From Octopus sinensis (lineage: Eukaryota): 64,000 nucleotides of DNA. The translations under genes and the position numbers were made by a program. The stretch spans positions 63,798,001-63,862,000 of the forward strand of contig NC_043008.1 of assembly GCF_006345805.1 (NCBI RefSeq), read 5' to 3'. The notes beneath the pieces were generated by a model. That model saw only the letters and a list, made by a program, of their open reading frames with translations. It made no database searches and had not been told where the DNA came from. This document shows positions 1-64,000 of this stretch, piece by piece. How positions within the stretch are numbered: the stretch's first letter is position 1; the number at the start of each line of letters is the position of its first letter.

Positions 1-59
1 ATAAATATATTATGTACATGAGGTTAAACTGAAGGGCTGAATAATATTTAAAGAAGAGG

Positions 60-160
60 TGCAGCCATAGCTGTGTGGTGAAGAAGGTTGCTTCCTAACC
101 ATGTAGTTTCAAGTTCAAATGCACTATATTGCCCTATGGGAAGGCATCTTCTACTGTAGA
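60..160 (+). mobile_element. Degenerate tRNA-derived SINE head (family A)
   Basis: gctgtgtggtgaagaaggttgcttcctaaccatgtagtttcaagttcaaat...catcttctactgtag resembles the heads at 34121 and, reversed, 26438. Confidence 0.6.
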
Positions 161-183
161 ACTTTGCAGGTAAGTTTGATATA

Positions 184-495
184 TAAAGAATAAAATGTTT
201 TGAATGGTACAACAGTGCACTATAATACAAACAATGGATTATATACTTGTTGTAATTTAGTCATCCACAGTCTGATTTTTTTGATATTTCAGAATAAAAT
301 TTCTTCTTCAGATATTCTTAGATGGAGTCACTGCTATAATCAATTATAGGAGTGAATCCATCTAAGAATATCTGAAGAGGGAATTTTATTCTGAAATATG
401 ATATCAGATTATGGATGACTAAATTACAACAGGTATATAGCCCATTGTCTGTATTATAGTGCACTGTTGTACCATTCAAAACATTTTATTCTTTA
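184..495. repeat. ~310-bp fold-back (palindromic) element
   Basis: taaagaataaaatgttttgaatggtacaacagtgcactataataca (from 184) is the reverse complement of the sequence ending at 495; centre ctataat-ca-attatag at 334-349. Confidence 0.92.
368..404 (+). ncRNA. Minimal type-I hammerhead-like motif (mirror copy at 283-315, - strand)
   Basis: atat-CTGAAGA-g-ggaat/ttt/attct-GAAA-TATG-atat; the mirror arm reads GAAATATC, so the two-arm consensus has an AUC cleavage site. This + copy has G at position 17, which is not cleavable. Confidence 0.55.
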
Positions 496-534
496 CAAAC
501 AATACACAATGCTTCAAGCGAACTACAATACTCT

Positions 535-574
<40 letters not shown>

Positions 575-795
575 AGAGAAAACCTCTATTAAACAATTCA
601 ATAGTGAAAGACGTTATTTATACCATATAGAAAAAGTTAAATATACTATCATCATCATCATCATCATCATTCTAAAAATCAATAGAGTACATAAACAATA
701 AATAGTAAATAGACTATGCACTTTTCATGGCTATATTTTCAATTAGATAATAATAATAAAATCAATTTGATTAAAACTAAATTAGTCTAAAATTA

Positions 796-935
796 TTGTT
801 ATATTTCGGAATGGTCATTTTGCCAGTTTAGCCAATAAAAACACACGCACTATATATTTGGTGTTACTTTGCTTCAGTGTTATTTATTTTTTACATTAAT
901 CTTAATCTTATTTCGAGTTCTTTCATCACACTCCT
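796..935. mobile_element. 140-bp insertion with 11-bp target-site duplication
   Basis: gtctaaaatta at 785-795 and 936-946; segment absent from the mirror arm; start resembles 35748-35794. Confidence 0.8.
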
Positions 936-1004
936 GTCTAAAATTAATTCTATTTAAAATTATAGTCACTCATCAGGTCTATAACAATAATAATAATAAT
1001 AATA

Positions 1005-1745
1005 ATGCCGATTCTGTAACGATGAGGTTGAAACAATAGATCACCTAATCTCAGGGTGTAGAGTCTTAGCACCTGCAGAATTTAAAGCAAGACGTGACAG
1101 AGTCGACCAGTATTTACATTGGACAATATGTCGGCATTATAAAATCAAAACCACTGACAAATGGTATAAACATCATCCTGAAGCTGTGACTGAGGGAGAA
1201 AATGTGTCGATTCTATGGGACTTCCCCGTACAGACCGACAGGACTATAAAAGCTAATAAACTGGATATTATTATAAAAGATCAGACAAAAAGGACGTGTT
1301 TATTAATTGACATGAGTATTCCCTGTGATCACAATATGGCAGCAAAAGAATTTGACAAGATTAGTAAATATAAAGACCTGCTAATAGAAACTGAAAAAAT
1401 GTGGTATCTCAAGGTGACTACAGTACCAGTGATTGTAGGATCTCTAAGAATGATAAAAAAATGGTACTGAAACCTATTTGAAAATGATTTCAGGCTTACC
1501 ATCCCTACAGGAAATGCAAAAAGTCGTATTAACTGGAACGGCTCATGTACTGAGAAGAGCACTATGGCTGTGAAAATAACATCCATCCATGAATTTATTT
1601 AGTTATTAATTTTTAAATACATATTTCATCTTTGAATTTGCGCGTGTAATCTGGAAATGCATACAATGCCCTTCTCTGCCCTAGGTGTATGGAAAACACT
1701 CGGCGAGAAACGGAAGAAAATTTGAAGAAAGAAGGAAAAAACATG
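1005..1745 (+). mobile_element. 5'-truncated R4/Dong-like non-LTR retrotransposon (CCHC knuckle, RLE endonuclease, 3' UTR)
   Basis: CRFCNDEVETIDHLISGC, then ORF 1186-1470 LWDFPVQTDRTIKANKLDIII...LIDMSIP...KYKDL; inserted in (AAT)n. Confidence 0.88.
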
Positions 1746-1788
<43 letters not shown>

Positions 1789-1809
1789 TAATAATAATAG
1801 TAATAATAA

Positions 1810-1840
<31 letters not shown>

Positions 1841-2993
1841 AATAAAAACAATATATGTATAATATAATAAATGTACATATCTTAACTTATAAATTAACTA
1901 ATAAATATAGAAAAATACAGGTTTTAACAATAAATAAAAGAAAAAATTTAATAGTATTACTTAAAAAAACAGATCTTATCGAAGAAATTCTGTTTACTAA
2001 AATTTTAAATGTAATATATATAACTTAGCGTTTATAAGAAATTTATCGCGTGAAAACATGGTGTAAGTAAAAATTATAGAATAAATAGATAGATAGAAAT
2101 ATGCATTTAAGCTGTTAAAAAGACAGAATATATTATTTAGCTGTGAGAATAAGAAAAAAACTAACTGTAATATATTATTTACTGGAAAATTTTAAAGTCT
2201 ATATAATTTCCAAGTAAAATACGTAAAATATATAATATATATAAATTAACCTGAATTTCTATAATTTAATCTATTTACATTAATTAATTAATTTTTTTAT
2301 TTTCTAAACATCTAAGTTTAATCGTATTCTAATTATGTAATACACCTGTTCTAATATACACTATATTATGTGTTTAGCTAATTTGTGTATATATATAAAC
2401 CTTATTTTATGTTAATAATTGTTGTAGTTATAATTTGTAGTAGTATAATGTGTATGAATTAGCAAGAGATTATATAGTGTATATTACATAATTAGAATAA
2501 GATTAAATTTAGATGTTTATAATATAAATAAATAAATAAATGAAAGTAGATTAAATTATCGAAATTTAGCTTAATTTATGTATATTATGTATTTTACATA
2601 TTTTACTTTGAAATTATTTAGACTTTAAAATTTTCCAGTAAATAGTATATTACTGTTAGTTTTTTTCTTATTCTCACTGCTAAAAAATATATTTTGTCTT
2701 TCTGACAGCTTAAAAACATATTTCTATCTATCTATTTATTCTATAATTTTTACTTACACCATGTTTTCACGTGATAAATTTCTTATAAATGATAAATTTT
2801 TTATCAACGCTAAGTTCTAGATATTACGTTTAAAATTTTAGCTAACAGAATTTCTTCGATAAGATAAATTATGGTTTTATTTTAAGTAATACTGATAAAT
2901 TTTTTTCTATTATTTATTGTTAAAACACGTATTTTTCTATATTTATTAGTTAATTTATAAGTTTAGATACGTACATTTATTATATTTATATTG

Positions 2994-3065
<72 letters not shown>

Positions 3066-3079
3066 TATTATTATTATTA

Positions 3080-3119
<40 letters not shown>

Positions 3120-3154
3120 TTATTATTATTATTATCATCGTGATTATTATTATT

Positions 3155-3276
3155 ATAGACCTGATGAGTTACTATATTTTTAAATAAAATTAATTTTAGA
3201 TCGATTTAGTTTTAATCAAATTGATTTTGTTATTATTATCTATTTGAAAATATTGCCAGAAACGTGAATAGTCTAT
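3155..3276 (+). ncRNA. Hammerhead-like motif with long stem II (mirror copy 709-982, - strand, interrupted)
   Basis: atagac-CTGATGA-[actatatttttaaata...tatttgaaaatattgc hairpin]-GAAA-cgtgaa-TA-gtctat; stem I atagac/gtctat is perfect; stem III is mismatched in both arms. Confidence 0.65.
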
Positions 3277-3531
3277 TTACTATTTATTATTTAGGTATTC
3301 TAATGATTTTTAGATTAATGTTTTCTATAGTATATTTAACTGTTTCTATATGGTGTGAATAACGTCTTTCACTATTGAATTATTTAATAGAGGTTTTTCT
3401 CTAAATTTTATGCATATATTATATATTGCAAAATTTGATTTAGAATTGCTACATTGAAATTTTCGCTGTAAGTTTGGAATTATATTCCCTACTATTATTA
3501 TTATTATTTTTATTATTATTATTATTATTAT

Positions 3532-4086
3532 TGAGTGAGAGAGCAGTACATGCCATCAAAGTGACACTGGGGTAAAATATACGAAGCCCAGTATACCCAT
3601 CATGACTACCCGTCTGATAAGGGTACACCAGGCACATGCATCACAACCATATGTGCGCGACATGGTGATCTCATAACAAGATAAATAGCACATGACCTTG
3701 CGGGTGGGGCCCAGTTAGAATTTTCTTCTGGTAGGGTAACCCATCCCGCTCAAAAGGTCCCTGATTAAGGGTTGTTTAAGGATGTTGAATGAAACACCCA
3801 TGTTTCCAGAGGTGAATTATTCAAACCCCAAAGAATCCCTCTCAACACATGGCTATGATGCTCCCCCACTACTTCCGCTCATGATCAGAGATGCACATAT
3901 CGTCAGCCAATAAGGGACATGCTCAGCTGGTGAAGGTCAAACAACTGACAAGCAAATCTGTGGTATTGAGCAGAATATTTGTTGTAGCCCATCTTTTCTA
4001 CCAAGACAAAACAATGTACATGATAACACATCCAGTCAGTTAAGATCAGAAGCCATGAGAGCCACTGCTTGGTACTGCATCAGGGC

Positions 4087-4090
<4 letters not shown>
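3532..4090. mobile_element. Unclassified GC-richer insertion within (ATT)n
   Basis: Sharp compositional block bounded on both sides by (ATT)n; no second copy in the window. Confidence 0.5.
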
Positions 4091-4122
<32 letters not shown>

Positions 4123-4134
4123 ATCAGCATGTGG

Positions 4135-4455
4135 TGTAGGTGCATGGCTCAGCAGTTATAGCATTAGGTTCTCAATCATGAGTTTGTGAGTTTGATTCCT
4201 GGTTCAGACTTTGTGTTGTGTTCTTGAGCAAGACACTTTATTTCACGTTGCTCTTGTTCACTCAACCATAAAAATGTGTTGTGATGTCACTGGCAACAAG
4301 TTGTGTTGGCGTTTGCATTTTCTCTTTTCTCATCGGTAGCTTGGATAGAAGAGGTGGGGATGCTGGTCTTCAATAAACAATTTTGCCTTAACTTGTGCCT
4401 CAGAGGGGAATTTTCTTGGTGCAATCTCATTCATGACCAGAAGGGGGTCTTTCCT
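4135..4455 (+). mobile_element. tRNA-derived SINE (family C), degenerate
   Basis: Head ggtgcatggctcagcagttatagc...gagtttgattcc; tail tcattcatgaccagaagggggtctt matches the reversed copies at 16472 and 50440. Confidence 0.75.
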
Positions 4456-4489
4456 TTTTATATATAAGCATGTATGTACTGTACACATT

Positions 4490-4722
4490 GCCAACCCTCA
4501 CCTTACTGACAGTATCTCTGTACATGGCTTGTACAACCCTCACTTACCATTCATCTATTCCTAGTTTCCTCATCAACCACTAGATAAGGGAGCGGAGGAC
4601 CCTGTCGAAGGCTTTCTCCATGTCAACAAAAGCTAGGTACAGAGGTTTATCTTTGGCTATGTATTTCTCCTGCAGCTGTCTTACCAGAAATATAGCATCA
4701 GTGGTGCTTTTCCCTGGCACAA
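4490..4722 (-). pseudogene. Reverse transcriptase fragment of RTE-like LINE
   Basis: PGKSTTDAIFLVRQLQEKYIAKDKPLYLAFVDMEKAFDRV; homologous to 54170-54385. Confidence 0.88.
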
Positions 4723-5011
4723 TGAAGGCATTAAAATAGAAACACATTTCATCATCATCATCAGCATCATCATCATTTAACATCTGTCCTTCATTTAACA
4801 TTATCATCTAATATCATTCATCATTATTTAACTTCAGATTTAACATCTGTCCTCCATGCTCTCATGAACTGGATGGGTTAACAGGAACTGACAAGCTAGA
4901 GAGCTGCACCAGGCTCTATTGACTGCTTTTGACATGGTTTCTATGGCTGGATGTCCTTCCTAATGCCAAAATACAGCTAAAAGCTCATGATAAACTGTTT
5001 GAAATTTGTAG

Positions 5012-5131
5012 ATCCCACCCACCCTCCTCCACTACTCAGAGATGAACTCAAATTTCTTCCTCAGTCAAATAGCAGAGAAGCTGCAAAATGATCAAAAGTT
5101 CATGCACTTTGATCTTCCATCCTCTGAGCAG
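5012..5131 (+). CDS. Candidate internal coding exon (120 nt, phase 0/0), gene not identified
   Basis: tttgtag|ATC...CAG|gtaaaa; open frame IPPTLLHYSEMNSNFFLSQIAEKLQNDQKFMHFDLPSSEQ; non-repetitive sequence. Confidence 0.5.
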
Positions 5132-6684
5132 GTAAAAAAAATGGTATCTATTAGTATGAGATACACTATTACAGAAATGAGTATGTTTTTTTTATTCCAG
5201 TTTTGTCCTTGTCTTTCTTTATTTTCCTTCCCTTTTTTCATTTCTCTTCATTTCTCTGTATGTTAGTTAAAAAAATATTTGAACCAATTAGAGCCATTTT
5301 TATAGGAATTAAATGATTGAGTTAGAATTCTACTGTAGGACAAATGGCAAACATTCCTGATCATCGGCCAGCCAACTACAATAACAGAAATGAAATTTTT
5401 ACAATCAATCTACAGTTAAGAGTAGACCAGTTGTACTGATTCAAGTGTTAGTATTTGCCGCCGTGGCAACAGAAAGTTGCCGTCTTGTAGCTGAATTTTC
5501 CTTTTTCACGTCAACACATGCAACCAGAAGTAAGGTGGGAAAAACAGATAATTAAGAATCACAGAAACACAGCTTAACTAAGAGAAAATAACTGAAGGCA
5601 TTTTACTTTTATTGATTATTTACCTAGATAGATAGTAATTTGTATGAAATAAATTTATTCTATTAAGAAAGATTAAAACATTCTTTGAAATGAATTTGGC
5701 AAAACATGAAAGCTTTTAACTTTTAATCATTAATATTTTTGTCATTTTTAATTTATCTTTTTCAACAGTACAGACTTTTAGTTCGGTTATTTTTAAACAA
5801 TCTGTTATTTAGATATTAGACAAAAGTCCGCTGAGTTCAAGTTCTACTAGGTGACTGTTTGAACTGATTCAATATATTTTTGAGGTTTTATTCTGTACTG
5901 ACATCAATTTTCATTCCTTTTTTTTTTGTTTTTTTTGCAAAATATAATTAATGTTTTCAATTACCAGAAAAAAGGAAGTCATTCTCCTATAGAATTAAAA
6001 TTTGTACCAGCATACCTTTCTAATTTGCATAATTATTTCTTTTAGTTCTTTTTCTTTATTTGAGCTCATGTGTAAAAAGCTATGTTATTTAGCTCTGATG
6101 TATCATAGATAAGAAAGGTACCATGTGATTTATAAGGACTGAAATGTTATTCAGTACTGCTCATATTATGTCTATTCATCTTCTTATTTTAGCTATGAAG
6201 TATTTTATGAGTTGTGTCTATATATATATATATAGTTTACTTTCCTATTAAGATCTACAAATAAAGCATTTCATTTGGTGAGAGATAAAAAATGTTTTAA
6301 GTACATAGTATATAGCTCTGAGATACTAATAATTTCAAACATTGGAGATATTACCAATGCAGGTTCTGAAATATGCTTAGTGTCTCCAAGTGATCTTCAG
6401 GCTCTGAGCACATGCCCTACACAACTTACAAATCAGAGCAACAAAACAAGAGAAATCATGCTTTCCTCCTAATAGTCATGTAGCACCTATGACAAGAAAC
6501 CTGTTCTGCTCTGGCCTCTTCTCTTAGGGTTCATACTCTTTCAAGCTGCATGGTAACTTCATTAGTATTGGTGACATATAAAAGCACTCAGTACATGCTA
6601 CCAACCTGTTGGCATCTGTCAAAATGGGGAAAAGGTCTGACAGGGGTCCCTTTTTCCCTCATCTGCCGGTGATGATGATGATGA

Positions 6685-6715
<31 letters not shown>

Positions 6716-7080
6716 CATAGTCGTTGTCTTCATCCTCATCATCATCAACTTGGTAGAAGTCACAACTGTTGGTTATTTTGATGGTCCCCAAGGCTCAGAG
6801 AGGAGAAAAAAAATCATTGTGAAACTGAAAACCCTGATCCAAATAGTTGCAACAAAATAATACAATACGACCAGCTGTCACTCATCAGTAATTTTGACTT
6901 GGTAACATATGCCATGCATTTGCCAATTCTTTTAGATACCTATGTCATTGCATTAAAAAATGAACCCACTTTTGGCTATCTTGCCCTTGATTCACCAAAG
7001 CATTGTGGATGTGACTCTGGAGGGTATGAACGTGGGACTAGCAGCCAGTTGGTACTCATTGTGTTTCAGTAGGCGAGGGT

Positions 7081-7384
7081 GTGGAGGCACATGGCCTAGT
7101 GGTTAGAGCAGTGGACACGCAGCTGAGGGATCGCGGGTTCAAATCTCAGACCAGGCAATGTGTGTGTTTATGAGCGAAACACTTAAGCTCCCCGCAGCTC
7201 CGGCAGAAAGTAATGGTGAACTTCTGCTGACTCTTTCGCCACAACTTTCTCTCACTCTTTCCTCCTGCATCTTGCAGCTCACCTGCAACAGACTGGTGTC
7301 CCGTCCAGGTGGGGAACCTATATGCCAAGGAAACCGGGAAACCGGCCCTTATGAGCTAGGCCTGGCTCGAGAATGAACAAACAA
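7081..7384 (+). mobile_element. tRNA-derived SINE (family B), full length
   Basis: A box tggcctagtgg, B box gggttcaaatc; TSD cagtaggc(g/a)agggt at 7067-7080 and 7385-7398; reversed copies at 21788 and 33313. Confidence 0.92.
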
Positions 7385-7722
7385 CAGTAGGCAAGGGTAA
7401 TATGAAATTAAGTACTTTGCCTACCTCAAGGACACAACATGCAGTTTGATCCATGGACCCATGACCCTATGACCATGAGCTGAACACCTTAGCCATTAGA
7501 TCCAGCAACTTCACTTGCCACAGAGTGAATTTCACTAAATGCACCCAAAGATCAGGTACAGTGATAAAACTGGGGGAGAAATTAAGTCGACTGAGTAAGA
7601 ATAGGAGCCATTCCTTCAACAAACTTTGCACTATTGCTGTCAACTAAATTTCATTTAAAAGACTTTGGTTAGTATATAGCTATAACAGAAGACTTTATCC
7701 AAGGTGTTACACAGCATCATCA

Positions 7723-8106
7723 GTGCAGGCGCAATGGCCCAGTGGTTAGGGCAGCAGACTCGCAGTTGGAGGATCGCGGTTTCGATTCCCAGACTGGGTG
7801 TTGTGTGTGTTTATTGAGCAAACACCTAACGCTCCACGAGGCTCTGGCAGGGGGTAGTGGCGACCCCTGTTGTACTCTTTCGCACCAACTTTCTCTCACT
7901 CTTTCTTTCTGTTTCATGTCCCCGACTTCCTACACAAACACTGAGCCTGGATGTGCATTCATCCATTTGTCGATGCTCTCAGTGCTGGGGTTGACCTGCT
8001 TTCTCTTCTGCGAGTCTTACAAATAGCAAAGGACCATGTTTCGGACTTCTCCCATCTTGCGAGCTTTGGGACGAAGACCAGTCGCCCAACAGTCGCTCAA
8101 CTGTCA
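7723..8106 (+). mobile_element. tRNA-derived SINE (B-like head, different tail)
   Basis: tggcccagtggttagg...ggtttcgattcc; 12-bp TSD acagcatcatca at 7711-7722 and 8107-8118. Confidence 0.88.
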
Positions 8107-9387
8107 ACAGCATCATCAAGCTAAAACCAGTTAATTATAAAATGAACTTCTTAATTACACCGTGAAAGCCTGTATTCAGAGTGACCCTTTAATCCATCAA
8201 CTACAATATTTTGTTTTATTCATCCACAATTAATGAATATTGTAAGTATTAAATGTGTACTGGGTAGTTACCAGGCAGGCTTTTCTGACTGGAAAATCTT
8301 CAATTCGCAAAGAGAAATAATCGAACTAAAATAGCAATACGTTAGTGAATGTAGTTCCATTGTTTCAAGAACATGAAATATTGTCTACTTTAATTGAATA
8401 ACAGAGTATGCTAATGCTTGAAATTGATTAACATCAAATTCAAATACATTTTCTTTTGGAATATAAATCAAAACTGATTTATATCTGAAAAATAAACTAT
8501 TCAAAGGTTAATGTCTATTCAAGTATATATGGTTTTGATTGATGTTAATATGTAAATACAGCTTTGTTGAGATTGAGTCACTGATATATCTGTCAAAGTA
8601 ATTCAGGTTCATCAATTTTTATGTCTATTTTTCCATGCTAGCAGGAGTTTGACTAGTCTATTATTGCAGTATTGTTTTACAGCTAAATACCTGTTATATT
8701 GCAAAGCTGCAGTTGTTTTTCAATTAAGGAGTCTCTTATTTCACATGTAGTCAAAAGACACAACCATGTGGATATTTTTTGAACAGAAGAAATTAGAAAA
8801 TAACTGATTTTAGATCCAGAATTTTGAAGAAGCACAAATGTAAATAAGCATACCAAGCAAACTCCCACAGCAATCTTCTTAACCAAACAGCAAATTAATA
8901 GAATTATGACTATAAGTTTATATCTTAATTAACTAACATCAGTACAGTAATGATGTTAGCATCCACTTTGTTGTCTGTTTTTCCTGAAGAGGCTATCATT
9001 GAATTATTTTTTTCCAAGTATTCTCTTTCAAACCGCTCCATTCCCATTCATTAACATTTTTTCCCCATTTCTTTCTCTTTCTCCTATCTTCTTTCCCCTT
9101 CTCCGCTGTTCCCTCCACATATCTCTCTATCCCCATCTCTCTATCTCACCCCCTCTCTCTCTCTCTTTCTCTCTGTCTATCTATTTCCCTTTTTCTCTCT
9201 ATCTCCTGTCTCTCCCTGCTCCTCTTCTGCCTTCTTTCCTTCCTTTCCTCCTTTCTCTCAGTTATCTGAGGTTTGGCAATAACAGTTAGACTATACTTTA
9301 CTAATGAGGTGTAATAAGACCAAAACATGTGCAGAGTTGTCACTATATTGCCATAGAGTATATTTACTCTCTACTACATTATATCTT

Positions 9388-9715
9388 TAATTGGCCCGAA
9401 CACATAAGCAATATGGAGCTATGACAAAGAACAAACCAAGTTTCGATTAGGAAGCAAATATTTAAGAAAAAGTGGAAATTGATTGGTAGCACAATAAGAA
9501 AAGACACACCAAATGTAGTGAAAAGTGCTTTACCATGGAATCCGGATGGATATAGAAAGAAAGGTAGGCCTAAGAACTCGTGGAGTAGGTCAACACAAAA
9601 CGAACTAGAGAAAGGGGGACATTCATGGCAGAGTATAAGTACAGAAGCGAAAAATTATGCGACATGGAATTCAATTATAAGTGGCCTAAACTCCATGTTG
9701 GCGGGTTAAAGGCAT
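9388..9715 (+). pseudogene. 3' end of an RTE-clade LINE ORF
   Basis: WPEHISN...KKKWKLIGSTIRKD...ALPWNPDGYRKKGRPKNSW, a typical RTE C-terminus. Confidence 0.8.
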
Positions 9716-10204
9716 CAAAAAAAATTCTAAATCACTTATCCAAAATTTTATAATAGGTGTACTGTATCCCTGCATGTTACTATAGGAGACCAAAAAGCTT
9801 GGTATAAAGACAGGGATATGGATAAAAAGCAATACCTCAAAATCTTATCTAAACCACAGTGATCTAGGGAACAGTTGCTGAGTAGAATCATTAAAATGTC
9901 AGTTAAGATGTTTTTTAGTTTGTTTATTTTCTCATCTTCGCATTCTGAGATCAGATCATACCACCGCCTTCATAAGTAGTAGATTTAGGCAGTCAGTTAT
10001 TTTAATATCACTACCTGGTATTTGAGTGCCCTTAACAAAGTTCCACTTTGCAATGAACATTTTTACCAAGTCTCTAGTTTGAAGATACTTTCCATCTTTC
10101 TTCCCTGTCTTTAATTAATCTTAAAGGCATTATAAAATGTCACAGGCTCAGCTGATTGCCACTAGATTAATTTATAGAATAGGTCCCTCAGCTTAGGATT
10201 ATGA

Positions 10205-11992
10205 CATGTATGTTACTCACTTTATCATACTAGCTTTGCCTGAGAATTACATTGGGTGTACTGATGTCTATGGAACACTCAGTTTTTTATGCACTGATCT
10301 GATTAACAGGTAAACTGGTTAATCAAACAGCTAAATCCTGAACATCAAAACTGATGCAGATCATTTTTTTTTCTATAGATGTTATTTAGATGAATTAATA
10401 GTTTAGTAGATTTGAAAACATTGGTACGCCCCTACTTCACAGCAGGCTTGGAAAGCTCTAAAATAAATGTATATTACCATTGCTCCTCTCATCATCATCA
10501 TCATCATCATCGTTTAACGTCCACTTTCCATGCTAGCATGGGTTGGACGATTTTGACTGAGGGCTGGTGAACCAGATGGCTGCACCAGGTTCCAATCTTG
10601 ATCTGGCAGTTTCTACAGCTGGATGCCCTTCCTAACACCAACGACTCTGAGAGTGTAGTGGGTGCTTTTTACATGCCACCAGCACGGGGGCCAGTCAGGC
10701 GGTACTGGCAATGACCTCACACAAATCTTTTTATAAATTCCACCAGCACAGGTGCCAGTAGGGTGACGTTGGTAACGATCATGCTTGAATGGTGCCCTTT
10801 TACATGCCACCGGCACGGAAGCCAGTTGGCTGGTCTGGCAACGATCACACTTGGATGGTGCTCTTGGCACCCTACTAGCACGGGCACAAGTGCCAGTAAG
10901 GCGACGCTGATAACGATCAGTAAGGTGACACTGGTAACAATCAGTAAAGCGATGCTGGACTGATTAAATTTTGTCCTCTTAGATAAAATTGGTTCTTGGC
11001 TTTGAAGGAAATGTTATTTGACTCATGACATGGTTTATAGGTAGAAATACAAACTTAAAAACTACACGAGGAATAAGTACTTTTGATTTTGTAAAAGGAG
11101 CATCAACAAAAAGAACATTATCAGTCTTTTCTAAATAATTGGCAGCATTTACTTTGTAAATCCCCATTAAAATTAACAAAGACTTTCATTTTACTGATAA
11201 CACATATTGAAAAATGGGTTTCTTGTGGTGAACATTTCAAGGGAATAACTGCAAAGCTTTCCAATTTGTAATCATGGCAATGTTTACTGAAACCATCAAA
11301 GGAATTTTCAGCTAAATGTAAAAATATTAGTTCTTGTCATAATAGACCTCATTCCATTCAATCAATATTAATGGCCAGAGAATAATTCATGATAGAGAAT
11401 ACATCTGATAAATAAAGTTAAATATTTGATTAGTTACACCATTAGACTTATGTTTGGCCATAAATTCAGTCAACAAAATATTATAGCAATTGTCTAAATA
11501 AAAAGAAACATTCTCTAGCTGTGTCAGGTTCTGAGTCAAACAGATTCAGTTAATTCTTTCATAACACAACGTTGTTTTCAGTATGCAGTACTCTATTGTA
11601 CTCTTTGTTGTTTACATAATTGATCTGTAAAACCCATGTCGTTTCAGTATTTCTTCTCACTTTCATTGATGTCATGATCACTGTTGAAGCTTCAGTTGCC
11701 ATAGAAATAAAGAATGGATGAGTCTTCTATACAGCACCTTTTAGAGCATCGTTTCTTCTATTGTGTGAGTACCAATGTTTTCAAATCTACTAAACTATTA
11801 ATCCGTCCGTATTACATCTATACAAAGCAAAAATGGTCTGCATCAGTTTTGATGTTTAGGATTTAGCTGTTTGATTAACCAGTTTACCTGTTAATCGGAT
11901 TAGTGCATAAAAAGCTGAGTATTCCAAAGACATCAATACACCCAATGTAATTTTCAAGCAAAGCTAGTATGATAAAGTGGGTAACATACATG
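10205..11992. repeat. Inverted repeat pair (~223-bp arms at 10205-10427 and 11769-11992)
   Basis: catgtatgttactcactttatcatactagctttg...gaaaacattggtac is mirrored at 11769-11992. Confidence 0.85.
10490..10960 (-). mobile_element. RTE 3'-UTR-derived repeat with (GAT)n tail
   Basis: (cat)n-cgtttaacgtccactttccatgctagcatgggttggacg; same as the LINE 3' end at 52667-52950. Confidence 0.88.
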
Positions 11993-11993
11993 A

Positions 11994-12280
11994 CATATTC
12001 TGTTGAGTCTGGGGAGAGTAATTTTCTTTTTGTGCCTTATAATGTAACACACTCACCGGTAAAATTTCCACTTATTTCTTATTTTTATGTTCCTAAAATT
12101 TTCGTTGAGTCTTGCAACCTTTTCAATAGTTTTGAGAGTCAAAACTATTGAAAAGGTTGCAAGATGCAACGAAAATTGTAGGAAAATAAAAATAAGAAAT
12201 AAGTGGAAATTTTACCGGTGAGTGTGTTACATTATAAGGCACAAAAAGAAAATGACTCTCCCCAGACACAACAGAATATG
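11994..12280. repeat. 287-bp near-perfect palindrome
   Basis: catattctgttg...ttttga-gag-tcaaaa...caacagaatatg; centre at 12137; mirrored ORFs in the track. Confidence 0.95.
12145..12181 (+). ncRNA. Hammerhead-like motif with U3:A8 core variant
   Basis: cta-TTGAAAA-g-gttgc/aagat/gcaac-GAAA-att(g; t in mirror arm)-tag; stem I is only 3 bp, close to the palindrome centre. Confidence 0.45.
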
Positions 12281-13200
12281 CTTCAACACACGAACTCATA
12301 TAAAGAATCTTGCAAGCCAAATCCCAAAACGAAATACATGACATAATATTACTAAAAAAATGACAGCTTGAAATAAATGATTACTACACAAAGGAAACAT
12401 CAGAAAATGGCTTGTATAGCAGAAATTAAAATGATTGGACATTATAAGATGGTTTTGCAAAGCAGAATGCGATGGAAACATTTATTATTCTGTATTAGCT
12501 GTAATAATCAGGACTAGATGTGATTGAAGACATGCAATATGTTTTAAAAAATGGATATTTGTTTCAAATCTCTTCATTCTAGTTTCACATTTATAGCTGA
12601 CAGTACCTGTTTCCGTATTTATCTAGAAGTGAGGTCAATAATAAATATACCAATTATATATTGACAGTGAATCATTCAAGTGGCTGCCCTTCTCTTGAGA
12701 CATTTTGTCAGAGAATATCAAAATGCTGGTGTGTCTTATAAAACAGTAAAAGTAGAAAGATCAAAATGCCCGAGACAGTAAGGTAATGTGAAAGGAAGTT
12801 TTCCTCATATATGGGATAAATGCATCATTTTTCTGGTAAAAAGTCAAACCTGACATAATCTGATTGCAAAATATTTTTGAGGTCACTGTTCACGAAATGA
12901 ATGCAGATTAAGTAATGTTAACATGAGTACATAAGGTGATGCAGGAATGAAGAGTGGCACCATCTGCATAGTAGTGGGTGCTTTTGGAGGGTGATGCCAA
13001 GTAAGTCTCTTTTATATGTTGGGGAAAGAGTGCCCAGGACAAAACTAAATCAAGAATACACCAGGAGTTGATAAACTTTGGATGAGAGAAGACACTAACA
13101 ATTCATGGATTCGAACTCTGAATATATAAAGCCAGAAGAAATACCACAAGGCATTTTTTCAACACTTTAACAACTCTGCTAATCCACTGCCTTACTACTA

Positions 13201-13282
<82 letters not shown>

Positions 13283-13309
13283 GAAAAAAAAAATAATAAT
13301 AATAATAAC

Positions 13310-13835
13310 AGAAAAAAAGATGGTATAGGCACACACCAGAAAAGGTCACAGAAAACGAGAAAGCAACCATACTCTGGGATATGCCGATACACACAGATAG
13401 AGAAATTAAGGCCAACAGACCAGATATAGTTGTCAGAGATCATGAAGAAAAAAAATGCTTTCTAATTGATGTATCAATACCGGCAGATGACAACGTGTCT
13501 CTAAAAGAAATGGAGAAACTCTCAAAATACAAAGACCTGGAAATAGAGGTAACTAGAATGTGGAACCGGAAAACAGAAACAATTCCTATCATAGTAGGTG
13601 CATTAGGCATGATAAAAAAATATTCAGACAAATACATAACAAAAACACCAGGACTTACAAACACATATAACATACAGAAAATTGCACTACTAGGCACTGC
13701 ACACATCCTACGCAGAACACTTTCCATACAATAACCATCAGAGCATCACAACAAATCACAGCACATACCCAAGGCACACAGAGCTGCGCTCGGTAGTGAA
13801 GTGAAAGCACGCTATAAAAATAAAACTACTGAATA
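13310..13835 (+). mobile_element. R4/Dong-like LINE 3' fragment (RLE domain)
   Basis: ORF 13381-13734 DREIKANRPDIVVRD...LIDVSIP..NVSLKEMEKLSKYKDL; ends aaaactactg-(aat)n. Confidence 0.92.
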
Positions 13836-13866
13836 ATAATAATAATAATAACAATAATAATAATAA

Positions 13867-14137
13867 TGTGAACTCTAAAAACAGAAACAATTCCTATCAT
13901 AGTAGGCGCATTAGATATGATAAAAAAAATATTCAGACAAATACATAACAAAAACACCTTGACTTACAAATATATATAACATGCAGAATATTGCACTACT
14001 TGGCACTGCACACATCCTATGCAAAACACTTTCGATACAGTAAGCATAAGAGCATCAAACCAAACCACAGCACATACCAAAGGCACACAGAGCTGCACTC
14101 GGTAGTGAAATGAAAGCACGTTATAAAAATAAAACTA

Positions 14138-14140
<3 letters not shown>
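13867..14140 (+). mobile_element. Second, shorter R4/Dong-like 3' fragment in tandem
   Basis: Near copy of 13559-13835 lying between (AAT)n tracts. Confidence 0.9.
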
Positions 14141-14176
<36 letters not shown>

Positions 14177-14603
14177 CCTTTCTAGTAAAGGAACAAGCCT
14201 GAAATTTAGTGGGAGAGGACTAGTCAATTACATCGACCCCAGTGTTTCACTGGTACTTAATTTGTCAACCCCAAAAGGATGAAAGGCAAAGTCGACCTCA
14301 GTGGAATTTGAACTCAGAATGTAGCAATGGGTGAAATACTGCTAAGCATTTCATCCAGAGTGTTAACGTCTCTGTCATCTTGCTGCCTTAATAATCCTTT
14401 CTACTGTAGGCACAAGTCCTGAAATTTTGGTGGAGGGGGCCAGTTGATTAGATTGACTCCAGTAGACAACTGGTACCTAGTTTATCAACCCAGAAAGACA
14501 AATCAACCTCTGCAGAATTCAAACTCAGAACATAAAGACAGACAAAATACCACTAAGTGTTTCATCCAGCATGCTAACAATTCTGCCAGCTTGCTGCCTG
14601 CCT
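14177..14603 (-). mobile_element. Two tandem SINEs (family D): 14177-14388 and 14396-14603
   Basis: gaaaggcaaagtcgacctcagtggaatttgaactcagaa core shared with 16093, 19417 and 36620. Confidence 0.8.
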
Positions 14604-14604
14604 T

Positions 14605-14695
14605 AATAATAAAAATAGTAATAATAATAAGAAGAAGAAGGAGAAGAAGAAGAAGAAGAAGAAGAAGAAGAACAATAATAATAATAATAATAATG

Positions 14696-14757
<62 letters not shown>

Positions 14758-14840
14758 AAGAAAAAGAAGAAAAAGAAAAGAAAAAGCAACAACAACAGCA
14801 ACACTAACAACAACAACAACAACAACAATATCAGCAACAA
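14605..14840. repeat. Compound (AAT)n/(AAG)n/(AAC)n microsatellite
   Basis: Read directly. Confidence 0.95.
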
Positions 14841-15524
14841 TAGAAACTAGTAAATCAGTGAATTATTGAAGACAGGCAAAATAGGAAAAAAAAAAAAAAC
14901 TTTAGTGTAGTAGGGATTGATTACTGAAAAATCATTTCAGTGCATACCACTCTTGTGAATATCGTAGATACTTAATACAAACAAAATAGCTGCAATACTT
15001 AATATAGTACATCAACCAGACAATATCAAAATGGGAAGGAAAAAAAACAAACCGTTTTGCTACAAGGCAAAGAAAAGATGATTAAAAACAAACCTATAAG
15101 AAAACGAATATATTTTAAGGAGACTCCTTATCTCTTCTTCTCCTCTGTCTAGCACAGACCCTATTAAGTAATCTGTTAAATGAAAACACCAACAGTTATA
15201 AATGCTTTAGACCAACAACAGTTAAACTGCAGCTTTCAAAGCTACTATGTGTTGCTCTGGAGATAATGATAGGTTCTAGCGTTATTTTCGTTAAAGCTGT
15301 TTTAATATCCAACCGACTGGATTTTAAAGTATTAACTGTAAACATGAAGACTCTATAAAAGCCAGCAATGTGCAGTGATTAATCAATTTACTTTAGTGCG
15401 CAAAATTATGTAGCAGTATAGTGACATGTCATAAATATAATTTTAGAAAGTATATGTTACAGCTCTCTGAACATAAAACTATATAATATGTGGTTCTTCT
15501 TCTCCTCAAATAATTTGGTCATCC

Positions 15525-15800
15525 CAGCTATGAACAAACTATAAACCATCTCCTCTTTATGGATGACTTAAAACAATTAACAAAAAATAATACCCAGCTG
15601 GTTGACATACAAAAAAAATTGTTTGGCCAGGATATAAGAATGGGTCTTAGACTAGATATATGTGCCAAATCAACTATAACTGAAACTGAGAACATTAAGT
15701 TAGATACAGGCACCTAAATTGGTTAATTAAACACGAACCTTCCATTATATCTACTTAGGTCTGGATGAAACTGATAAAGCGCAACACGTGAAAATGGAAA
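15525..15800 (+). pseudogene. Degenerate RT fragment of an R4/Dong-like LINE
   Basis: INHLLFMDDLKQL...FGQDIRMGLRLDICAK, matching the HLLYMDDLK..DIGMxFGLDKC motif. Confidence 0.75.
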
Positions 15801-16092
15801 ATGAGAAAATTATTTAAGATTCTAACATATGTGTCATCATCATCGACATCCTTGTCATTTAATGCCCACTTTTCCATTATTGCATTGGTCAGAGTGAATT
15901 TTATGAGGCAGATTTTCTACAGCTGGATGCTCTTCCTGTTGCCAACACTCACCAGTTTCCAAGCAAGGGAATATTACTCATAGCCAGAGCCAGACATGTT
16001 TTCCATCAAAGACTGGAAGCGAATATTGCTTTTATGATGGAGGTGCTTGTTCACATCCATCACATGATGTTAAGACAATGGCACACATAAAC

Positions 16093-16307
16093 TATTTCCT
16101 TACTACCCACAAGAGGCTAAACACAGAGTGGACAAACAAGGACAGACAAACGGATTAAGTTGATTACATCGACCCCAGTGCGTAACTGGTACTTATTTAA
16201 TCGACCCCGAAAGGATGAAAGGCAAAGTCAACCTCGGTGGAATTTGAACTCAGAATGTAACGGCAGACGAAAATACTGCTAAACATTCTGCCCGGCGTGC
16301 TAACAGT
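16093..16307 (-). mobile_element. SINE family D
   Basis: Shared core; TSD ggcacacataaac at 16080-16092 and 16308-16320. Confidence 0.88.
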
Positions 16308-16471
16308 GGCACACATAAACACACACACATATACATATGATGCACTTCTTTCAGCTTCCATACACCAAACTGACACACAAGCCTTTGCTCAAAACAAAAG
16401 GATACAAATATACATGGCTCTTCTTTTACACAAACAATCAAGAAAAATAATAAAAAAACTACAAACAATAA

Positions 16472-16820
16472 AGGTAAAAGGTAAAGACCCCCTTCGGTCA
16501 TGAATGACCATGGGATTGCACCTAGAAAGTTACCCTTTGAGGTATGAGTCCAGGCAATGTTGTTTGTGGAAGACCAGCAGTCACTCATGCATACCAGCCG
16601 GAATTCTCTATGCCATCAATATTGTCCAAGGGAAATGCAAAGGCTGATACAGCTTGGCACCAGTGACTTTGCAGCTCATTGCTACAGCTGAATGAACTGG
16701 AGGAATGTGAAATAAAGTGTCTTGCTCAAGAACACAACACACAGCCCAGTCTAGGAATTGAACTCACTATCTCATGACTGAAAGCCTGACACTCTAACCA
16801 CTGAGCCATGTGCCTTCACC
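16472..16820 (-). mobile_element. tRNA-derived SINE family C
   Basis: ggaattgaactcac...ctctaaccactgagccatgtgcc is the reversed tRNA head. Confidence 0.88.
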
Positions 16821-17480
16821 AACTATTAAAACATAGAAAAACATTCACAATAAAGCACAGCTCAAGTAACACACAGACACAGTTGTATCACCCAAAGAAC
16901 AATGCTACATGCACTTCAAGAAAATGCAGGTGCAGAAGAAACTAACATGAAAGTGTTGAAAAAAATAATCATAGTAATTTTTCCTTTATTGTCCACAAGG
17001 ACTTGGTGAGATACAGAAAAGTTCAAAGAAATAATAACTAGCTATTTTACAAAGAAAATATGTGGAGTGAGGTGGATAAGATCTTCAAACACTAGAAGAT
17101 GAGTAAAAGACATTATACAATATATAAATAGAAGAACTGAAATTTTAAAACACAAACATCTTCACAGAAATAAAAAATATATATAAACAATAAACCATTG
17201 TAATTGAAGCAAGTTATAGTTAAAAGTAAATGAAACATTAAAAAAAAAATGGCTAGGTCGTGTTAGAGCACCCCTTATCTTTACATATCTACCTTTCTGT
17301 TTTTGTCTTGTGCACCCAAAAGCACCCATTAACATTTCTGCGAATTGTTTGAAATAATACCAAAATCTTCAGAGTAGAACTGTCTCAGTTCTTTATAATA
17401 CCTTTTAGATTTAACTACCAACCTATTTTTACCTTGTTTCTCAATCATTTTTCCTCTATGAACTCTTTTGATTCCCACTT

Positions 17481-17656
17481 TACTCATGTCAACTCCCGTC
17501 ATTTGATATTTAAAAGAATCCTATTAATCATGTCAACTCTCGTCATTTGATATTTAAAAGAATCCTATTAATCATGTCAACTCTCGTCATTTGATATTTA
17601 AAAGAATCCTATTACTCATGTTAACTCCCGTCATTTGATATTTGAAAGAATCCTAT
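17481..17656. repeat. 44-bp minisatellite, 4 copies
   Basis: tactcatgtcaactcccgtcatttgatatttaaaagaatcctat starting at 17481, 17525, 17569 and 17613. Confidence 0.95.
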
Positions 17657-17688
17657 CATACTTTTATAATTAGAAACCAGCACGGAAT

Positions 17689-17739
17689 TTTGTCAGTGAA
17701 CAGGTCATGGTCTCAAAGTGACGGAAATATTTTGACAAA
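17689..17739 (+). ncRNA. Hammerhead-like motif with G3:C8 core variant
   Basis: tttgtca-GTGAACA-g-gtcat/ggtctcaaa/gtgac-GGAA-atat-TT-tgacaaa; perfect 7-bp stem I, 5-bp stem II, palindromic AATATT stem III; A13 appears mutated to G. Confidence 0.55.
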
Positions 17740-17872
17740 TTAAATTTAAATGTTGAAGTGAATCTAACGGATTTTGCGTATTTCTTAAATGGCTTATAAA
17801 CACCTTCCACACTGCAATTGTTTTCGTTCCAGCACACAATCTCAGATCAGGTCATTTGCTATGCAAGTACAT

Positions 17873-18350
17873 CATCATCCTCATCCTCGTTTAATGTCCG
17901 CTTTCCATGCTAGCATGGGCTGGACGATTTGACTGAGGATTGGAGAAGCAGATGGCTGCGCCAGGCTCCAATCTGATCTGGCATAGTTTTTTTATGGCTG
18001 GATGCCCTTCCTAACGCCAACCACTCTGAGAGTGTAGTGGATGCTTTTAATGTGCCACCAGCACGAGGGCCAGTCTAGCAGTACTGGCAATGGCCATGCT
18101 CGAAACTGGTGTTTTTTATGTGCCACCTGCACAGGAGTCAGTCCAGCAGCACTGGCAACAACCTCGCTTGCATGTTTTGTTCATGTGCCACCAGCACAAG
18201 TGCCAGTGAGGCGACACTGACAATGATCATGCTCAAATGGTGCTCTTTACATGCCAGACAGCTGCTCTGGCAGTGATCCCATTTGGATGGAGCTGTTAGC
18301 GCTTCACTGGCATGGGTGCCAGTCATCGAATTTGGTTCAATTTCGATTTC
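17873..18350 (-). mobile_element. RTE 3'-UTR-derived repeat
   Basis: cgtttaatgtccgctttccatgctagcatgg... as at 10490 and 52680. Confidence 0.88.
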
Positions 18351-19221
18351 ATCTCTATAATTTTATAATTAGATATTATTAGAAATTGTTCCTCTTTTAA
18401 GAACCTATGCATCCAGTTCTCATCAGTACAATCTCATTACTGTGCAACCTTCTAAGAGTTGTAAAGAACTTTATGGTACCAGTTTCTTCCCTCGCACCTC
18501 TGAACATTCCTTTCCACATTCTTGTTTTCCTCTTAAAAGACCTCCAGTCTTTTAAGTCTAATGTATATCATCACCAGTTGACTTCTATCTAGTGTCCATT
18601 TTATTTTAGTAGCTCTTACGTTTTCAGTGGTTTAAAGACCTTGTAATGAGTGAATGGTTTAAAAAAATGATAAATAAAAAAAAATAAAATTGTTAAAATA
18701 TGTTGTGCATCATAGAAGTATAACTATTTTTTTTTTCTTTTACATTTACTGGTTTCAACCGAAGACTGGGGCAATGCATTTATAACATAGGATGGACTAC
18801 CCAAGACTCAAACCTTCGTTACCATGGCAGCTAGTTGATCACAGACAGACTTTCAAGAGTCATATGGACCCAGAATAGTGCTTTAATGAATCAATAAACA
18901 GTTGCATAAGACTCAAATTTTAAGGTGGTGAGCAAAAGCTGAATTTACTGCTGTAATTCATGGCACTTAATTTATTGATTATGGAAAGATGAAGGAGGAA
19001 TATGACTGGTGAAATATGGTATAATGGCTAATAATATTTTTGCTTTCTCGTCGGTTTTCTATATTTGGCTTCTTTTTACATTTTTGCATTTGGCTTCCAG
19101 TCTGTGCAGCATATATATTTTTAACAGGAATATATATTTAATTAACTTAGTCTAGTATATTCCACACAGAAAATTATTTAATCTTTGAAAGTTTGATTTT
19201 GTGTGTGTTTGTGTGTGTGTG

Positions 19222-20276
19222 TACAAAGGTCAGCTGGAAAGTTCATAGGCTAACCAAGAAACTCTCATAGGAGATTTATTTTTCAATATAGTCAGCCACC
19301 CTACCTTGTGATCCACACACTTATGCCATTGGTGTTGCAGTTCTTGGATCTCCTTGGTGAACAAGCTTTCATCATGTTGGTCAAAACAGACATTAAGAGC
19401 AGGTATTACATCTTCATCTGCGAGCTGGCAGAATTGTTAGCATGCCGGCCAAAATGCTTAGCAGTATTTCGTCTGCCGCTATGTTCTAAGTTCAAATTCC
19501 GCCAAGGTCGACTTTACCTTTCATCCTTTCGGGGTCGATAAACTAAGTACCAGTTACGCACTGGGGCCGATATAATCGACTTAATCCATTTGTCTGTCTT
19601 TGATTGTCCCCTCTGTGTTTAACCCCTTGTGTGTAGTAAAGAAATAGGTATTACATCTTCACTGCAATACTACCAAATTAGGAGAATAGGGAGAGTGATA
19701 AACCAGTTCAAAGCCACAGTCATGCAGGGTAGCCTTGGAAAGAAAGGAGACTTGTGTGCTGGAGCATTATACTGATGAAACAAGACAACTTTCATCAGTT
19801 TTCCTGAGCATTTGGTGTTTCAGAACTCTCTCCATCGATGGTGTGGCCATTTTGAAAATAATCAATAAGCAGAATGCCTTTTGATTCCCAACAAGCTGAG
19901 GCCATCACATTCCCTGCAGATGAAACGTCCTTGACCTTTTTTGGAGTAAATGAAGAGAGCTGTTTCCACTGCATGGATTGTCTTTTTGCCTCTGGCTTAA
20001 AATAATGAACTCAACACTCATCCAGGGTAAGGAAATACTTGAGGAAACCACTTGGATCTGCCTGAAACAATGTCAGATTTCCATGCAGTGTGATAGGCCT
20101 GGTGCATTTGATTTTTATTTTGATGTTGATGTACTTGACTCAACAGGTCTCCTCAAGCACAGCAGGTCACCCTACAATCCAAGGGTCGCCCTGTCGAAAT
20201 TAATGCATACAAGATTTCACAGCTCTAGCATCACTCCTTCAGAATCAGCCTATGAAATTTTCAGCCCACCCTCATA
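19222..20276 (-). mobile_element. Internally deleted mariner-family transposon
   Basis: ~32-bp TIRs tacaaaggtcagctggaaagttcataggctaa / tcagcctatgaaattttcagcccaccctcata with TA ends; minus strand LFHQYNAPAHKS resembles the HDNAPAH motif. Confidence 0.8.
19417..19645 (+). mobile_element. SINE family D inserted in the mariner
   Basis: 16-bp TSD aggtattacatcttca at 19401-19416 and 19646-19661. Confidence 0.92.
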
Positions 20277-21637
20277 TATAAACAAAAGTTATTTCATGTT
20301 AGGGCAGTAAGTTCTTTGTCTTGCAGCATCCTCATAAAAAGAGCAGATGATAAAAAGATACTCTATACAATACTGACAAAGAAACCATTATTTTTTGGTC
20401 ATAACTGAAATATTTCTCTATTTTCATCACAATTCCAAAGATAAGAATTGTATTTGAATAATAAATAAACCTTGCCTGACAGATAGGGATATTAAAATAG
20501 GAAAAACTGATCTCTTACATAGGCATTAGCAAACATTATTGTGATGAAATGTAGTAAAGAGTTTTCATTAATTATTTTTTTCCTTCCATCCACCCTGTCC
20601 TAGAATATAAGACTGATATCTAATAGTTAAGTAGGTGAAAACATATTAATGTTTGGAACATTAAAAAGCTAATGTAATAGTAGATATGGAGTGAGTACTA
20701 TATAGAAGTAGTGGGTGTAAGAAGGATTCTTCATAAAAGACCTCATCTTATGTCTGTAAAGATTTAGTATCGGTAGCAGCAACTGGCATTTTTAAAATGG
20801 GCCAATAATAAATTTGTGCGCTTTTTGGTGTTCAATTACACCTCATATTTTTTGTTGGTGGAATATGATTCCTTATTGAGTGAATGATATTGTCCTTTCT
20901 CTATATATTCTAAATAAAGCTGTTTGAATCATTGTCATTGTTTTAACTGGAAATTTTCCATGCAACCATGGGTTGAAGGAAAATTTACTGGAGAAGTATT
21001 TTATGACTTGATGCCTTTTCTGTCTCTAATTCTTACCTGTTTTCCAATTAACAGGTAAGAATTAGAGACTTCTATTCATTTGTCTTTGAAAGTTGGAAAC
21101 CACAGAGCTTATTGTTTACAGGAAACATGTAAAGATGACGTCACTGTTTTGCTCAAAAAATGCCAAGCAAAGACAGAGAAAGAGAAAGAGAGAGAGAGTA
21201 AGAAAGCAAATCGACATACACACACACACAAACAAACAAACACACACACATACACACATACATGCACGCATGCACATATAAGTTTAAAAATACACATCAT
21301 CATCATTTTAATGTCCACTTTTCTATGTTTGTATATTTCAAACAAAATCCATTATACCAGAATTTTTTACGAATGTATGCATTTCTTCCTGACAGACCCC
21401 ATATGTTTCCATTTTTCCAAGCAAGGTTATACTTCCCCTTTAGATCATCAAACATGAATAACATAAATTCTAGACATATTATCATGGAAAATTACAAGCA
21501 AACGGCACTACTTGTATGATAGTAATGTTTATTTATAATTAATACACAATATCAAAACAAGGTGACACAAATACACACATATACATATTCATATTCTCAC
21601 ATACATGGACACACACATATATGCATGTATATATATT

Positions 21638-23183
21638 AGGGTGTTCGAAAAGTGACTGTATTTTACCAGAAGGGATATAAAAACGAATGTAAATTACATT
21701 CATTTGAATAGTTTTAATCAAAAATGTAATCCTCATAGCTTTCAACAACTGCAGTCCAATGGGAAAGTAACTTTTTTATACTACATTTTGTTCCTTCTCG
21801 AGCCATGCCTAGCTCATAAGGGCAGGTTTTCCGGCTTCCTTGGCGTATAGGTTCCCCACCTGGACAGGACGCCATTCTGATGCAGGTGAGCTGCAAGATG
21901 CAGGAGGAAAGAGTGAGAGAAAGTTGTGGCGAAAGAGTCAGCAGAAGTTCACCATTACATTCTGCTGGAGCCGCATGGAGCTTAGGTGTTTCGCTCATAA
22001 ACACACATATCACTGGGTCTGAGATTCGAACCTATGATCCCTTGACCGTGAGTCTGCTGCTCTAACCACTAGGCCATGTGCTTCCACATACCACATTCAC
22101 AGAAACTTATTACTTTTGCAGAACAAGATGTCTGAAAGACTGTTTTCAACTTCCTCTCTGCTTCTGAATGTACTAGTTATTGGAACAGGCGGAAGTCCAT
22201 CGCTGCTAAGTCAGGTGGGTATGGAGGAAATAGAAGAACTTCTCATCCTAGCACTCTAATTTTTCCTTGGGTTTGTTTGGAAAAGTGTGGCTGTGCATTG
22301 TCATGCTGGAGAATAACACTTTTCCTATTTACCAAAGTTGGTTACTTTCAACATAATTTTTCATTTATACAATCAAGTTGTTGGCAATAGACATCTGCAT
22401 TGATGGTTCTTCTATGTTCCTGTATCTTGTAAGGAAAGATACATTTCATGTTCCACCAAACACAAAGCAAAGATTTTTGTGGATGGAGTTCTGCTTTTAG
22501 TGTTGGCACTGGCCTCGCATTACATGATAGCCATTGTCATTTTTGTTTACAGTTGTAATGCAAAATCCATTTTTCATCACCTGTAACGAAGCATTGCAGA
22601 AATGACAGGTTGTGATTACTTGTTAGAAGACTGCTGCAGGGAACATTGTGTTTGGTTCTCAAATGTAAGCTCAGGTAAACCCAAATTCCCTTTTTGCATG
22701 TTTTTCCAATTTGCTTTAGATGTTTCATGGAAAGTTCAACATGACATATTAAATTTTTACACCATGTCTCTGGTGCTTTGAAGTGGAGCCAATATAACAG
22801 TCTTATTCAAAAGGTCGTCATTCAGAGTGGATCGTCTTCCAGAGCAAGGTTTCTCACAAGTGTCATCTTTAAACCTTTTAAAACACAGCTGACCTGTATA
22901 AGCTTTCACAGCATCCAGATACACTTCACAAATGGTTTTCATTGCTCCTGTATCAGTACTTTTCTTTTGAAACTCATACATTAAACAATGAAGAATATGT
23001 TGTTTCATAAAGTTCTTATCCTCAATGGGGATAATTATCAAAAAACTATGAACAACACACTGCCAGATAGAAGAGATGATATACTATTTCCAGACAGCTC
23101 CTGCACATTTGACCTTGGGTCTGGTGTGATTGGCTAATTGAGATTACATAGTGGTGAAAAAGTACAATTACTTTCTGAACACT

Positions 23184-23185
<2 letters not shown>
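21638..23185 (-). mobile_element. Decayed near-full-length mariner transposon
   Basis: TIRs agggtgttcgaaaagtgactgta / tacaattactttctgaacactct; transposase relics HILHCLMYEFQKK...KRFK...SGR and GIWV...FVTGDEKWILH. Confidence 0.88.
21788..22087 (-). mobile_element. tRNA SINE family B inserted in the mariner
   Basis: Reverse copy of 7081-7384; TSD atac(t/c)acatt. Confidence 0.9.
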
Positions 23186-23219
<34 letters not shown>

Positions 23220-23220
23220 G

Positions 23221-23267
<47 letters not shown>

Positions 23268-23271
<4 letters not shown>

Positions 23272-23470
23272 TAGAAAAGAAAACCACCTTTTATCAATTC
23301 CCCAATGAAAGACTTAAATTATACCATATAGAAAAAAAATACATCCCATAGAAAATATTAAATATAAAATAAAAACATATAACAATGATTAAGTAATGTG
23401 CAAAATGATAAATAAAATGTATATATTTGGTAAAATGACTACACATGTTTCGTGGCTATATTTAAGAAAT
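23268..23470 (-). mobile_element. Truncated relative of the 570-3407 element carrying the 3' half of its hammerhead
   Basis: aaattagaaaagaaaaccacc...gaaagacttaaattataccatatagaaaa resembles 570-640; minus strand tatagccac-GAAA-catgtg-TA-gtc at 23437-23460. Confidence 0.65.
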
Positions 23471-23507
23471 GATAACAGTAATAACAGTAGAGAATAATAT
23501 TCCCTAA

Positions 23508-23562
<55 letters not shown>

Positions 23563-23605
23563 GTTATTGTTGTTATCATTATTATTATTATCATTATTAT
23601 TATTA

Positions 23606-24033
23606 TATGTTTGACTTTTGCTTTATATTTGTACAAGTTGGCTCCAAGTCTCACCCGAAGACCTCAAGAGACAACAGGTTGGAAGTTCATGTTGTTGTTA
23701 TGCCTAGTGTGCCATATATTTGGTGGTTTTTGTGCTGTACTGGTGGATGTCGGAAAAAAAAAAAAAGTTTGTTTTAAACCTTGAGATTACATAGAAAGTA
23801 TTTGGCGTAGGATATGAGCAGTTCCCATGAGCACTATCTTGTGAATTTTTGCCATTTTGGGGTTTCCTGGTATCTGAGTTAGGTAGCAATCAGCCCCTTT
23901 TGCTATCATTCCCAGGGCACCTATGACAACAGGTATTGTTTTAGTCTTCAGGTTCCACATTTTGCTGATTTCTATTTCAAGATCTTTATATTTGCTCAGT
24001 TTTTGGTAGGTCTTGACAGATACGTTTATATCG
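23606..24033 (-). mobile_element. R4/Dong-like LINE 3' fragment (second subfamily)
   Basis: Minus strand KTYQKLSKYKDLEIEISKMWNLKTKTIPVVIGALGMI; flanked by (ATT)n; reverse of 36857-37280. Confidence 0.88.
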
Positions 24034-24159
24034 ATTATTATTATTATTGTATCGTTATATCGATTATTATTATTATTATTATTATTATTGTTATTATTAT
24101 TGTTGTTATTATTGTTATTATTATTATTATTATTATTTATATTTTATATATATAGTAGT

Positions 24160-24613
24160 GTGGCCATGAAATCGTAGTCATGGTCATGAAATTGTAGTTT
24201 TGGCTGATGCTAGTGCCATCTGACTGAAATTGTAGTCACAGCTGATGCCAATGCCGTCTAACTGTCACCCATGCCGGTGGCATGGGAAAAGTACCGTTCG
24301 AGCTTTGGGCATCATGGAGGCAGTGACAGGTGACCAAGACCTTTGGTGATGTACCATGTTTGTGCAGGTCTGTCAAGCCAAGTGAGATCATAGTCATGGT
24401 TGATACCTGTGTCACATCAATGGCACCCATACTGGTGGCACATAAAAAGCACCCACTACATTCTTGGAGTGGTTGGCAATAGGAAGGGTATGCAGCTGTA
24501 GGAACCTTGCCAAATCAGAGTGGAACCTGGTGCAGTTCCCTGGCTTAGCAATTTTCAGTCAAACTGTCCTGCTTATACCCATATGGAAAGCAGATATTAA
24601 ACAATGATGATGA
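24160..24613 (+). mobile_element. RTE 3'-UTR-derived repeat
   Basis: aaaagcacccactaca...ggaagggtatgcagctgtag...atggaaagcagatattaaacaatgatgatga. Confidence 0.75.
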
Positions 24614-24775
24614 TATATAGCCGGCCCAAACTGCAAAGATGATCTGGAACTCAACTGAGGTCAGGAAGCTCCAAATGACCCCATCCTTGTTTATTCCTGT
24701 CTTTTTTTGTATTGTCTAACTGTCCAGATGTTTTGTAGTTGTCTGTTACGTCCTTGTTCCATTTTTTGTTTTCTT

Positions 24776-24824
<49 letters not shown>

Positions 24825-25033
24825 ATATATAATATATATATATATTATATAAAAGGGCTTAGTAAAATAAATTACTTTGCCGCATACTGAACTCATTAGA
24901 AATAGCAGCTAAAAAAACTTTTTTAAAACTATTTCTAATACTTAAAGAAAACCTCTCTCATGTAGTGTTTGCTCAACTCAACTCACGAAAATATGGGGGT
25001 AGAGACATTAAAAAATCAAGTGCAAAGGTTATT

Positions 25034-25086
25034 TGAGAACGTACGTTTCAAGATTAGTCAAACTCGACATTTCTATCATCAGCTCA
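25034..25086 (-). ncRNA. Mirror copy of the type-I hammerhead motif
   Basis: Exact reverse complement of 25630-25682. Confidence 0.75.
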
Positions 25087-25629
25087 GAACTCCCTGGTTT
25101 GGATTTGAAAACACTGAAAGTGGGAGCATACCCTTTCGGCTTCCTATCGCTTCTGAAGATCTGCTCGTAACTAACAGTGCCAACAAACTCAAAAATGCAA
25201 GCGAAGAATTTCTGCTCTCCCCTTTCCACCAGCGTGGGTTAAAATCAGCAAACACTATGCTTTTTTCGGTAAAATCCAAGGCATTATATAGAGAGAGATG
25301 AATTATAATTTCAACAATTGAGGGTAAAATTAATTAATTAATCAATTTCACCAAGTATTCAGTATGCACCAGTATTAATTAATTAATTTTACCCTCAATT
25401 GTTGAAATTATAATTCATCTCTCTATATATAATGCCTTGGATTTTACCGAAAAAAGCATAGTGTTTGCTGATTTTAACCCACGCTGGTGGAAAGGGGAGA
25501 GCAGAAATTCTTCGCTTGCATTTTTGAGTTTGTTGGCACTGTTAGTTACGAGCAGATCTTCAGAAGCGATAGGAAGCCGAAAGGGTATGCTCCCACTTTC
25601 AGTGTTTTCAAATCCAAACCAGGGAGTTC

Positions 25630-25682
25630 TGAGCTGATGATAGAAATGTCGAGTTTGACTAATCTTGAAACGTACGTTCTCA
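25630..25682 (+). ncRNA. Type-I hammerhead ribozyme motif, intact core
   Basis: tgag-CTGATGA-tagaaatgtcgagtttgactaatctt-GAAA-cgtacg-TT-ctca; stem I tgag/ctca; palindromic ACGTACGT stem III; GUU site. Confidence 0.75.
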
Positions 25683-25964
25683 AATAACCTTTGCACTTGA
25701 TTTTTTAATGTCTCTACCCCCATATTTTCGTGAGTTGAGTTGAGCAAACACTATATGAGAGAGGTTTTCTTTAAGTATTAGAAATAGTTTTAAAAAAGTT
25801 TTTTTAGCTGCTATTTCTAATGAGTTCAGTATGCGGCAAAGTAATTTATTTTACTAAGCCCTTTTATATAATGTAATAATTTGAATTCGCCTTAAATGGT
25901 CCCTTGCATACTGAATACTTGGTGAAATTGATTAATAATTAATTTTACCCTCAATTGTTGAAAT

Positions 25965-26012
<48 letters not shown>

Positions 26013-26024
26013 AATATATAATAT

Positions 26025-26438
26025 TCTTTTCTCTTTTCTCTTTTACTTGTTTCAGTCATTTGACTGCGGCCATGCTGGAGCACCGTCTTTAATCGAGCAG
26101 CTCGACCCCGGGACTTATTCCTTTGTAAGCCCAGTACTTATTGTATCGGTCTCTTTTGCCGAACCCCTAAGTAACGGGGACATAAACACACCAGCATCAG
26201 TTGTCAAGCAATGCTAAGGGGACAAACACAGACACACAAACACACACACGCATATACATATATATATACATATATACGATGGGCTTCTTTCAGTTTCCGT
26301 CTACCAAATCCACTCACAAGCTTTGGTCAGCCCATGGCTATAGTAGAAGACATTTGCCCAAGGTACAACACAGTGGGATTGAACCCGGAACAATGTGGTT
26401 GGTAAACAAGCTACTTACCACACAGCCACTCCTGCTCC
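26025..26438 (-). mobile_element. tRNA SINE family A, full length
   Basis: Reversed head gcaggagtggctgtgtggtaagtagcttg...gggttcaatccc; tail gcagtcaaatgactgaaacaagtaaaagag. Confidence 0.92.
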
Positions 26439-26439
26439 T

Positions 26440-26488
26440 ATATATATATATATTATTATGTATGTATGTATGTATGTATGTATGTATG

Positions 26489-26562
<74 letters not shown>

Positions 26563-27070
26563 GACAGGTATGCATACTCATACACAAGTGGTCATTACTT
26601 TTAACCATGCCAATCCATGCCTATGTTATGCATATTTGTGTAGATACATGTATGAGTGTGTGAGTGCTTGGGTGACTGGGTACAGGCATAGTTTTGTGGG
26701 GTTAAGAATTTCGTTTCATATCCACATAAATGTGTGCGTGTAAGTGTGTGTGCGAGTGTGTGTGTAAGTGTGTGTGAATATATACCAAGGTGCCACGTAA
26801 AAAAACACCCAGTAATTCTGTAAAGTGTGAGTGTGTGTGTGCATAAAAGCCATCTAAAGTTCCAGTGAGTTTGAAACTTATGACATCTTGTGTATTAAAT
26901 AGAACTGATAATCTCTCTATGTATGTATGCATGTATGTATGTATCTATGTATGTATGTATGTATGTATATATTTATATATATATATATATATATAATATA
27001 TATATATATGTATATATATGTATGTATATATATGTATGTGTATATATATGTATGTATATATATGTATGTG

Positions 27071-27105
<35 letters not shown>

Positions 27106-27110
27106 GTACA
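26440..27110. repeat. (TA)n/(TATG)n/(TG)n microsatellite field
   Basis: Read directly. Confidence 0.9.
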
Positions 27111-27839
27111 CACACGCATATTTATTTATTTATTTATGCACGCTTACGTCAAGTGAAGTATGAAACACGTTAATTATTGCCTTCAGGTAGCTTAGCAAAT
27201 AAGTGTTGGATTAGCTCATTCAAATCCGTAGAATTCTTCCTCTTTTACAAGCAAATGTTACTTGTTGAATTCAGTAGCATCTCATTCCTGTTTCCTTCAT
27301 TCAGCATCAATCTTTGAGCCTGATAGTTGAAGTCTAATAACTTATTTATTTTTAGGCTCCAATTGTTCTATTACCATTCATAACGTAATATCCCCACAGG
27401 CTTACAGTACTTGAATTATAAAGCAACCTGGAATCACACACAAACACAGTCAAGGCATACATATAGAATGCTAACAGCATATGAAGAGTGTATGAGGTGC
27501 ATTGTAAGCCAATATAGGATCTAAAATTTTGCAGATGTGTAAAACTAAATGAAATGAAATTGATGACTAAGCTGGGCTTTTTTTCTTTTCTTTCAAAGCA
27601 CTGTAATAACAGGAGTGTAGCAATACATAGAAGCCTGAAAAGCTGGAAGCATTTAACCACCTATCCACCTTTTAATCACCCAAGATAATGTTTGGATTTT
27701 GTATCTTACATGAGCATTTGGGTAGCCTCATTTAAGGAAACAACCAGTTATCCAGGGACCAAGAATATTCTGGAAAACATGAATTAAATCTTGATCTCTA
27801 GTATTGTCTGGCAGTTTGGAGTCATCCATTATTCTTTCA

Positions 27840-28410
27840 TTCATTTAATTGTTTCAGTCATTTGACTGTAGCCATGCTGGAGCACTACCTTAAATGATTT
27901 TAGTCGAAGAAATTGTCACCAGGACTTACTGTTTGTAAGCCTAGTACTTATTCTGTCAGTCTATTTTATGGGGATGTAAACATACCAACATCAGTTTTCA
28001 AGCAGTGATGGGGGACAAACACAGGCACAAAGTTATGTGCACATAAATAATATATATATATATATAAAGTTAATCCAAACATGAAAACACAAAGGGAAAA
28101 CAGAACAACACGAGGACGTGGAACAAATATAATATTATTGGATGCTCAGGAAGGAAGGAAAGAAGGAGGGTTTAACGTTTCGAGTGGAGCTCTTCATCAG
28201 AAACATAGAAAAAGGAAAGATATGTATGTATATATATATATATATACGATGGGCTTCCTTCAGTTTCCATCTATCAAATCACTCACAAGGCTTTGGTTGG
28301 CCTGAGGCTATTGTATGACAGAAAACACTTTCCCAAGGTGCTGTGCAGGAGGACTGAGCCCAAACCCATGTGATTGGGAAGCAAGCTTCTTATCAAACAG
28401 CCATGCCTGC
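27840..28410 (-). mobile_element. SINE family A with an insertion in its internal (TA)n
   Basis: Homologous to 26025-26438, with an extra block at 28066-28220. Confidence 0.85.
28170..28204 (-). ncRNA. Minimal type-I hammerhead motif, intact core
   Basis: Minus strand gttt-CTGATGA-a-gag/ctcca/ctc-GAAA-CG-TT-aaac; stem I gttt/aaac; palindromic ACGT stem III. Confidence 0.72.
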
Positions 28411-28873
28411 TTGTATTATATACACATAGAAAGAAATATAGTACAGAAAATTTGGTTGGAGTAAAATATATTTTGTGTTGGGAGTGTGCATAATCTGCTT
28501 CATAACAAAGAGTGGCTGTACATCTTTAAAAAAATGTCACATGAGAACTGGTGAGATGCAACGTAGATATAACCACTCTCTCAGAGACTTGCTTTCAAGG
28601 GTGATGTTCACGGTCTGCTTGATAACTATGACCGTACGACCGTAGTGATATTGGAATTAGCTATATCATTTTTTTTTTGTCTGAAGAGGGAAATCAAAAG
28701 AGTGCACAAGAAAGCATTGGTGGATAAGCAGTCCATTCTGAAATGCTTAGGACCTTAAAATTTCTTCTTATACTTGTAAATAACTGATGACAGAAATAGC
28801 ATCTGGTAATAAAGCACTACCTCCGAAAATCTAAGCCAGAAAAGAAAGTGGATGTAAAACAGTGATAACGGTG

Positions 28874-28905
<32 letters not shown>

Positions 28906-29388
28906 GGGGTTCGGATAGTGATGATGACAATGATGACAGTAACTTATTACATAATGTCGTTTGATTCCACAAAAATGGAAATTACTATTTTCATAAAGCA
29001 ATCTACTGGGATGAGGAAATGAATGGTATCAAAGCAAAGGTGGATGTTTAATTAATCTATTAATTTAAATAAAAGGAAGGGAATTAAATTTATTCTGATA
29101 TTGCAAGAGAGTGGAGGGGAGGGTGGGTTTTCTTTTTTTTTTTGTCTTTCTTTACCTGTCGTTAGAATCTCAGAAGTGAACCGTACATTTAGTGAGGGAA
29201 GAGAAAGTATAAAGAAATTGAGTTGAAGTGTAAAAAAGATTAATGTTTGTGAAGAAACAGGTTAGTCATGTGCTTAGAATACAATACTTTTCAACTGTTG
29301 AACAATCGAACATAGAGGACAAAAAACACTCAATGAAAGGAAAAAAAGAGTTACATGAAAATACATATACAATATAAGGAAGGAAAAC

Positions 29389-29621
29389 TTAACCTTTTTG
29401 TTACCATATTTCTGTTGAAATGCTCTGTGTTTCTTTCAATTTAATTTTAAATATAACAAAGAATTTAGTTAAAAATAACTTAGTAATCATTAAGCTAGTG
29501 TTTGGAACATTAATTGTGACTAAGTTTTGGTGGAAGATTTTAATTCAGAACTTTCGAAAACAAGAGATTTGTACTACAGAGCCAGAGGTGGTTTCAGGTG
29601 GGTTGCTACCAAAATGGTTAA
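29389..29621. mobile_element. piggyBac-type MITE
   Basis: TTAA-cctttttgttacca ... tgctaccaaaatgg-TTAA; second copy at 56428-56655. Confidence 0.85.
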
Positions 29622-29839
29622 AACTTTAGCATTCAGATTACTCTGTCAAATGCAATGCTTATTTATTCTCATTGTTTTAAAATAATCATGTGATATTGTC
29701 ACTTTAAGATTTTGATCACATGATTGCTTATTTTTATAACAACATTGTAGGTTAGTGTGAGAGGCCTGATCTGGTTTGGACACAGAATGGACAGAAAATT
29801 TGGGGCTAGATACAGCCAGTTTAAATAGTAAAGGATTAA
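29618..29839. mobile_element. Second piggyBac-type MITE sharing the TTAA site
   Basis: TTAA-aactttagcattcaga ... tttaaatagtaaagga-TTAA (degenerate TIRs). Confidence 0.6.
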
Positions 29840-32129
29840 GGTATTCAGAATAAGATAATTTGTAAGGAATTCCACAACTCCATCATTTTAAGAGTTAAGA
29901 AGTTCACAACTCATGAAGCTATGACAAAATGATGGCCAAACTATTGTGAGTATTATTTTGTTCATAGGTACAATGTGGATGCTATCAAAAAGACCGGCCC
30001 CTATTCATGTAAAACTTGGGAAACAATACTGGAACTGGTCCATTCAACTAAGCATTATTCAAGGCAGTGCCCCAGCATGGCTGCAGTCTAAAGACTGAAA
30101 CAAGCTTAAATTAAAAGATATCTATATTTATATTTATTTGAATCATTATTTTGATTTCTTGTATGTTTTATCTATGTATTTTTATTTATCTTTAATTTTA
30201 TTTTTATTTTTGATTTTATGCATGTTTTGTCCTTTGTATCTTGTGTATCTTTACTTTTTGATTGCAAGTGTGTCTTGTCTCAGATTCGACAGAGAACTGC
30301 TTGATGGCACCACCTACCTGGTTATAAATTATTATAAGGCAAAAATGAAATGGTGAGAAGATACACTGAGAAACTTATTTTTTAAAAAGTCTCCTGGGGA
30401 GGTGCATTCTACACCTGTGATGCAAGATGATTGATTGCACAGTATCTCATCCATGAGCTACAGGTAGGAGAATGAGTTGAAACAATTGTAGTGGTTTTGA
30501 ATTTTTAAAAATCTCATGAATTCCATTTTTTGTCTCTGATCTATTTATATATTTATCTATGGGTGTGCATGTGTGTGTGTGTGTGTGTAGGTAGATATAT
30601 GCTGCCATGGATTTACATATGCGCTTGTTTACATATATGCTCGATGAAAATCATGTGCTATGAGTGATATTATTGTAACTGTCAACAAATTCTCACATGG
30701 AAGAATATGAAATAAGTGACCCCTCACCTGAAAAACAAGTAAGGGTTAGCAATAGGAAAGGCACCTGACAGTTAAACAATGCTGCAATAATATATTTTTC
30801 TATTCTAACATAGAAAACAAACCAAAAACTGAATGAACAAAATATATATTCATAAAACAACCATATAATTATGCGTAGGCCTATGTATGAAGCTATATAC
30901 ATAAACATATACATACAAATATACGAACATTCACACACATACCTACACTCACATTCATAAACATATGTATTTATATATACATACATATATATATATATAC
31001 ACTCACATATATGAGATTGCACTGGCATACACATATATTCCTATTAATTGTTTTATTTTGCAGTGAGAAGAAAGATTTCTCAACTTATAAGACAAAACAC
31101 ATCAAATGCTTTTACGTATATTTTGCTTTTTCTTATTTTTTTTACCATTGCAATTTAGTTTTTCGTTTTTCATGTTTTGTATGGTGGAGGGGGCAGGGTG
31201 GATGGGCACTTTTATTTGTTTGTTTGTTTCTATTTTTTTTTGTTTTTTTTTTTTTTGCTATAACTTTTTTTTTTTCTTTTTTCAACCATTGTTATATCAG
31301 CATATAAACTTTCAATTCATTTGAGAAAGAAATTATCAAGATATACATTTTAAAGTGGAAGCGAATTTTTCAGGCTAACATTTCTCATGTAAATGTTTCA
31401 ATCAATATATAAGAAAGAGACATAACACAAGCACAAAACAAAACAACCTATGAAATAACTTGACATCATTTATTACATATCTTCTTTCAACATCACAGCA
31501 TTTACATTGGGATTTCGTAAATACAGTAATTATTGTTTCGTATGTTGTTGCTATTGTTGTTGTTGTTATTATTATCATTATTGCTGCTGTTGTTTTTTTT
31601 TTATTGTTGTTGTTGTTGTTGTTGTGGGAATGCAAAAATATATAATCTAAAATATATTTAGTTTATTGTGTCTATGGAAATTGTATGGATTTTATTTATT
31701 CATAAACAGAAGGTAGCTTTTTTCCCCATTTACGTGTACATGTGTGTATAAATGTATATTTGCACATGTGTGTGTGTGTGTGTGTGTGTATGAAAGAGAG
31801 AATATATTTGTATGTGTGAATAATTCTATTTAATTGTGTCTGTGTGTGAATGCATGTACATCGTTGTGTATCTTTGGTTGTATGCACATATGCAAGTTGT
31901 CATTGAGTATATGTGCAAGTGTGCACGCTGTCTATGTGTATGCATGTGTACACTGTACAAATGAATATGCATAAATGTAAGTTCATATGTGCATTGAAGA
32001 ACTGTTGCTGCGAATAAAATATTTCTGATTGATGCCAAAGTAATATTGTCTATGTGTGTCTATAGACATCTATCTTAATACACAAATCAATATGCATTGC
32101 AATATGTTGAGGTGCATAAATACACACAC

Positions 32130-32251
32130 ACTTACACACACAGATGTGCACATAAATTCATATACATATTATATATATATGTATGTGTGTATGTATGTGT
32201 TTGCGCATGTGTGTGTCTGTAGTGAGAGAGAGATATATGTATATATATATG

Positions 32252-32285
<34 letters not shown>

Positions 32286-32570
32286 ATATATATACATATA
32301 TATACATATACATAAATATATATGTGTATGTGTATAAATATATATAATGTATATATATAATATATATATACATATATATATGTGTGTATGTGTATATTAT
32401 ATATATATATGTATATATATATGTATAATATGTATATATATATATGTATATATCTATGTATATATATGTATATATATATATGTATATATATATATTATAT
32501 ATATATATTATATATATATATACTTAATACTATAATATATTTTTATATTAATATATACATCTATACGTAG
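32130..32570. repeat. (TA)n-rich microsatellite
   Basis: Read directly. Confidence 0.95.
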
Positions 32571-32744
32571 ATATGCTTATACATGAATGCACAGGAATAT
32601 TCAAGGAAATGCATTCACACAAGAGCATTCACACAAACATATACATATACATATACACATATTGTTTCAACAGAGTTCTTTAAAAGAGATTCTAATCATT
32701 GAATAAATGTAAAAATGCAAATTAAATTTTTTAGAAAAATTACT

Positions 32745-32882
32745 TTATGAAACGAAATGCATATCAAGTTTCCTCTTCAAACTCGGCTTAATTATTCCTC
32801 CTGTTTTGCTGTGGATGCTATCTACACTGGAACCAGATACACGAACATCCTCGCTTGCAGTTGAGTGATAAAAGCTTCCTGC
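32745..32882 (-). CDS. Candidate terminal coding exon, gene not identified
   Basis: gtgtag|GCA...TAA; AGSFYHSTASEDVRVSGSSVDSIHSKTGGIIKPSLKRKLDMHFVS*; weak pyrimidine tract. Confidence 0.3.
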   Translation of the reverse strand, partial: AGSFYHSTASEDVRVSGSSVDSIHSKTGGIIKPSLKRKLDMHFVS

Positions 32883-33312
32883 CTACACTTCATAGTAATT
32901 AAGGCAATCATGATGATGATGATGATATTTTGTATCATCTTCATCATCATCATCATCAGTGGCAGCGGCAGCATTGTCTCTGTTATTATTGGTGAAGCAT
33001 AGCTGTGTGGTTAGGAAGTTCACTTGTTTTTAAGTTCAGTCCTACTACAAGGCACCTTGGTTGATTGTCTTCTATGATTGCCCCAGCCAGAACCACACCT
33101 TGTAGATTTGGTAGGTGTAAACTGGATGTAGTCAACTGTCAATATGTACATATATATTGTAACTACAGACGTGCCACTGGTGATTTTTTTTCCTTCTTTG
33201 GACTTTTCCCTTTCTCCTTTACTCAAAGCATCAAAATCTCTCTGCTCTCACTGAGCATCAAACTAATACATCCTTTGTGCACATCCTCTTGTTGTTTGTT
33301 ATATATATATAT

Positions 33313-33610
33313 TGTTTGTGCCTTCTCGATCCATCCCTGGCTCATAAGGGCCAGTTTTCCAGTTTCCTTGGTGTATTGGTTCCCCACCTGGATGGAATGC
33401 CGGTCCATCACAGGGGAGCTGCAAGATGCAGGAGGAAAGAGTGAGAGAAAGTTGTGGCGAAAGAGTCAGCAAAAGTTTGCCGTTACCTTCTGCCAGAGCC
33501 ACATGGAGCTTAGGTGTTTCGCTCATAAACACACACGTTGCTCAGTCTGAGATTCGAACCCATGATCCCTCGACCACAAGTCCACTGCTCAAGCCACTAT
33601 GTGCCTCCAC
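33313..33610 (-). mobile_element. tRNA SINE family B
   Basis: Reverse copy of 7081-7384. Confidence 0.9.
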
Positions 33611-33644
33611 ACACACGCACAGACACACAGACACACACACACAC

Positions 33645-33675
<31 letters not shown>

Positions 33676-34120
33676 CATGTGTGTGTGTATCTATTCATAT
33701 ATATCTGTGTATGTATGTCTGTGTTTCCTTGTGTTTATATTGGGTGATAACTGTACGTGTATGTCATAGGTACACAAACTATGTTGTTTCCAGTTTTTCA
33801 TGGAACATGTCTGATCATAAGGAAATATTACCTTACTCGGAAACAGGTGAGGACAGGTGACAGGAAAGGCATCAAGCTATGAAAATTCTGCCTCAAGAAA
33901 TTCCACCTCACTCATGCAAACGTGGAACAGATTAAGATTAAAGTATCAGATGGAATGCAAAGTGGCATTTCTTCTGGATATTCATACACAGAAGGTAGCT
34001 TTTTTCCCCATTTATGTACATGTGTGTAGAAATGTATATTTGCACATGTGTGTGTGTGTGTTTGTGTGTGTGTGTATGAAAGAGAGATTGTATATGTGAA
34101 TAATTGTATTTAGTTGTATA

Positions 34121-34527
34121 GGCGCAGTGGGCTGTGTGTAAGTGCTTCTTACCAACCACATGGTTCCAGGCTCAGTCCCACTGCGTGGCATCTTGGGCAA
34201 ATGTCTTTGCTATAGCCTTGGCTGACCAATGCATTGTGAGTGGATTTAGTAGACGGAAACTGAAAGAAGCCTGTCGTATATATGTATATCATAGTATATT
34301 GTATCTGTGTGGATATGTTGTTTGTCTTGTTTGTCCCCTAGCATTGCTTGAACAACCGTGCTGGTGTGTTTATGTCCCCGTCACTTAGCATTTCGGCAAA
34401 AGAGACCAATAGAATAAGTACTGGGCTTACAAAGATAAGTCCCCGGGTCGGTTTGCTTGACTAAAGGTGGTGCTCCAGCATGGCCGCAGTCAAATGACTG
34501 AAACAGTAAATGAGAAAAGAGAAAGAG
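34121..34527 (+). mobile_element. tRNA SINE family A
   Basis: Head and tail match the 26025 family; agttgt on both flanks. Confidence 0.88.
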
Positions 34528-35819
34528 AGTTGTGTCTGTATGTGAAGGCATGTACATCGTTGAAGTTTGGATCCCACCAAAGTCAACTTTACCTTTCATC
34601 CTTCCAGTGTTTACAACATAAAGTACTAGTCATGTACTGAGGTCAATGATATTAACTAAATCCTTCCTTGCAACATTCATGCGTTTTGCTTGTGTTAAAA
34701 GAATTATTATTATTGAACTATTTCTGTCAAGGTTTACTTTGCCGTTTCATCCTTTCGGAGTCAATTAAATAACTACCATTTGTGCACTGGTGTTGATACA
34801 ATCGATTTAACCCCTTCTAGAAATTGCTGGCCTAGCGCCAAAATTTGAAACCATTACTATCAACTCCATTTTCCACAATAATTTTGAGGCATTCTACCTT
34901 GTAATGTGTCCATGGAGAAAGTTATCATATGCTAGAAACAGTGGAAGTAACTGATTCCAGATATGTTGCACCTCCATCAATCCTTCATCAATTTCTTCAA
35001 GTTTTACTAGGAGATAGAGCTGAAGGTGAAGGAGGTGCTATCTCCAGGAAGCTTTCTTAAAGATTATTGCTGTTGTTATTCTTTAGCCTAAGTTTTTCCC
35101 TGATTGATTAGTTCAGAGCAGTTCCAATAAAATTAACGATGTTAGAATATTGGGTAAAATGCATTCCTCATGCTAACATTTCCCGCTTTTTTGCCTTCTT
35201 GGTTCAAATCCCACTAAGAGCAACTTTGTCTTTTATCTTTCCAGGGTCTATAAAGTACCATTCAAGGGACATAAACTGGCAGAATTACTACAGCATTATA
35301 TGGGATAGTGTATGGTATTTGTTTCATCTGTTGCTTTGTGAGTTCAAACCTTAGTGTGTCTTATTTGTGTGGTTGATGTAATCCATGTCTTGGTTTAATT
35401 CCAGCCCTGATCCATGAGTACCTTACTTATTCCAGAGTCCACTCTGTTGCAGTCATTTGGGCTAAGTTTCCAGTTGGAAAATATCTCCCCCGCCATCTCT
35501 CCTCCTATCATTCCCAGAGGCCCACTCAAGGGTTACAAGTACAGTTCTCTCCCTTGACAAACAAATAAAAGCAAAAAAAGTCAAGGCTGTCAGGTATTTC
35601 TGGTTAAAAAGTTCAGTTATATGCGGAGGACTTTCACTATCATTTCTAGCTGATCAAATGGACATATAGAGACTTCCTCAGATAAGAGTAAGGTTAAGCA
35701 TTTATTTTGCAAGATTCTTGATGTGAAAACGTGTGTTGAAACAGATATTGTTATACTTGGGGATGGCCATCTTTTGCCAATTAAACACTCACGCTTTTTA
35801 TTTGACCTTCACTACACAA

Positions 35820-36600
35820 TCAATTCCATGTAGTCACAACAGAAGTTACCAGAAAAAATAGTTGGATTGGCTGATAACAGAGCACTAAAAAAAAGAGACT
35901 GAGAGCACTCTACTAGCAGTGCAAGACCAAACTTTGGCCATGAAGTGGAGGATCAACCTGATGAATGAGCAAGCATCACTGGTGTGCCACATCTACAATA
36001 GAGTGCATGAAACCATTTCCCATATCACGAATGAATGCCCTAGACTTGCTCAAAACCACTACATGATCAGGTAGTGAAAGTGCTACATTGGAAACTGTGC
36101 GAAGAGTGGAGGATAGCTCATGGTATGAGCACAAACCACTGACAATAGTGGAGTTGGAGACTAGCAAAACCCTCTGGAATTTCCAAATCCAAACAGATCA
36201 GGTGCTACAGCATAACAGACTGGATCTAGGAATGTGGATAGGACGCACCACATATGTTACATAGTTGATGTTGCATGCCCAGGTGAAAGGATAGATAAAT
36301 ATAATCCTCTTAAGTATGAAATAGTCTGGCTATGGAAAATGAAGAAGGTGAAGATAGTGTCAATTATTGTTGGGTCCTTGGGGACAGTATCAAAAGGCAC
36401 CAAGGGGAATATAAAAGGAATTGGAATAGAGTGCCCAATAGAATTGTTTGAAAAGCTCTGCTTCCTTTTCATGGCCAGAATAATCAGGAAAGTATTAGAT
36501 AGCTGAAAAGAATGGATAGCATGGTAACGTAGGCTGCAGGTAGCAAGCCCACTGCTCATGTAAGAGTCCAGGAACTCTAACAAAACCTGTGATAAAAATA
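35820..36600 (+). pseudogene. Old R4/Dong-like LINE C-terminal region
   Basis: KKETESTLLAVQDQ...SHITNECP...LHWKLC...LWNFQIQTD...IVDVACP..KYNPLKYEIVWLW; ends in (AAT)n. Confidence 0.8.
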
Positions 36601-36619
36601 AATAATAATAATAACAATA

Positions 36620-36838
36620 ATTATGGCTTCAAATTTTGGCATAAGCCAAGTAATTTTGGTGGGAGGAGGTAAGTCGATCACATTGACCCCAATGATCAAC
36701 TGGTACTTATTTTTATCGACCCCAAAAGGATGGAAGGTAAAGTCAGCCTCAGTAGAATTTGAACTCAGAATGTAAAGACGAACGAAATGCCACTGAGCAT
36801 TTTGCCTAGCACAGTAACGATTCTGCTAGCTTGCCACC
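36620..36838 (-). mobile_element. SINE family D
   Basis: Shared core as at 14177. Confidence 0.85.
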
Positions 36839-36856
36839 GATAATAATAATAATAAT

Positions 36857-37278
36857 AAGACCTACCAGAAACTGAGCAAATATAAAGATCTGGAAATTGA
36901 AATCAGCAAAATGTGGAACCTGAAGACTAAAACAATACCTGTTGTCATAGGTGCCCTGGGAATGATAGCAAAAGGGGCTGATTGCTACCTAGCTCAGATA
37001 CCAGGAAGCCCCAAAATGGCAGAAATTCAAAAGATAGTGCTCATGGGAACTGCTCATATCCTACGCAAAATACTTTCTTTGTAATCTCAAGTTTTAAAAC
37101 AAACATAATTTTTGTATGGTTTTTTAGGCATTCACTAGTACAACACTAAGTGCAAAACCAAATATATGGCACCCTAGGCATAACACCAGCATGAACTTCC
37201 AACTTGTTGTCTCTTGAGGTCTCTAGGTGAGACTTGGAGCCAGCTTGTGCAAATGTAAAGCAAAAGTCAAACATAGAA

Positions 37279-37316
<38 letters not shown>

Positions 37317-37548
37317 CCATCCCTGCAAGAAGTGCAAAAAATTTTCTTAACTGGTACATCACACCTATTGAGAAGAGCATTATCGATGTGAGAACTATTA
37401 CTACCCATGTATTTTAATTTAACTTTATTTCTATCAAAACAAAAATGAACGAACTAGTGAGTTTAGTTTAATGGCCTACCAATGTATACTATGAGTTTCT
37501 TTGCCCTAGGAGTTGGGAAGACACTCGGCAAGAAATGGAAGAAAACCT
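36857..37548 (+). mobile_element. Two R4/Dong-like 3' fragments of different subfamilies (36857-37280 and 37316-37548)
   Basis: First matches 23606 reversed; second matches 1499-1730; separated by (AAT)n. Confidence 0.85.
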
Positions 37549-37552
37549 CATT

Positions 37553-38520
37553 CATCATCATCATCATCATCATCATTTAACGTCCGCTTTCCATGCTAGC
37601 ATGGGTTGGACGGTTCAACTGGGGTCTGGGGAGCCCGAAAGCTGCACCAGTCCAGTCAGATCTGGCAGTGTTTCTACAGCTGGATGCCCTTCCTAACGCC
37701 AACCACTCCGAGAGTGTAGTGGGTGATTTTATGTGCCACCGACACAGGTGCCAGACGAGGCTGACAAACGGCCACGCTCGGATGGTGTTTTTATGTGCTA
37801 CCGACACAGGTGCCAGACGAGGCTGGCAGACGGCCACGCTCGGATGGTGTTTTTATGTGCCACCGACACAGGTGCCAGACGAGGCTGGCAGACGGCCACG
37901 CTCGGATGGTGTTTTTATGTGCCACCGACACAGGTGCCAGACGAGGCTGGCAGACGGCCACGCTCGGATGGTGTTTTTATGTGCCACCGACACAGTGCCA
38001 GATGAGGCTGGCAAACGGCCACGATCGGATGGTGCTTGTTACGTGCCCACAGCACGGAGGCCAGTCGATGCGGTACTGGCCACGGCCACGTTCGGATGGT
38101 TTTCTTATATGCCACGTGCCACCGGCACTGGTACCACAAGGATACAAATTCCATTGATGTTCATCTATTTTGATTTGTTTTGATTTGATTTGATTTGATT
38201 TTCACTTGCCTCAACAGGTCTTCACAAGTGTCACAAGAAGGAAGGTATGCACAGGTGGACTGACTACGTCCCAGGTAGGGGCCATGGGTTATGGCCTGAC
38301 TAGTCTTGCCGGGTCTTCGGATGGTGTTTTTATGTGCCACCGACACAGGTGCTAGATGAGGCTGGCGAACGGCCACGATCGGATGGTGTTTGTCATGTGC
38401 CCACCGCACTGACTACGGCACTGATGGATTTCTGTGTGCCACAGGCACTGGTACCACAAGATACAAATTCCATTGATGTTCATCTATTTTGTCTATTTTG
38501 ATTTGATTGATTTGATTTGA
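37553..38520 (-). mobile_element. RTE 3'-UTR repeat with internal 62-bp tandem array and a partial duplication
   Basis: gacaca unit starts at 37741, 37803, 37865, 37927 and 37989; 38320-38520 is a second partial copy. Confidence 0.9.
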
Positions 38521-38562
38521 TTATAATAATAATAATAATTATAATAATAATAATAATAATAA

Positions 38563-38675
38563 TTTTCCATACAATAACCATCAGAGCATCACAACAAATC
38601 ACAGCACATACCCAAGGCACAGAGCTGTGCTCGGTAGTGAAGTGAAAGCATGCTATAAAAATAAAACTACTGAAT
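38563..38675 (+). mobile_element. R4/Dong-like extreme 3' end
   Basis: Matches 13720-13835; lies in (AAT)n. Confidence 0.88.
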
Positions 38676-39079
38676 AATAATAATAATAATAATAATAAAG
38701 TGAAGATTGAATAAAGTGCATGTTTGATTGGAAAAAGATGACCATCCCTATGTATAGCAAAAGGGATAAGGCTTTCTACTTATAGGCTGACCATTAATAT
38801 GATCTTGCAGGCCAGAGAATATTGCTTGAAGAAGGCACTTGCTTTTGAACAGTGAAGATAATCCAGGATTAGTTGGATCTCCTTGTTGGCCTCAATTGGT
38901 CGTCCTTATTATTAAGACATCCTTGTTGTTTGTCATTTCCCCTTTTGAATTTAGACTGTTGTTTGGTGTATTTGTTTTCCTAATAATTGATTCTGTAACT
39001 GCCTTCAACAAACCATCTTTGTAATTTGTCCCTGTAACATCCTTTTGTTCATTCTCCATGAAACAAGAATGAAGAAAGG

Positions 39080-39090
39080 ATTATTATTAC

Positions 39091-39142
<52 letters not shown>

Positions 39143-39185
39143 TTTATTGTCATTATTTTTATTATTATTATTATTATTATCATTA

Positions 39186-39226
<41 letters not shown>

Positions 39227-39275
39227 TTTATTGTCATTATTTTTATTATTATTATTATTACTTTTATTGTCATTA

Positions 39276-39347
<72 letters not shown>

Positions 39348-39447
39348 CATTATTATTATTATATCATTATTATTATATTATTATTATTATTGTTATTATT
39401 ATTATTGTTGTTGTTGTTGTTACTGTTGTTGTTGTTGTTGTTGTTAA
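39080..39447. repeat. (ATT)n/(GTT)n microsatellite with higher-order unit
   Basis: tttttattgtcattattttt recurs within the ATT run. Confidence 0.95.
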
Positions 39448-40509
39448 CATCATATTAACAGGGTTTTGTAGTGTGGTGGGCATTGTGTTGTATGTGTGGT
39501 GTGTGTTATGGTGCCTGTATGATTGCTGCATCTCATAAATGCTATTCGACTTTGATAATTTGAAAGCGGAACATTTCTATTGAAATTATAAAAAAAAAAA
39601 AAATAATCAGCATATGTTTCAGGTAAAAAAAAATAAATCAAAAGAAAATGAAAAACAAAAAATAGAAATAAAAAGCAAAATGCAATTTATACATAATTCA
39701 TACACTGCAAAGATATTTCTTTTAAAAGGAAAATACCTGAATATGTTTTGTTTAATATTAATAAAAAATTTTTTTTCAACAATTTTTGTCTTCTATTTCA
39801 ATATCTTAAACCACTCAAACAACAAAAAAAATTTAATTTCATAGTGTAAAAAAAAAAAAAAAATAAAACAAAAAAAATTAACAAAGCAACAAAACAACAA
39901 CCATTCCTATGTTCTTCTAATGTACTGATATAACTTTTGAAATATTAATTTCTCTTTCAGTTTTGCTCACATATATTTATATTTTTATTTTCAGTTTTTT
40001 AATATTTTCTTGTTGTCTACTTATCATTATATCTTTCTATGAGTCACAAATGTATTTTGCAATAAACATGAGAGAGTATAATGGTGTGGGTACACAGAAG
40101 CATGATTGGATAATGAAGATGCAGAGAAAGCTAAGCTATTATGGTTATTATTAACATATCTGTTTTATTTAGTCCTGACAGACGATCGCTCTTTTGTGCC
40201 AATGGTATGATTAAATGCACCCAGTACTCTCTGTAAGTGGTTCATGGTAAGAAGTGCCTCTTAGCAGTATGAACCATACCATTTCACAAAATGAATATAA
40301 AATACATGACAGCAATAATTGGTAGCTTTCCCTGGTGTCTCATATCAAATGAACACAATGACAAGTGGAGAAACTGGGAAACATACTGGCTGAGACACAT
40401 AAAACCATACCAGCAATCAAAGAAAAAACATTCATAAAACAACACACACACACATTTATGCACTCATATATTGTCATCACATACACATATACATACATAT
40501 ACATACTTA

Positions 40510-40575
<66 letters not shown>

Positions 40576-40601
40576 ATATGTATATATATGTATATACATA
40601 C

Positions 40602-40637
<36 letters not shown>

Positions 40638-40658
40638 GTACGTGTGTGTGTGTGTGTG

Positions 40659-40860
40659 TAGGCACGTAGCTTAGTGGTTAGGGTATCAACACCATGATCG
40701 TAAGATTGTGGTTTCGATTCCTGGACCGGGCGACGCGTTGTGTTCTTGAGCAAAACACTTCATTTCTCATTGCTCCAGTCCACTCAGCTGGGGAACACAT
40801 ACGCCATAGAAACTGGGAAACCGGGCCCATGAACCTGGCTAGGCTTTAAAAGGGCGCATT

Positions 40861-40862
<2 letters not shown>
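40659..40862 (+). mobile_element. tRNA SINE (B-related), internally deleted relative to 49236
   Basis: ggcacgtagcttagtggttagggtatcaacaccatgatcg...gtttcgattcc; tail aaaagggcgcattta. Confidence 0.85.
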
Positions 40863-40911
<49 letters not shown>

Positions 40912-41574
40912 AGTGGTACAAGGCACCAATATTTACTGGAAATAGCAGTCAATAATATATGACGCTATAGTAAAGCTTCACTGGCAAAGATGTTTGCGGG
41001 TGGTGAACATAAAAGGTTCATCTTACATGGAGGGAGAAGATTAGATAAATGCAAAACCCAGATGTGGATAATCTAGGACCTAGGTTTCTAGCTCTCCAAA
41101 ATACATTTGTTAATGTAAATTTGATTAGTTCTCCTCAGCTAGATTCACCAGACAAAATTTTAAATGTTGTTACATTTGTGCCACTATACTCACCTGAATG
41201 CATAAGCCGTTAACAGAACTGAGAACAGTAAAAATATATGTGTGTGTCTATGTGTGTTTGTGTGTGTGTATGTGTGTTCGTGCATGTGTGTGTGTATTTA
41301 TACTCATATATATTTTAAGACATATTCATATGCATATGTATGAGTGTAAGTAGGTAGCTAACTACACACACATGCTGATAACAATCTATTATTGAATCAT
41401 TTGGAGCATGTCAATAAGCTATTAAAAAATTGAAATTTCTAAATAATTGTTTACCCACTTGTATGTGTGTGTGTATGTGTGTGTGAGAAAGAGAGAGACA
41501 GAGAGGATGTCCTAGTGTCTGTTTTATTCTGTTTGGAGATCGTGCTATTTTTGAAAAGGAATTCATTTTGGTAG

Positions 41575-41880
41575 ATCCATCATGATGTTATCCCATTCCT
41601 CTTGTTTAGCATCTGTATGTCTGGTTTGACTATGAGGTATTTTTCTGTTGAGCATAAAGGACAGATTCTTGAACAAATTTATGTATGATGACACAGTCAT
41701 TCAATCCCAGTTTTACATTTGCAGCAATATTGATTTCTTTAAACTCCCAAATGTATTTAGACTGAGATGTTGCATGCCTTTGGAGTAGTTTCTGGAACAT
41801 GTGCATTTGCATTGTGTATCTGCCTTCCATTCCAAGGTTCAACATGTGTTGCCAGTATAGTGTTTTTTGACTTATCTATC
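41575..41880 (-). pseudogene. Penelope-like element GIY-YIG endonuclease relic
   Basis: KHYTGNT...RYTMQMHMF...HATSQSKYIWEFK...CPLCSTEKYLI...LNKRN, with frameshifts and stops; matches the PLE GIY-YIG C-terminal pattern. Confidence 0.8.
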
Positions 41881-42429
41881 CTGTGATATGACACATGCAC
41901 ACATATACACACACACAAATATCTTGACGCCAACACATATATATGCACACACAGTCATTCAAATGAGGTCATGCTGAGGCAACACCTTCAAAGGTTTTAG
42001 ACAGTCATATCAATACCAGTACTTATTTCAATCTTGTACTTATTATGTTCAGTTCTATATTAGGCAATTATAAGCACTAATTTGAGATGGAGAAGATCAA
42101 ATGGTTTATTGGTAGAAAACAAGCTACCAATAATTACACTATAAAGTGCCTGCTTATCATTCATTTCCTTTCAGGTATGGAAAATTAACTTTTCTGTACA
42201 ATTTGTACTTATATTTTGCAGAGTTCAGCTATTATCATCAATACCATCATCACCATCATCATCATTGTTTTTGCATCTGCAATTTCCATGCTGGCATTAG
42301 CTGAGTGACAGATATTGAGGCAAAGTTCTTTCATCAGGTGTGCTTTCTGTTACTATTCCTTGTTTTTGAAGCAATTAATTTTTATTCGCAAGTGAAACTG
42401 TGAGCTATACGAAATATTACTCTTTTACT

Positions 42430-42820
42430 TTCTCTTTTCCTCTTTTACTTGTTTCAGTCATTTGACTGCAGCTATGCTGGAGCACCACCTATAGTCAAGC
42501 AAATCGACCCCAGGACCTATTCATTTTAACCCTAGTACTTATTCTATTGGTCTCTTTTGCCGAACCGCGAGGTTAAGGGGACATAAACACACCAGCATTG
42601 GTTGTCAAGCGATGTTGGCGGGAGGGGCAAACACAGACACATAGTACACGCACACACACATATACGATGGGCTTCTTTCAGTTTCCATCTACCAAATCCA
42701 CTCACAAGGCTTTGGTCAACCTGAGGCTATAGTAGAAGACACTTGCCCAAGATGCCATGCAGTAGGACTGAACCTGGAACCATGTGGTTTGAAAGCAAGC
42801 TTCTTACCACACAGCTACTC
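42430..42820 (-). mobile_element. tRNA SINE family A
   Basis: Homologous to 26025-26438. Confidence 0.9.
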
Positions 42821-43254
42821 ATATATATAATACTAATAGAAAATTTAGGCAAATATGTATTATTAGGTTAGTGTATTTAAATGTTGAGTAGAGCACCAGT
42901 ACAGTTTAGGCTAGTTGTTGACACACAAACACATACACACACACACACATATATATATATACATATATATATACACGATGGGCTTCTTTCAGTTTTTGTC
43001 TACCAAATCTATTCACAAGGTAAAAGTTTTTATTTTTCATTTACTTCGAAAATTGCAATTAAATCGTGGTTTTGGCCATGTTGGCTGCTATTTCTAGCAT
43101 GTAAAACTTACCTGTTAAAGAGTAGTTTTCTTTTGTGTTTAAATGTACACTATTTTAAAATATGAATATGTTGTCTATTGACTATTTATACATGCTAAAC
43201 CACTGGTGGTGATATTTATAACGAATATTCGCTATCCTATATATGTATCTTATA

Positions 43255-43480
43255 TATATGTATGTGTGTGTATATGTTTGTGCGTCTGTGTTTGTCACCC
43301 CCAACATCGCTTGACAACCAATGCTGTTGTATTGACGTCCCTGTAACTTAGCTGTTTGGCAAAAGAGACCAATAGAATAAGTACTAGGCATAAAAAGAAT
43401 AAGTCCTGGGGTCGATTTGCTCGACTAAAGTGGTGCTCCAGCATGGCCACAGTCAAATGACTGAAACAAGTAAAAGAATA
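43255..43480 (+). mobile_element. 3' half of SINE family A
   Basis: Tail gcatggccacagtcaaatgactgaaacaagtaaaaga. Confidence 0.85.
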
Positions 43481-43799
43481 AATACATTAGATAATGCATT
43501 TTACAGAATCCTCCAAGCTATAACAATAATAGGGATGTGGGGAGGGGGTAGAATGGTAGAATCATGAAAGGATTAAACAAAACATCAAATGGTATTAGGT
43601 TAGGACCCTTTACAAGGAATTTCCGTCTCATCGAAGTGAACTTTGGCATGTATCCTTTTGGGGTTAGTAAAATGGAATACCATTGAGGAACAGGAACTGG
43701 TTTATGTTCCTGCAATGCCTCCCAGCTAGAAATGGTATTATAAAAGAAGACGAAACAAGTATTGGAAAATAGATATTAGCTAATTAATACTGCTTATAC

Positions 43800-44520
43800 T
43801 ACTAATAATGCTACTGGTGATGAAAATGATGGTAGTGTTGTCGTTGTTGTTGGTAGTGGTGTTTTTGTTGTTGTTGTTGTTGTTATTGGTTGTGGTGGTG
43901 ATGGTGGGGGTAATAGCACTGGTGGTGGTAATGACAGCACTGGTGGTAGCATCTATGACAGCAACAAAGATGATGATGATGATGATAGTTTTATTGTTGT
44001 TGCTGCTGTTGTTGTTTGTGGTGGTGGTGGTAAGGGTGGTGGTGAGGTGTGGCGTGGCAGCAGTAGTAGTGGCAATGAAAATGATGACAGCAATGACAAG
44101 GATGATGTTGGTAATGATGATAATGACGATGATGATGTCGATGATGTTGATGATGATGTTAATGATGTTGACGATGACGATGATGATGATTATGACGACG
44201 ACGACAACAACATCAACGCTGATGATGATGTTGATGATAGCATGATGATATCAATGGTTACAATCCTGATCATGACAACTATGATGAGGAAGATGAGGAT
44301 GATGATAATGATAATGATGATAATGATGATGATGGTTGTAGTACAGCTGGTAATTAACATCATTATAAACTTCTCTTTCACTTCATCATCATCATCATTA
44401 TCACCACCACCACCCCTCACCACTGCTTGTGGTGATTGTGCCACCACCACCAACACTGTCGCTGCCACCACCACCACCACCACTGGCAACAGCAATAGCA
44501 GTAGCCATAGCAACAGTGTC
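43800..44520. repeat. Degenerate trinucleotide field (GAT/GTT/GGT/CAC)
   Basis: Read directly; source of the poly-M/D/L ORFs. Confidence 0.9.
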
Positions 44521-45923
44521 TTTCACTTTACTCTTGACAGCTTAGTAATGTCTTCAATGCCACTTGCTTGCTTACTTTAGCGGAATGTTCCAAAAGAGAT
44601 TACAGATACAAGTTTAATACTCTGAGAAGAATGCAATTAGAGACACTGTATTGTTTTAACATAGTTGCATTTGAAGAGCTTAGAATTGCCACACAGAATC
44701 CAACATGCACTCAATCTATATCAAAACTTTATTATCTGAAATGCTTTTGGATAATTCTGATAAATTAATTAACCTAATTATGGACAATTGTGAGACCTAT
44801 CGCAGTCCATTGAACAGAAAGAGTAATGACTAAGGTTAACGAAATTCACTTAATAAAGAATGCCAGTGTACAAACAAAAGTTAATTATACATTATATAAC
44901 TCACCACGTGATATAATCCATTTTGCGTAGAATGAATGCATAGCAAGATTAAATATGTTTAAACACAAACCATAAGCTATAAGAAATATCCAGCATGAAT
45001 ATCTCATTTTCTGTTGAATAGGGAATTCATGAAACCTAATATTACATTCGAGAGAAAATATCGTGAATTGTACATGAAGATAAGTTGCAAGCATGTATGT
45101 TGTAAGTTAATTCATTTTTATGGTTGATGTTGTTCTTTAAACCCCAGGTCAGTTTTGATTAAAAAGATCTTGTGATCAAAAGAACCCAGGTCAGCTATAA
45201 TTAATAGGAATTTGTGATGAGAAAAGCTCCGGGTCAGCTTTGATTAATAATACCTTGTGATCAATGACATTCCAAAGACATTTATTACCATCCTGTCTTT
45301 GTTTAAGGCACAATGTATCCAAGATAATGCAGTCCTCATAAAATATGTCTCTTTTCATTTTACAGAATGGGATTTGGGGGAGGGGAGAGCTTTAGCTGTA
45401 ATTTCTAGTAAATTAAATTACCGCAGTCCTCTCATTTTATATATTTCTTTTGTTTATTTATTTATTTTTTTTTTGGTGGAGGAAGGGCTTTTTTTAATGG
45501 TTCGGGCATGGCTGTGTAGCTAAGAAGGTTGCATCAGAACTATGCAGTTTATGGCGCACTCCCACTACATGACTCTGTCAGAAACTTTTACCATTACTGC
45601 AGGTTGCCTAATGTTGTGAAAATTAATTATTTACTAAATGGAAAATGAAAGGCTCCTGTTGTATGCTTGGGTGTGTGTGTGTATGTGCGTGGGGATCATG
45701 TGCATATATGGGTGGATGGGTGATTGTGTGCATGTGTGTGCACATGAGTGTTTGTATATGACCCCCTTTTTCTGTGCATGATAATTGTAAATGATGATCA
45801 CCAGCATACTGACTGATGAATTAGCTTATAACCCTTCACAAATGTATGATTAGCTAATGATTATGTCCATTGTTTGAAGAACTAGGAAAAAAAATATCAT
45901 ATTACAAGGATACAGGTTAATGT

Positions 45924-46128
45924 GCTGTTCAAGAATTTGGACCCGGAGATCTCCATTTCCAGCGACATTGAGGGCCACCTCCCAGTGGTGTCAGATGTTA
46001 ACAAAGAGCCCTTGACTACAACAAGATGACCAAAGTTTTTGTCTTTTTCCAAGGTCTGGGGTCTCCCACCCCTAAACCCTAGACCATCACCTAATCACCC
46101 TTACCCATCTTGTTGCTTAACAACAACA
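45924..46128 (+). mobile_element. 5'-truncated retroposon with (AAC)n tail
   Basis: 12-bp TSD acaggttaatgt at 45912-45923 and 46129-46140. Confidence 0.8.
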
Positions 46129-46204
46129 ACAGGTTAATGTTGGCAACAGAAAGAGCATCTGGCTGTCGAAAAATGTAACTCAATAAGATTTCATCTGGAC
46201 ACAA

Positions 46205-46640
46205 ACCCTACTTGTGAAGACGTGTTGAGGCAAATGAAAATGAAAATCGAAATTAATCAACATAAATGGAAATTGTAGCTGTGCTACCAGTGCCGATGGC
46301 ACGTAAGAGAACCATCCGAACATGGCTGTTGCCAACGCCGCCCCGACTGGCCTCTGTGACTGTGGCACGTAAAATGCACCATCCGATTGTGGCTGTTGCC
46401 AGCCTCGTCTGGCCCCATGCCGGTGGCACGTAAAAAGCACCCACTACACTCACGGAGTGGTTGGTGTTAGGAAGGGCAGATCAGGTAGGTAGGGCAGATC
46501 AGCTAGGAAGGGCAGATCAAGGGTAGAAGCACTGCCAGATCAGACTGGGCCTGGCGCAGCCTTGTAGCTTCCCAGACCCCAGTTGAACTGTCCAACCCAT
46601 GCTAGCATGGAAAGCGGACGTTAAACGACGATGATGATGG
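46205..46640 (+). mobile_element. RTE 3'-UTR-derived repeat
   Basis: Ends ccatgctagcatggaaagcggacgttaaacgacgatgatg. Confidence 0.88.
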
Positions 46641-47554
46641 TGATGATTGCGAACATGGGGAAAAAAGTGGATGGTAAAATGATGACATTGGTAACAATGT
46701 TGACAACAATGATATCGGTAGTGGAGGTCATTAGGATGGAACTGGTGATGTCAATGACAATGCTGATAGTGACTACAACACCAACAACACTGATGACAAC
46801 TCCAACAATATTCTGGATGATTTCCATACAAGAATTCTTTCTTTCTGTCTCTTTAGTTTCTTAGATAAGGTACGTAACCTTCTGGGGCCACTACTTACAT
46901 TCTTTTCAGACATAGACTTGCTTCTTAATTATGTTTCGTTCTGAAAAACAAACTGAAAAATATTGAAATATTTCCAAGAAATTTATTTAGCTTCAAGCTT
47001 AGAATTAAGCTAAGTCACTTATAAAGTTATCACTTATTTATCTCTTACGCACAGAAGAAATTATCCTTCAAGTGTTCTCTTTATCATGTTTATTTTGTTA
47101 TTTTATATTTATTTCTAAATTTGTTATCGTATAGTTTTTCGATTAACAATAACCATGCCTCAGATAACCCTAATAAATCAACATGAAGAAGACTATAATT
47201 CAGATGGTACTTTATTCTAGAAACTAGAGATAAAAACAATTTATACCGCAACACTTACAAACCACTTATATCAGACCTATTATTTCTTTGAGGTGAAAAT
47301 AAATAAATAAATAAAAATAAATATCTAACAAAATTGTGACATTTCAATAATCCTGGAAAGTAATTTTATAATGAAACCAGCATCGTTTTAAGTGATACAT
47401 ATTCTTAGAATATACAGCAGCCAGTCTAAAACTTATCTCAATTAGAATATTCAATGCATTGTATATGTATATACAATTAGTAATATCTAAAGATTTGAAT
47501 ACCTGACTGTAACATTTAAAATGTATATACAAATGTAAAACATCATTAGTCATA

Positions 47555-48425
47555 ATATTTTGTCTCAGAGAAATTTGTCAAATAGACTTGAGTGTCAAAA
47601 ACAAAAGTCATTACTCAAAATGATGCCTGATCATAAAGCATTGTGTTTTGTCTGATTTTGCTCATCAATTACGAAAACTCCAGATGTTCTGATTGAAGCC
47701 ATATATCTTTGCTCCAATATTGAAATCGGTAGACAAAACTTTTGCTGATTTGTGCAAAAGCTAGACAGACTAGAATGAAATTAATATACAAACTTGTAAC
47801 ATTCTTAGATTAAAATACTGGGGTGCATAATACCAATAATCTGCATACACACATGAAATAGCATTAGCTGTAATTGTCTTAGAGAATCTTCTCAAAAGCC
47901 ATTTGCTTTTTAGAAACACAGACTTCACTCAGAACATCAGTGGATCATCAGACACCTGTGTTTTGATCTGATTTACTCTCCTCAGTGATGAATAACTTAG
48001 ATGTTCTGATCTAAGCCAAATATCTACAACAGAACATATATGGTTTGATATAGATATCAGTAAGCAACACAGTTTCTGATTTGGGCAAAATTTAACCAGA
48101 GCAAAATTGAATTAATACACACATTTGAAATGGGTTTAGATTAAAATTTTCTGTGAGTGTAACATTTATTATGAGTGTACAAATATGAAACAGTACTTGA
48201 TGCGGTATCCTTATTTCTGTAACAGATCGAGCATTCTTAGCATAGCTAGAAACATCTGGAGGTATTTGTCACTGAGGTAACCACATCAGGTTGAAACATA
48301 TTATTTGGTAATTCACAAACATTTCTGCATGAAACCCTAAAGTTTTTTGTCTCACAAAACTCTTTTAGAAATTTCTATGAGACAAAATACTACAGCTAGT
48401 GCTGTTTCTCATTTATGCATGCATC
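47555..48425. repeat. Old ~316-bp tandem duplication plus an inverted partial copy
   Basis: gatgttctgat at 47684 and 48000; ttgtct(c/t)agagaa at 47559 and 47874; 48245-48420 is inverted relative to the units. Confidence 0.65.
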
Positions 48426-49235
48426 ATAAGTGTTGTACAAATATTATAAATGTTATTTTATATACTGTTTTGTGTTGTTTTATACATTTAAAAAAATATT
48501 TTATTTGTTTATGAATTATATGGAGTATTTAATATAAAATATATATGAGAAAAAAATAAACAATTGGAGGTATGTGAAGTATTTAGGCATTCAAATATTG
48601 ATAGAGAAGTATTCAAATAATCATGCTTCAAAGAGCTTTTACTGTAAATTCTACAAATATATTTAATGCCAATATCAAGAAAGCAAGTAACTTGAATAGT
48701 ATTGCATACTACAGATGCAGTATTTCTAATCGAGAAAAGATACTTGGTACATTTTTTTTCCGAAGAGAAGTTACTAAACCACTAAACAGTCCATATAACC
48801 ACTAAACTCCCTTCCTATATTTTGCACATCAAAATTAAAGAGAGAGTGTGCTTACATTCTCATTTATCCCTTAGTAAGGCTTTAGAATATTAAAATTTTC
48901 TTCAGTCTTACTCATTTATACTACTGTATATATAATTGATATTGTTTAATTAATGACAAATTATCAAATTAAAAAATATGCAAATTTGGCTATCCTTTAT
49001 CCACCACGGTGTTAAAGCTAGGTATGGTTTCTCTGAGGAGAGGACAACAGACAGTGAAACAGTAGAGTATATCTGAAGACTTTTTCCCACTTTTTCCACA
49101 CATCAATAGTATAGAAGGAATATATTTAGATTCTTATTTTACCCGCAGTCAGGCTTTATATTGTTTAAATTTATTTCAATTCTTCTGATATACTCTGCAT
49201 TGCACATGGAATAGATATTATTTAATAACTTAAAA

Positions 49236-49488
49236 TAAATGCGCCCTTTTTAAAGCCTAGCAAGGCTCATGGGTCCGGTTTCCCGGTTTCAATGGTGTAT
49301 GTGTTCCCCAGCTGGATGGGACGCCAGTCCATCGCAGCATTACTCATTTTTGCCAGCTGAGTGGACTGGAGCAAAGTGAAATGAAGTGTTTTGCTCAAGA
49401 ACACAATGCATCGCCCGGTCCAGAAATCGAAACCACAATCTTATGATCATGGTGCTGACACCCTAACCACTAAGCCATGCACCTCCAC
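49236..49488 (-). mobile_element. tRNA SINE (B-related)
   Basis: Reverse of the 40659 family; TSD atttaataac. Confidence 0.88.
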
Positions 49489-50439
49489 ATTTAATAACAT
49501 AGTACAAATAAATTATGAATTATTATTACTAACTACAAAGTATTGTTCACAACAATAATGACATAGAAATGCTTATGAATGTAATGACATAGAAATAACA
49601 GATGTGTTATTGGCAATAATCTCATAGTACTAACTTGGTATTTGTAATAACCATAATATTACTGAATTATACTATTCAATTATTGAGGACATAGTAAGCT
49701 CTATAGTGCTGCTGCCACAATAGAATACACTCATTAAAGTCCAAAAAGAAGTTAGCAAACAAACAACGAAAACAGGGTTGAGAGGACTTTTTGGGGTTGA
49801 CTGCTTGAGAACATAATAACCTCTCTTGTGCTGGTGCCAGGATAGAATGAACCCAGTACAGCTGTTGAGTGATCGGTGATAGATAGGGCATCTAGCTAGA
49901 GAAATGATACCAAAAAGGATATACCTAAGTGAGATGTGGTTATCTGCCCTTGTATCAGAACAGTGGCTCCCAATAAGAATTGACTTAAATCATATCAACC
50001 TATCTGACCCATGCCAGTACGGAAAGTGAATAGAAAATGAATGACAATGAGAATGATAACGACATTGTATTAGTAATGATTGCAATTACATAGCACTATT
50101 AATGACAATCAATACATAATATCGACATTATTACTAATGATAAAATATTAATTACACAGTAATGCTGTAGTAATTACACAGAAATGCTGCAGTATTGCAT
50201 AGTATTATTAATGGCATTAATTATAAAGTAATGAAATAGTGTCACTGATTACATGGTAATTGCACAGTACTGATTTTGTACTACTCACATCATCATAATC
50301 ATCTTCATCCTCCTCATCCTTCTCCTTTTTCTCCTACTCACCATCTTTAGTTTTAGTGGAAGATTTATTTACTGGTATGGGTTGAATGTTTTGAAAAGAT
50401 ACGAGTTAGAGGACCATATCTTGCTCCAGTGTCCCAGTG

Positions 50440-50778
50440 AGGATCCTCCAACCGGTCATGAATGACCTTGGGATTGCACCTGGAAACTTACCCTCCAAGG
50501 CACAAGTCCTGGTAAGAATGTTTATAGAAGACCAGCAGTCAACCATGCATACCAGCCACTCTTCTCCATGCCACCAATGTTATCCAAGACAAAGATAAAG
50601 GCCGATGCACCTTGGTACCAGTGACATTGCAACTCATTTCTACAGCTGAGTAAACTGAAGCAACATGAAATAAAGTGTCTTGCTCAAGAACAAAACACAG
50701 CCCAGTCCAGGAATTGAACTCACTACCTCATGATTGTGAGCCTGATGCTCTAACCACTGAACCATGTGTCTTCCCACA
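50440..50778 (-). mobile_element. tRNA SINE family C
   Basis: Homologous to 16472-16820. Confidence 0.88.
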
Positions 50779-52542
50779 TGTACCAGTTTTGTCATGATTT
50801 CTATGGCTGGACAGCTTTCATAATGTTGGTCCTTTTATAGAGTGGGTGCCTTTCTTTTCATGGGTCTTAGCTTAAAGAGCTTGTGTTGTAATTTGGAAGA
50901 CTAAAGAGACCTGTTTAATTGAATGGAAGGACAGGAGGTAGAGAGGTTGTTTTAAGCAAGCTGTTGAGAGACTAAAGAAGGAAAGGCAGGGTTGGAGCAG
51001 GTTTACTTTTGTGGAGGAGATACATGAATACCTTGCATTTTAGATGGGTGAGTAGGGAATGCTTTACTACTGCTCAAAACAGAGATATATGTGGTGGTGA
51101 TAAAGTGCCAGCATCTATTATACTGTTGATTTCATAATAAAATGTCACATCACACCAGCTCCATCAAACAACCTCAGTCATAGATACAAGACCAGAGCAT
51201 GGCATATTTATTGCATTAGAAGTTGTGCAACGACTTCAAGTGCTTGATTTACTACATTGTTTTCTTTCTGTAGGGTTTTATCAAACATGACTGTCAGGGA
51301 TCAGTTAATAACAACATATAAAACATTAAAATTGCTCATTCATTTTTTTCTTCTTTTATCTAAATTTTTGTTCAATCTTAGGGGAAATGGATTTAATGAT
51401 AAAGGAATAGATAAAAAGAATCCGAACATTTAAGTAGTTGTAAGTAATTTTACATAATTGTTTAAAATAGAAGAAAGTCTTTTTGTTATTTAGTTACTTT
51501 TTTAAAATTTTTAAATGTTCAATGAAACATCAGCATGCTTTCTGTTTAAAACTCAATTTCTTTATCTTTCTAATATTGTGTAAAGTAATGTTGATTTCCT
51601 TTTGATATAAAATTTACAAATGTTTCCATGAGCTTCTGTTTCCTCCCTCTCTCATTTTCTGAGATTATTTTCTTCCCGTATTTCGTGACTTTTTCTCTCT
51701 CATCTCCATTTTAGCATAAACTATTTCCACTTTGCTTAGTGAAATAACAAATTTCATTTTTAAAATTTTAAATATTTTTTTTTTTTATTATATTAGTTAG
51801 TTTGTGTTCTGAATTTTAGAATGCATTAAATTTGTAGTAAAATCTAAGGCTTTATTTGTTGAGAAAAATAAAGGGACTACAAATGATTTTAAGCATCGGT
51901 AAAAATTGTTTTACTATTTTGTTTTATGTCATTGAACAACTACTTAAACACTTCATTTTTCTATAAAAGATGGCAAATTTAGAATGTCATTATTGTAAAT
52001 ACTAATCATATATGAAGTCAAAATCTTAGGTAACTTAATAATAGCTACAAGATACAGAAACTTAACCCTGACAATAAGATATGCAAATTCACATACTTAA
52101 AAATTGGCTTGCACCATCATCAACATCATCGCCATCAATTTCATAATCTTCATTATCATTTTCATAATAATCATCATCATTGTTGCAATAATTATCATCA
52201 TTGTCTCATCATCCTTGTCGCCATAGTCATCAGTATCATCATCATCTCCATCATCATCAACATCATCAACATCAACATTGTCATCAGTATTATTATCATC
52301 ATTGATGTTATTACTGCCATCATTATCACCGCAACGATGGTGATCACCATCATCATCATTGTCATCACTTTTCCATGCTAGCATGGGTCAGATAGACATC
52401 AATCAAATGGGTTTTCTATGGCCAGACATTATGCTTTCACAAAAAATCCAGATATGAACCTCACCGCATGTGTCATGATATTTCTCAGTTACAACTACCA
52501 CAGGATATCAAAAGAAGGAGACACAAACACACACACACACAC

Positions 52543-52594
<52 letters not shown>

Positions 52595-52666
52595 ATATAT
52601 ATATGTACATATATATATGTACATATATATATGTACATATATATATATATATTATATATATATATT

Positions 52667-54835
52667 CATCATCATCCTCATCATCATCGTTTAACGTCCA
52701 TTTTCCGCGCTAGCACAGGTTGGACGGTTCGACCGTGGTCTGGGAAGCCAGGAGGCTGCACCAGGCTCCAGTCTGATCTGGCAGTGTTTCTACAGCTGGA
52801 TGCCCTTCCTAACGCCAGCCACTCCGCGAGTGTAGTGGGTGCTTTTTACGCGCCACCAGCACAGAAGCCAGTCGAGGCGGTGCTGATCTCAGCCACGTTT
52901 GGATGGTGTTTTTTATGTGCCACTGGCACAGGTATCACAACTACTATTTCCATTGATATTTATTTCGATGTTCATGTACCTGACTCAATAGGTCTCTTCA
53001 AGCACAGCGGGTTGTTCTGAAATCCAAGGTACTTTCGAATGGGCAGGGGCTATGCAGAACTGGTGCAGGAAGCAGCCCGGGTCTTTGCAGTCACAGCATA
53101 TCTCCAGAGGTTTCGGTCCTTCGTCATTGCCTCTGTGAAACCCAATGCTCTGAGGTCATGCTTGACTACCTCATCCCATGTCTTCCTGGGTCTACCTCTC
53201 CCTCTGATACCTTCAACTGATTGGGAGCGGCACTTCTTCACACATCTCTCCTCATCCATCCACAGTACATGGCCATACCATCGCAAGCGTCGCTCTTGCA
53301 TACCACATCTGATGCTTCTTATGTCCAGCATTTCTCTCAGAGTGCTTACACTCTGTCGTGCACGCACACTGACATTACACATCCAGTGGATCATGTTAGC
53401 TTCATTTCTTTCAAGTCTATGCATGTCCTCTGCAATCACAGCCCATGTTTCACTACCATGAAGCATAGCAGTTCACACACATGCATCATACAATCTACCT
53501 TTCACTCTGAGCGAGAGACTCTTTGTCGCCAGTAGGGGTAGGAGCTTTCTAAACTTTGCCCAGGCTATTCATATTCTAGTGGTGACACTCTCTGAGCATC
53601 CTCCTCCACTACTAACTTGATCACCCAGGTAGCGGAAACTATCAACTACTTCTAGTTTCTCCCCCTGGAGTGTGATGGAATCTGTTTTCTGAGTATCTGT
53701 GGTGTCTATTGTCCCTGTGCATCTGCCGCACATGAAAGCTATCTTGTCAGTTAATTTCCCTTTGATGTTGCTGCACCTCTTATGCGTCCATAGCTTACAC
53801 TGGGTACATCTTATGGAGTTTCTACCTACACCTTTCCTACTGATCAAGCATGGCCACCTGCCCGAGGGGGTGTGGGCTGAGTTCGCCTTTCTGCTTACTA
53901 TAACTTTGGTCTTTGCTACATTTACTCTAAGGCCCTTTGATTCTAACCCTTGCTTCCACACCTGAAATTTCTTTTCTAGTTCTGGTAGTGATTCTGCTAT
54001 GAGAGCCAGGTCATCAGCATAGAGGAGCTCCCAGGGGCACTCTGTTTTGAATTCCTCTGTTATTGCCTGGAGGACTATGATGAATAAAAGGGGACTGAGG
54101 GCTGAACCTTGGTTTACACCTACTTCTACCCGGAATTCTTCACTATATTCGTTGCCAATCCTAACCTTGCTGACAGCCTCTCTGTATAGGCCCTGTACAG
54201 CCCTTATTAGCCATTCGTCAATCTCCAGTTTCCGCATCGACCACCAGATAAGGGATCAGGGGACCCTGTCAAAGGCTTTCTCCAAGTCCACAAAAGCTAT
54301 GTAGAGGGGTTTATCTTTAGCTAGGTACTTCTCCTGCAGTTGTCGGACCAGGAATATAGCATCAGTGGTGCTTCTACCCAGCACAAAACCGAACTGCATC
54401 TCATCTAATGAGATGGGTTATGACCCTCTCTGTGATCTTCATCACCTGATCCAACAGTTTAATACCCCTGTAGTTATTTCTATCTAGAGCATCACCTTTA
54501 CCCTTGTAGCAGTTGACTATGGTGCTGCTACGCCAGTCATTGGGTATGACTCCATTATTAACTACCTGGTTTACAATGCGGGTGACTAGGCCATAGCCCA
54601 CACAACCAGCTGTCTTAAGCATCTCAGCAGTGATTCCTGATGGGCCGGGGGCTTTACCTGGTTTCATACCCTTAATTGCCTTAACTACAAGGGAGCTCTC
54701 TATTCGGATAGCTGGTCCCTCTACTGGGTCAACATTTGGCAGGCTCTCCTCCTCTCATTCATTCTCCACATTCAGCAGTCTTTCATAATGGCTTCTCCAA
54801 GCCTCTTTCTTTTCACCATCATTAAAAGCAAGCCA
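52667..54835 (-). mobile_element. 5'-truncated RTE-like LINE: RT, Cys-rich (PHD-like) insert, C-terminus, 3' UTR and (GAT)n tail
   Basis: ORFs 54401-54667 (GKAPGPSGI..NYRGIKLL), 53569-54237 (QGSALSP, LYADDL, CTQCKLWTHKRC) and 53050-53466 (HGSETW..RLRWYGH..GRPRKTW); disrupted. Confidence 0.95.
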
Positions 54836-54865
54836 TCATTATATATATATATATATAAATATATA

Positions 54866-54922
<57 letters not shown>

Positions 54923-55129
54923 ATATTATATATATATATATAAATATATATAAATATATATATATATCTTTATATATATAGTAAAAAATGCTTGCGTATT
55001 ATATAGGCAGCAGTATGAAGTACTCAAGTAGAGAACCCAAGACACAAGATATAGATAATATTTACAAGGAGAATTCAAGTAGGTTCAACAATTTATATAA
55101 ACATATATTCAGCCATGAACCAATGTTTA

Positions 55130-55800
55130 TCAGTTATTAAAATATATTAATGTAACAGTCATTAAAATATAAACACATTTTTAGAATTTATGAATACATA
55201 AAAATATAAAAATATAATATATGGGTAGAAAAATTAAATTGAGGTATAAAAATGTTGATGCTTAAGGTTATATATAAACATCTTGAACTACTATCATATT
55301 AATAGATTAAAAGCATTGTTAAAAATATTGAAGAATATGAATACAAATCCTTACGAAAAAGTGAATGTATAAAGTTTTAAGCATGAAAGTTGGGGTTTCC
55401 AAAAAAACTGATGTAGGTAATCCAGTTTAAATAAATAGGTAGAGGTGTTCCACCGGCCATTTCAGGGGCCCAGTAATCCATAGATTTGAGGGTATTCCAA
55501 TCCAAATATTAGATACTGCCTCCTTCATCAGGGAGAATACACTATTTAGGATTCACATTTCATACAGTGTTGCAGTTAGCAGATGAGTCTTGGTTTTAAA
55601 GGGAGGTACACATGTTAACAGGAAGAGAAAGTGTTATAGCAGGAATTGTGGGAAGTGGAATTTAGAAAATATTGCAGAATGTCCTCAACTCACTTATGAA
55701 AAACGACTTCCAGGCCAGATTCCAAAAGTGGCAGGAACACTGGAACTGGTGTATTGCTGTGAAAGGTTACTATTTTGAAGGAGATGATGTCAAAATTTAA
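55130..55800 (-). pseudogene. Highly decayed Penelope-like (GIY-YIG) relic
   Basis: Minus strand IYGLLG / PLKWPVEHL resembles YIGxTxRPLxxRxxEH; follows (TA)n. Confidence 0.35.
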
Positions 55801-55829
55801 GTAAATAAGCTATTTTTCATTAAACATAA

Positions 55830-56262
55830 TTACACTATTTACATTATTTACATTTGATGGATATTTGTCCTCATCTTGTTTATTGTTAACACAACGTTTT
55901 GACTGATATACCCTCCAGCCTTCATCAGGTGTCTTGGGAAAAGTTTGAACTTGGGTTCTCATTCCTAAGGTATTTTTCGATATTATCATTATTATTATTG
56001 TTGTTGTTGTTGTTGTTGTTGTTGTTATTATTATTATCATCATCAACATTATTATTATTATTATTAATATTATTACTATTCAGGTCACTGCCTAGAATCG
56101 AACTCGGAATCTTGGGGTTAGTAGCCCACACTCTTAACCACTACGCCATATGCCTTTGGGCATATCAGCCGAAACATTGTGTTAACAACAAACAAGATGA
56201 GGACAAATATCCGTCAACTGTAAATAATGTACATAATTCCTCATCTCTTAAATATAAAACTG
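55830..56262 (-). mobile_element. tRNA-headed element carrying a hammerhead motif, with an inverted partial terminal copy
   Basis: Head 56081-56154 (A box TGGCGTAGTGG, B box GAGTTCGATTC), then (AAT/AAC)n, then the hammerhead at 55888-55933; 56162-56231 is an inverted copy of 55840-55910; taaacataa flanks at 55821 and 56263. Confidence 0.78.
55888..55933 (-). ncRNA. Minimal type-I hammerhead motif
   Basis: gacac-CTGATGA-a-ggctgga..tcagtc-AAAA-CG-TT-gtgtt; the inverted copy at 56165 retains cagcc-GAAA, so the consensus core is intact. Confidence 0.65.
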
Positions 56263-56360
56263 TAAACATAACTAATTCAAAAACATTTTGACACCACTTT
56301 TGTATAATGGTTTCTATTTAAGATTTCAAGACTCTTACTTAGAGTTTGGAAGAAACTAAT

Positions 56361-56417
56361 CAACAGCTCTGATGATGTCATTTTGAAACTCCAGATCTTT
56401 GGAGTCATACATTGTTT
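56361..56417 (+). ncRNA. Possible hammerhead relic
   Basis: CTGATGA-tgtcatttt-GAAA-ctcca/gatctt/tggag-TC; good stem III and GUC site, but stems I and II are poor. Confidence 0.35.
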
Positions 56418-56427
56418 AGCAAGTCCT

Positions 56428-56655
56428 TTAACCCTTTCATTACTGTATTTATTTTGAGATGCTCTGTGTTTCTTCCAGTTACTTTAAATATAACAAAGAA
56501 TTTAGTAAAATAACTTAGTTATCATTCAGCTAGAGTTAGGAACATAACTTGTGACTAAGGTTTGGTGGAAGATTTTAATTCCAAACTTATGAAAACAAGA
56601 CATTTCTATTCAGAGCTAGGGCCGGTTTCAACCGGGTTGGTAACAAAAGGGTTAA
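56428..56655. mobile_element. piggyBac-type MITE
   Basis: TTAA-ccctttcattact ... tggtaacaaaaggg-TTAA; homologous to 29389. Confidence 0.88.
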
Positions 56656-57709
56656 TCTAAAGCCTGAATGTACCTTTAATGTAAAGGCTGAATGTGGTTA
56701 GTATGTTCAGCTCTTGATCATATAAGGTGGTGGCTTGAATTCCTGTACCATGAAGCACATTATGACTTTAAGGAAAGCACTCCATTTTATGTTACTGCAG
56801 CTGTAATGATTTACTAGTCAGGTGCAGGTGCAAACACCTCTTCTTTCTTTCCCCTCCAGCTATCGTATCCTAGATGCTTAGCTGAGATAAGGGAGTGTGG
56901 GGATAAGTGGGTGTCGATATCTAGTCATGATTATGTAGGGACTTAAATAATTAGCAAAACTTAGGGTATGTTCTACAGGTTTATTTTTTATCGAGATTTG
57001 TTCCTACAGAAATATCTTTCAATCCTCACTTGCCCACTTTTATTTCTTTCACCTACCTGCCAAAATAATATTCACAATCGATCATTCCTCCATCTTTGTT
57101 TTCCCTTCACTGCATTCACATCTAACCACATCTCTAATCATCTGACACTATCCCTTCACTCTCTTGTAAACATCTCCACCCACCCTTCCTGATCCTCAAC
57201 CTTATTTTCACCTTCTTGTACCATAATTGTATGCCCTCTCATCTCATCTCTGTCATTTGTACCTTTTTCCCCAACTTTGGTAGCCATATATCTCTTCTTC
57301 TGAAAGACACCCGTTCCTGTCACTTTATCATACTTTAGCTTCTCAACACCGGGCACAAAGCTGCCTCTCTCTCATTTACATCTGCCACTCACTTGAGGAG
57401 GCCTGCCTTACGAGTTACTTGATAAGCTTACTTGTGTAAGGGCCATGAAAAAGTACTCAATACACTCTGCAAAGTGGATGGCATTAGGAAGGGCATCCAG
57501 AAGTAGAAACCATGCTGAAGTAGACATTGGAGGTCAACACAACCCTCTAGATTTTCAGATCCTGTCAAACTGTTCAACTCATTCCAGCATGGAAGATGGA
57601 CATCAAAAGATGATGATTTCTGTGGATCAACTGTTTTTTTCTTTTTACTTTTTCCCTTTTTTCTTTACTCCTTTTGTTTTGTTGTCTCAGTTTTACTTCA
57701 CCAAATAAC

Positions 57710-58110
57710 CACCGACTTCAATCCTTTATCATGAATGATGCTGAATTCCATTTTGACAAGAACATTTATAAACATTATCACACTTTAGAAATAAACATCT
57801 GAAATTGACAGAAGATGTGCAATAACCAACAACTTGATTAAAAATGCTGAAGACTGCTTCAGAGCTTTCATGGTGTCTGCTATCGAATTTAAGAAATGTA
57901 ACAAGTTTGACACAATACTACCGATCCTATTCATCCACTTACATACACAGATTAAAGAACATACCAATATGAAAACCTCATTGGTAAATACACATCCAGA
58001 ATTGATTATCAGGAACTTGTATGTTAAAGAAGTTATCATAAATACTACAATGAGATTCTAGATTCAAATTTTTATGTCTAGATCTACCAGTCTCAATAAT
58101 GATCTGACAT
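57710..58110 (+). pseudogene. Decayed Tc1/mariner-type transposase relic
   Basis: IMNDAEFHFDKNIYKH resembles FSDEAHFHLxGxVNKQ; SRSTSLN resembles PRSPDLN. Confidence 0.4.
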
Positions 58111-59254
58111 AAAAGTGTCCATATTATTTACATTCAACTTTTCACACTTACTTTTTCTTTTTTTCACTTCATGATTAGAAATTATTAAAACTAATATGTT
58201 GAATAAATTAATCATTTTTTTGGCTTGTTTTTACTCTTTTTATAATTGTAGCTGTTTTTCTTTTTTTAAATCATTTTTCTTCTTTTCTGATTATTATTTA
58301 AATAACAATACTTTATGTAAACTACAAGATCTCTTGCCCAAATTCTAGCTATATTTGGTTGTTAATTATAATAGAAACACAAATAGAAATAGAATTATTT
58401 CAAGAACTGTTTACTGGAACAGAGTCAACTTTTGTTAATCTTCAATACAATAAATAATAAACATATTTTTATGACTGAAATTTCTTTTCATCTCATCGAA
58501 TATTATAGATCAAAAATACCTTTGTTGTTTGTACAACCAACACAATCCACATTATGGTGGAGGATTAATAAGAAATATAATTGTTTCTTAATTCAACATT
58601 TCTATTTTAGCATTTATGATTTTTTTCTCATTATTTTCTCCTGTCCAATACAGTTGTTCTTTTTTATTAATATTAGTAAAAATAATAATTATATGGTATA
58701 AAGCTATAAACTTATGTCATTTTGAGACTATATACCTAATAGTTTAGCATTTCGTTAGTTTAATGCCAACGCTTCTGCTATAGTAGTTGTCGTAATGTAT
58801 TATTCTAGCTGTAAAGAGCTGTCATCTACAGAAGAAACAAAATTATTCTTTTCAAAGAAATATTCAGCAGGCAATAGAAATATTTTATCAGCACAGTACG
58901 AAAACACAAAAAGGAAAGAAGATAAGAAAAGGAAAAGAAAATGAGAAAAAGATATAAAGAAAAAAAAGGATAAAATTTTTCGGAAACGTTTCAAATATAT
59001 CTGAAAATTTGATTTCTTCAATTTAGATAGCAGCAGAAAAATGGCATAACTAACCAAAAATAAGAAAAAAAGAAACCCACAAAAAGAATGAAAATCATAT
59101 GGAATGTAACAATGACAAAACAAATAAAAGAAATAATGACATGAAAGTAAGGGAAACAAAAACAGCGAAAGAAAAAAAAGAGAAAAGATTTGAGCGGATT
59201 AAGGTAGAAAGAGGGATGATAATCATCTTTCCAAAAAAAAAAAAAATGAAAAAC

Positions 59255-59310
<56 letters not shown>

Positions 59311-59477
59311 TAAAATCCAAAAACAAGTACTATCCATTAAGTGAAGAATTTACTTAATCTTCAATGGAACATTTTGTGCAGGTTGTGCAAGAGACAGAAG
59401 CAACAAAAATTTGAGAAAACACCAGACTTTAAAGAACAGAGGTAATTTCATTATTATCTTTATCATCCTCATTATTG

Positions 59478-59536
<59 letters not shown>

Positions 59537-59916
59537 TGACAATGTTCTTTGTATTCTTTCTTCCCATGGTTTTATTTTTAGCTCACTGTTCTATACTATC
59601 ATCAGAAAACACTTTAAGAAAGTGTTAAAGACAAATGGTAAAAGTCATTGAATGGCTTCTGATTTCACAATTCTGATGTCACTCTAGTCAAAACCATTAT
59701 ACTTTTGGTGCAATGACTATTTTGCAGAGTAATATTAATAGAGACATCAACTGTTCTACTAATGCATGCTATTTATTGGATTTGAATAAAATCAGAGAAA
59801 TAATAGCATCTGCTTCATATCTGTGAGATGTCAATATATATTATTGCATAAGGATGTTCGTAAGTAAGTGTACAGGCAAGATTCTAGGTGCAGCAATTTA
59901 CATCATCAATGAAACA

Positions 59917-60610
<694 letters not shown>

Positions 60611-60832
60611 ATACTTAAACATATCCATATATTCATACATATATACATGAATACTTGTTTATCAATCTATCTGTTACTCTATCTATCCATCAATGTACAA
60701 CGTATCCCGTTATATATATATATAAATACTCCCTGCTGGAGTCTTTGATTTTCCAAAGGAAAATATATTTATATTGTGAAATTTAATTTGATACTAAATT
60801 GAATTTTTACCTGTAAGTTTGGATTTATACTC

Positions 60833-60870
<38 letters not shown>

Positions 60871-62078
60871 CATATGTCTGCGTGTGCAAGTAGATTTTAT
60901 GGCTGGATACTCTTTCTAATTGTGAGCCTTGTAATACATCACTTCAAACACATCATTTATAACATACCTATGTAACTCCCTATATACATGCATACATTCA
61001 CACACACACACACACACGTGCGCGCACATGCACACATACACACACAGACATGCACAAGAGAAATTGGCAGATACATCATAGCGTCATACAGAGTGCTTTG
61101 CAGTGTTTCTTCTGTTTCACCATGCTCTGAGATCAAAATCCCACCAAAACTAACTTAACCTTCCATTCCTCTCAGGGTTGATATTTAAAGCCCTTATCTA
61201 ATATTGAGATCAAATATTTTTCTCTTACATGCATTCTTTCTTTCTCATTCTTTCTTGAACAGATTAGTTGTGTCCAGTCTTGGAAAATCGAAGATTCCAA
61301 CAGGTTTGTAAATACCCAAGATAATATGTCACCGACTGCTTTTCAGAGTGTATTGGATGCATTTTTTCAAGGCACCAACACTAGAGAGAGATAGAGAAGT
61401 CCCTATTGATTTGTCTCAGTGTGGTATGACAAAAGTATCCTCTCTACTTACTAAATTTTCTGACTATTTAACCAATTAAAACATCCAGAGTGATACCTTG
61501 TTGAATGCAAATACAAATGTAAGGAGTACACAGTAACTTAATCTGTGACCAATGTGGGAAAGATGCGGTAATGATGGCAAAAGGAAGACCAAAAATTAAG
61601 TAGATGAAACAGGAGACAGGGATGTAAATGTAGGTGTTGACAATACTCCCTTGAGTGTGTACATTTGCTCAGTTGATCAAGGAAGGGAATAGGGGAGGGA
61701 GAGAGGGAATGATATCAGAAGAAACAGATTTGCCAAAAAAGTAGCACATCTCTCAACATAAGTGCAAGAATGGAATTTGCTTAGGGTGTGCAAACCCAGG
61801 TCCAACCCAAGATATTCAAAGCATTTTCATTGCCCCCACATAATTTTTGGGCTGCTCTTGCACCCACTGCATACCCTCTTCCTGAGCCTGTACTTCTCAA
61901 AATAAATACCTTCTCCATCATTACAGATTTAACAGGTTAAGGAATGATACAGTATTGGCTTCCACTTTCCATCTAAGGTAAATGATAATAAACACTCGTT
62001 CACTCAGTCTTTGAGATTTATTTCCTATGACAACAATAAACTTTTAATAACATAATCAGCAATGCTGGTATAGGTTAT

Positions 62079-62483
62079 GTTTCTTTATTAGCCACACAGG
62101 GCTGGACACAGATGGGACAAATTACAAAGTAGAGCTTTTCTTTTGGGGAGAAAAAAAAAGTGGGATAGGTTTTCGATCAAAAGGGATCATAGAAAGGAAG
62201 AAAAAAAAAAGAAAAAAAGGAAAGAAAAAGAGAAAAGAAAAAACGATCAATAGGGATCGTGTATCAGAGAAATGTCATGATGTAAAATGTAAAGGGGAAG
62301 CAGATAAGGTTTATCCATGGAAGGAAAAGCCTACGGAAAAGACCACGGTAACCTCGGTCATTAATGTCACATATTAACACATTTATTTGCAAGTAAGTAA
62401 CTGTCTGTTTTAAATTTTTCCAGGTTCATAGGATTATGCTCAAGGTGGCTTCGTCCATTCATACATGCCATCCTTGCTACATT
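62079..62483 (-). mobile_element. LINE 3' end (L1/Tx1-like)
   Basis: Minus strand NVARMACMNGRSHLEHNP, then a pyrimidine-rich UTR ending ctaataaagaaa. Confidence 0.5.
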
Positions 62484-63344
62484 AGGTTAGACAGTTCAAA
62501 AGAATCTAATAAGCCAGAGACCTTGGTCAAATTCTAATGTCTGTTTTGATAATGTATACCTTAATAGTGGTTTCAGTGGTTTGGATAACCTTTCTAACAG
62601 AAACCTCTTTACGGAGTATTCTGGGTGCACATCTTTGCAATTGGCACCGCTGAGGATACCAAGTAACTTGCATGGCAGAAAAGCATGCTCGACTGAATGG
62701 TGTATAGTAGAGAACGACATGGCTTTCTGCAAGGTGTGTTTCAGGCTAAAGAATGATACAGGGACAGGACAGGTATCTTTCTGTAGAGGAGACACATCAT
62801 GATATGGGAAGTAGTAGCTGAAAGAGAGCAATAAAGATGGTGATGCTGAGATGTTTAGTATAAAATATATAATGCATTGCTACAATACATAAACCTATAT
62901 GGCAAACTAGAAATAGCTTGTGACTGGTATGTACTGATAATGTGCATTCCCAAAATGCAAGTTGAACTGCATTTTGCTATTGTCATCAGTATGTATCATA
63001 CACTTTTGCAGTGCATTGATGACACTGAAACAAAAGTCTTCCTGATTAAGTGCAGGTTTCTCTCACTGGATGAAGCCATAGCAATATTTGATTCTGAATT
63101 TCTCATACTGTTTTCTTGGCAGAGATAATTCGGTGGTTTGTTATTTCCTTCCCCAACAGGATGGCTGTTGGCCCACAGAGAGCTACTCAAATGGGGAAGC
63201 CAGTTTAGTAGCTGACCACTTGACCAATGAACAGGCAGTAGTGGTTTACATGGTACCAGTTGCTGGTATCATCAGCCTGCGATGAGATCCCTGATCTGAC
63301 ATATATATACGTCAGCTTATATACAGAAAGTTAAAGTAAGTATA

Positions 63345-63575
63345 TCATCATCATTGTTTAACGTCCGTTTTCCATTCTAGAATGGATTGGATGGTTTGAC
63401 CGGGATCTGGGAAGCCAGGAGGCTGCACCAGGCTCCAGTCTGATCTGGCAGTGTTTCTACAGCTGGATGCCCTTCCTGACGCCAACCACCCTGTGAATGT
63501 AGTGGGTGCTTTTTAGGTGCCACCGGTACAGGTGCCAGGGGAGGCTGGCAGCAGCTACAATCGGTTGGTGCTTTA
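63345..63575 (-). mobile_element. RTE 3'-UTR-derived repeat
   Basis: Matches 52680-52910. Confidence 0.88.
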
Positions 63576-64000
63576 CAGCAAGCAAAGGGTTCTCAACAAA
63601 AAATTTAGAACATTACTCATCTTTGAATATGGAAAAGACAAAAATAATACAGCTCTTCAAAATTAAAGATCCTACTTCACTGCTACTGCTGTGTGTCATT
63701 CTAATATATCAGGACAATAATTTCTGTCATGTAATTATTCCAAACACTAAATCTAAAGTACTAATATTAATCACAGAAGAAATTTCGGATAATTCTTGCT
63801 TCATTATCCTGTCAAGTGTCTATCCTTATCTTCTTTGATATCCTTTAAATTTCTAATTAAAATGCGATATGTTTATTACACTTAGTGTCATACATCCAAA
63901 GTTATGATAAACAAAAAGCTGTAAATAATGTGTGTAAACATATTTCTTATTAAACCCTGTAACTTCAATTAACATTACACACACACATATATATGTACAC

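What the first reader, a model, noticed from the sequence alone, without database searches (positions are those of the whole stretch)
184..56417. Many unrelated non-coding elements, mostly fold-backs, each carry a minimal type-I hammerhead: a Penelope-dependent or retrozyme-like RNA system
Seen: at least seven sequence-unrelated elements (184, 570/23268, 11994, 17662, 24844, 28066, 55830) share the order stem I - NUGANNA - optional extra base - stem II - GAAA - short, mostly palindromic stem III (ATAT, ACATGT, AATT, AATATT, ACGTACGT, ACGT) - UH - stem I'. Five are inverted duplications and several sit in (TA)n or (AAT)n. Known: Penelope-like elements and metazoan non-LTR retrozymes carry minimal type-I hammerheads with palindromic stem III that cleave as dimers, and PLEs often have inverted terminal copies. 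GIY-YIG relics occur here at 41575 and possibly 55130. Inference: an unusually dense, diverse set of non-autonomous ribozyme retroelements, about one per 8-9 kb.
Basis: partly seen in the sequence, partly recalled or inferred. Interest (0 to 1): 0.8.

Follow-up and report, generated by a model that had tools for sequence, protein, structure and literature searches.

The report
Penelope retroelement ends carrying hammerhead ribozymes
The hammerhead-ribozyme motifs are real and come from seven abundant repeat families, at least four of which are the terminal repeats of Penelope-like retroelements, a known arrangement; the less usual parts are one terminal repeat that starts with a tRNA-like head and one young 558-base tandem repeat that is likely copied by the Penelope enzyme.

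Summary
Observation largely confirmed. All seven elements belong to high-copy families (1,235-3,489 first-look candidates each) whose column majorities form a minimal type-I hammerhead with a palindromic helix III. The 3:8 pair covaries across families (C-G in five, U-A, G-C). Most window copies are decayed. The interpretation needs correcting. E1, E2, E3 and E7 are not separate non-autonomous elements but pseudo-LTRs of Penelope-like elements (PLEs): relatives run collinearly into GIY-YIG and/or RT frames. The fold-backs are 5'-to-5' twin insertions whose outer ends fall at two fixed sites (E1 9/11, E3 17/17, E4 9/9, E7 25/26, E5 8/8), the published PLE 'tail' signature. None of 50 internally starting arms begins at the predicted cut, so the copied RNA was likely uncleaved. 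Intact-motif density equals the genome average (1 per 64 kb against 7 per 400 kb). Two parts go beyond the literature I could search. E7's pseudo-LTR begins with a tRNA-like A/B-box head, and most copies start there. E5 is a 99%-identical 558-nt tandem retrozyme whose arrays (up to 15 full units) carry the PLE tail signature. Cleavage and expression are untested.

The parts
184..537 (.). E1 fold-back insertion: pseudo-LTR of a Penelope/Poseidon-like PLE; left arm on -, short 3' end at 184; right arm on +, long (tailed) end at about 537 in (TA)n
368..404 (+). E1 hammerhead, + arm (core 372-378; position 17 mutated to G); second copy with core at 311 on -, helix I' lost
571..3490 (.). E2: read here as one large fold-back of a PLE 3' UTR plus pseudo-LTR (left arm on -, short end at 571; right arm on +, long end at about 3490), interrupted by a non-LTR fragment in its (AAT)n. 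The merge of the two BLAST insertions is my reading of the sequence.
709..982 (-). E2 hammerhead with long helix II (core 976-970), split by a nested repeat at 807-936
3155..3276 (+). E2 hammerhead, + arm (core 3161-3167), small deletions in helix II/III
11994..12335 (.). E3 fold-back: pseudo-LTR of a PLE with a CX4CxxC linker and GIY-YIG; short end at 11994, long end at about 12335
12093..12129 (-). E3 hammerhead, U3:A8 variant, intact (the one descriptor hit in the window); + arm copy at 12145-12181 has G at position 17
17678..17873 (+). E4 solo element, about 200 nt, fixed 5' start about 22 nt before the core; hammerhead at 17689-17739 with a G3:C8 pair and 7-bp helix I (A13 to G in this copy); no coding parent found
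23268..23510 (-). Distant E2-type copy holding only the 3' half of the hammerhead
24841..25967 (.). E5 fold-back of a young 558-nt tandem unit; left arm ends at unit position 200, right arm is longer than one unit and ends at about 292; both ends in (TA)n
25630..25682 (+). E5 hammerhead (core 25634-25640, predicted cut after 25678); mirror copy at 25034-25086 on -
28066..28221 (-). E6 solo element ending in (TA)n; hammerhead at 28170-28204 (core 28200-28194, intact); no coding parent and no two-end tail pattern found
55836..56264 (.). E7 fold-back: pseudo-LTR of a Poseidon-like PLE; left arm on - is tRNA-like head + (AAT)n + hammerhead + short end; right arm on + ends at the long end
56080..56157 (-). 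tRNA-like head of E7 with A-box- and B-box-like motifs
55888..55933 (-). E7 hammerhead (core 55928-55922; G12 to A in this copy)
41575..41875 (-). Degraded GIY-YIG-like relic, weak support
   Evidence: E 0.003; no GIY-YIG in Pfam

Best explanation
The seven elements are hammerhead-carrying repeat families, four of them shown to be terminal repeats (pseudo-LTRs) of Penelope-like retroelements and the other three likely moved by the same kind of enzyme. Shown: E1, E2, E3 and E7 lie directly downstream of PLE coding frames in other copies. Fold-backs join two 5'-truncated arms head to head, with one short and one tailed 3' end. Many E3, E4 and E7 copies start at one fixed 5' point. E5 forms head-to-tail arrays of one variant each, with the same two-end signature. 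Inferred, by analogy with the purified anole PLE (PMC11167929): the PLE protein cuts both strands of AT-rich DNA and starts reverse transcription from each end at one of two internal sites some 60-160 nt (E5 200-290 nt) past the hammerhead, on RNA that has not been cleaved. Copying stops early or at the transcript's 5' end, which leaves thousands of 150-400-nt solo pseudo-LTRs and fold-backs. For E7 the 5' end is likely set by a polymerase III promoter in the tRNA-like head. E5 is likely a non-autonomous retrozyme copied by a PLE enzyme round a circular RNA or along a multimeric one. The hammerheads are predicted to cleave weakly as dimers through the palindromic helix III; they are conserved in source elements and mostly decay after insertion.
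For: Family majorities carry an intact core and helices, with three different Watson-Crick 3:8 pairs. Compensated helix I variants occur in E1 relatives (L318, L344) and a helix II variant in E2 relatives (L222, L232). E1 segment downstream of a GIY-YIG match on the same strand in 24 of 30 loci, E2 in 20 of 30; E7 head in 28 of 30 and E7 hammerhead in 15 of 30 by a strict pattern. E3: 5 of 30 UTR-anchored loci were translated and all five show the same PLE frame (Pfam GIY-YIG E 8.5e-7). Pfam RVT_1 E 1.4e-10 and GIY-YIG E 1.5e-6 upstream of E1; RVT_1 E 1.6e-9 upstream of E7. One short and one long end in fold-backs: E1 9 of 11, E3 17 of 17, E4 9 of 9, E7 25 of 26, E5 8 of 8 with both ends in view (counted by hand). 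E2: 9 of 12 flagged loci, three of them near-duplicates, the other three matching only the UTR. 0 of 50 internally starting arms begin within 2 nt of the predicted cut. E5 units differ by 6.5 substitutions within arrays and 10.8 between (35 units, 8 arrays). One array has 15 full units plus an inverted arm, ends at 204 and 292, in (TA)n. Literature.
Against: No coding parent was found for E4, E5 or E6 among 440 loci. E6 shows 1 fold-back in 30 and a single 3' end. The tail regions of the seven families are not significantly alike, apart from a weak E3-E4 match (2 of 300 shuffles), so no partner can be named for E4-E6. Pfam finds no RT or GIY-YIG in the E2-linked frames or in the related 748-aa frame; their PLE identity rests on motifs read by eye, weak pairwise matches and Atlas look-alikes with HTH_animal/GIY-YIG. 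Pfam also misses the E7-linked endonuclease (pairwise E 2e-4 to the E1 one). Minimum-energy folds of natural copies give helices I and II for E3 and E4 but only part of the fold for E1, E6 and E7, and the predicted dimers do not isolate the helix III duplex. The cut-site test is biased: the family searches favoured full-length matches.
Confidence: 0.85

Rival explanations
1. All seven are independent non-autonomous ribozyme elements whose RNA is cut by the hammerhead into unit-length circles that are then inserted.
For: Fits E5: tandem units, a longer-than-unit arm in the window, array-private variants, and a circular fold more stable than shuffles (-146.7 against -114.1 +/- 6.8 kcal/mol, 30 shuffles). 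E4 has a fixed 5' start (11 of 17 incidental arms at -19 to -24). Solo E3 copies differ from UTR-linked ones at three columns, which may mark a self-propagating subfamily.
Against: E1, E2, E3 and E7 continue into PLE frames. A second same-strand copy lies within 1.4 kb in only 0-2 of about 30 loci for each family other than E5. No arm starts at the cut. Solo and ORF-linked E7 copies show no diagnostic difference.
Confidence: 0.08
2. E5 arrays are ordinary satellite DNA: a single PLE-type insertion later expanded in place by unequal crossing-over, with no rolling-circle step. This rival concerns E5 only.
For: Array-private variants are also expected from local expansion, and two neighbouring units in L171 share extra variants. 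The preprint read discusses local amplification of pseudo-LTRs.
Against: Both arms of one insertion can hold full units (L170, L176, L178, L180), arrays are 98-100% identical to the unit, and arms longer than one unit occur in single insertions. All of this needs a template that reads through the cut site.
Confidence: 0.25
3. The motifs are chance matches in AT-rich palindromic DNA, and the fold-backs are MITE-like DNA transposons.
For: Only one window copy passes the descriptor; Rfam finds no hammerhead. Lower divergence of the core among copies is not significant once E7 is dropped (14/1050 against 149/6894, p 0.08).
Against: Seven of seven family majorities have the full motif, with 3:8 covariation. 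7 hits against 0-2 in shuffles of 400 kb. Fold-back arms are unequal and vary at the centre, and many copies are single-armed.
Confidence: 0.02

Closest known systems
Minimal type-I hammerheads in pseudo-LTRs of metazoan PLEs (Cervera and de la Pena 2014, PMC4209133; parts 1-2 of 4 read)
   Same: Short helix I, extra nucleotide before 10.1, palindromic helix III, U3-A8 variant, many diverse families per genome, mostly solo copies, some in opposite orientation 100-700 bp apart.
   Different: E4 has a natural G3:C8 pair, which the parts read do not mention. E2 has a helix II of about 21 bp and no extra nucleotide. The parts read do not cover this lineage.
Poseidon PLE of Anolis, internal initiation and 'tail' (Frangieh et al. 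2024, PMC11167929; abstract and main text read); PLE insertion structure (Craig et al. 2021, PMC8557442; passages read)
   Same: Both strands cut and extended in AT-rich DNA, two start sites that define a tail on one end, an inverted 5'-truncated copy, uncleaved RNA as substrate, (TA)n bias. The C3G/G8C double mutant keeps partial activity.
   Different: Tails here are about 35 (E7), 55 (E1, E3, E4), 75 (E2) and 90 nt (E5), against 30-40 bp described.
Non-LTR retrozymes (Cervera and de la Pena 2020, PMC7229834, passages; Li, Clavereau and Pollet, bioRxiv 10.64898/2026.07.22.740005, parts 1-3 of 5 read)
   Same: E5 is a non-coding tandem unit with one type-I hammerhead per unit, 35% GC, 558 nt (within the 51-972 bp range of the preprint), and has a U.U at the base of helix II as in an axolotl motif.
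   Different: The preprint links retrozymes to PLEs by co-occurrence and pseudo-LTR homology in 35 species with no mollusc. Here the link is the PLE insertion signature on the arrays themselves. Circular RNA is not shown.
Schistosoma SINE-like hammerhead repeats (Pol III promoter plus hammerhead; review PMC6765202, passages) and TRIMp3 elements with tRNA/5S sequence in LTRs (Kojima 2024, PMC10886601, passages)
   Same: A small-RNA-derived promoter-like head is joined to a retroelement terminal repeat or a hammerhead.
   Different: E7's head sits in the pseudo-LTR of a coding PLE, about 35 nt after the endonuclease match, not in a non-autonomous tandem repeat or an LTR element.

Membership tests
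Minimal type-I hammerhead (PLE type) | Core N3-UGA-N-N8-A ... GAAA ... UH with a Watson-Crick 3:8 pair | tested here: met
   7 of 7 family majorities; all 11 core letters match the majority in 17-28 of 30 copies for E1, E3, E4, E6, E7
Minimal type-I hammerhead (PLE type) | Helix I closes the motif; helix II present; palindromic short helix III | tested here: met
   E5 helix II is irregular; compensated variants
Minimal type-I hammerhead (PLE type) | Extra nucleotide between 9 and 10.1 and a G10.1-C11.1 pair | tested here: inconclusive
   Both present in E1, E3, E4, E6, E7; E2 has the pair but no extra nucleotide; E5 has U.U
Minimal type-I hammerhead (PLE type) | Self-cleavage, as dimer or protein-assisted | not testable with these tools
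   no assay; predicted dimer folds uninformative
Rfam hammerhead families | Covariance-model match | tested here: not met
   no hammerhead family listed
EN+ Penelope-like element pseudo-LTR | Lies downstream of an RT plus C-terminal GIY-YIG frame (E1, E3, E7) | tested here: met
EN+ Penelope-like element pseudo-LTR | Same, for E2 | tested here: met
   20 of 30 collinear; 69% to a 748-aa frame with PLE-type Atlas look-alikes; Pfam and PDB negative
EN+ Penelope-like element pseudo-LTR | Same, for E4, E5, E6 | tested here: inconclusive
   no ORF-linked copy in 440 loci; the genome was not searched exhaustively
EN+ Penelope-like element pseudo-LTR | Inverted 5'-truncated partner arm with a tail on one end only | tested here: met
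   E1-E5 and E7; not seen for E6 (1 of 30 fold-backs, one 3' end)
EN+ Penelope-like element pseudo-LTR | Clade assignment (Poseidon against Neptune/Nematis) by RT phylogeny | not tested
   labels rest on linker motifs read by eye against the description and on recall
Non-LTR retrozyme (E5) | Non-coding head-to-tail repeats, one type-I hammerhead per unit, GC under 45-50% | tested here: met
   558-nt unit, longest stop-free frame 111 codons, GC 35%
Non-LTR retrozyme (E5) | Expressed as linear and circular unit-length RNA | not testable with these tools
   only assembled contigs of runs not on record as RNA were available
Non-LTR retrozyme (E1-E4, E6, E7) | Head-to-tail arrays | tested here: not met
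   0-2 second direct copies per about 30 loci, irregular spacing
tRNA-derived SINE (E7 solo copies) | tRNA-related head with A and B boxes at the 5' end | tested here: met
   Rfam tRNA 17.2 bits, E 0.2, below gathering; ARAGORN relaxed 5 of 30; 26 of 30 copies start within about 8 nt of the head
tRNA-derived SINE (E7 solo copies) | Independent non-autonomous lineage | tested here: not met
   head present in 28 of 30 endonuclease-linked copies; no diagnostic column between 23 solo and 16 linked copies
tRNA-derived SINE (E7 solo copies) | Polymerase III transcription | not testable with these tools
   no transcript-end data

The most novel reading that the evidence does not exclude
This genome holds a coding Penelope-like element that has built a tRNA-derived polymerase III promoter into its pseudo-LTR and so spawns SINE-like progeny from its own end (E7). 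It also holds a still-young 558-nt retrozyme (E5) that a Penelope reverse transcriptase copies by rolling round a circular RNA from both ends of a DNA break, in up to 15 turns. That would be direct genomic evidence for how animal retrozymes spread.
Probability: 0.4. Interest if true: 0.65.

Novelty: new variant of a known kind. Interest (0 to 1): 0.42.

Why it matters
That PLE ends carry minimal hammerheads, and that animal retrozymes derive from PLEs, is published, so the overall system is not new. Three things are useful. (1) E5 gives a nearly unmutated substrate for an open question, whether retrozymes are inserted by PLE enzymes through a rolling circle: its arrays carry the PLE two-end signature and each array repeats one variant. 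(2) E7 joins a tRNA-like head to a coding PLE. I found no such case in three searches aimed at it; repeat databases were not available and may hold it. (3) E4 is a natural, high-copy G3:C8 hammerhead; the one paper most likely to list such variants (Lunse et al.) was not held. Practically, tens of thousands of short fold-backs in such genomes could be mislabelled as MITEs, SINEs or microRNA hairpins: extrapolation from 400 kb gives about 41,000 insertions of these seven families (15,000-89,000) and about 48,000 descriptor hits before background (19,000-98,000).

Tried and rejected
Rfam scans found no hammerhead; the top window hits are microRNA models matching fold-backs and microsatellites, below gathering scores. 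ARAGORN found no tRNA in the window. A first strict scan found only E6. Sequencing runs: no RNA holder listed. The contigs of three runs guessed to be RNA and one of unknown kind cover the E5 unit (27-30 of 30 bins) but show no starts, ends or strand; this is not used as evidence on expression. Purifying selection among copies: core 14/1350 against downstream 260/8574 differences (p 6e-6), but E7's downstream stretch runs into its variable end; without E7, p 0.08, so inconclusive. Partner assignment by tail similarity: E1-E3, E2-E5 and E5-E7 resemblances seen by eye were not significant (49, 11 and 46 of 300 shuffles). Twenty more stretches, 18 of them around more divergent Poseidon-like endonucleases, gave no parent for E4, E5 or E6. 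The E3 row is an offset error and was dropped; E3 5' ends are taken (26 of 30 start at -6 to -15). The 55130 'GIY-YIG' was not supported. The PDB search with the 748-aa frame was empty. Earlier findings of the scan: none. Paper searches; two used 'octopus', my guess at the lineage from genome size and repeat content, which no call confirms. No supplements were read; those of PMC4209133, PMC8557442 and the preprint list motifs and families and may bear on the novelty of E4 and E7.
Full report
1. The observation. The window lies in a 2.72-Gb animal genome (G000:C12:63798001-63862000) and is 34.6% GC, rich in microsatellites. Each element is a high-copy repeat: first-look candidates E1 1,235, E2 1,288, E3 1,265, E4 2,458, E5 3,165, E6 3,489, E7 3,383 (not copy numbers). 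Over 30 loci each, all seven column majorities show a full minimal type-I hammerhead, with C3:G8 in five, U3:A8 in E3 and G3:C8 in E4, and palindromic helix III in all. Related subfamilies show compensated helix changes. A descriptor finds 1 hit in the window (mean of 20 shuffles 0.05) and 7 in 400 kb of random stretches (shuffles 1, 0, 0, 2; the 7 come from 5 insertions), so the motif is real and the window is of ordinary density by this measure. The seven families themselves have 6 insertions in the 400 kb against 8 BLAST insertions in the window, but they were chosen from this window. Rfam has no matching hammerhead model. The 23268 copy has only half the motif, and 55130 is not a supported GIY-YIG relic.

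2. What the elements are. Following the copies that extend upstream leads into coding sequence. E1: RT and GIY-YIG frames, and the E1 segment follows the endonuclease in 24 of 30 loci. E2: an endonuclease-like frame, followed by the E2 segment in 20 of 30 loci; Pfam does not recognise it, but a related 748-aa frame has PLE-type look-alikes. E3: a microsatellite-rich UTR leads to a frame with a CX4CxxC linker and GIY-YIG in the 5 of 30 loci translated. E7: RT and an endonuclease-like frame end about 35 nt before a tRNA-like head in 28 of 30 loci, and the head is followed by the E7 hammerhead in 28 of 30 head-anchored loci. These four are therefore pseudo-LTRs of coding PLEs. No parent was found for E4, E5 or E6 in 440 loci. 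The seven families are otherwise unrelated in their tail regions.

3. The fold-backs. Both arms point outwards and are joined at their 5' sides. Their outer ends fall at two fixed sites, about 130 and 183 nt from the core in E1, 255 and 330 in E2, 131 and 187 in E3, 127 and 181 in E4, 95 and 130 in E7, and 200 and 292 nt past the cut in E5. One arm is short and one long in 9 of 11 (E1), 17 of 17 (E3), 9 of 9 (E4), 25 of 26 (E7) and 8 of 8 (E5) cases. This is the tail signature described as unique to PLEs and traced to two internal start sites of reverse transcription, with both DNA strands cut and extended (PMC11167929; PMC8557442). E6 is the exception: 1 fold-back in 30 and one 3' end at (TA)n. 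In the window, 571-3490 reads as one such E2 insertion split by later insertions (my reading).

4. The role of the ribozyme. None of 50 arms that start inside an element begins within 2 nt of the predicted cut (about 1-2 expected by chance, and the sample is biased towards full-length partners). Copies instead start upstream of the hammerhead, often at a fixed point: 26 of 30 E3 copies at -6 to -15, 11 of 17 incidental E4 arms at -19 to -24, 26 of 30 E7 heads within about 8 nt. This agrees with the anole result that uncleaved RNA is the substrate. I infer that the fixed points are transcription starts in the pseudo-LTR, as described for Penelope, and that most short copies arise when reverse transcription starts at a tail site and runs to the RNA's 5' end. 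Whether solo copies then propagate themselves is open: E7 solos match ORF-linked copies, while E3 solos differ at three columns. Cleavage itself is untested; folding supports helices I and II only in part.

5. E5. Its copies are 99% identical and form head-to-tail arrays of a 558-nt non-coding unit. One insertion has 15 full units, an inverted arm, ends at 204 and 292, and (TA)n on both sides. Units share array-private variants (6.5 substitutions within, 10.8 between arrays). The window's right arm is longer than one unit. E5 meets the DNA-level definition of a non-LTR retrozyme, and the U.U at its helix II base has a precedent in axolotl. A circular or multimeric template copied by a PLE enzyme is the likely route; later local expansion is the rival. 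RNA data could not decide.

6. Relation to what is known. Minimal palindromic hammerheads in PLE ends, their diversity within a genome, solo and inverted copies and the U3-A8 variant are in PMC4209133 (parts 1-2 of 4 read). The derivation of animal retrozymes from PLEs is argued in a 2026 preprint (parts 1-3 of 5). Pol III-driven hammerhead repeats are known from Schistosoma (review passages) and small-RNA heads from LTR-type TRIMs (passages). Not found in my searches: a tRNA head inside the pseudo-LTR of a coding PLE, and the tail signature on retrozyme arrays. Repeat databases, supplements and Lunse et al. were not seen, so these may be on record. Clade names (Poseidon-like, Neptune/Nematis-like) are by motif and recall, not by a tree.

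7. Verdict. Real, mostly known biology: PLE pseudo-LTR debris with hammerheads at genome-typical density, plus two specific, testable variants (E5 and E7). Interest 0.42.

Noticed in passing
window 807-936: A separate repeat is nested in the helix II loop of the E2 hammerhead. Its relatives (L175, L435) carry a hammerhead-like core of their own, so it is probably an eighth family.
   Followed up: partly
window 1006-1470, 13309-14350, 23609-24014, 36857-37272: Fragments of a non-LTR element flanked by (AAT)n. The 1006-1467 frame has a weak zf-RVT match and resembles a restriction-like endonuclease clade that targets microsatellites (recalled, not tested).
   Followed up: no
window 53569-54255 (-): Reverse transcriptase (RVT_1 E 1.7e-14) followed by a PHD-like finger: a LINE fragment.
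   Followed up: no
window 11994-12137 (-), E3 family: Between hammerhead and tail lies a 48-nt stretch with splice-like ends followed by an ATG. Two of the three columns that separate solo from UTR-linked copies fall at these signals. Possible 5' UTR intron, untested.
   Followed up: partly
L277, L288, L295, L299, L327, L350, L241, L242, L252, L255: Further hammerhead families with 6-8-nt palindromic helix III. L350 has two copies 351 nt apart (another possible retrozyme); L241 and L255 lie next to long PLE-like frames.
   Followed up: no
G000 loci listed: A young PLE-like family with many identically scoring copies and open frames up to 748 aa; 14,165 first-look candidates for this endonuclease type.
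   Followed up: partly
window 17480-17656 and 37722-38047: Tandem repeats of 44 bp x 4 (directly upstream of E4) and 62 bp x 5.3.
   Followed up: no
window 63778-63873 (-): Weak match to U6 snRNA (21.8 bits, E 0.51); possible pseudogene or chance.
   Followed up: no
window 55050-55380: AT-rich repeat with a 69%-identical relative in L173/L174; no protein match.
   Followed up: partly

What the first reader, a model, noticed from the sequence alone, without database searches (positions are those of the whole stretch)
24844..25968. Very young ~556-nt circularly permuted unit with an intact hammerhead, inserted as an inverted dimer
The two 499-bp arms differ at only about 2 positions. The right copy runs on past the arm and returns to its own start (25931-25968 repeats 25374-25412, period ~556). 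The left arm read in reverse begins with the sequence of 25905-25930, so it crosses the monomer junction. This is what reverse transcription of a circular or multimeric RNA plus a template switch would leave. Each arm has tgag-CUGAUGA...GAAACGUACGUU-cuca. The 110-aa ORF has no recognisable domain. This is the best candidate for a recently active retrozyme-like circular RNA.
Basis: partly seen in the sequence, partly recalled or inferred. Interest (0 to 1): 0.8.

Follow-up and report, generated by a model that had tools for sequence, protein, structure and literature searches.

The report
Hammerhead retrozyme inserted by twin priming
This is one of roughly two thousand genomic insertions of a 558-base non-coding repeat that carries a hammerhead-ribozyme motif, and its mirror-image insertions almost always pair one long end with one short end, which likely records a borrowed Penelope-type enzyme starting two DNA copies, one on each side of a cut.

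Summary
Observation confirmed. The locus is one insertion of a large family: 2,728 exact hammerhead matches genome-wide (control 0), as monomers to 16-mers, inside (TA)n. It is a non-coding tandem unit with a type I hammerhead whose stems co-vary with a sister family, so it works like an animal non-LTR retrozyme. The insertion anatomy is Penelope-like: 5' ends are scattered, but 3' ends sit at two fixed sites about 94 nt apart (a long 'tail'). Head-to-head insertions pair one of each in 60 of 63 loci, and a coding Neptune-type element in the same genome does so in 7 of 7. Best model: a borrowed PLE enzyme cuts both strands of (TA)n, primes one cDNA per strand at the two sites, and the cDNAs are joined. 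Known class, apparently first cephalopod-like case, with a usefully quantified pairing rule.

The parts
24776..24843 (.). (TA)n target microsatellite, left side
24844..25368 (-). Short-ended (B) arm: unit positions 532-557 then 1 to about 499; 3' end at site B, running into (TA)n
25034..25086 (-). Type I hammerhead motif of the left arm (core begins 25082)
25369..25373 (.). 5-nt filler at the head-to-head junction of the two 5' ends
   Evidence: fillers seen in 22 of 60 junctions
25374..25968 (+). Tailed (A) arm: one full 557-nt unit plus the first 39 nt of the next; 3' end at site A
25374..25930 (+). One monomer of the repeat (unit positions 1-557); predicted highly self-paired when folded as a circle (63% paired, z -5.3)
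25630..25682 (+). Type I hammerhead motif: stem I 25630-25633/25679-25682, core 25634-25640, stem II with U.U at its base, GAAA 25667-25670, minimal stem III with palindromic loop, predicted cut 25678/25679 after GUU
   Evidence: cleavage itself not tested
25777..25821 (+). Internal hairpin (unit 404-448); its 5' base is a hotspot of 5' ends across the family (11 of 159 ends in unit 400-404)
25870..25875 (+). Site B (short 3' end; inferred RT start site), unit about 497-502
25876..25968 (+). About 94-nt 'tail' between site B and site A, present on one arm only
25965..26024 (.). (TA)n target microsatellite, right side

Best explanation
The locus is one insertion of a non-coding, hammerhead-bearing 558-bp tandem repeat family whose head-to-head copies pair two fixed 3' ends, and it was likely made by a borrowed Penelope-type reverse transcriptase-endonuclease that primed two cDNAs at once. 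Shown: family size, tandem arrays, (TA)n targeting, two fixed 3' ends about 94 nt apart, scattered 5' ends, one-long/one-short pairing, same-source arms, conserved hammerhead fold. Inferred steps: (1) tandem arrays are transcribed and would self-cleave, probably as ribozyme dimers because stem III is minimal and palindromic, and monomers would be ligated to circles as in other animal retrozymes; (2) a PLE protein, probably a dimer, binds the RNA near unit 400-557/1-39 and cuts both strands of a (TA)n tract; (3) one DNA end primes at site A and the other at site B; (4) each RT runs a variable distance, often past one monomer (rolling round a circle, or along an uncleaved multimer); (5) the two cDNA ends are joined by microhomology or filler, giving head-to-head arms; if only one priming survives, a direct monomer or array results. 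This copy has one ribozyme per strand, so it is an end product, and a read-through transcript would fold into a 500-bp hairpin.
For: 2,728 hammerhead matches; 1,933 exact A ends and 1,212 exact B ends into TA; 166 of 168 3' ends followed by a TA run. Pairing A+B in 60 of 63 inverted loci, 28 of 30 in the position-ordered C1 sample, and 31 of 32 from pattern lists alone (p about 1e-8 against 50%); the one exception in the lists is an internal variant and that locus is A+B. Both end types also occur alone (9 A, 6 B in the C1 sample), so both are usable start sites. A coding Neptune-type PLE of the same genome targets (TA)n, has a tail of about 37 nt and pairs short with tailed in 7 of 7 (p 4e-4 at its end frequencies). 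Arms of one locus differ by 0.83% against a between-locus median of 2.7%; 5 locus-private alleles are fixed across both arms. Inner ends of the two arms are unrelated modulo the period (KS p 0.43; 10 of 60 within 30 nt, 6.6 expected) and junctions show 1-7 nt overlap in 31, filler in 22, blunt in 5, longer overlap in 2 of 60. 51 of 84 arms in the C1 sample exceed one monomer. Hammerhead stems: 90% of cells paired, 7 of 16 pairs changed on both sides, mostly between two sister families. In vitro a PLE protein cuts and extends both strands from two internal start sites that define the tail, and is predicted dimeric (PMC11167929).
Against: No coding PLE sharing sequence with the unit was found, and the 94-nt tail is longer than the published 30-40 bp and than the 37 nt of the Neptune-type family here. 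No cleavage or circle was observed; the ribozyme has weak features (GUU, U.U at the base of stem II, one-pair stem III) and the isolated motif folds no better than shuffles (z +1.1). 5' ends are not significantly enriched at the cut site (6 of 159 within 3 nt, nominal p 0.016, not significant after scanning). In vitro the PLE used unprocessed RNA and showed no strand difference in start site (PMC11167929). Arms share slightly more variants in the 3' register (0.67% vs 0.92%, p 0.012), which fits a heterogeneous linear template better than one circle. This locus alone also fits fold-back priming (offset 28 nt).
Confidence: 0.7

Rival explanations
1. Same element and same two-primer insertion, but the template is a linear, uncleaved multimeric transcript of a genomic array; circles, if made, are a side product.
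For: In-register arms are more alike than off-register ones (25 of 38 loci lower, 9 higher, p 0.012); L188 carries 4 monomer-specific alleles in register on both arms; every multi-monomer arm crosses the cut site intact; unprocessed RNA was the dominant substrate in vitro (PMC11167929).
Against: No pair of monomers from different loci shares two or more monomer-specific alleles (0 among 170 monomers; shuffle mean 0.6) and sharing of one allele is below the shuffle level (98 vs 146), so no ordered master array was seen, though only about 100 loci were sampled; 9 private alleles are fixed through whole arrays. Terminal monomers carry slightly fewer variants (0.34% vs 0.38%), which could inflate the register effect.
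Confidence: 0.3
2. The inversion comes from fold-back self-priming (for instance on an antisense strand, as proposed in PMC3846280), and the endonuclease later resolves the hairpin with a staggered cut that leaves one long and one short end.
For: A staggered cut would give the pairing rule; 8 of 60 loci, this one included, have inner ends within 60 nt in the 3' register (4.2 expected, p 0.05); 5' ends pile up at the base of an internal hairpin (11 of 159, scan-corrected p under 0.001).
Against: 52 of 60 loci have unrelated inner ends, some differing by 1-8 kb, and offsets modulo the period are uniform; each end type also occurs in single-arm copies.
Confidence: 0.15
3. The unit is the solo terminal repeat (pLTR) of a coding Penelope-like element, and these loci are its 5'-truncated remains.
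For: Insertion anatomy is that of PLEs; retrozymes in frogs are homologous to pLTRs (10.64898/2026.07.22.740005); only 150 of 5,029 GIY-YIG candidates were scored.
Against: In about 100 loci the sequence upstream of unit position 1 is always position 557, never an ORF; of 180 5' flanks, 3 held PLE coding DNA, none continuous with the arm; arrays reach 16 units.
Confidence: 0.07
4. The palindrome is an assembly or fold-back read artefact.
For: Long palindromes in AT-rich repeats are error-prone; this junction was not checked in reads.
Against: 63 inverted loci with different centres and the same end rule; arms here differ at 2 sites and have a non-palindromic spacer; contigs of two public runs hold opposite-strand joints at other centres.
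Confidence: 0.02

Closest known systems
Animal non-LTR retrozymes (Cervera and de la Pena 2020, PMC7229834; Li et al. preprint 10.64898/2026.07.22.740005)
   Same: Non-coding, AT-rich tandem repeats with one type I hammerhead per unit, monomers to long arrays, thousands of copies, predicted self-paired circle; stem features match the two axolotl ribozymes (one-pair stem III with palindromic loop; U.U at the base of stem II).
   Different: 558-nt unit, longer than the 170-400 nt circles of the 2020 paper though inside the 51-972 bp of the preprint; strict (TA)n targeting; two fixed 3' ends and frequent head-to-head inversion, not described in the parts of those papers I read; GUU/GUA triplet; no cleavage or circle shown here.
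EN+ Penelope-like elements with inverted 5' copy and tail (Arkhipova et al. 2013, PMC3846280; Craig et al. 2021, PMC8557442; Frangieh et al. 2024, PMC11167929)
   Same: 5' truncation, head-to-head inverted copy, tail at one end only, microsatellite target, hammerhead with palindromic stem III.
   Different: No RT or GIY-YIG frame; tail about 94 nt rather than 30-40; repeats are whole units in long tandem rather than partial tandems of a coding element.
Non-autonomous Chlamys elements such as MRC1 (PMC8557442)
   Same: Non-coding PLE parasites with multicopy head-to-tail insertions.
   Different: Those resemble their autonomous partner at the 3' end and the clade lacks canonical hammerheads; here there is a hammerhead and no partner homology was found.
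LINE-1 twin priming (recalled, no call)
   Same: Head-to-head inversion from two target-primed cDNAs joined by microhomology.
   Different: In L1 the second primer anneals at variable internal sites and the arms do not overlap; here both start sites are fixed and the arms overlap over whole monomers.

Membership tests
Animal non-LTR retrozyme | [quoted passage not shown] | tested here: met
   Period 537-568, mode 558; arrays to 16 units on many contigs
Animal non-LTR retrozyme | Type I hammerhead in each unit with conserved core and stems | tested here: met
   Core nearly invariant in about 160 monomers not selected on the motif; stems co-vary with sister family; Rfam gives no hit
Animal non-LTR retrozyme | No protein-coding capacity; GC under 50% | tested here: met
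   110-aa frame without Pfam hit, open in 113 of 212 monomers; GC 0.34 in 24001-26000
Animal non-LTR retrozyme | [quoted passage not shown] | tested here: not met
   Not met by this locus (one ribozyme per strand); met by many other loci of the family
Animal non-LTR retrozyme | Self-cleavage of the RNA | not testable with these tools
   Needs in vitro transcription; 8 of 9 predicted frog elements did not cleave in the preprint
Animal non-LTR retrozyme | Expressed as circular and linear monomer RNA | tested here: inconclusive
   Only contigs of runs guessed to be RNA; they cover the unit and the junction, with clustered A-to-G loose ends in two runs; contigs cannot show circles, ends or strand
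Animal non-LTR retrozyme | Highly self-paired predicted circle | tested here: met
   -146 kcal/mol, 63% paired, z -5.3 against 40 dinucleotide shuffles
Animal non-LTR retrozyme | Target-site duplication longer than 4 bp when present | not testable with these tools
   Insertions lie inside (TA)n, where a duplication cannot be read
Autonomous Penelope-like element | ORF with telomerase-like RT and GIY-YIG endonuclease | tested here: not met
   None in the unit or joined to it
PLE-type insertion (non-autonomous) | Inverted 5'-truncated copy, head to head | tested here: met
   63 of 96 simple loci; 30 of 45 in the C1 sample
PLE-type insertion (non-autonomous) | [quoted passage not shown] | tested here: met
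   Two ends about 94 nt apart, paired in 60 of 63; longer than the published 30-40 bp
PLE-type insertion (non-autonomous) | Sequence homology to the terminal repeat of a co-resident autonomous PLE | tested here: inconclusive
   None among about 45 PLE loci of several families; most PLE candidates were not scored

The most novel reading that the evidence does not exclude
A circular ribozyme RNA is copied by a Penelope-type enzyme dimer that holds one RNA at two fixed start sites about 94 nt apart and primes both strands of a double-strand cut in (TA)n, with both RTs able to roll round the circle. The one-long/one-short rule, shared with a coding element of the same genome, would then be the general explanation of Penelope head-to-head inversions and tails, and the first mechanistic (not just co-occurrence or homology) link between animal retrozymes and PLE machinery.
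Probability: 0.35. Interest if true: 0.75.

Novelty: new variant of a known kind. Interest (0 to 1): 0.52.

Why it matters
How Penelope-like elements make their head-to-head inversions and tails is an open question, and that retrozymes use their machinery has rested on co-occurrence and sequence likeness. This family gives about two thousand young insertions in which both questions can be counted: two fixed start sites, near-obligate pairing, unrelated inner ends, same-source arms. It supplies a short, protein-free RNA substrate for an in vitro test of coupled two-strand priming and of circular versus linear templates. The class itself is known, which caps the surprise.

Tried and rejected
Rfam: no hit at gathering level; at E-value level only hairpin-driven miRNA models on the palindrome. 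Folding the isolated ribozyme: no better than shuffles, and the predicted monomer and homodimer folds did not give the active form, so the fold rests on covariation. Search for the autonomous partner: PF26215 is not in the library; GIY-YIG search gave several Neptune-type families with no blastn or nhmmer similarity to the unit; a PLE lying between two arrays (L159) and one abutting an end (L161) are separate insertions bounded by (TA)n; a relaxed ribozyme pattern gave only a non-coding sister family, variants and chance hits (120 matches, control 42; 100 listed, 14 loci examined). Enrichment of 5' ends at the cut site: not significant after scanning. My first nesting test against fold-back (27 of 60 not nested) was too strict, since this locus fails it yet fits a fold-back with a 31-nt loop; it was replaced by the offset test. 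Editing footprint in genomic copies: none, A>G 31 vs T>C 30. Sequencing runs: no RNA holder listed on record; all were contigs, no ends or strands readable. Structure string was misregistered for three helices; one search is the correct one. MITE or fold-back DNA transposon: rejected, because centres vary, arms are unequal and direct arrays are common. Earlier findings by sequence and by place: nothing.

Full report
Coordinates. Unit position q1-q557 is window 25374-25930. The genome has 2.72 Gb in 13,516 contigs; the flanking short repeats look octopus-like to me (recalled, no call), so 'cephalopod-like' below is an inference.

1. Observation. The arms are 24841-25342 and 25374-25875, 99% complementary, 31 nt apart. 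They differ at two internal sites and one at the TA border; the spacer in reverse is 5 filler bases plus q532-557; 25931-25968 repeats q1-39. The left arm thus reads q532-557, q1-499 on the minus strand and the right arm q1-557, q1-39 on the plus strand: 5' ends meet in the middle and both 3' ends face outward into (TA)n. One hammerhead motif lies on each arm.

2. Family. The unit has at least 211 matches among 40 of 1,745 candidates scored, 96-99% identical, in direct arrays up to 16 units. The exact ribozyme pattern occurs 2,728 times, control 0. I examined three sets: top hits, top hits, and a position-ordered sample of the loci listed for the first 97 Mb of contig C1, which is unbiased except that it needs an intact ribozyme. 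103 loci were parsed. Seven complex or partly covered ones (L015, L016, L017, L032, L122, L157, L159) were left out of the tallies, leaving 96; five loci that were not fully covered (L060, L062, L066, L075, L079) were not parsed. Period is 537-568 nt, mode 558. 166 of 168 3' ends are followed by a TA run, and 31 of 34 single-arm 5' ends are preceded by one. Subfamilies at 86-91% identity exist, one with a GUA triplet.

3. Two fixed 3' ends. Arms end either at q35-41 (site A) or q494-514 (site B). Exact patterns give 1,933 A ends and 1,212 B ends genome-wide, controls 0 and 4, so there are roughly two thousand insertions or more; a few matches are internal variants. The stretch between B and A is about 94 nt. 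PLE papers call this the tail: 30-40 bp, often at one end only (PMC8557442, passages; PMC3846280, passages), and in vitro it is the interval between two RT start sites (PMC11167929, parts 1-2 of 4).

4. Pairing rule. Of 63 head-to-head loci, 60 are A+B, one A+A and two have an irregular end; in the C1 sample 28 of 30. Pairing the pattern lists alone, with no selection on the ribozyme, gives 31 A+B of 32 (p about 1e-8 against 50%); the exception is an internal variant in L158, which is A+B. Single-arm copies use both ends (9 A, 6 B in the C1 sample), so the rule is not forced by one end being unusable. A young coding Neptune-type PLE in this genome (781-aa RT plus GIY-YIG frame; clade name assigned by me from its domain order and linker cysteines, not from a tree) also ends in (TA)n at two sites about 37 nt apart, and its 7 head-to-head pairs on C1 and C2 are all short+tailed although short ends outnumber tailed ones 91 to 24 (p 4e-4; these 7 were paired from positions, not inspected).

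5. The centre. The 159 5' ends spread round the whole unit, with one hotspot at q400-404, the base of an internal hairpin (11 ends, scan-corrected p under 0.001), and no significant excess at the ribozyme cut site. Inner ends of paired arms are unrelated modulo the period (KS p 0.43), arm lengths are weakly or not correlated (rho 0.26, p 0.045 for 60 loci; p 0.19 in the C1 sample), and junctions have microhomology (31), filler (22), blunt (5) or longer overlap (2). Eight of 60, this locus among them, lie within 60 nt in the 3' register (4.2 expected, p 0.05), so a minority may be fold-backs.

6. Template. Monomers within an arm differ by 0.73%, across arms by 0.83%, between loci by a median 2.7%. 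The nearest other locus is about as close (median 0.62%), so this shows a shared source lineage, not a shared molecule. For a single monomer template: 9 private alleles fixed through a locus, 5 across both arms; no monomers of different loci share two specific alleles. For a heterogeneous multimer: in-register arm pairs differ less (0.67% vs 0.92%, 25 lower, 9 higher, 4 ties, p 0.012) and L188 shows four alleles in register. Assembly error in tandem repeats may contribute to all of these. The circle is therefore about an even bet.

7. Ribozyme. The core is nearly invariant in about 160 monomers from the two sets not selected on it (one core position varies in 8 of 160). A relaxed pattern uncovered a sister non-coding family (about 540 bp, 61% identical over q250-572) with a U3-A8 core, GUC triplet, re-paired stem I and the same two end sites. 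On 14 aligned motifs, 90% of cells pair and 7 of 16 pairs change on both sides, against at most 2 when partners are slid; most changes fall on the one branch between the families, so they are few events. One-pair stem III with a palindromic loop is the form that cleaves as a dimer (PMC4209133, part 1 of 4; PMC7229834, parts 2-4 of 6). The monomer folded as a circle is 63% paired, z -5.3. Cleavage is not shown, and in the frog preprint only 1 of 9 predicted elements cleaved (10.64898/2026.07.22.740005, parts 1-3 of 5).

8. Expression. 19 of 24 listed runs hold the unit, none on record as RNA. Four were laid: all cover the unit and the q557-q1 junction, two hold opposite-strand joints. One loose end in run X2 matches 25832-25861 with 6 of 9 A read as G and no other change, and one in X10 shows a similar cluster with a few other differences (compared by eye). 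That is the pattern of ADAR hyper-editing (own knowledge) and hints at double-stranded transcripts, but each is one contig.

9. Partner. None of about 45 PLE loci of several families shares sequence with the unit, and 3 of 180 5' flanks hold PLE coding DNA, none continuous with the arm. Candidates exist, since several families target (TA)n and one has intact frames, but the partner is unidentified.

10. Mechanism. See best explanation: a PLE protein cuts both strands of (TA)n, one end primes at A and the other at B, each RT runs a variable distance, and the cDNA ends are joined. My odds: class (non-autonomous, PLE-mobilised retrozyme) about 0.85; two-primer origin of the inversion about 0.65; circular template about 0.5. 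This copy cannot release a monomer, having one ribozyme per strand.

11. Novelty. Retrozymes, their proposed PLE dependence, head-to-head inversions and one-ended tails are all in print. Searches for hammerhead + Penelope-like + octopus, retrozyme + cephalopod and Penelope + twin priming + tail returned no description of this family or of a counted pairing rule; searches added none (listings only, apart from the papers named above). I saw no supplements and cannot search Repbase or Dfam, where the repeat may already be filed. I rate it a new variant of a known kind, interest 0.52.

Noticed in passing
L209, L211, L214-L218, L220, L222, L223, L226, L228, L229: Sister non-coding family, about 540-bp unit, hammerhead with U3-A8 (or U3-G8) core and GUC triplet, tandem and inverted copies, homologous two end sites about 109 nt apart. 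A third relative at 68% identity, also inverted, is in L235; an old 67-75% inverted fragment is in L103/L162.
   Followed up: partly
L141:1174-4877 (also L142-L145, L149-L154): Young Neptune-type PLE family with two overlapping frames (479 aa, then 781 aa RT plus GIY-YIG, overlap about 80 nt), which is unusual for single-ORF PLEs and may be a frameshift arrangement; U3-A8 hammerhead variant in its 3' repeat; 475 short and 157 tailed ends genome-wide.
   Followed up: partly
window 25856-25861 and 25946-25951: A CCCT motif lies 10-17 nt upstream of both end sites, in this family and in the sister family; candidate positioning signal for the RT.
   Followed up: no
L036:1184-6347 and L031:181-9118: Monomer-specific alleles recur with period 4 in L036 and partly period 3 in L031, period 2 in L035; could reflect multimeric circles, block duplication or polishing error.
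   Followed up: no
L161 and L163 (C1:29149975-29150028): Neptune-type PLE ends and retrozyme ends share one (TA)n tract, showing nested use of the same target.
   Followed up: partly
L017: Complex insertion with six alternating arms and repeated B ends.
   Followed up: no
window 1006-1467, 13309-13731, 53053-54255: Fragments that read like restriction-endonuclease-type LINE C-termini beside (TAA)n, and RTE-like RT fragments (labels recalled, not tested).
   Followed up: no
window 2016-2804 and 250-420: A 279-nt inverted repeat (90%) near CTGATGAG motifs at 976 (-) and about 3160 (+), and a small inverted pair with CTGAAGA..GAAA motifs at 311/372; possibly other PLE-type remnants.
   Followed up: no
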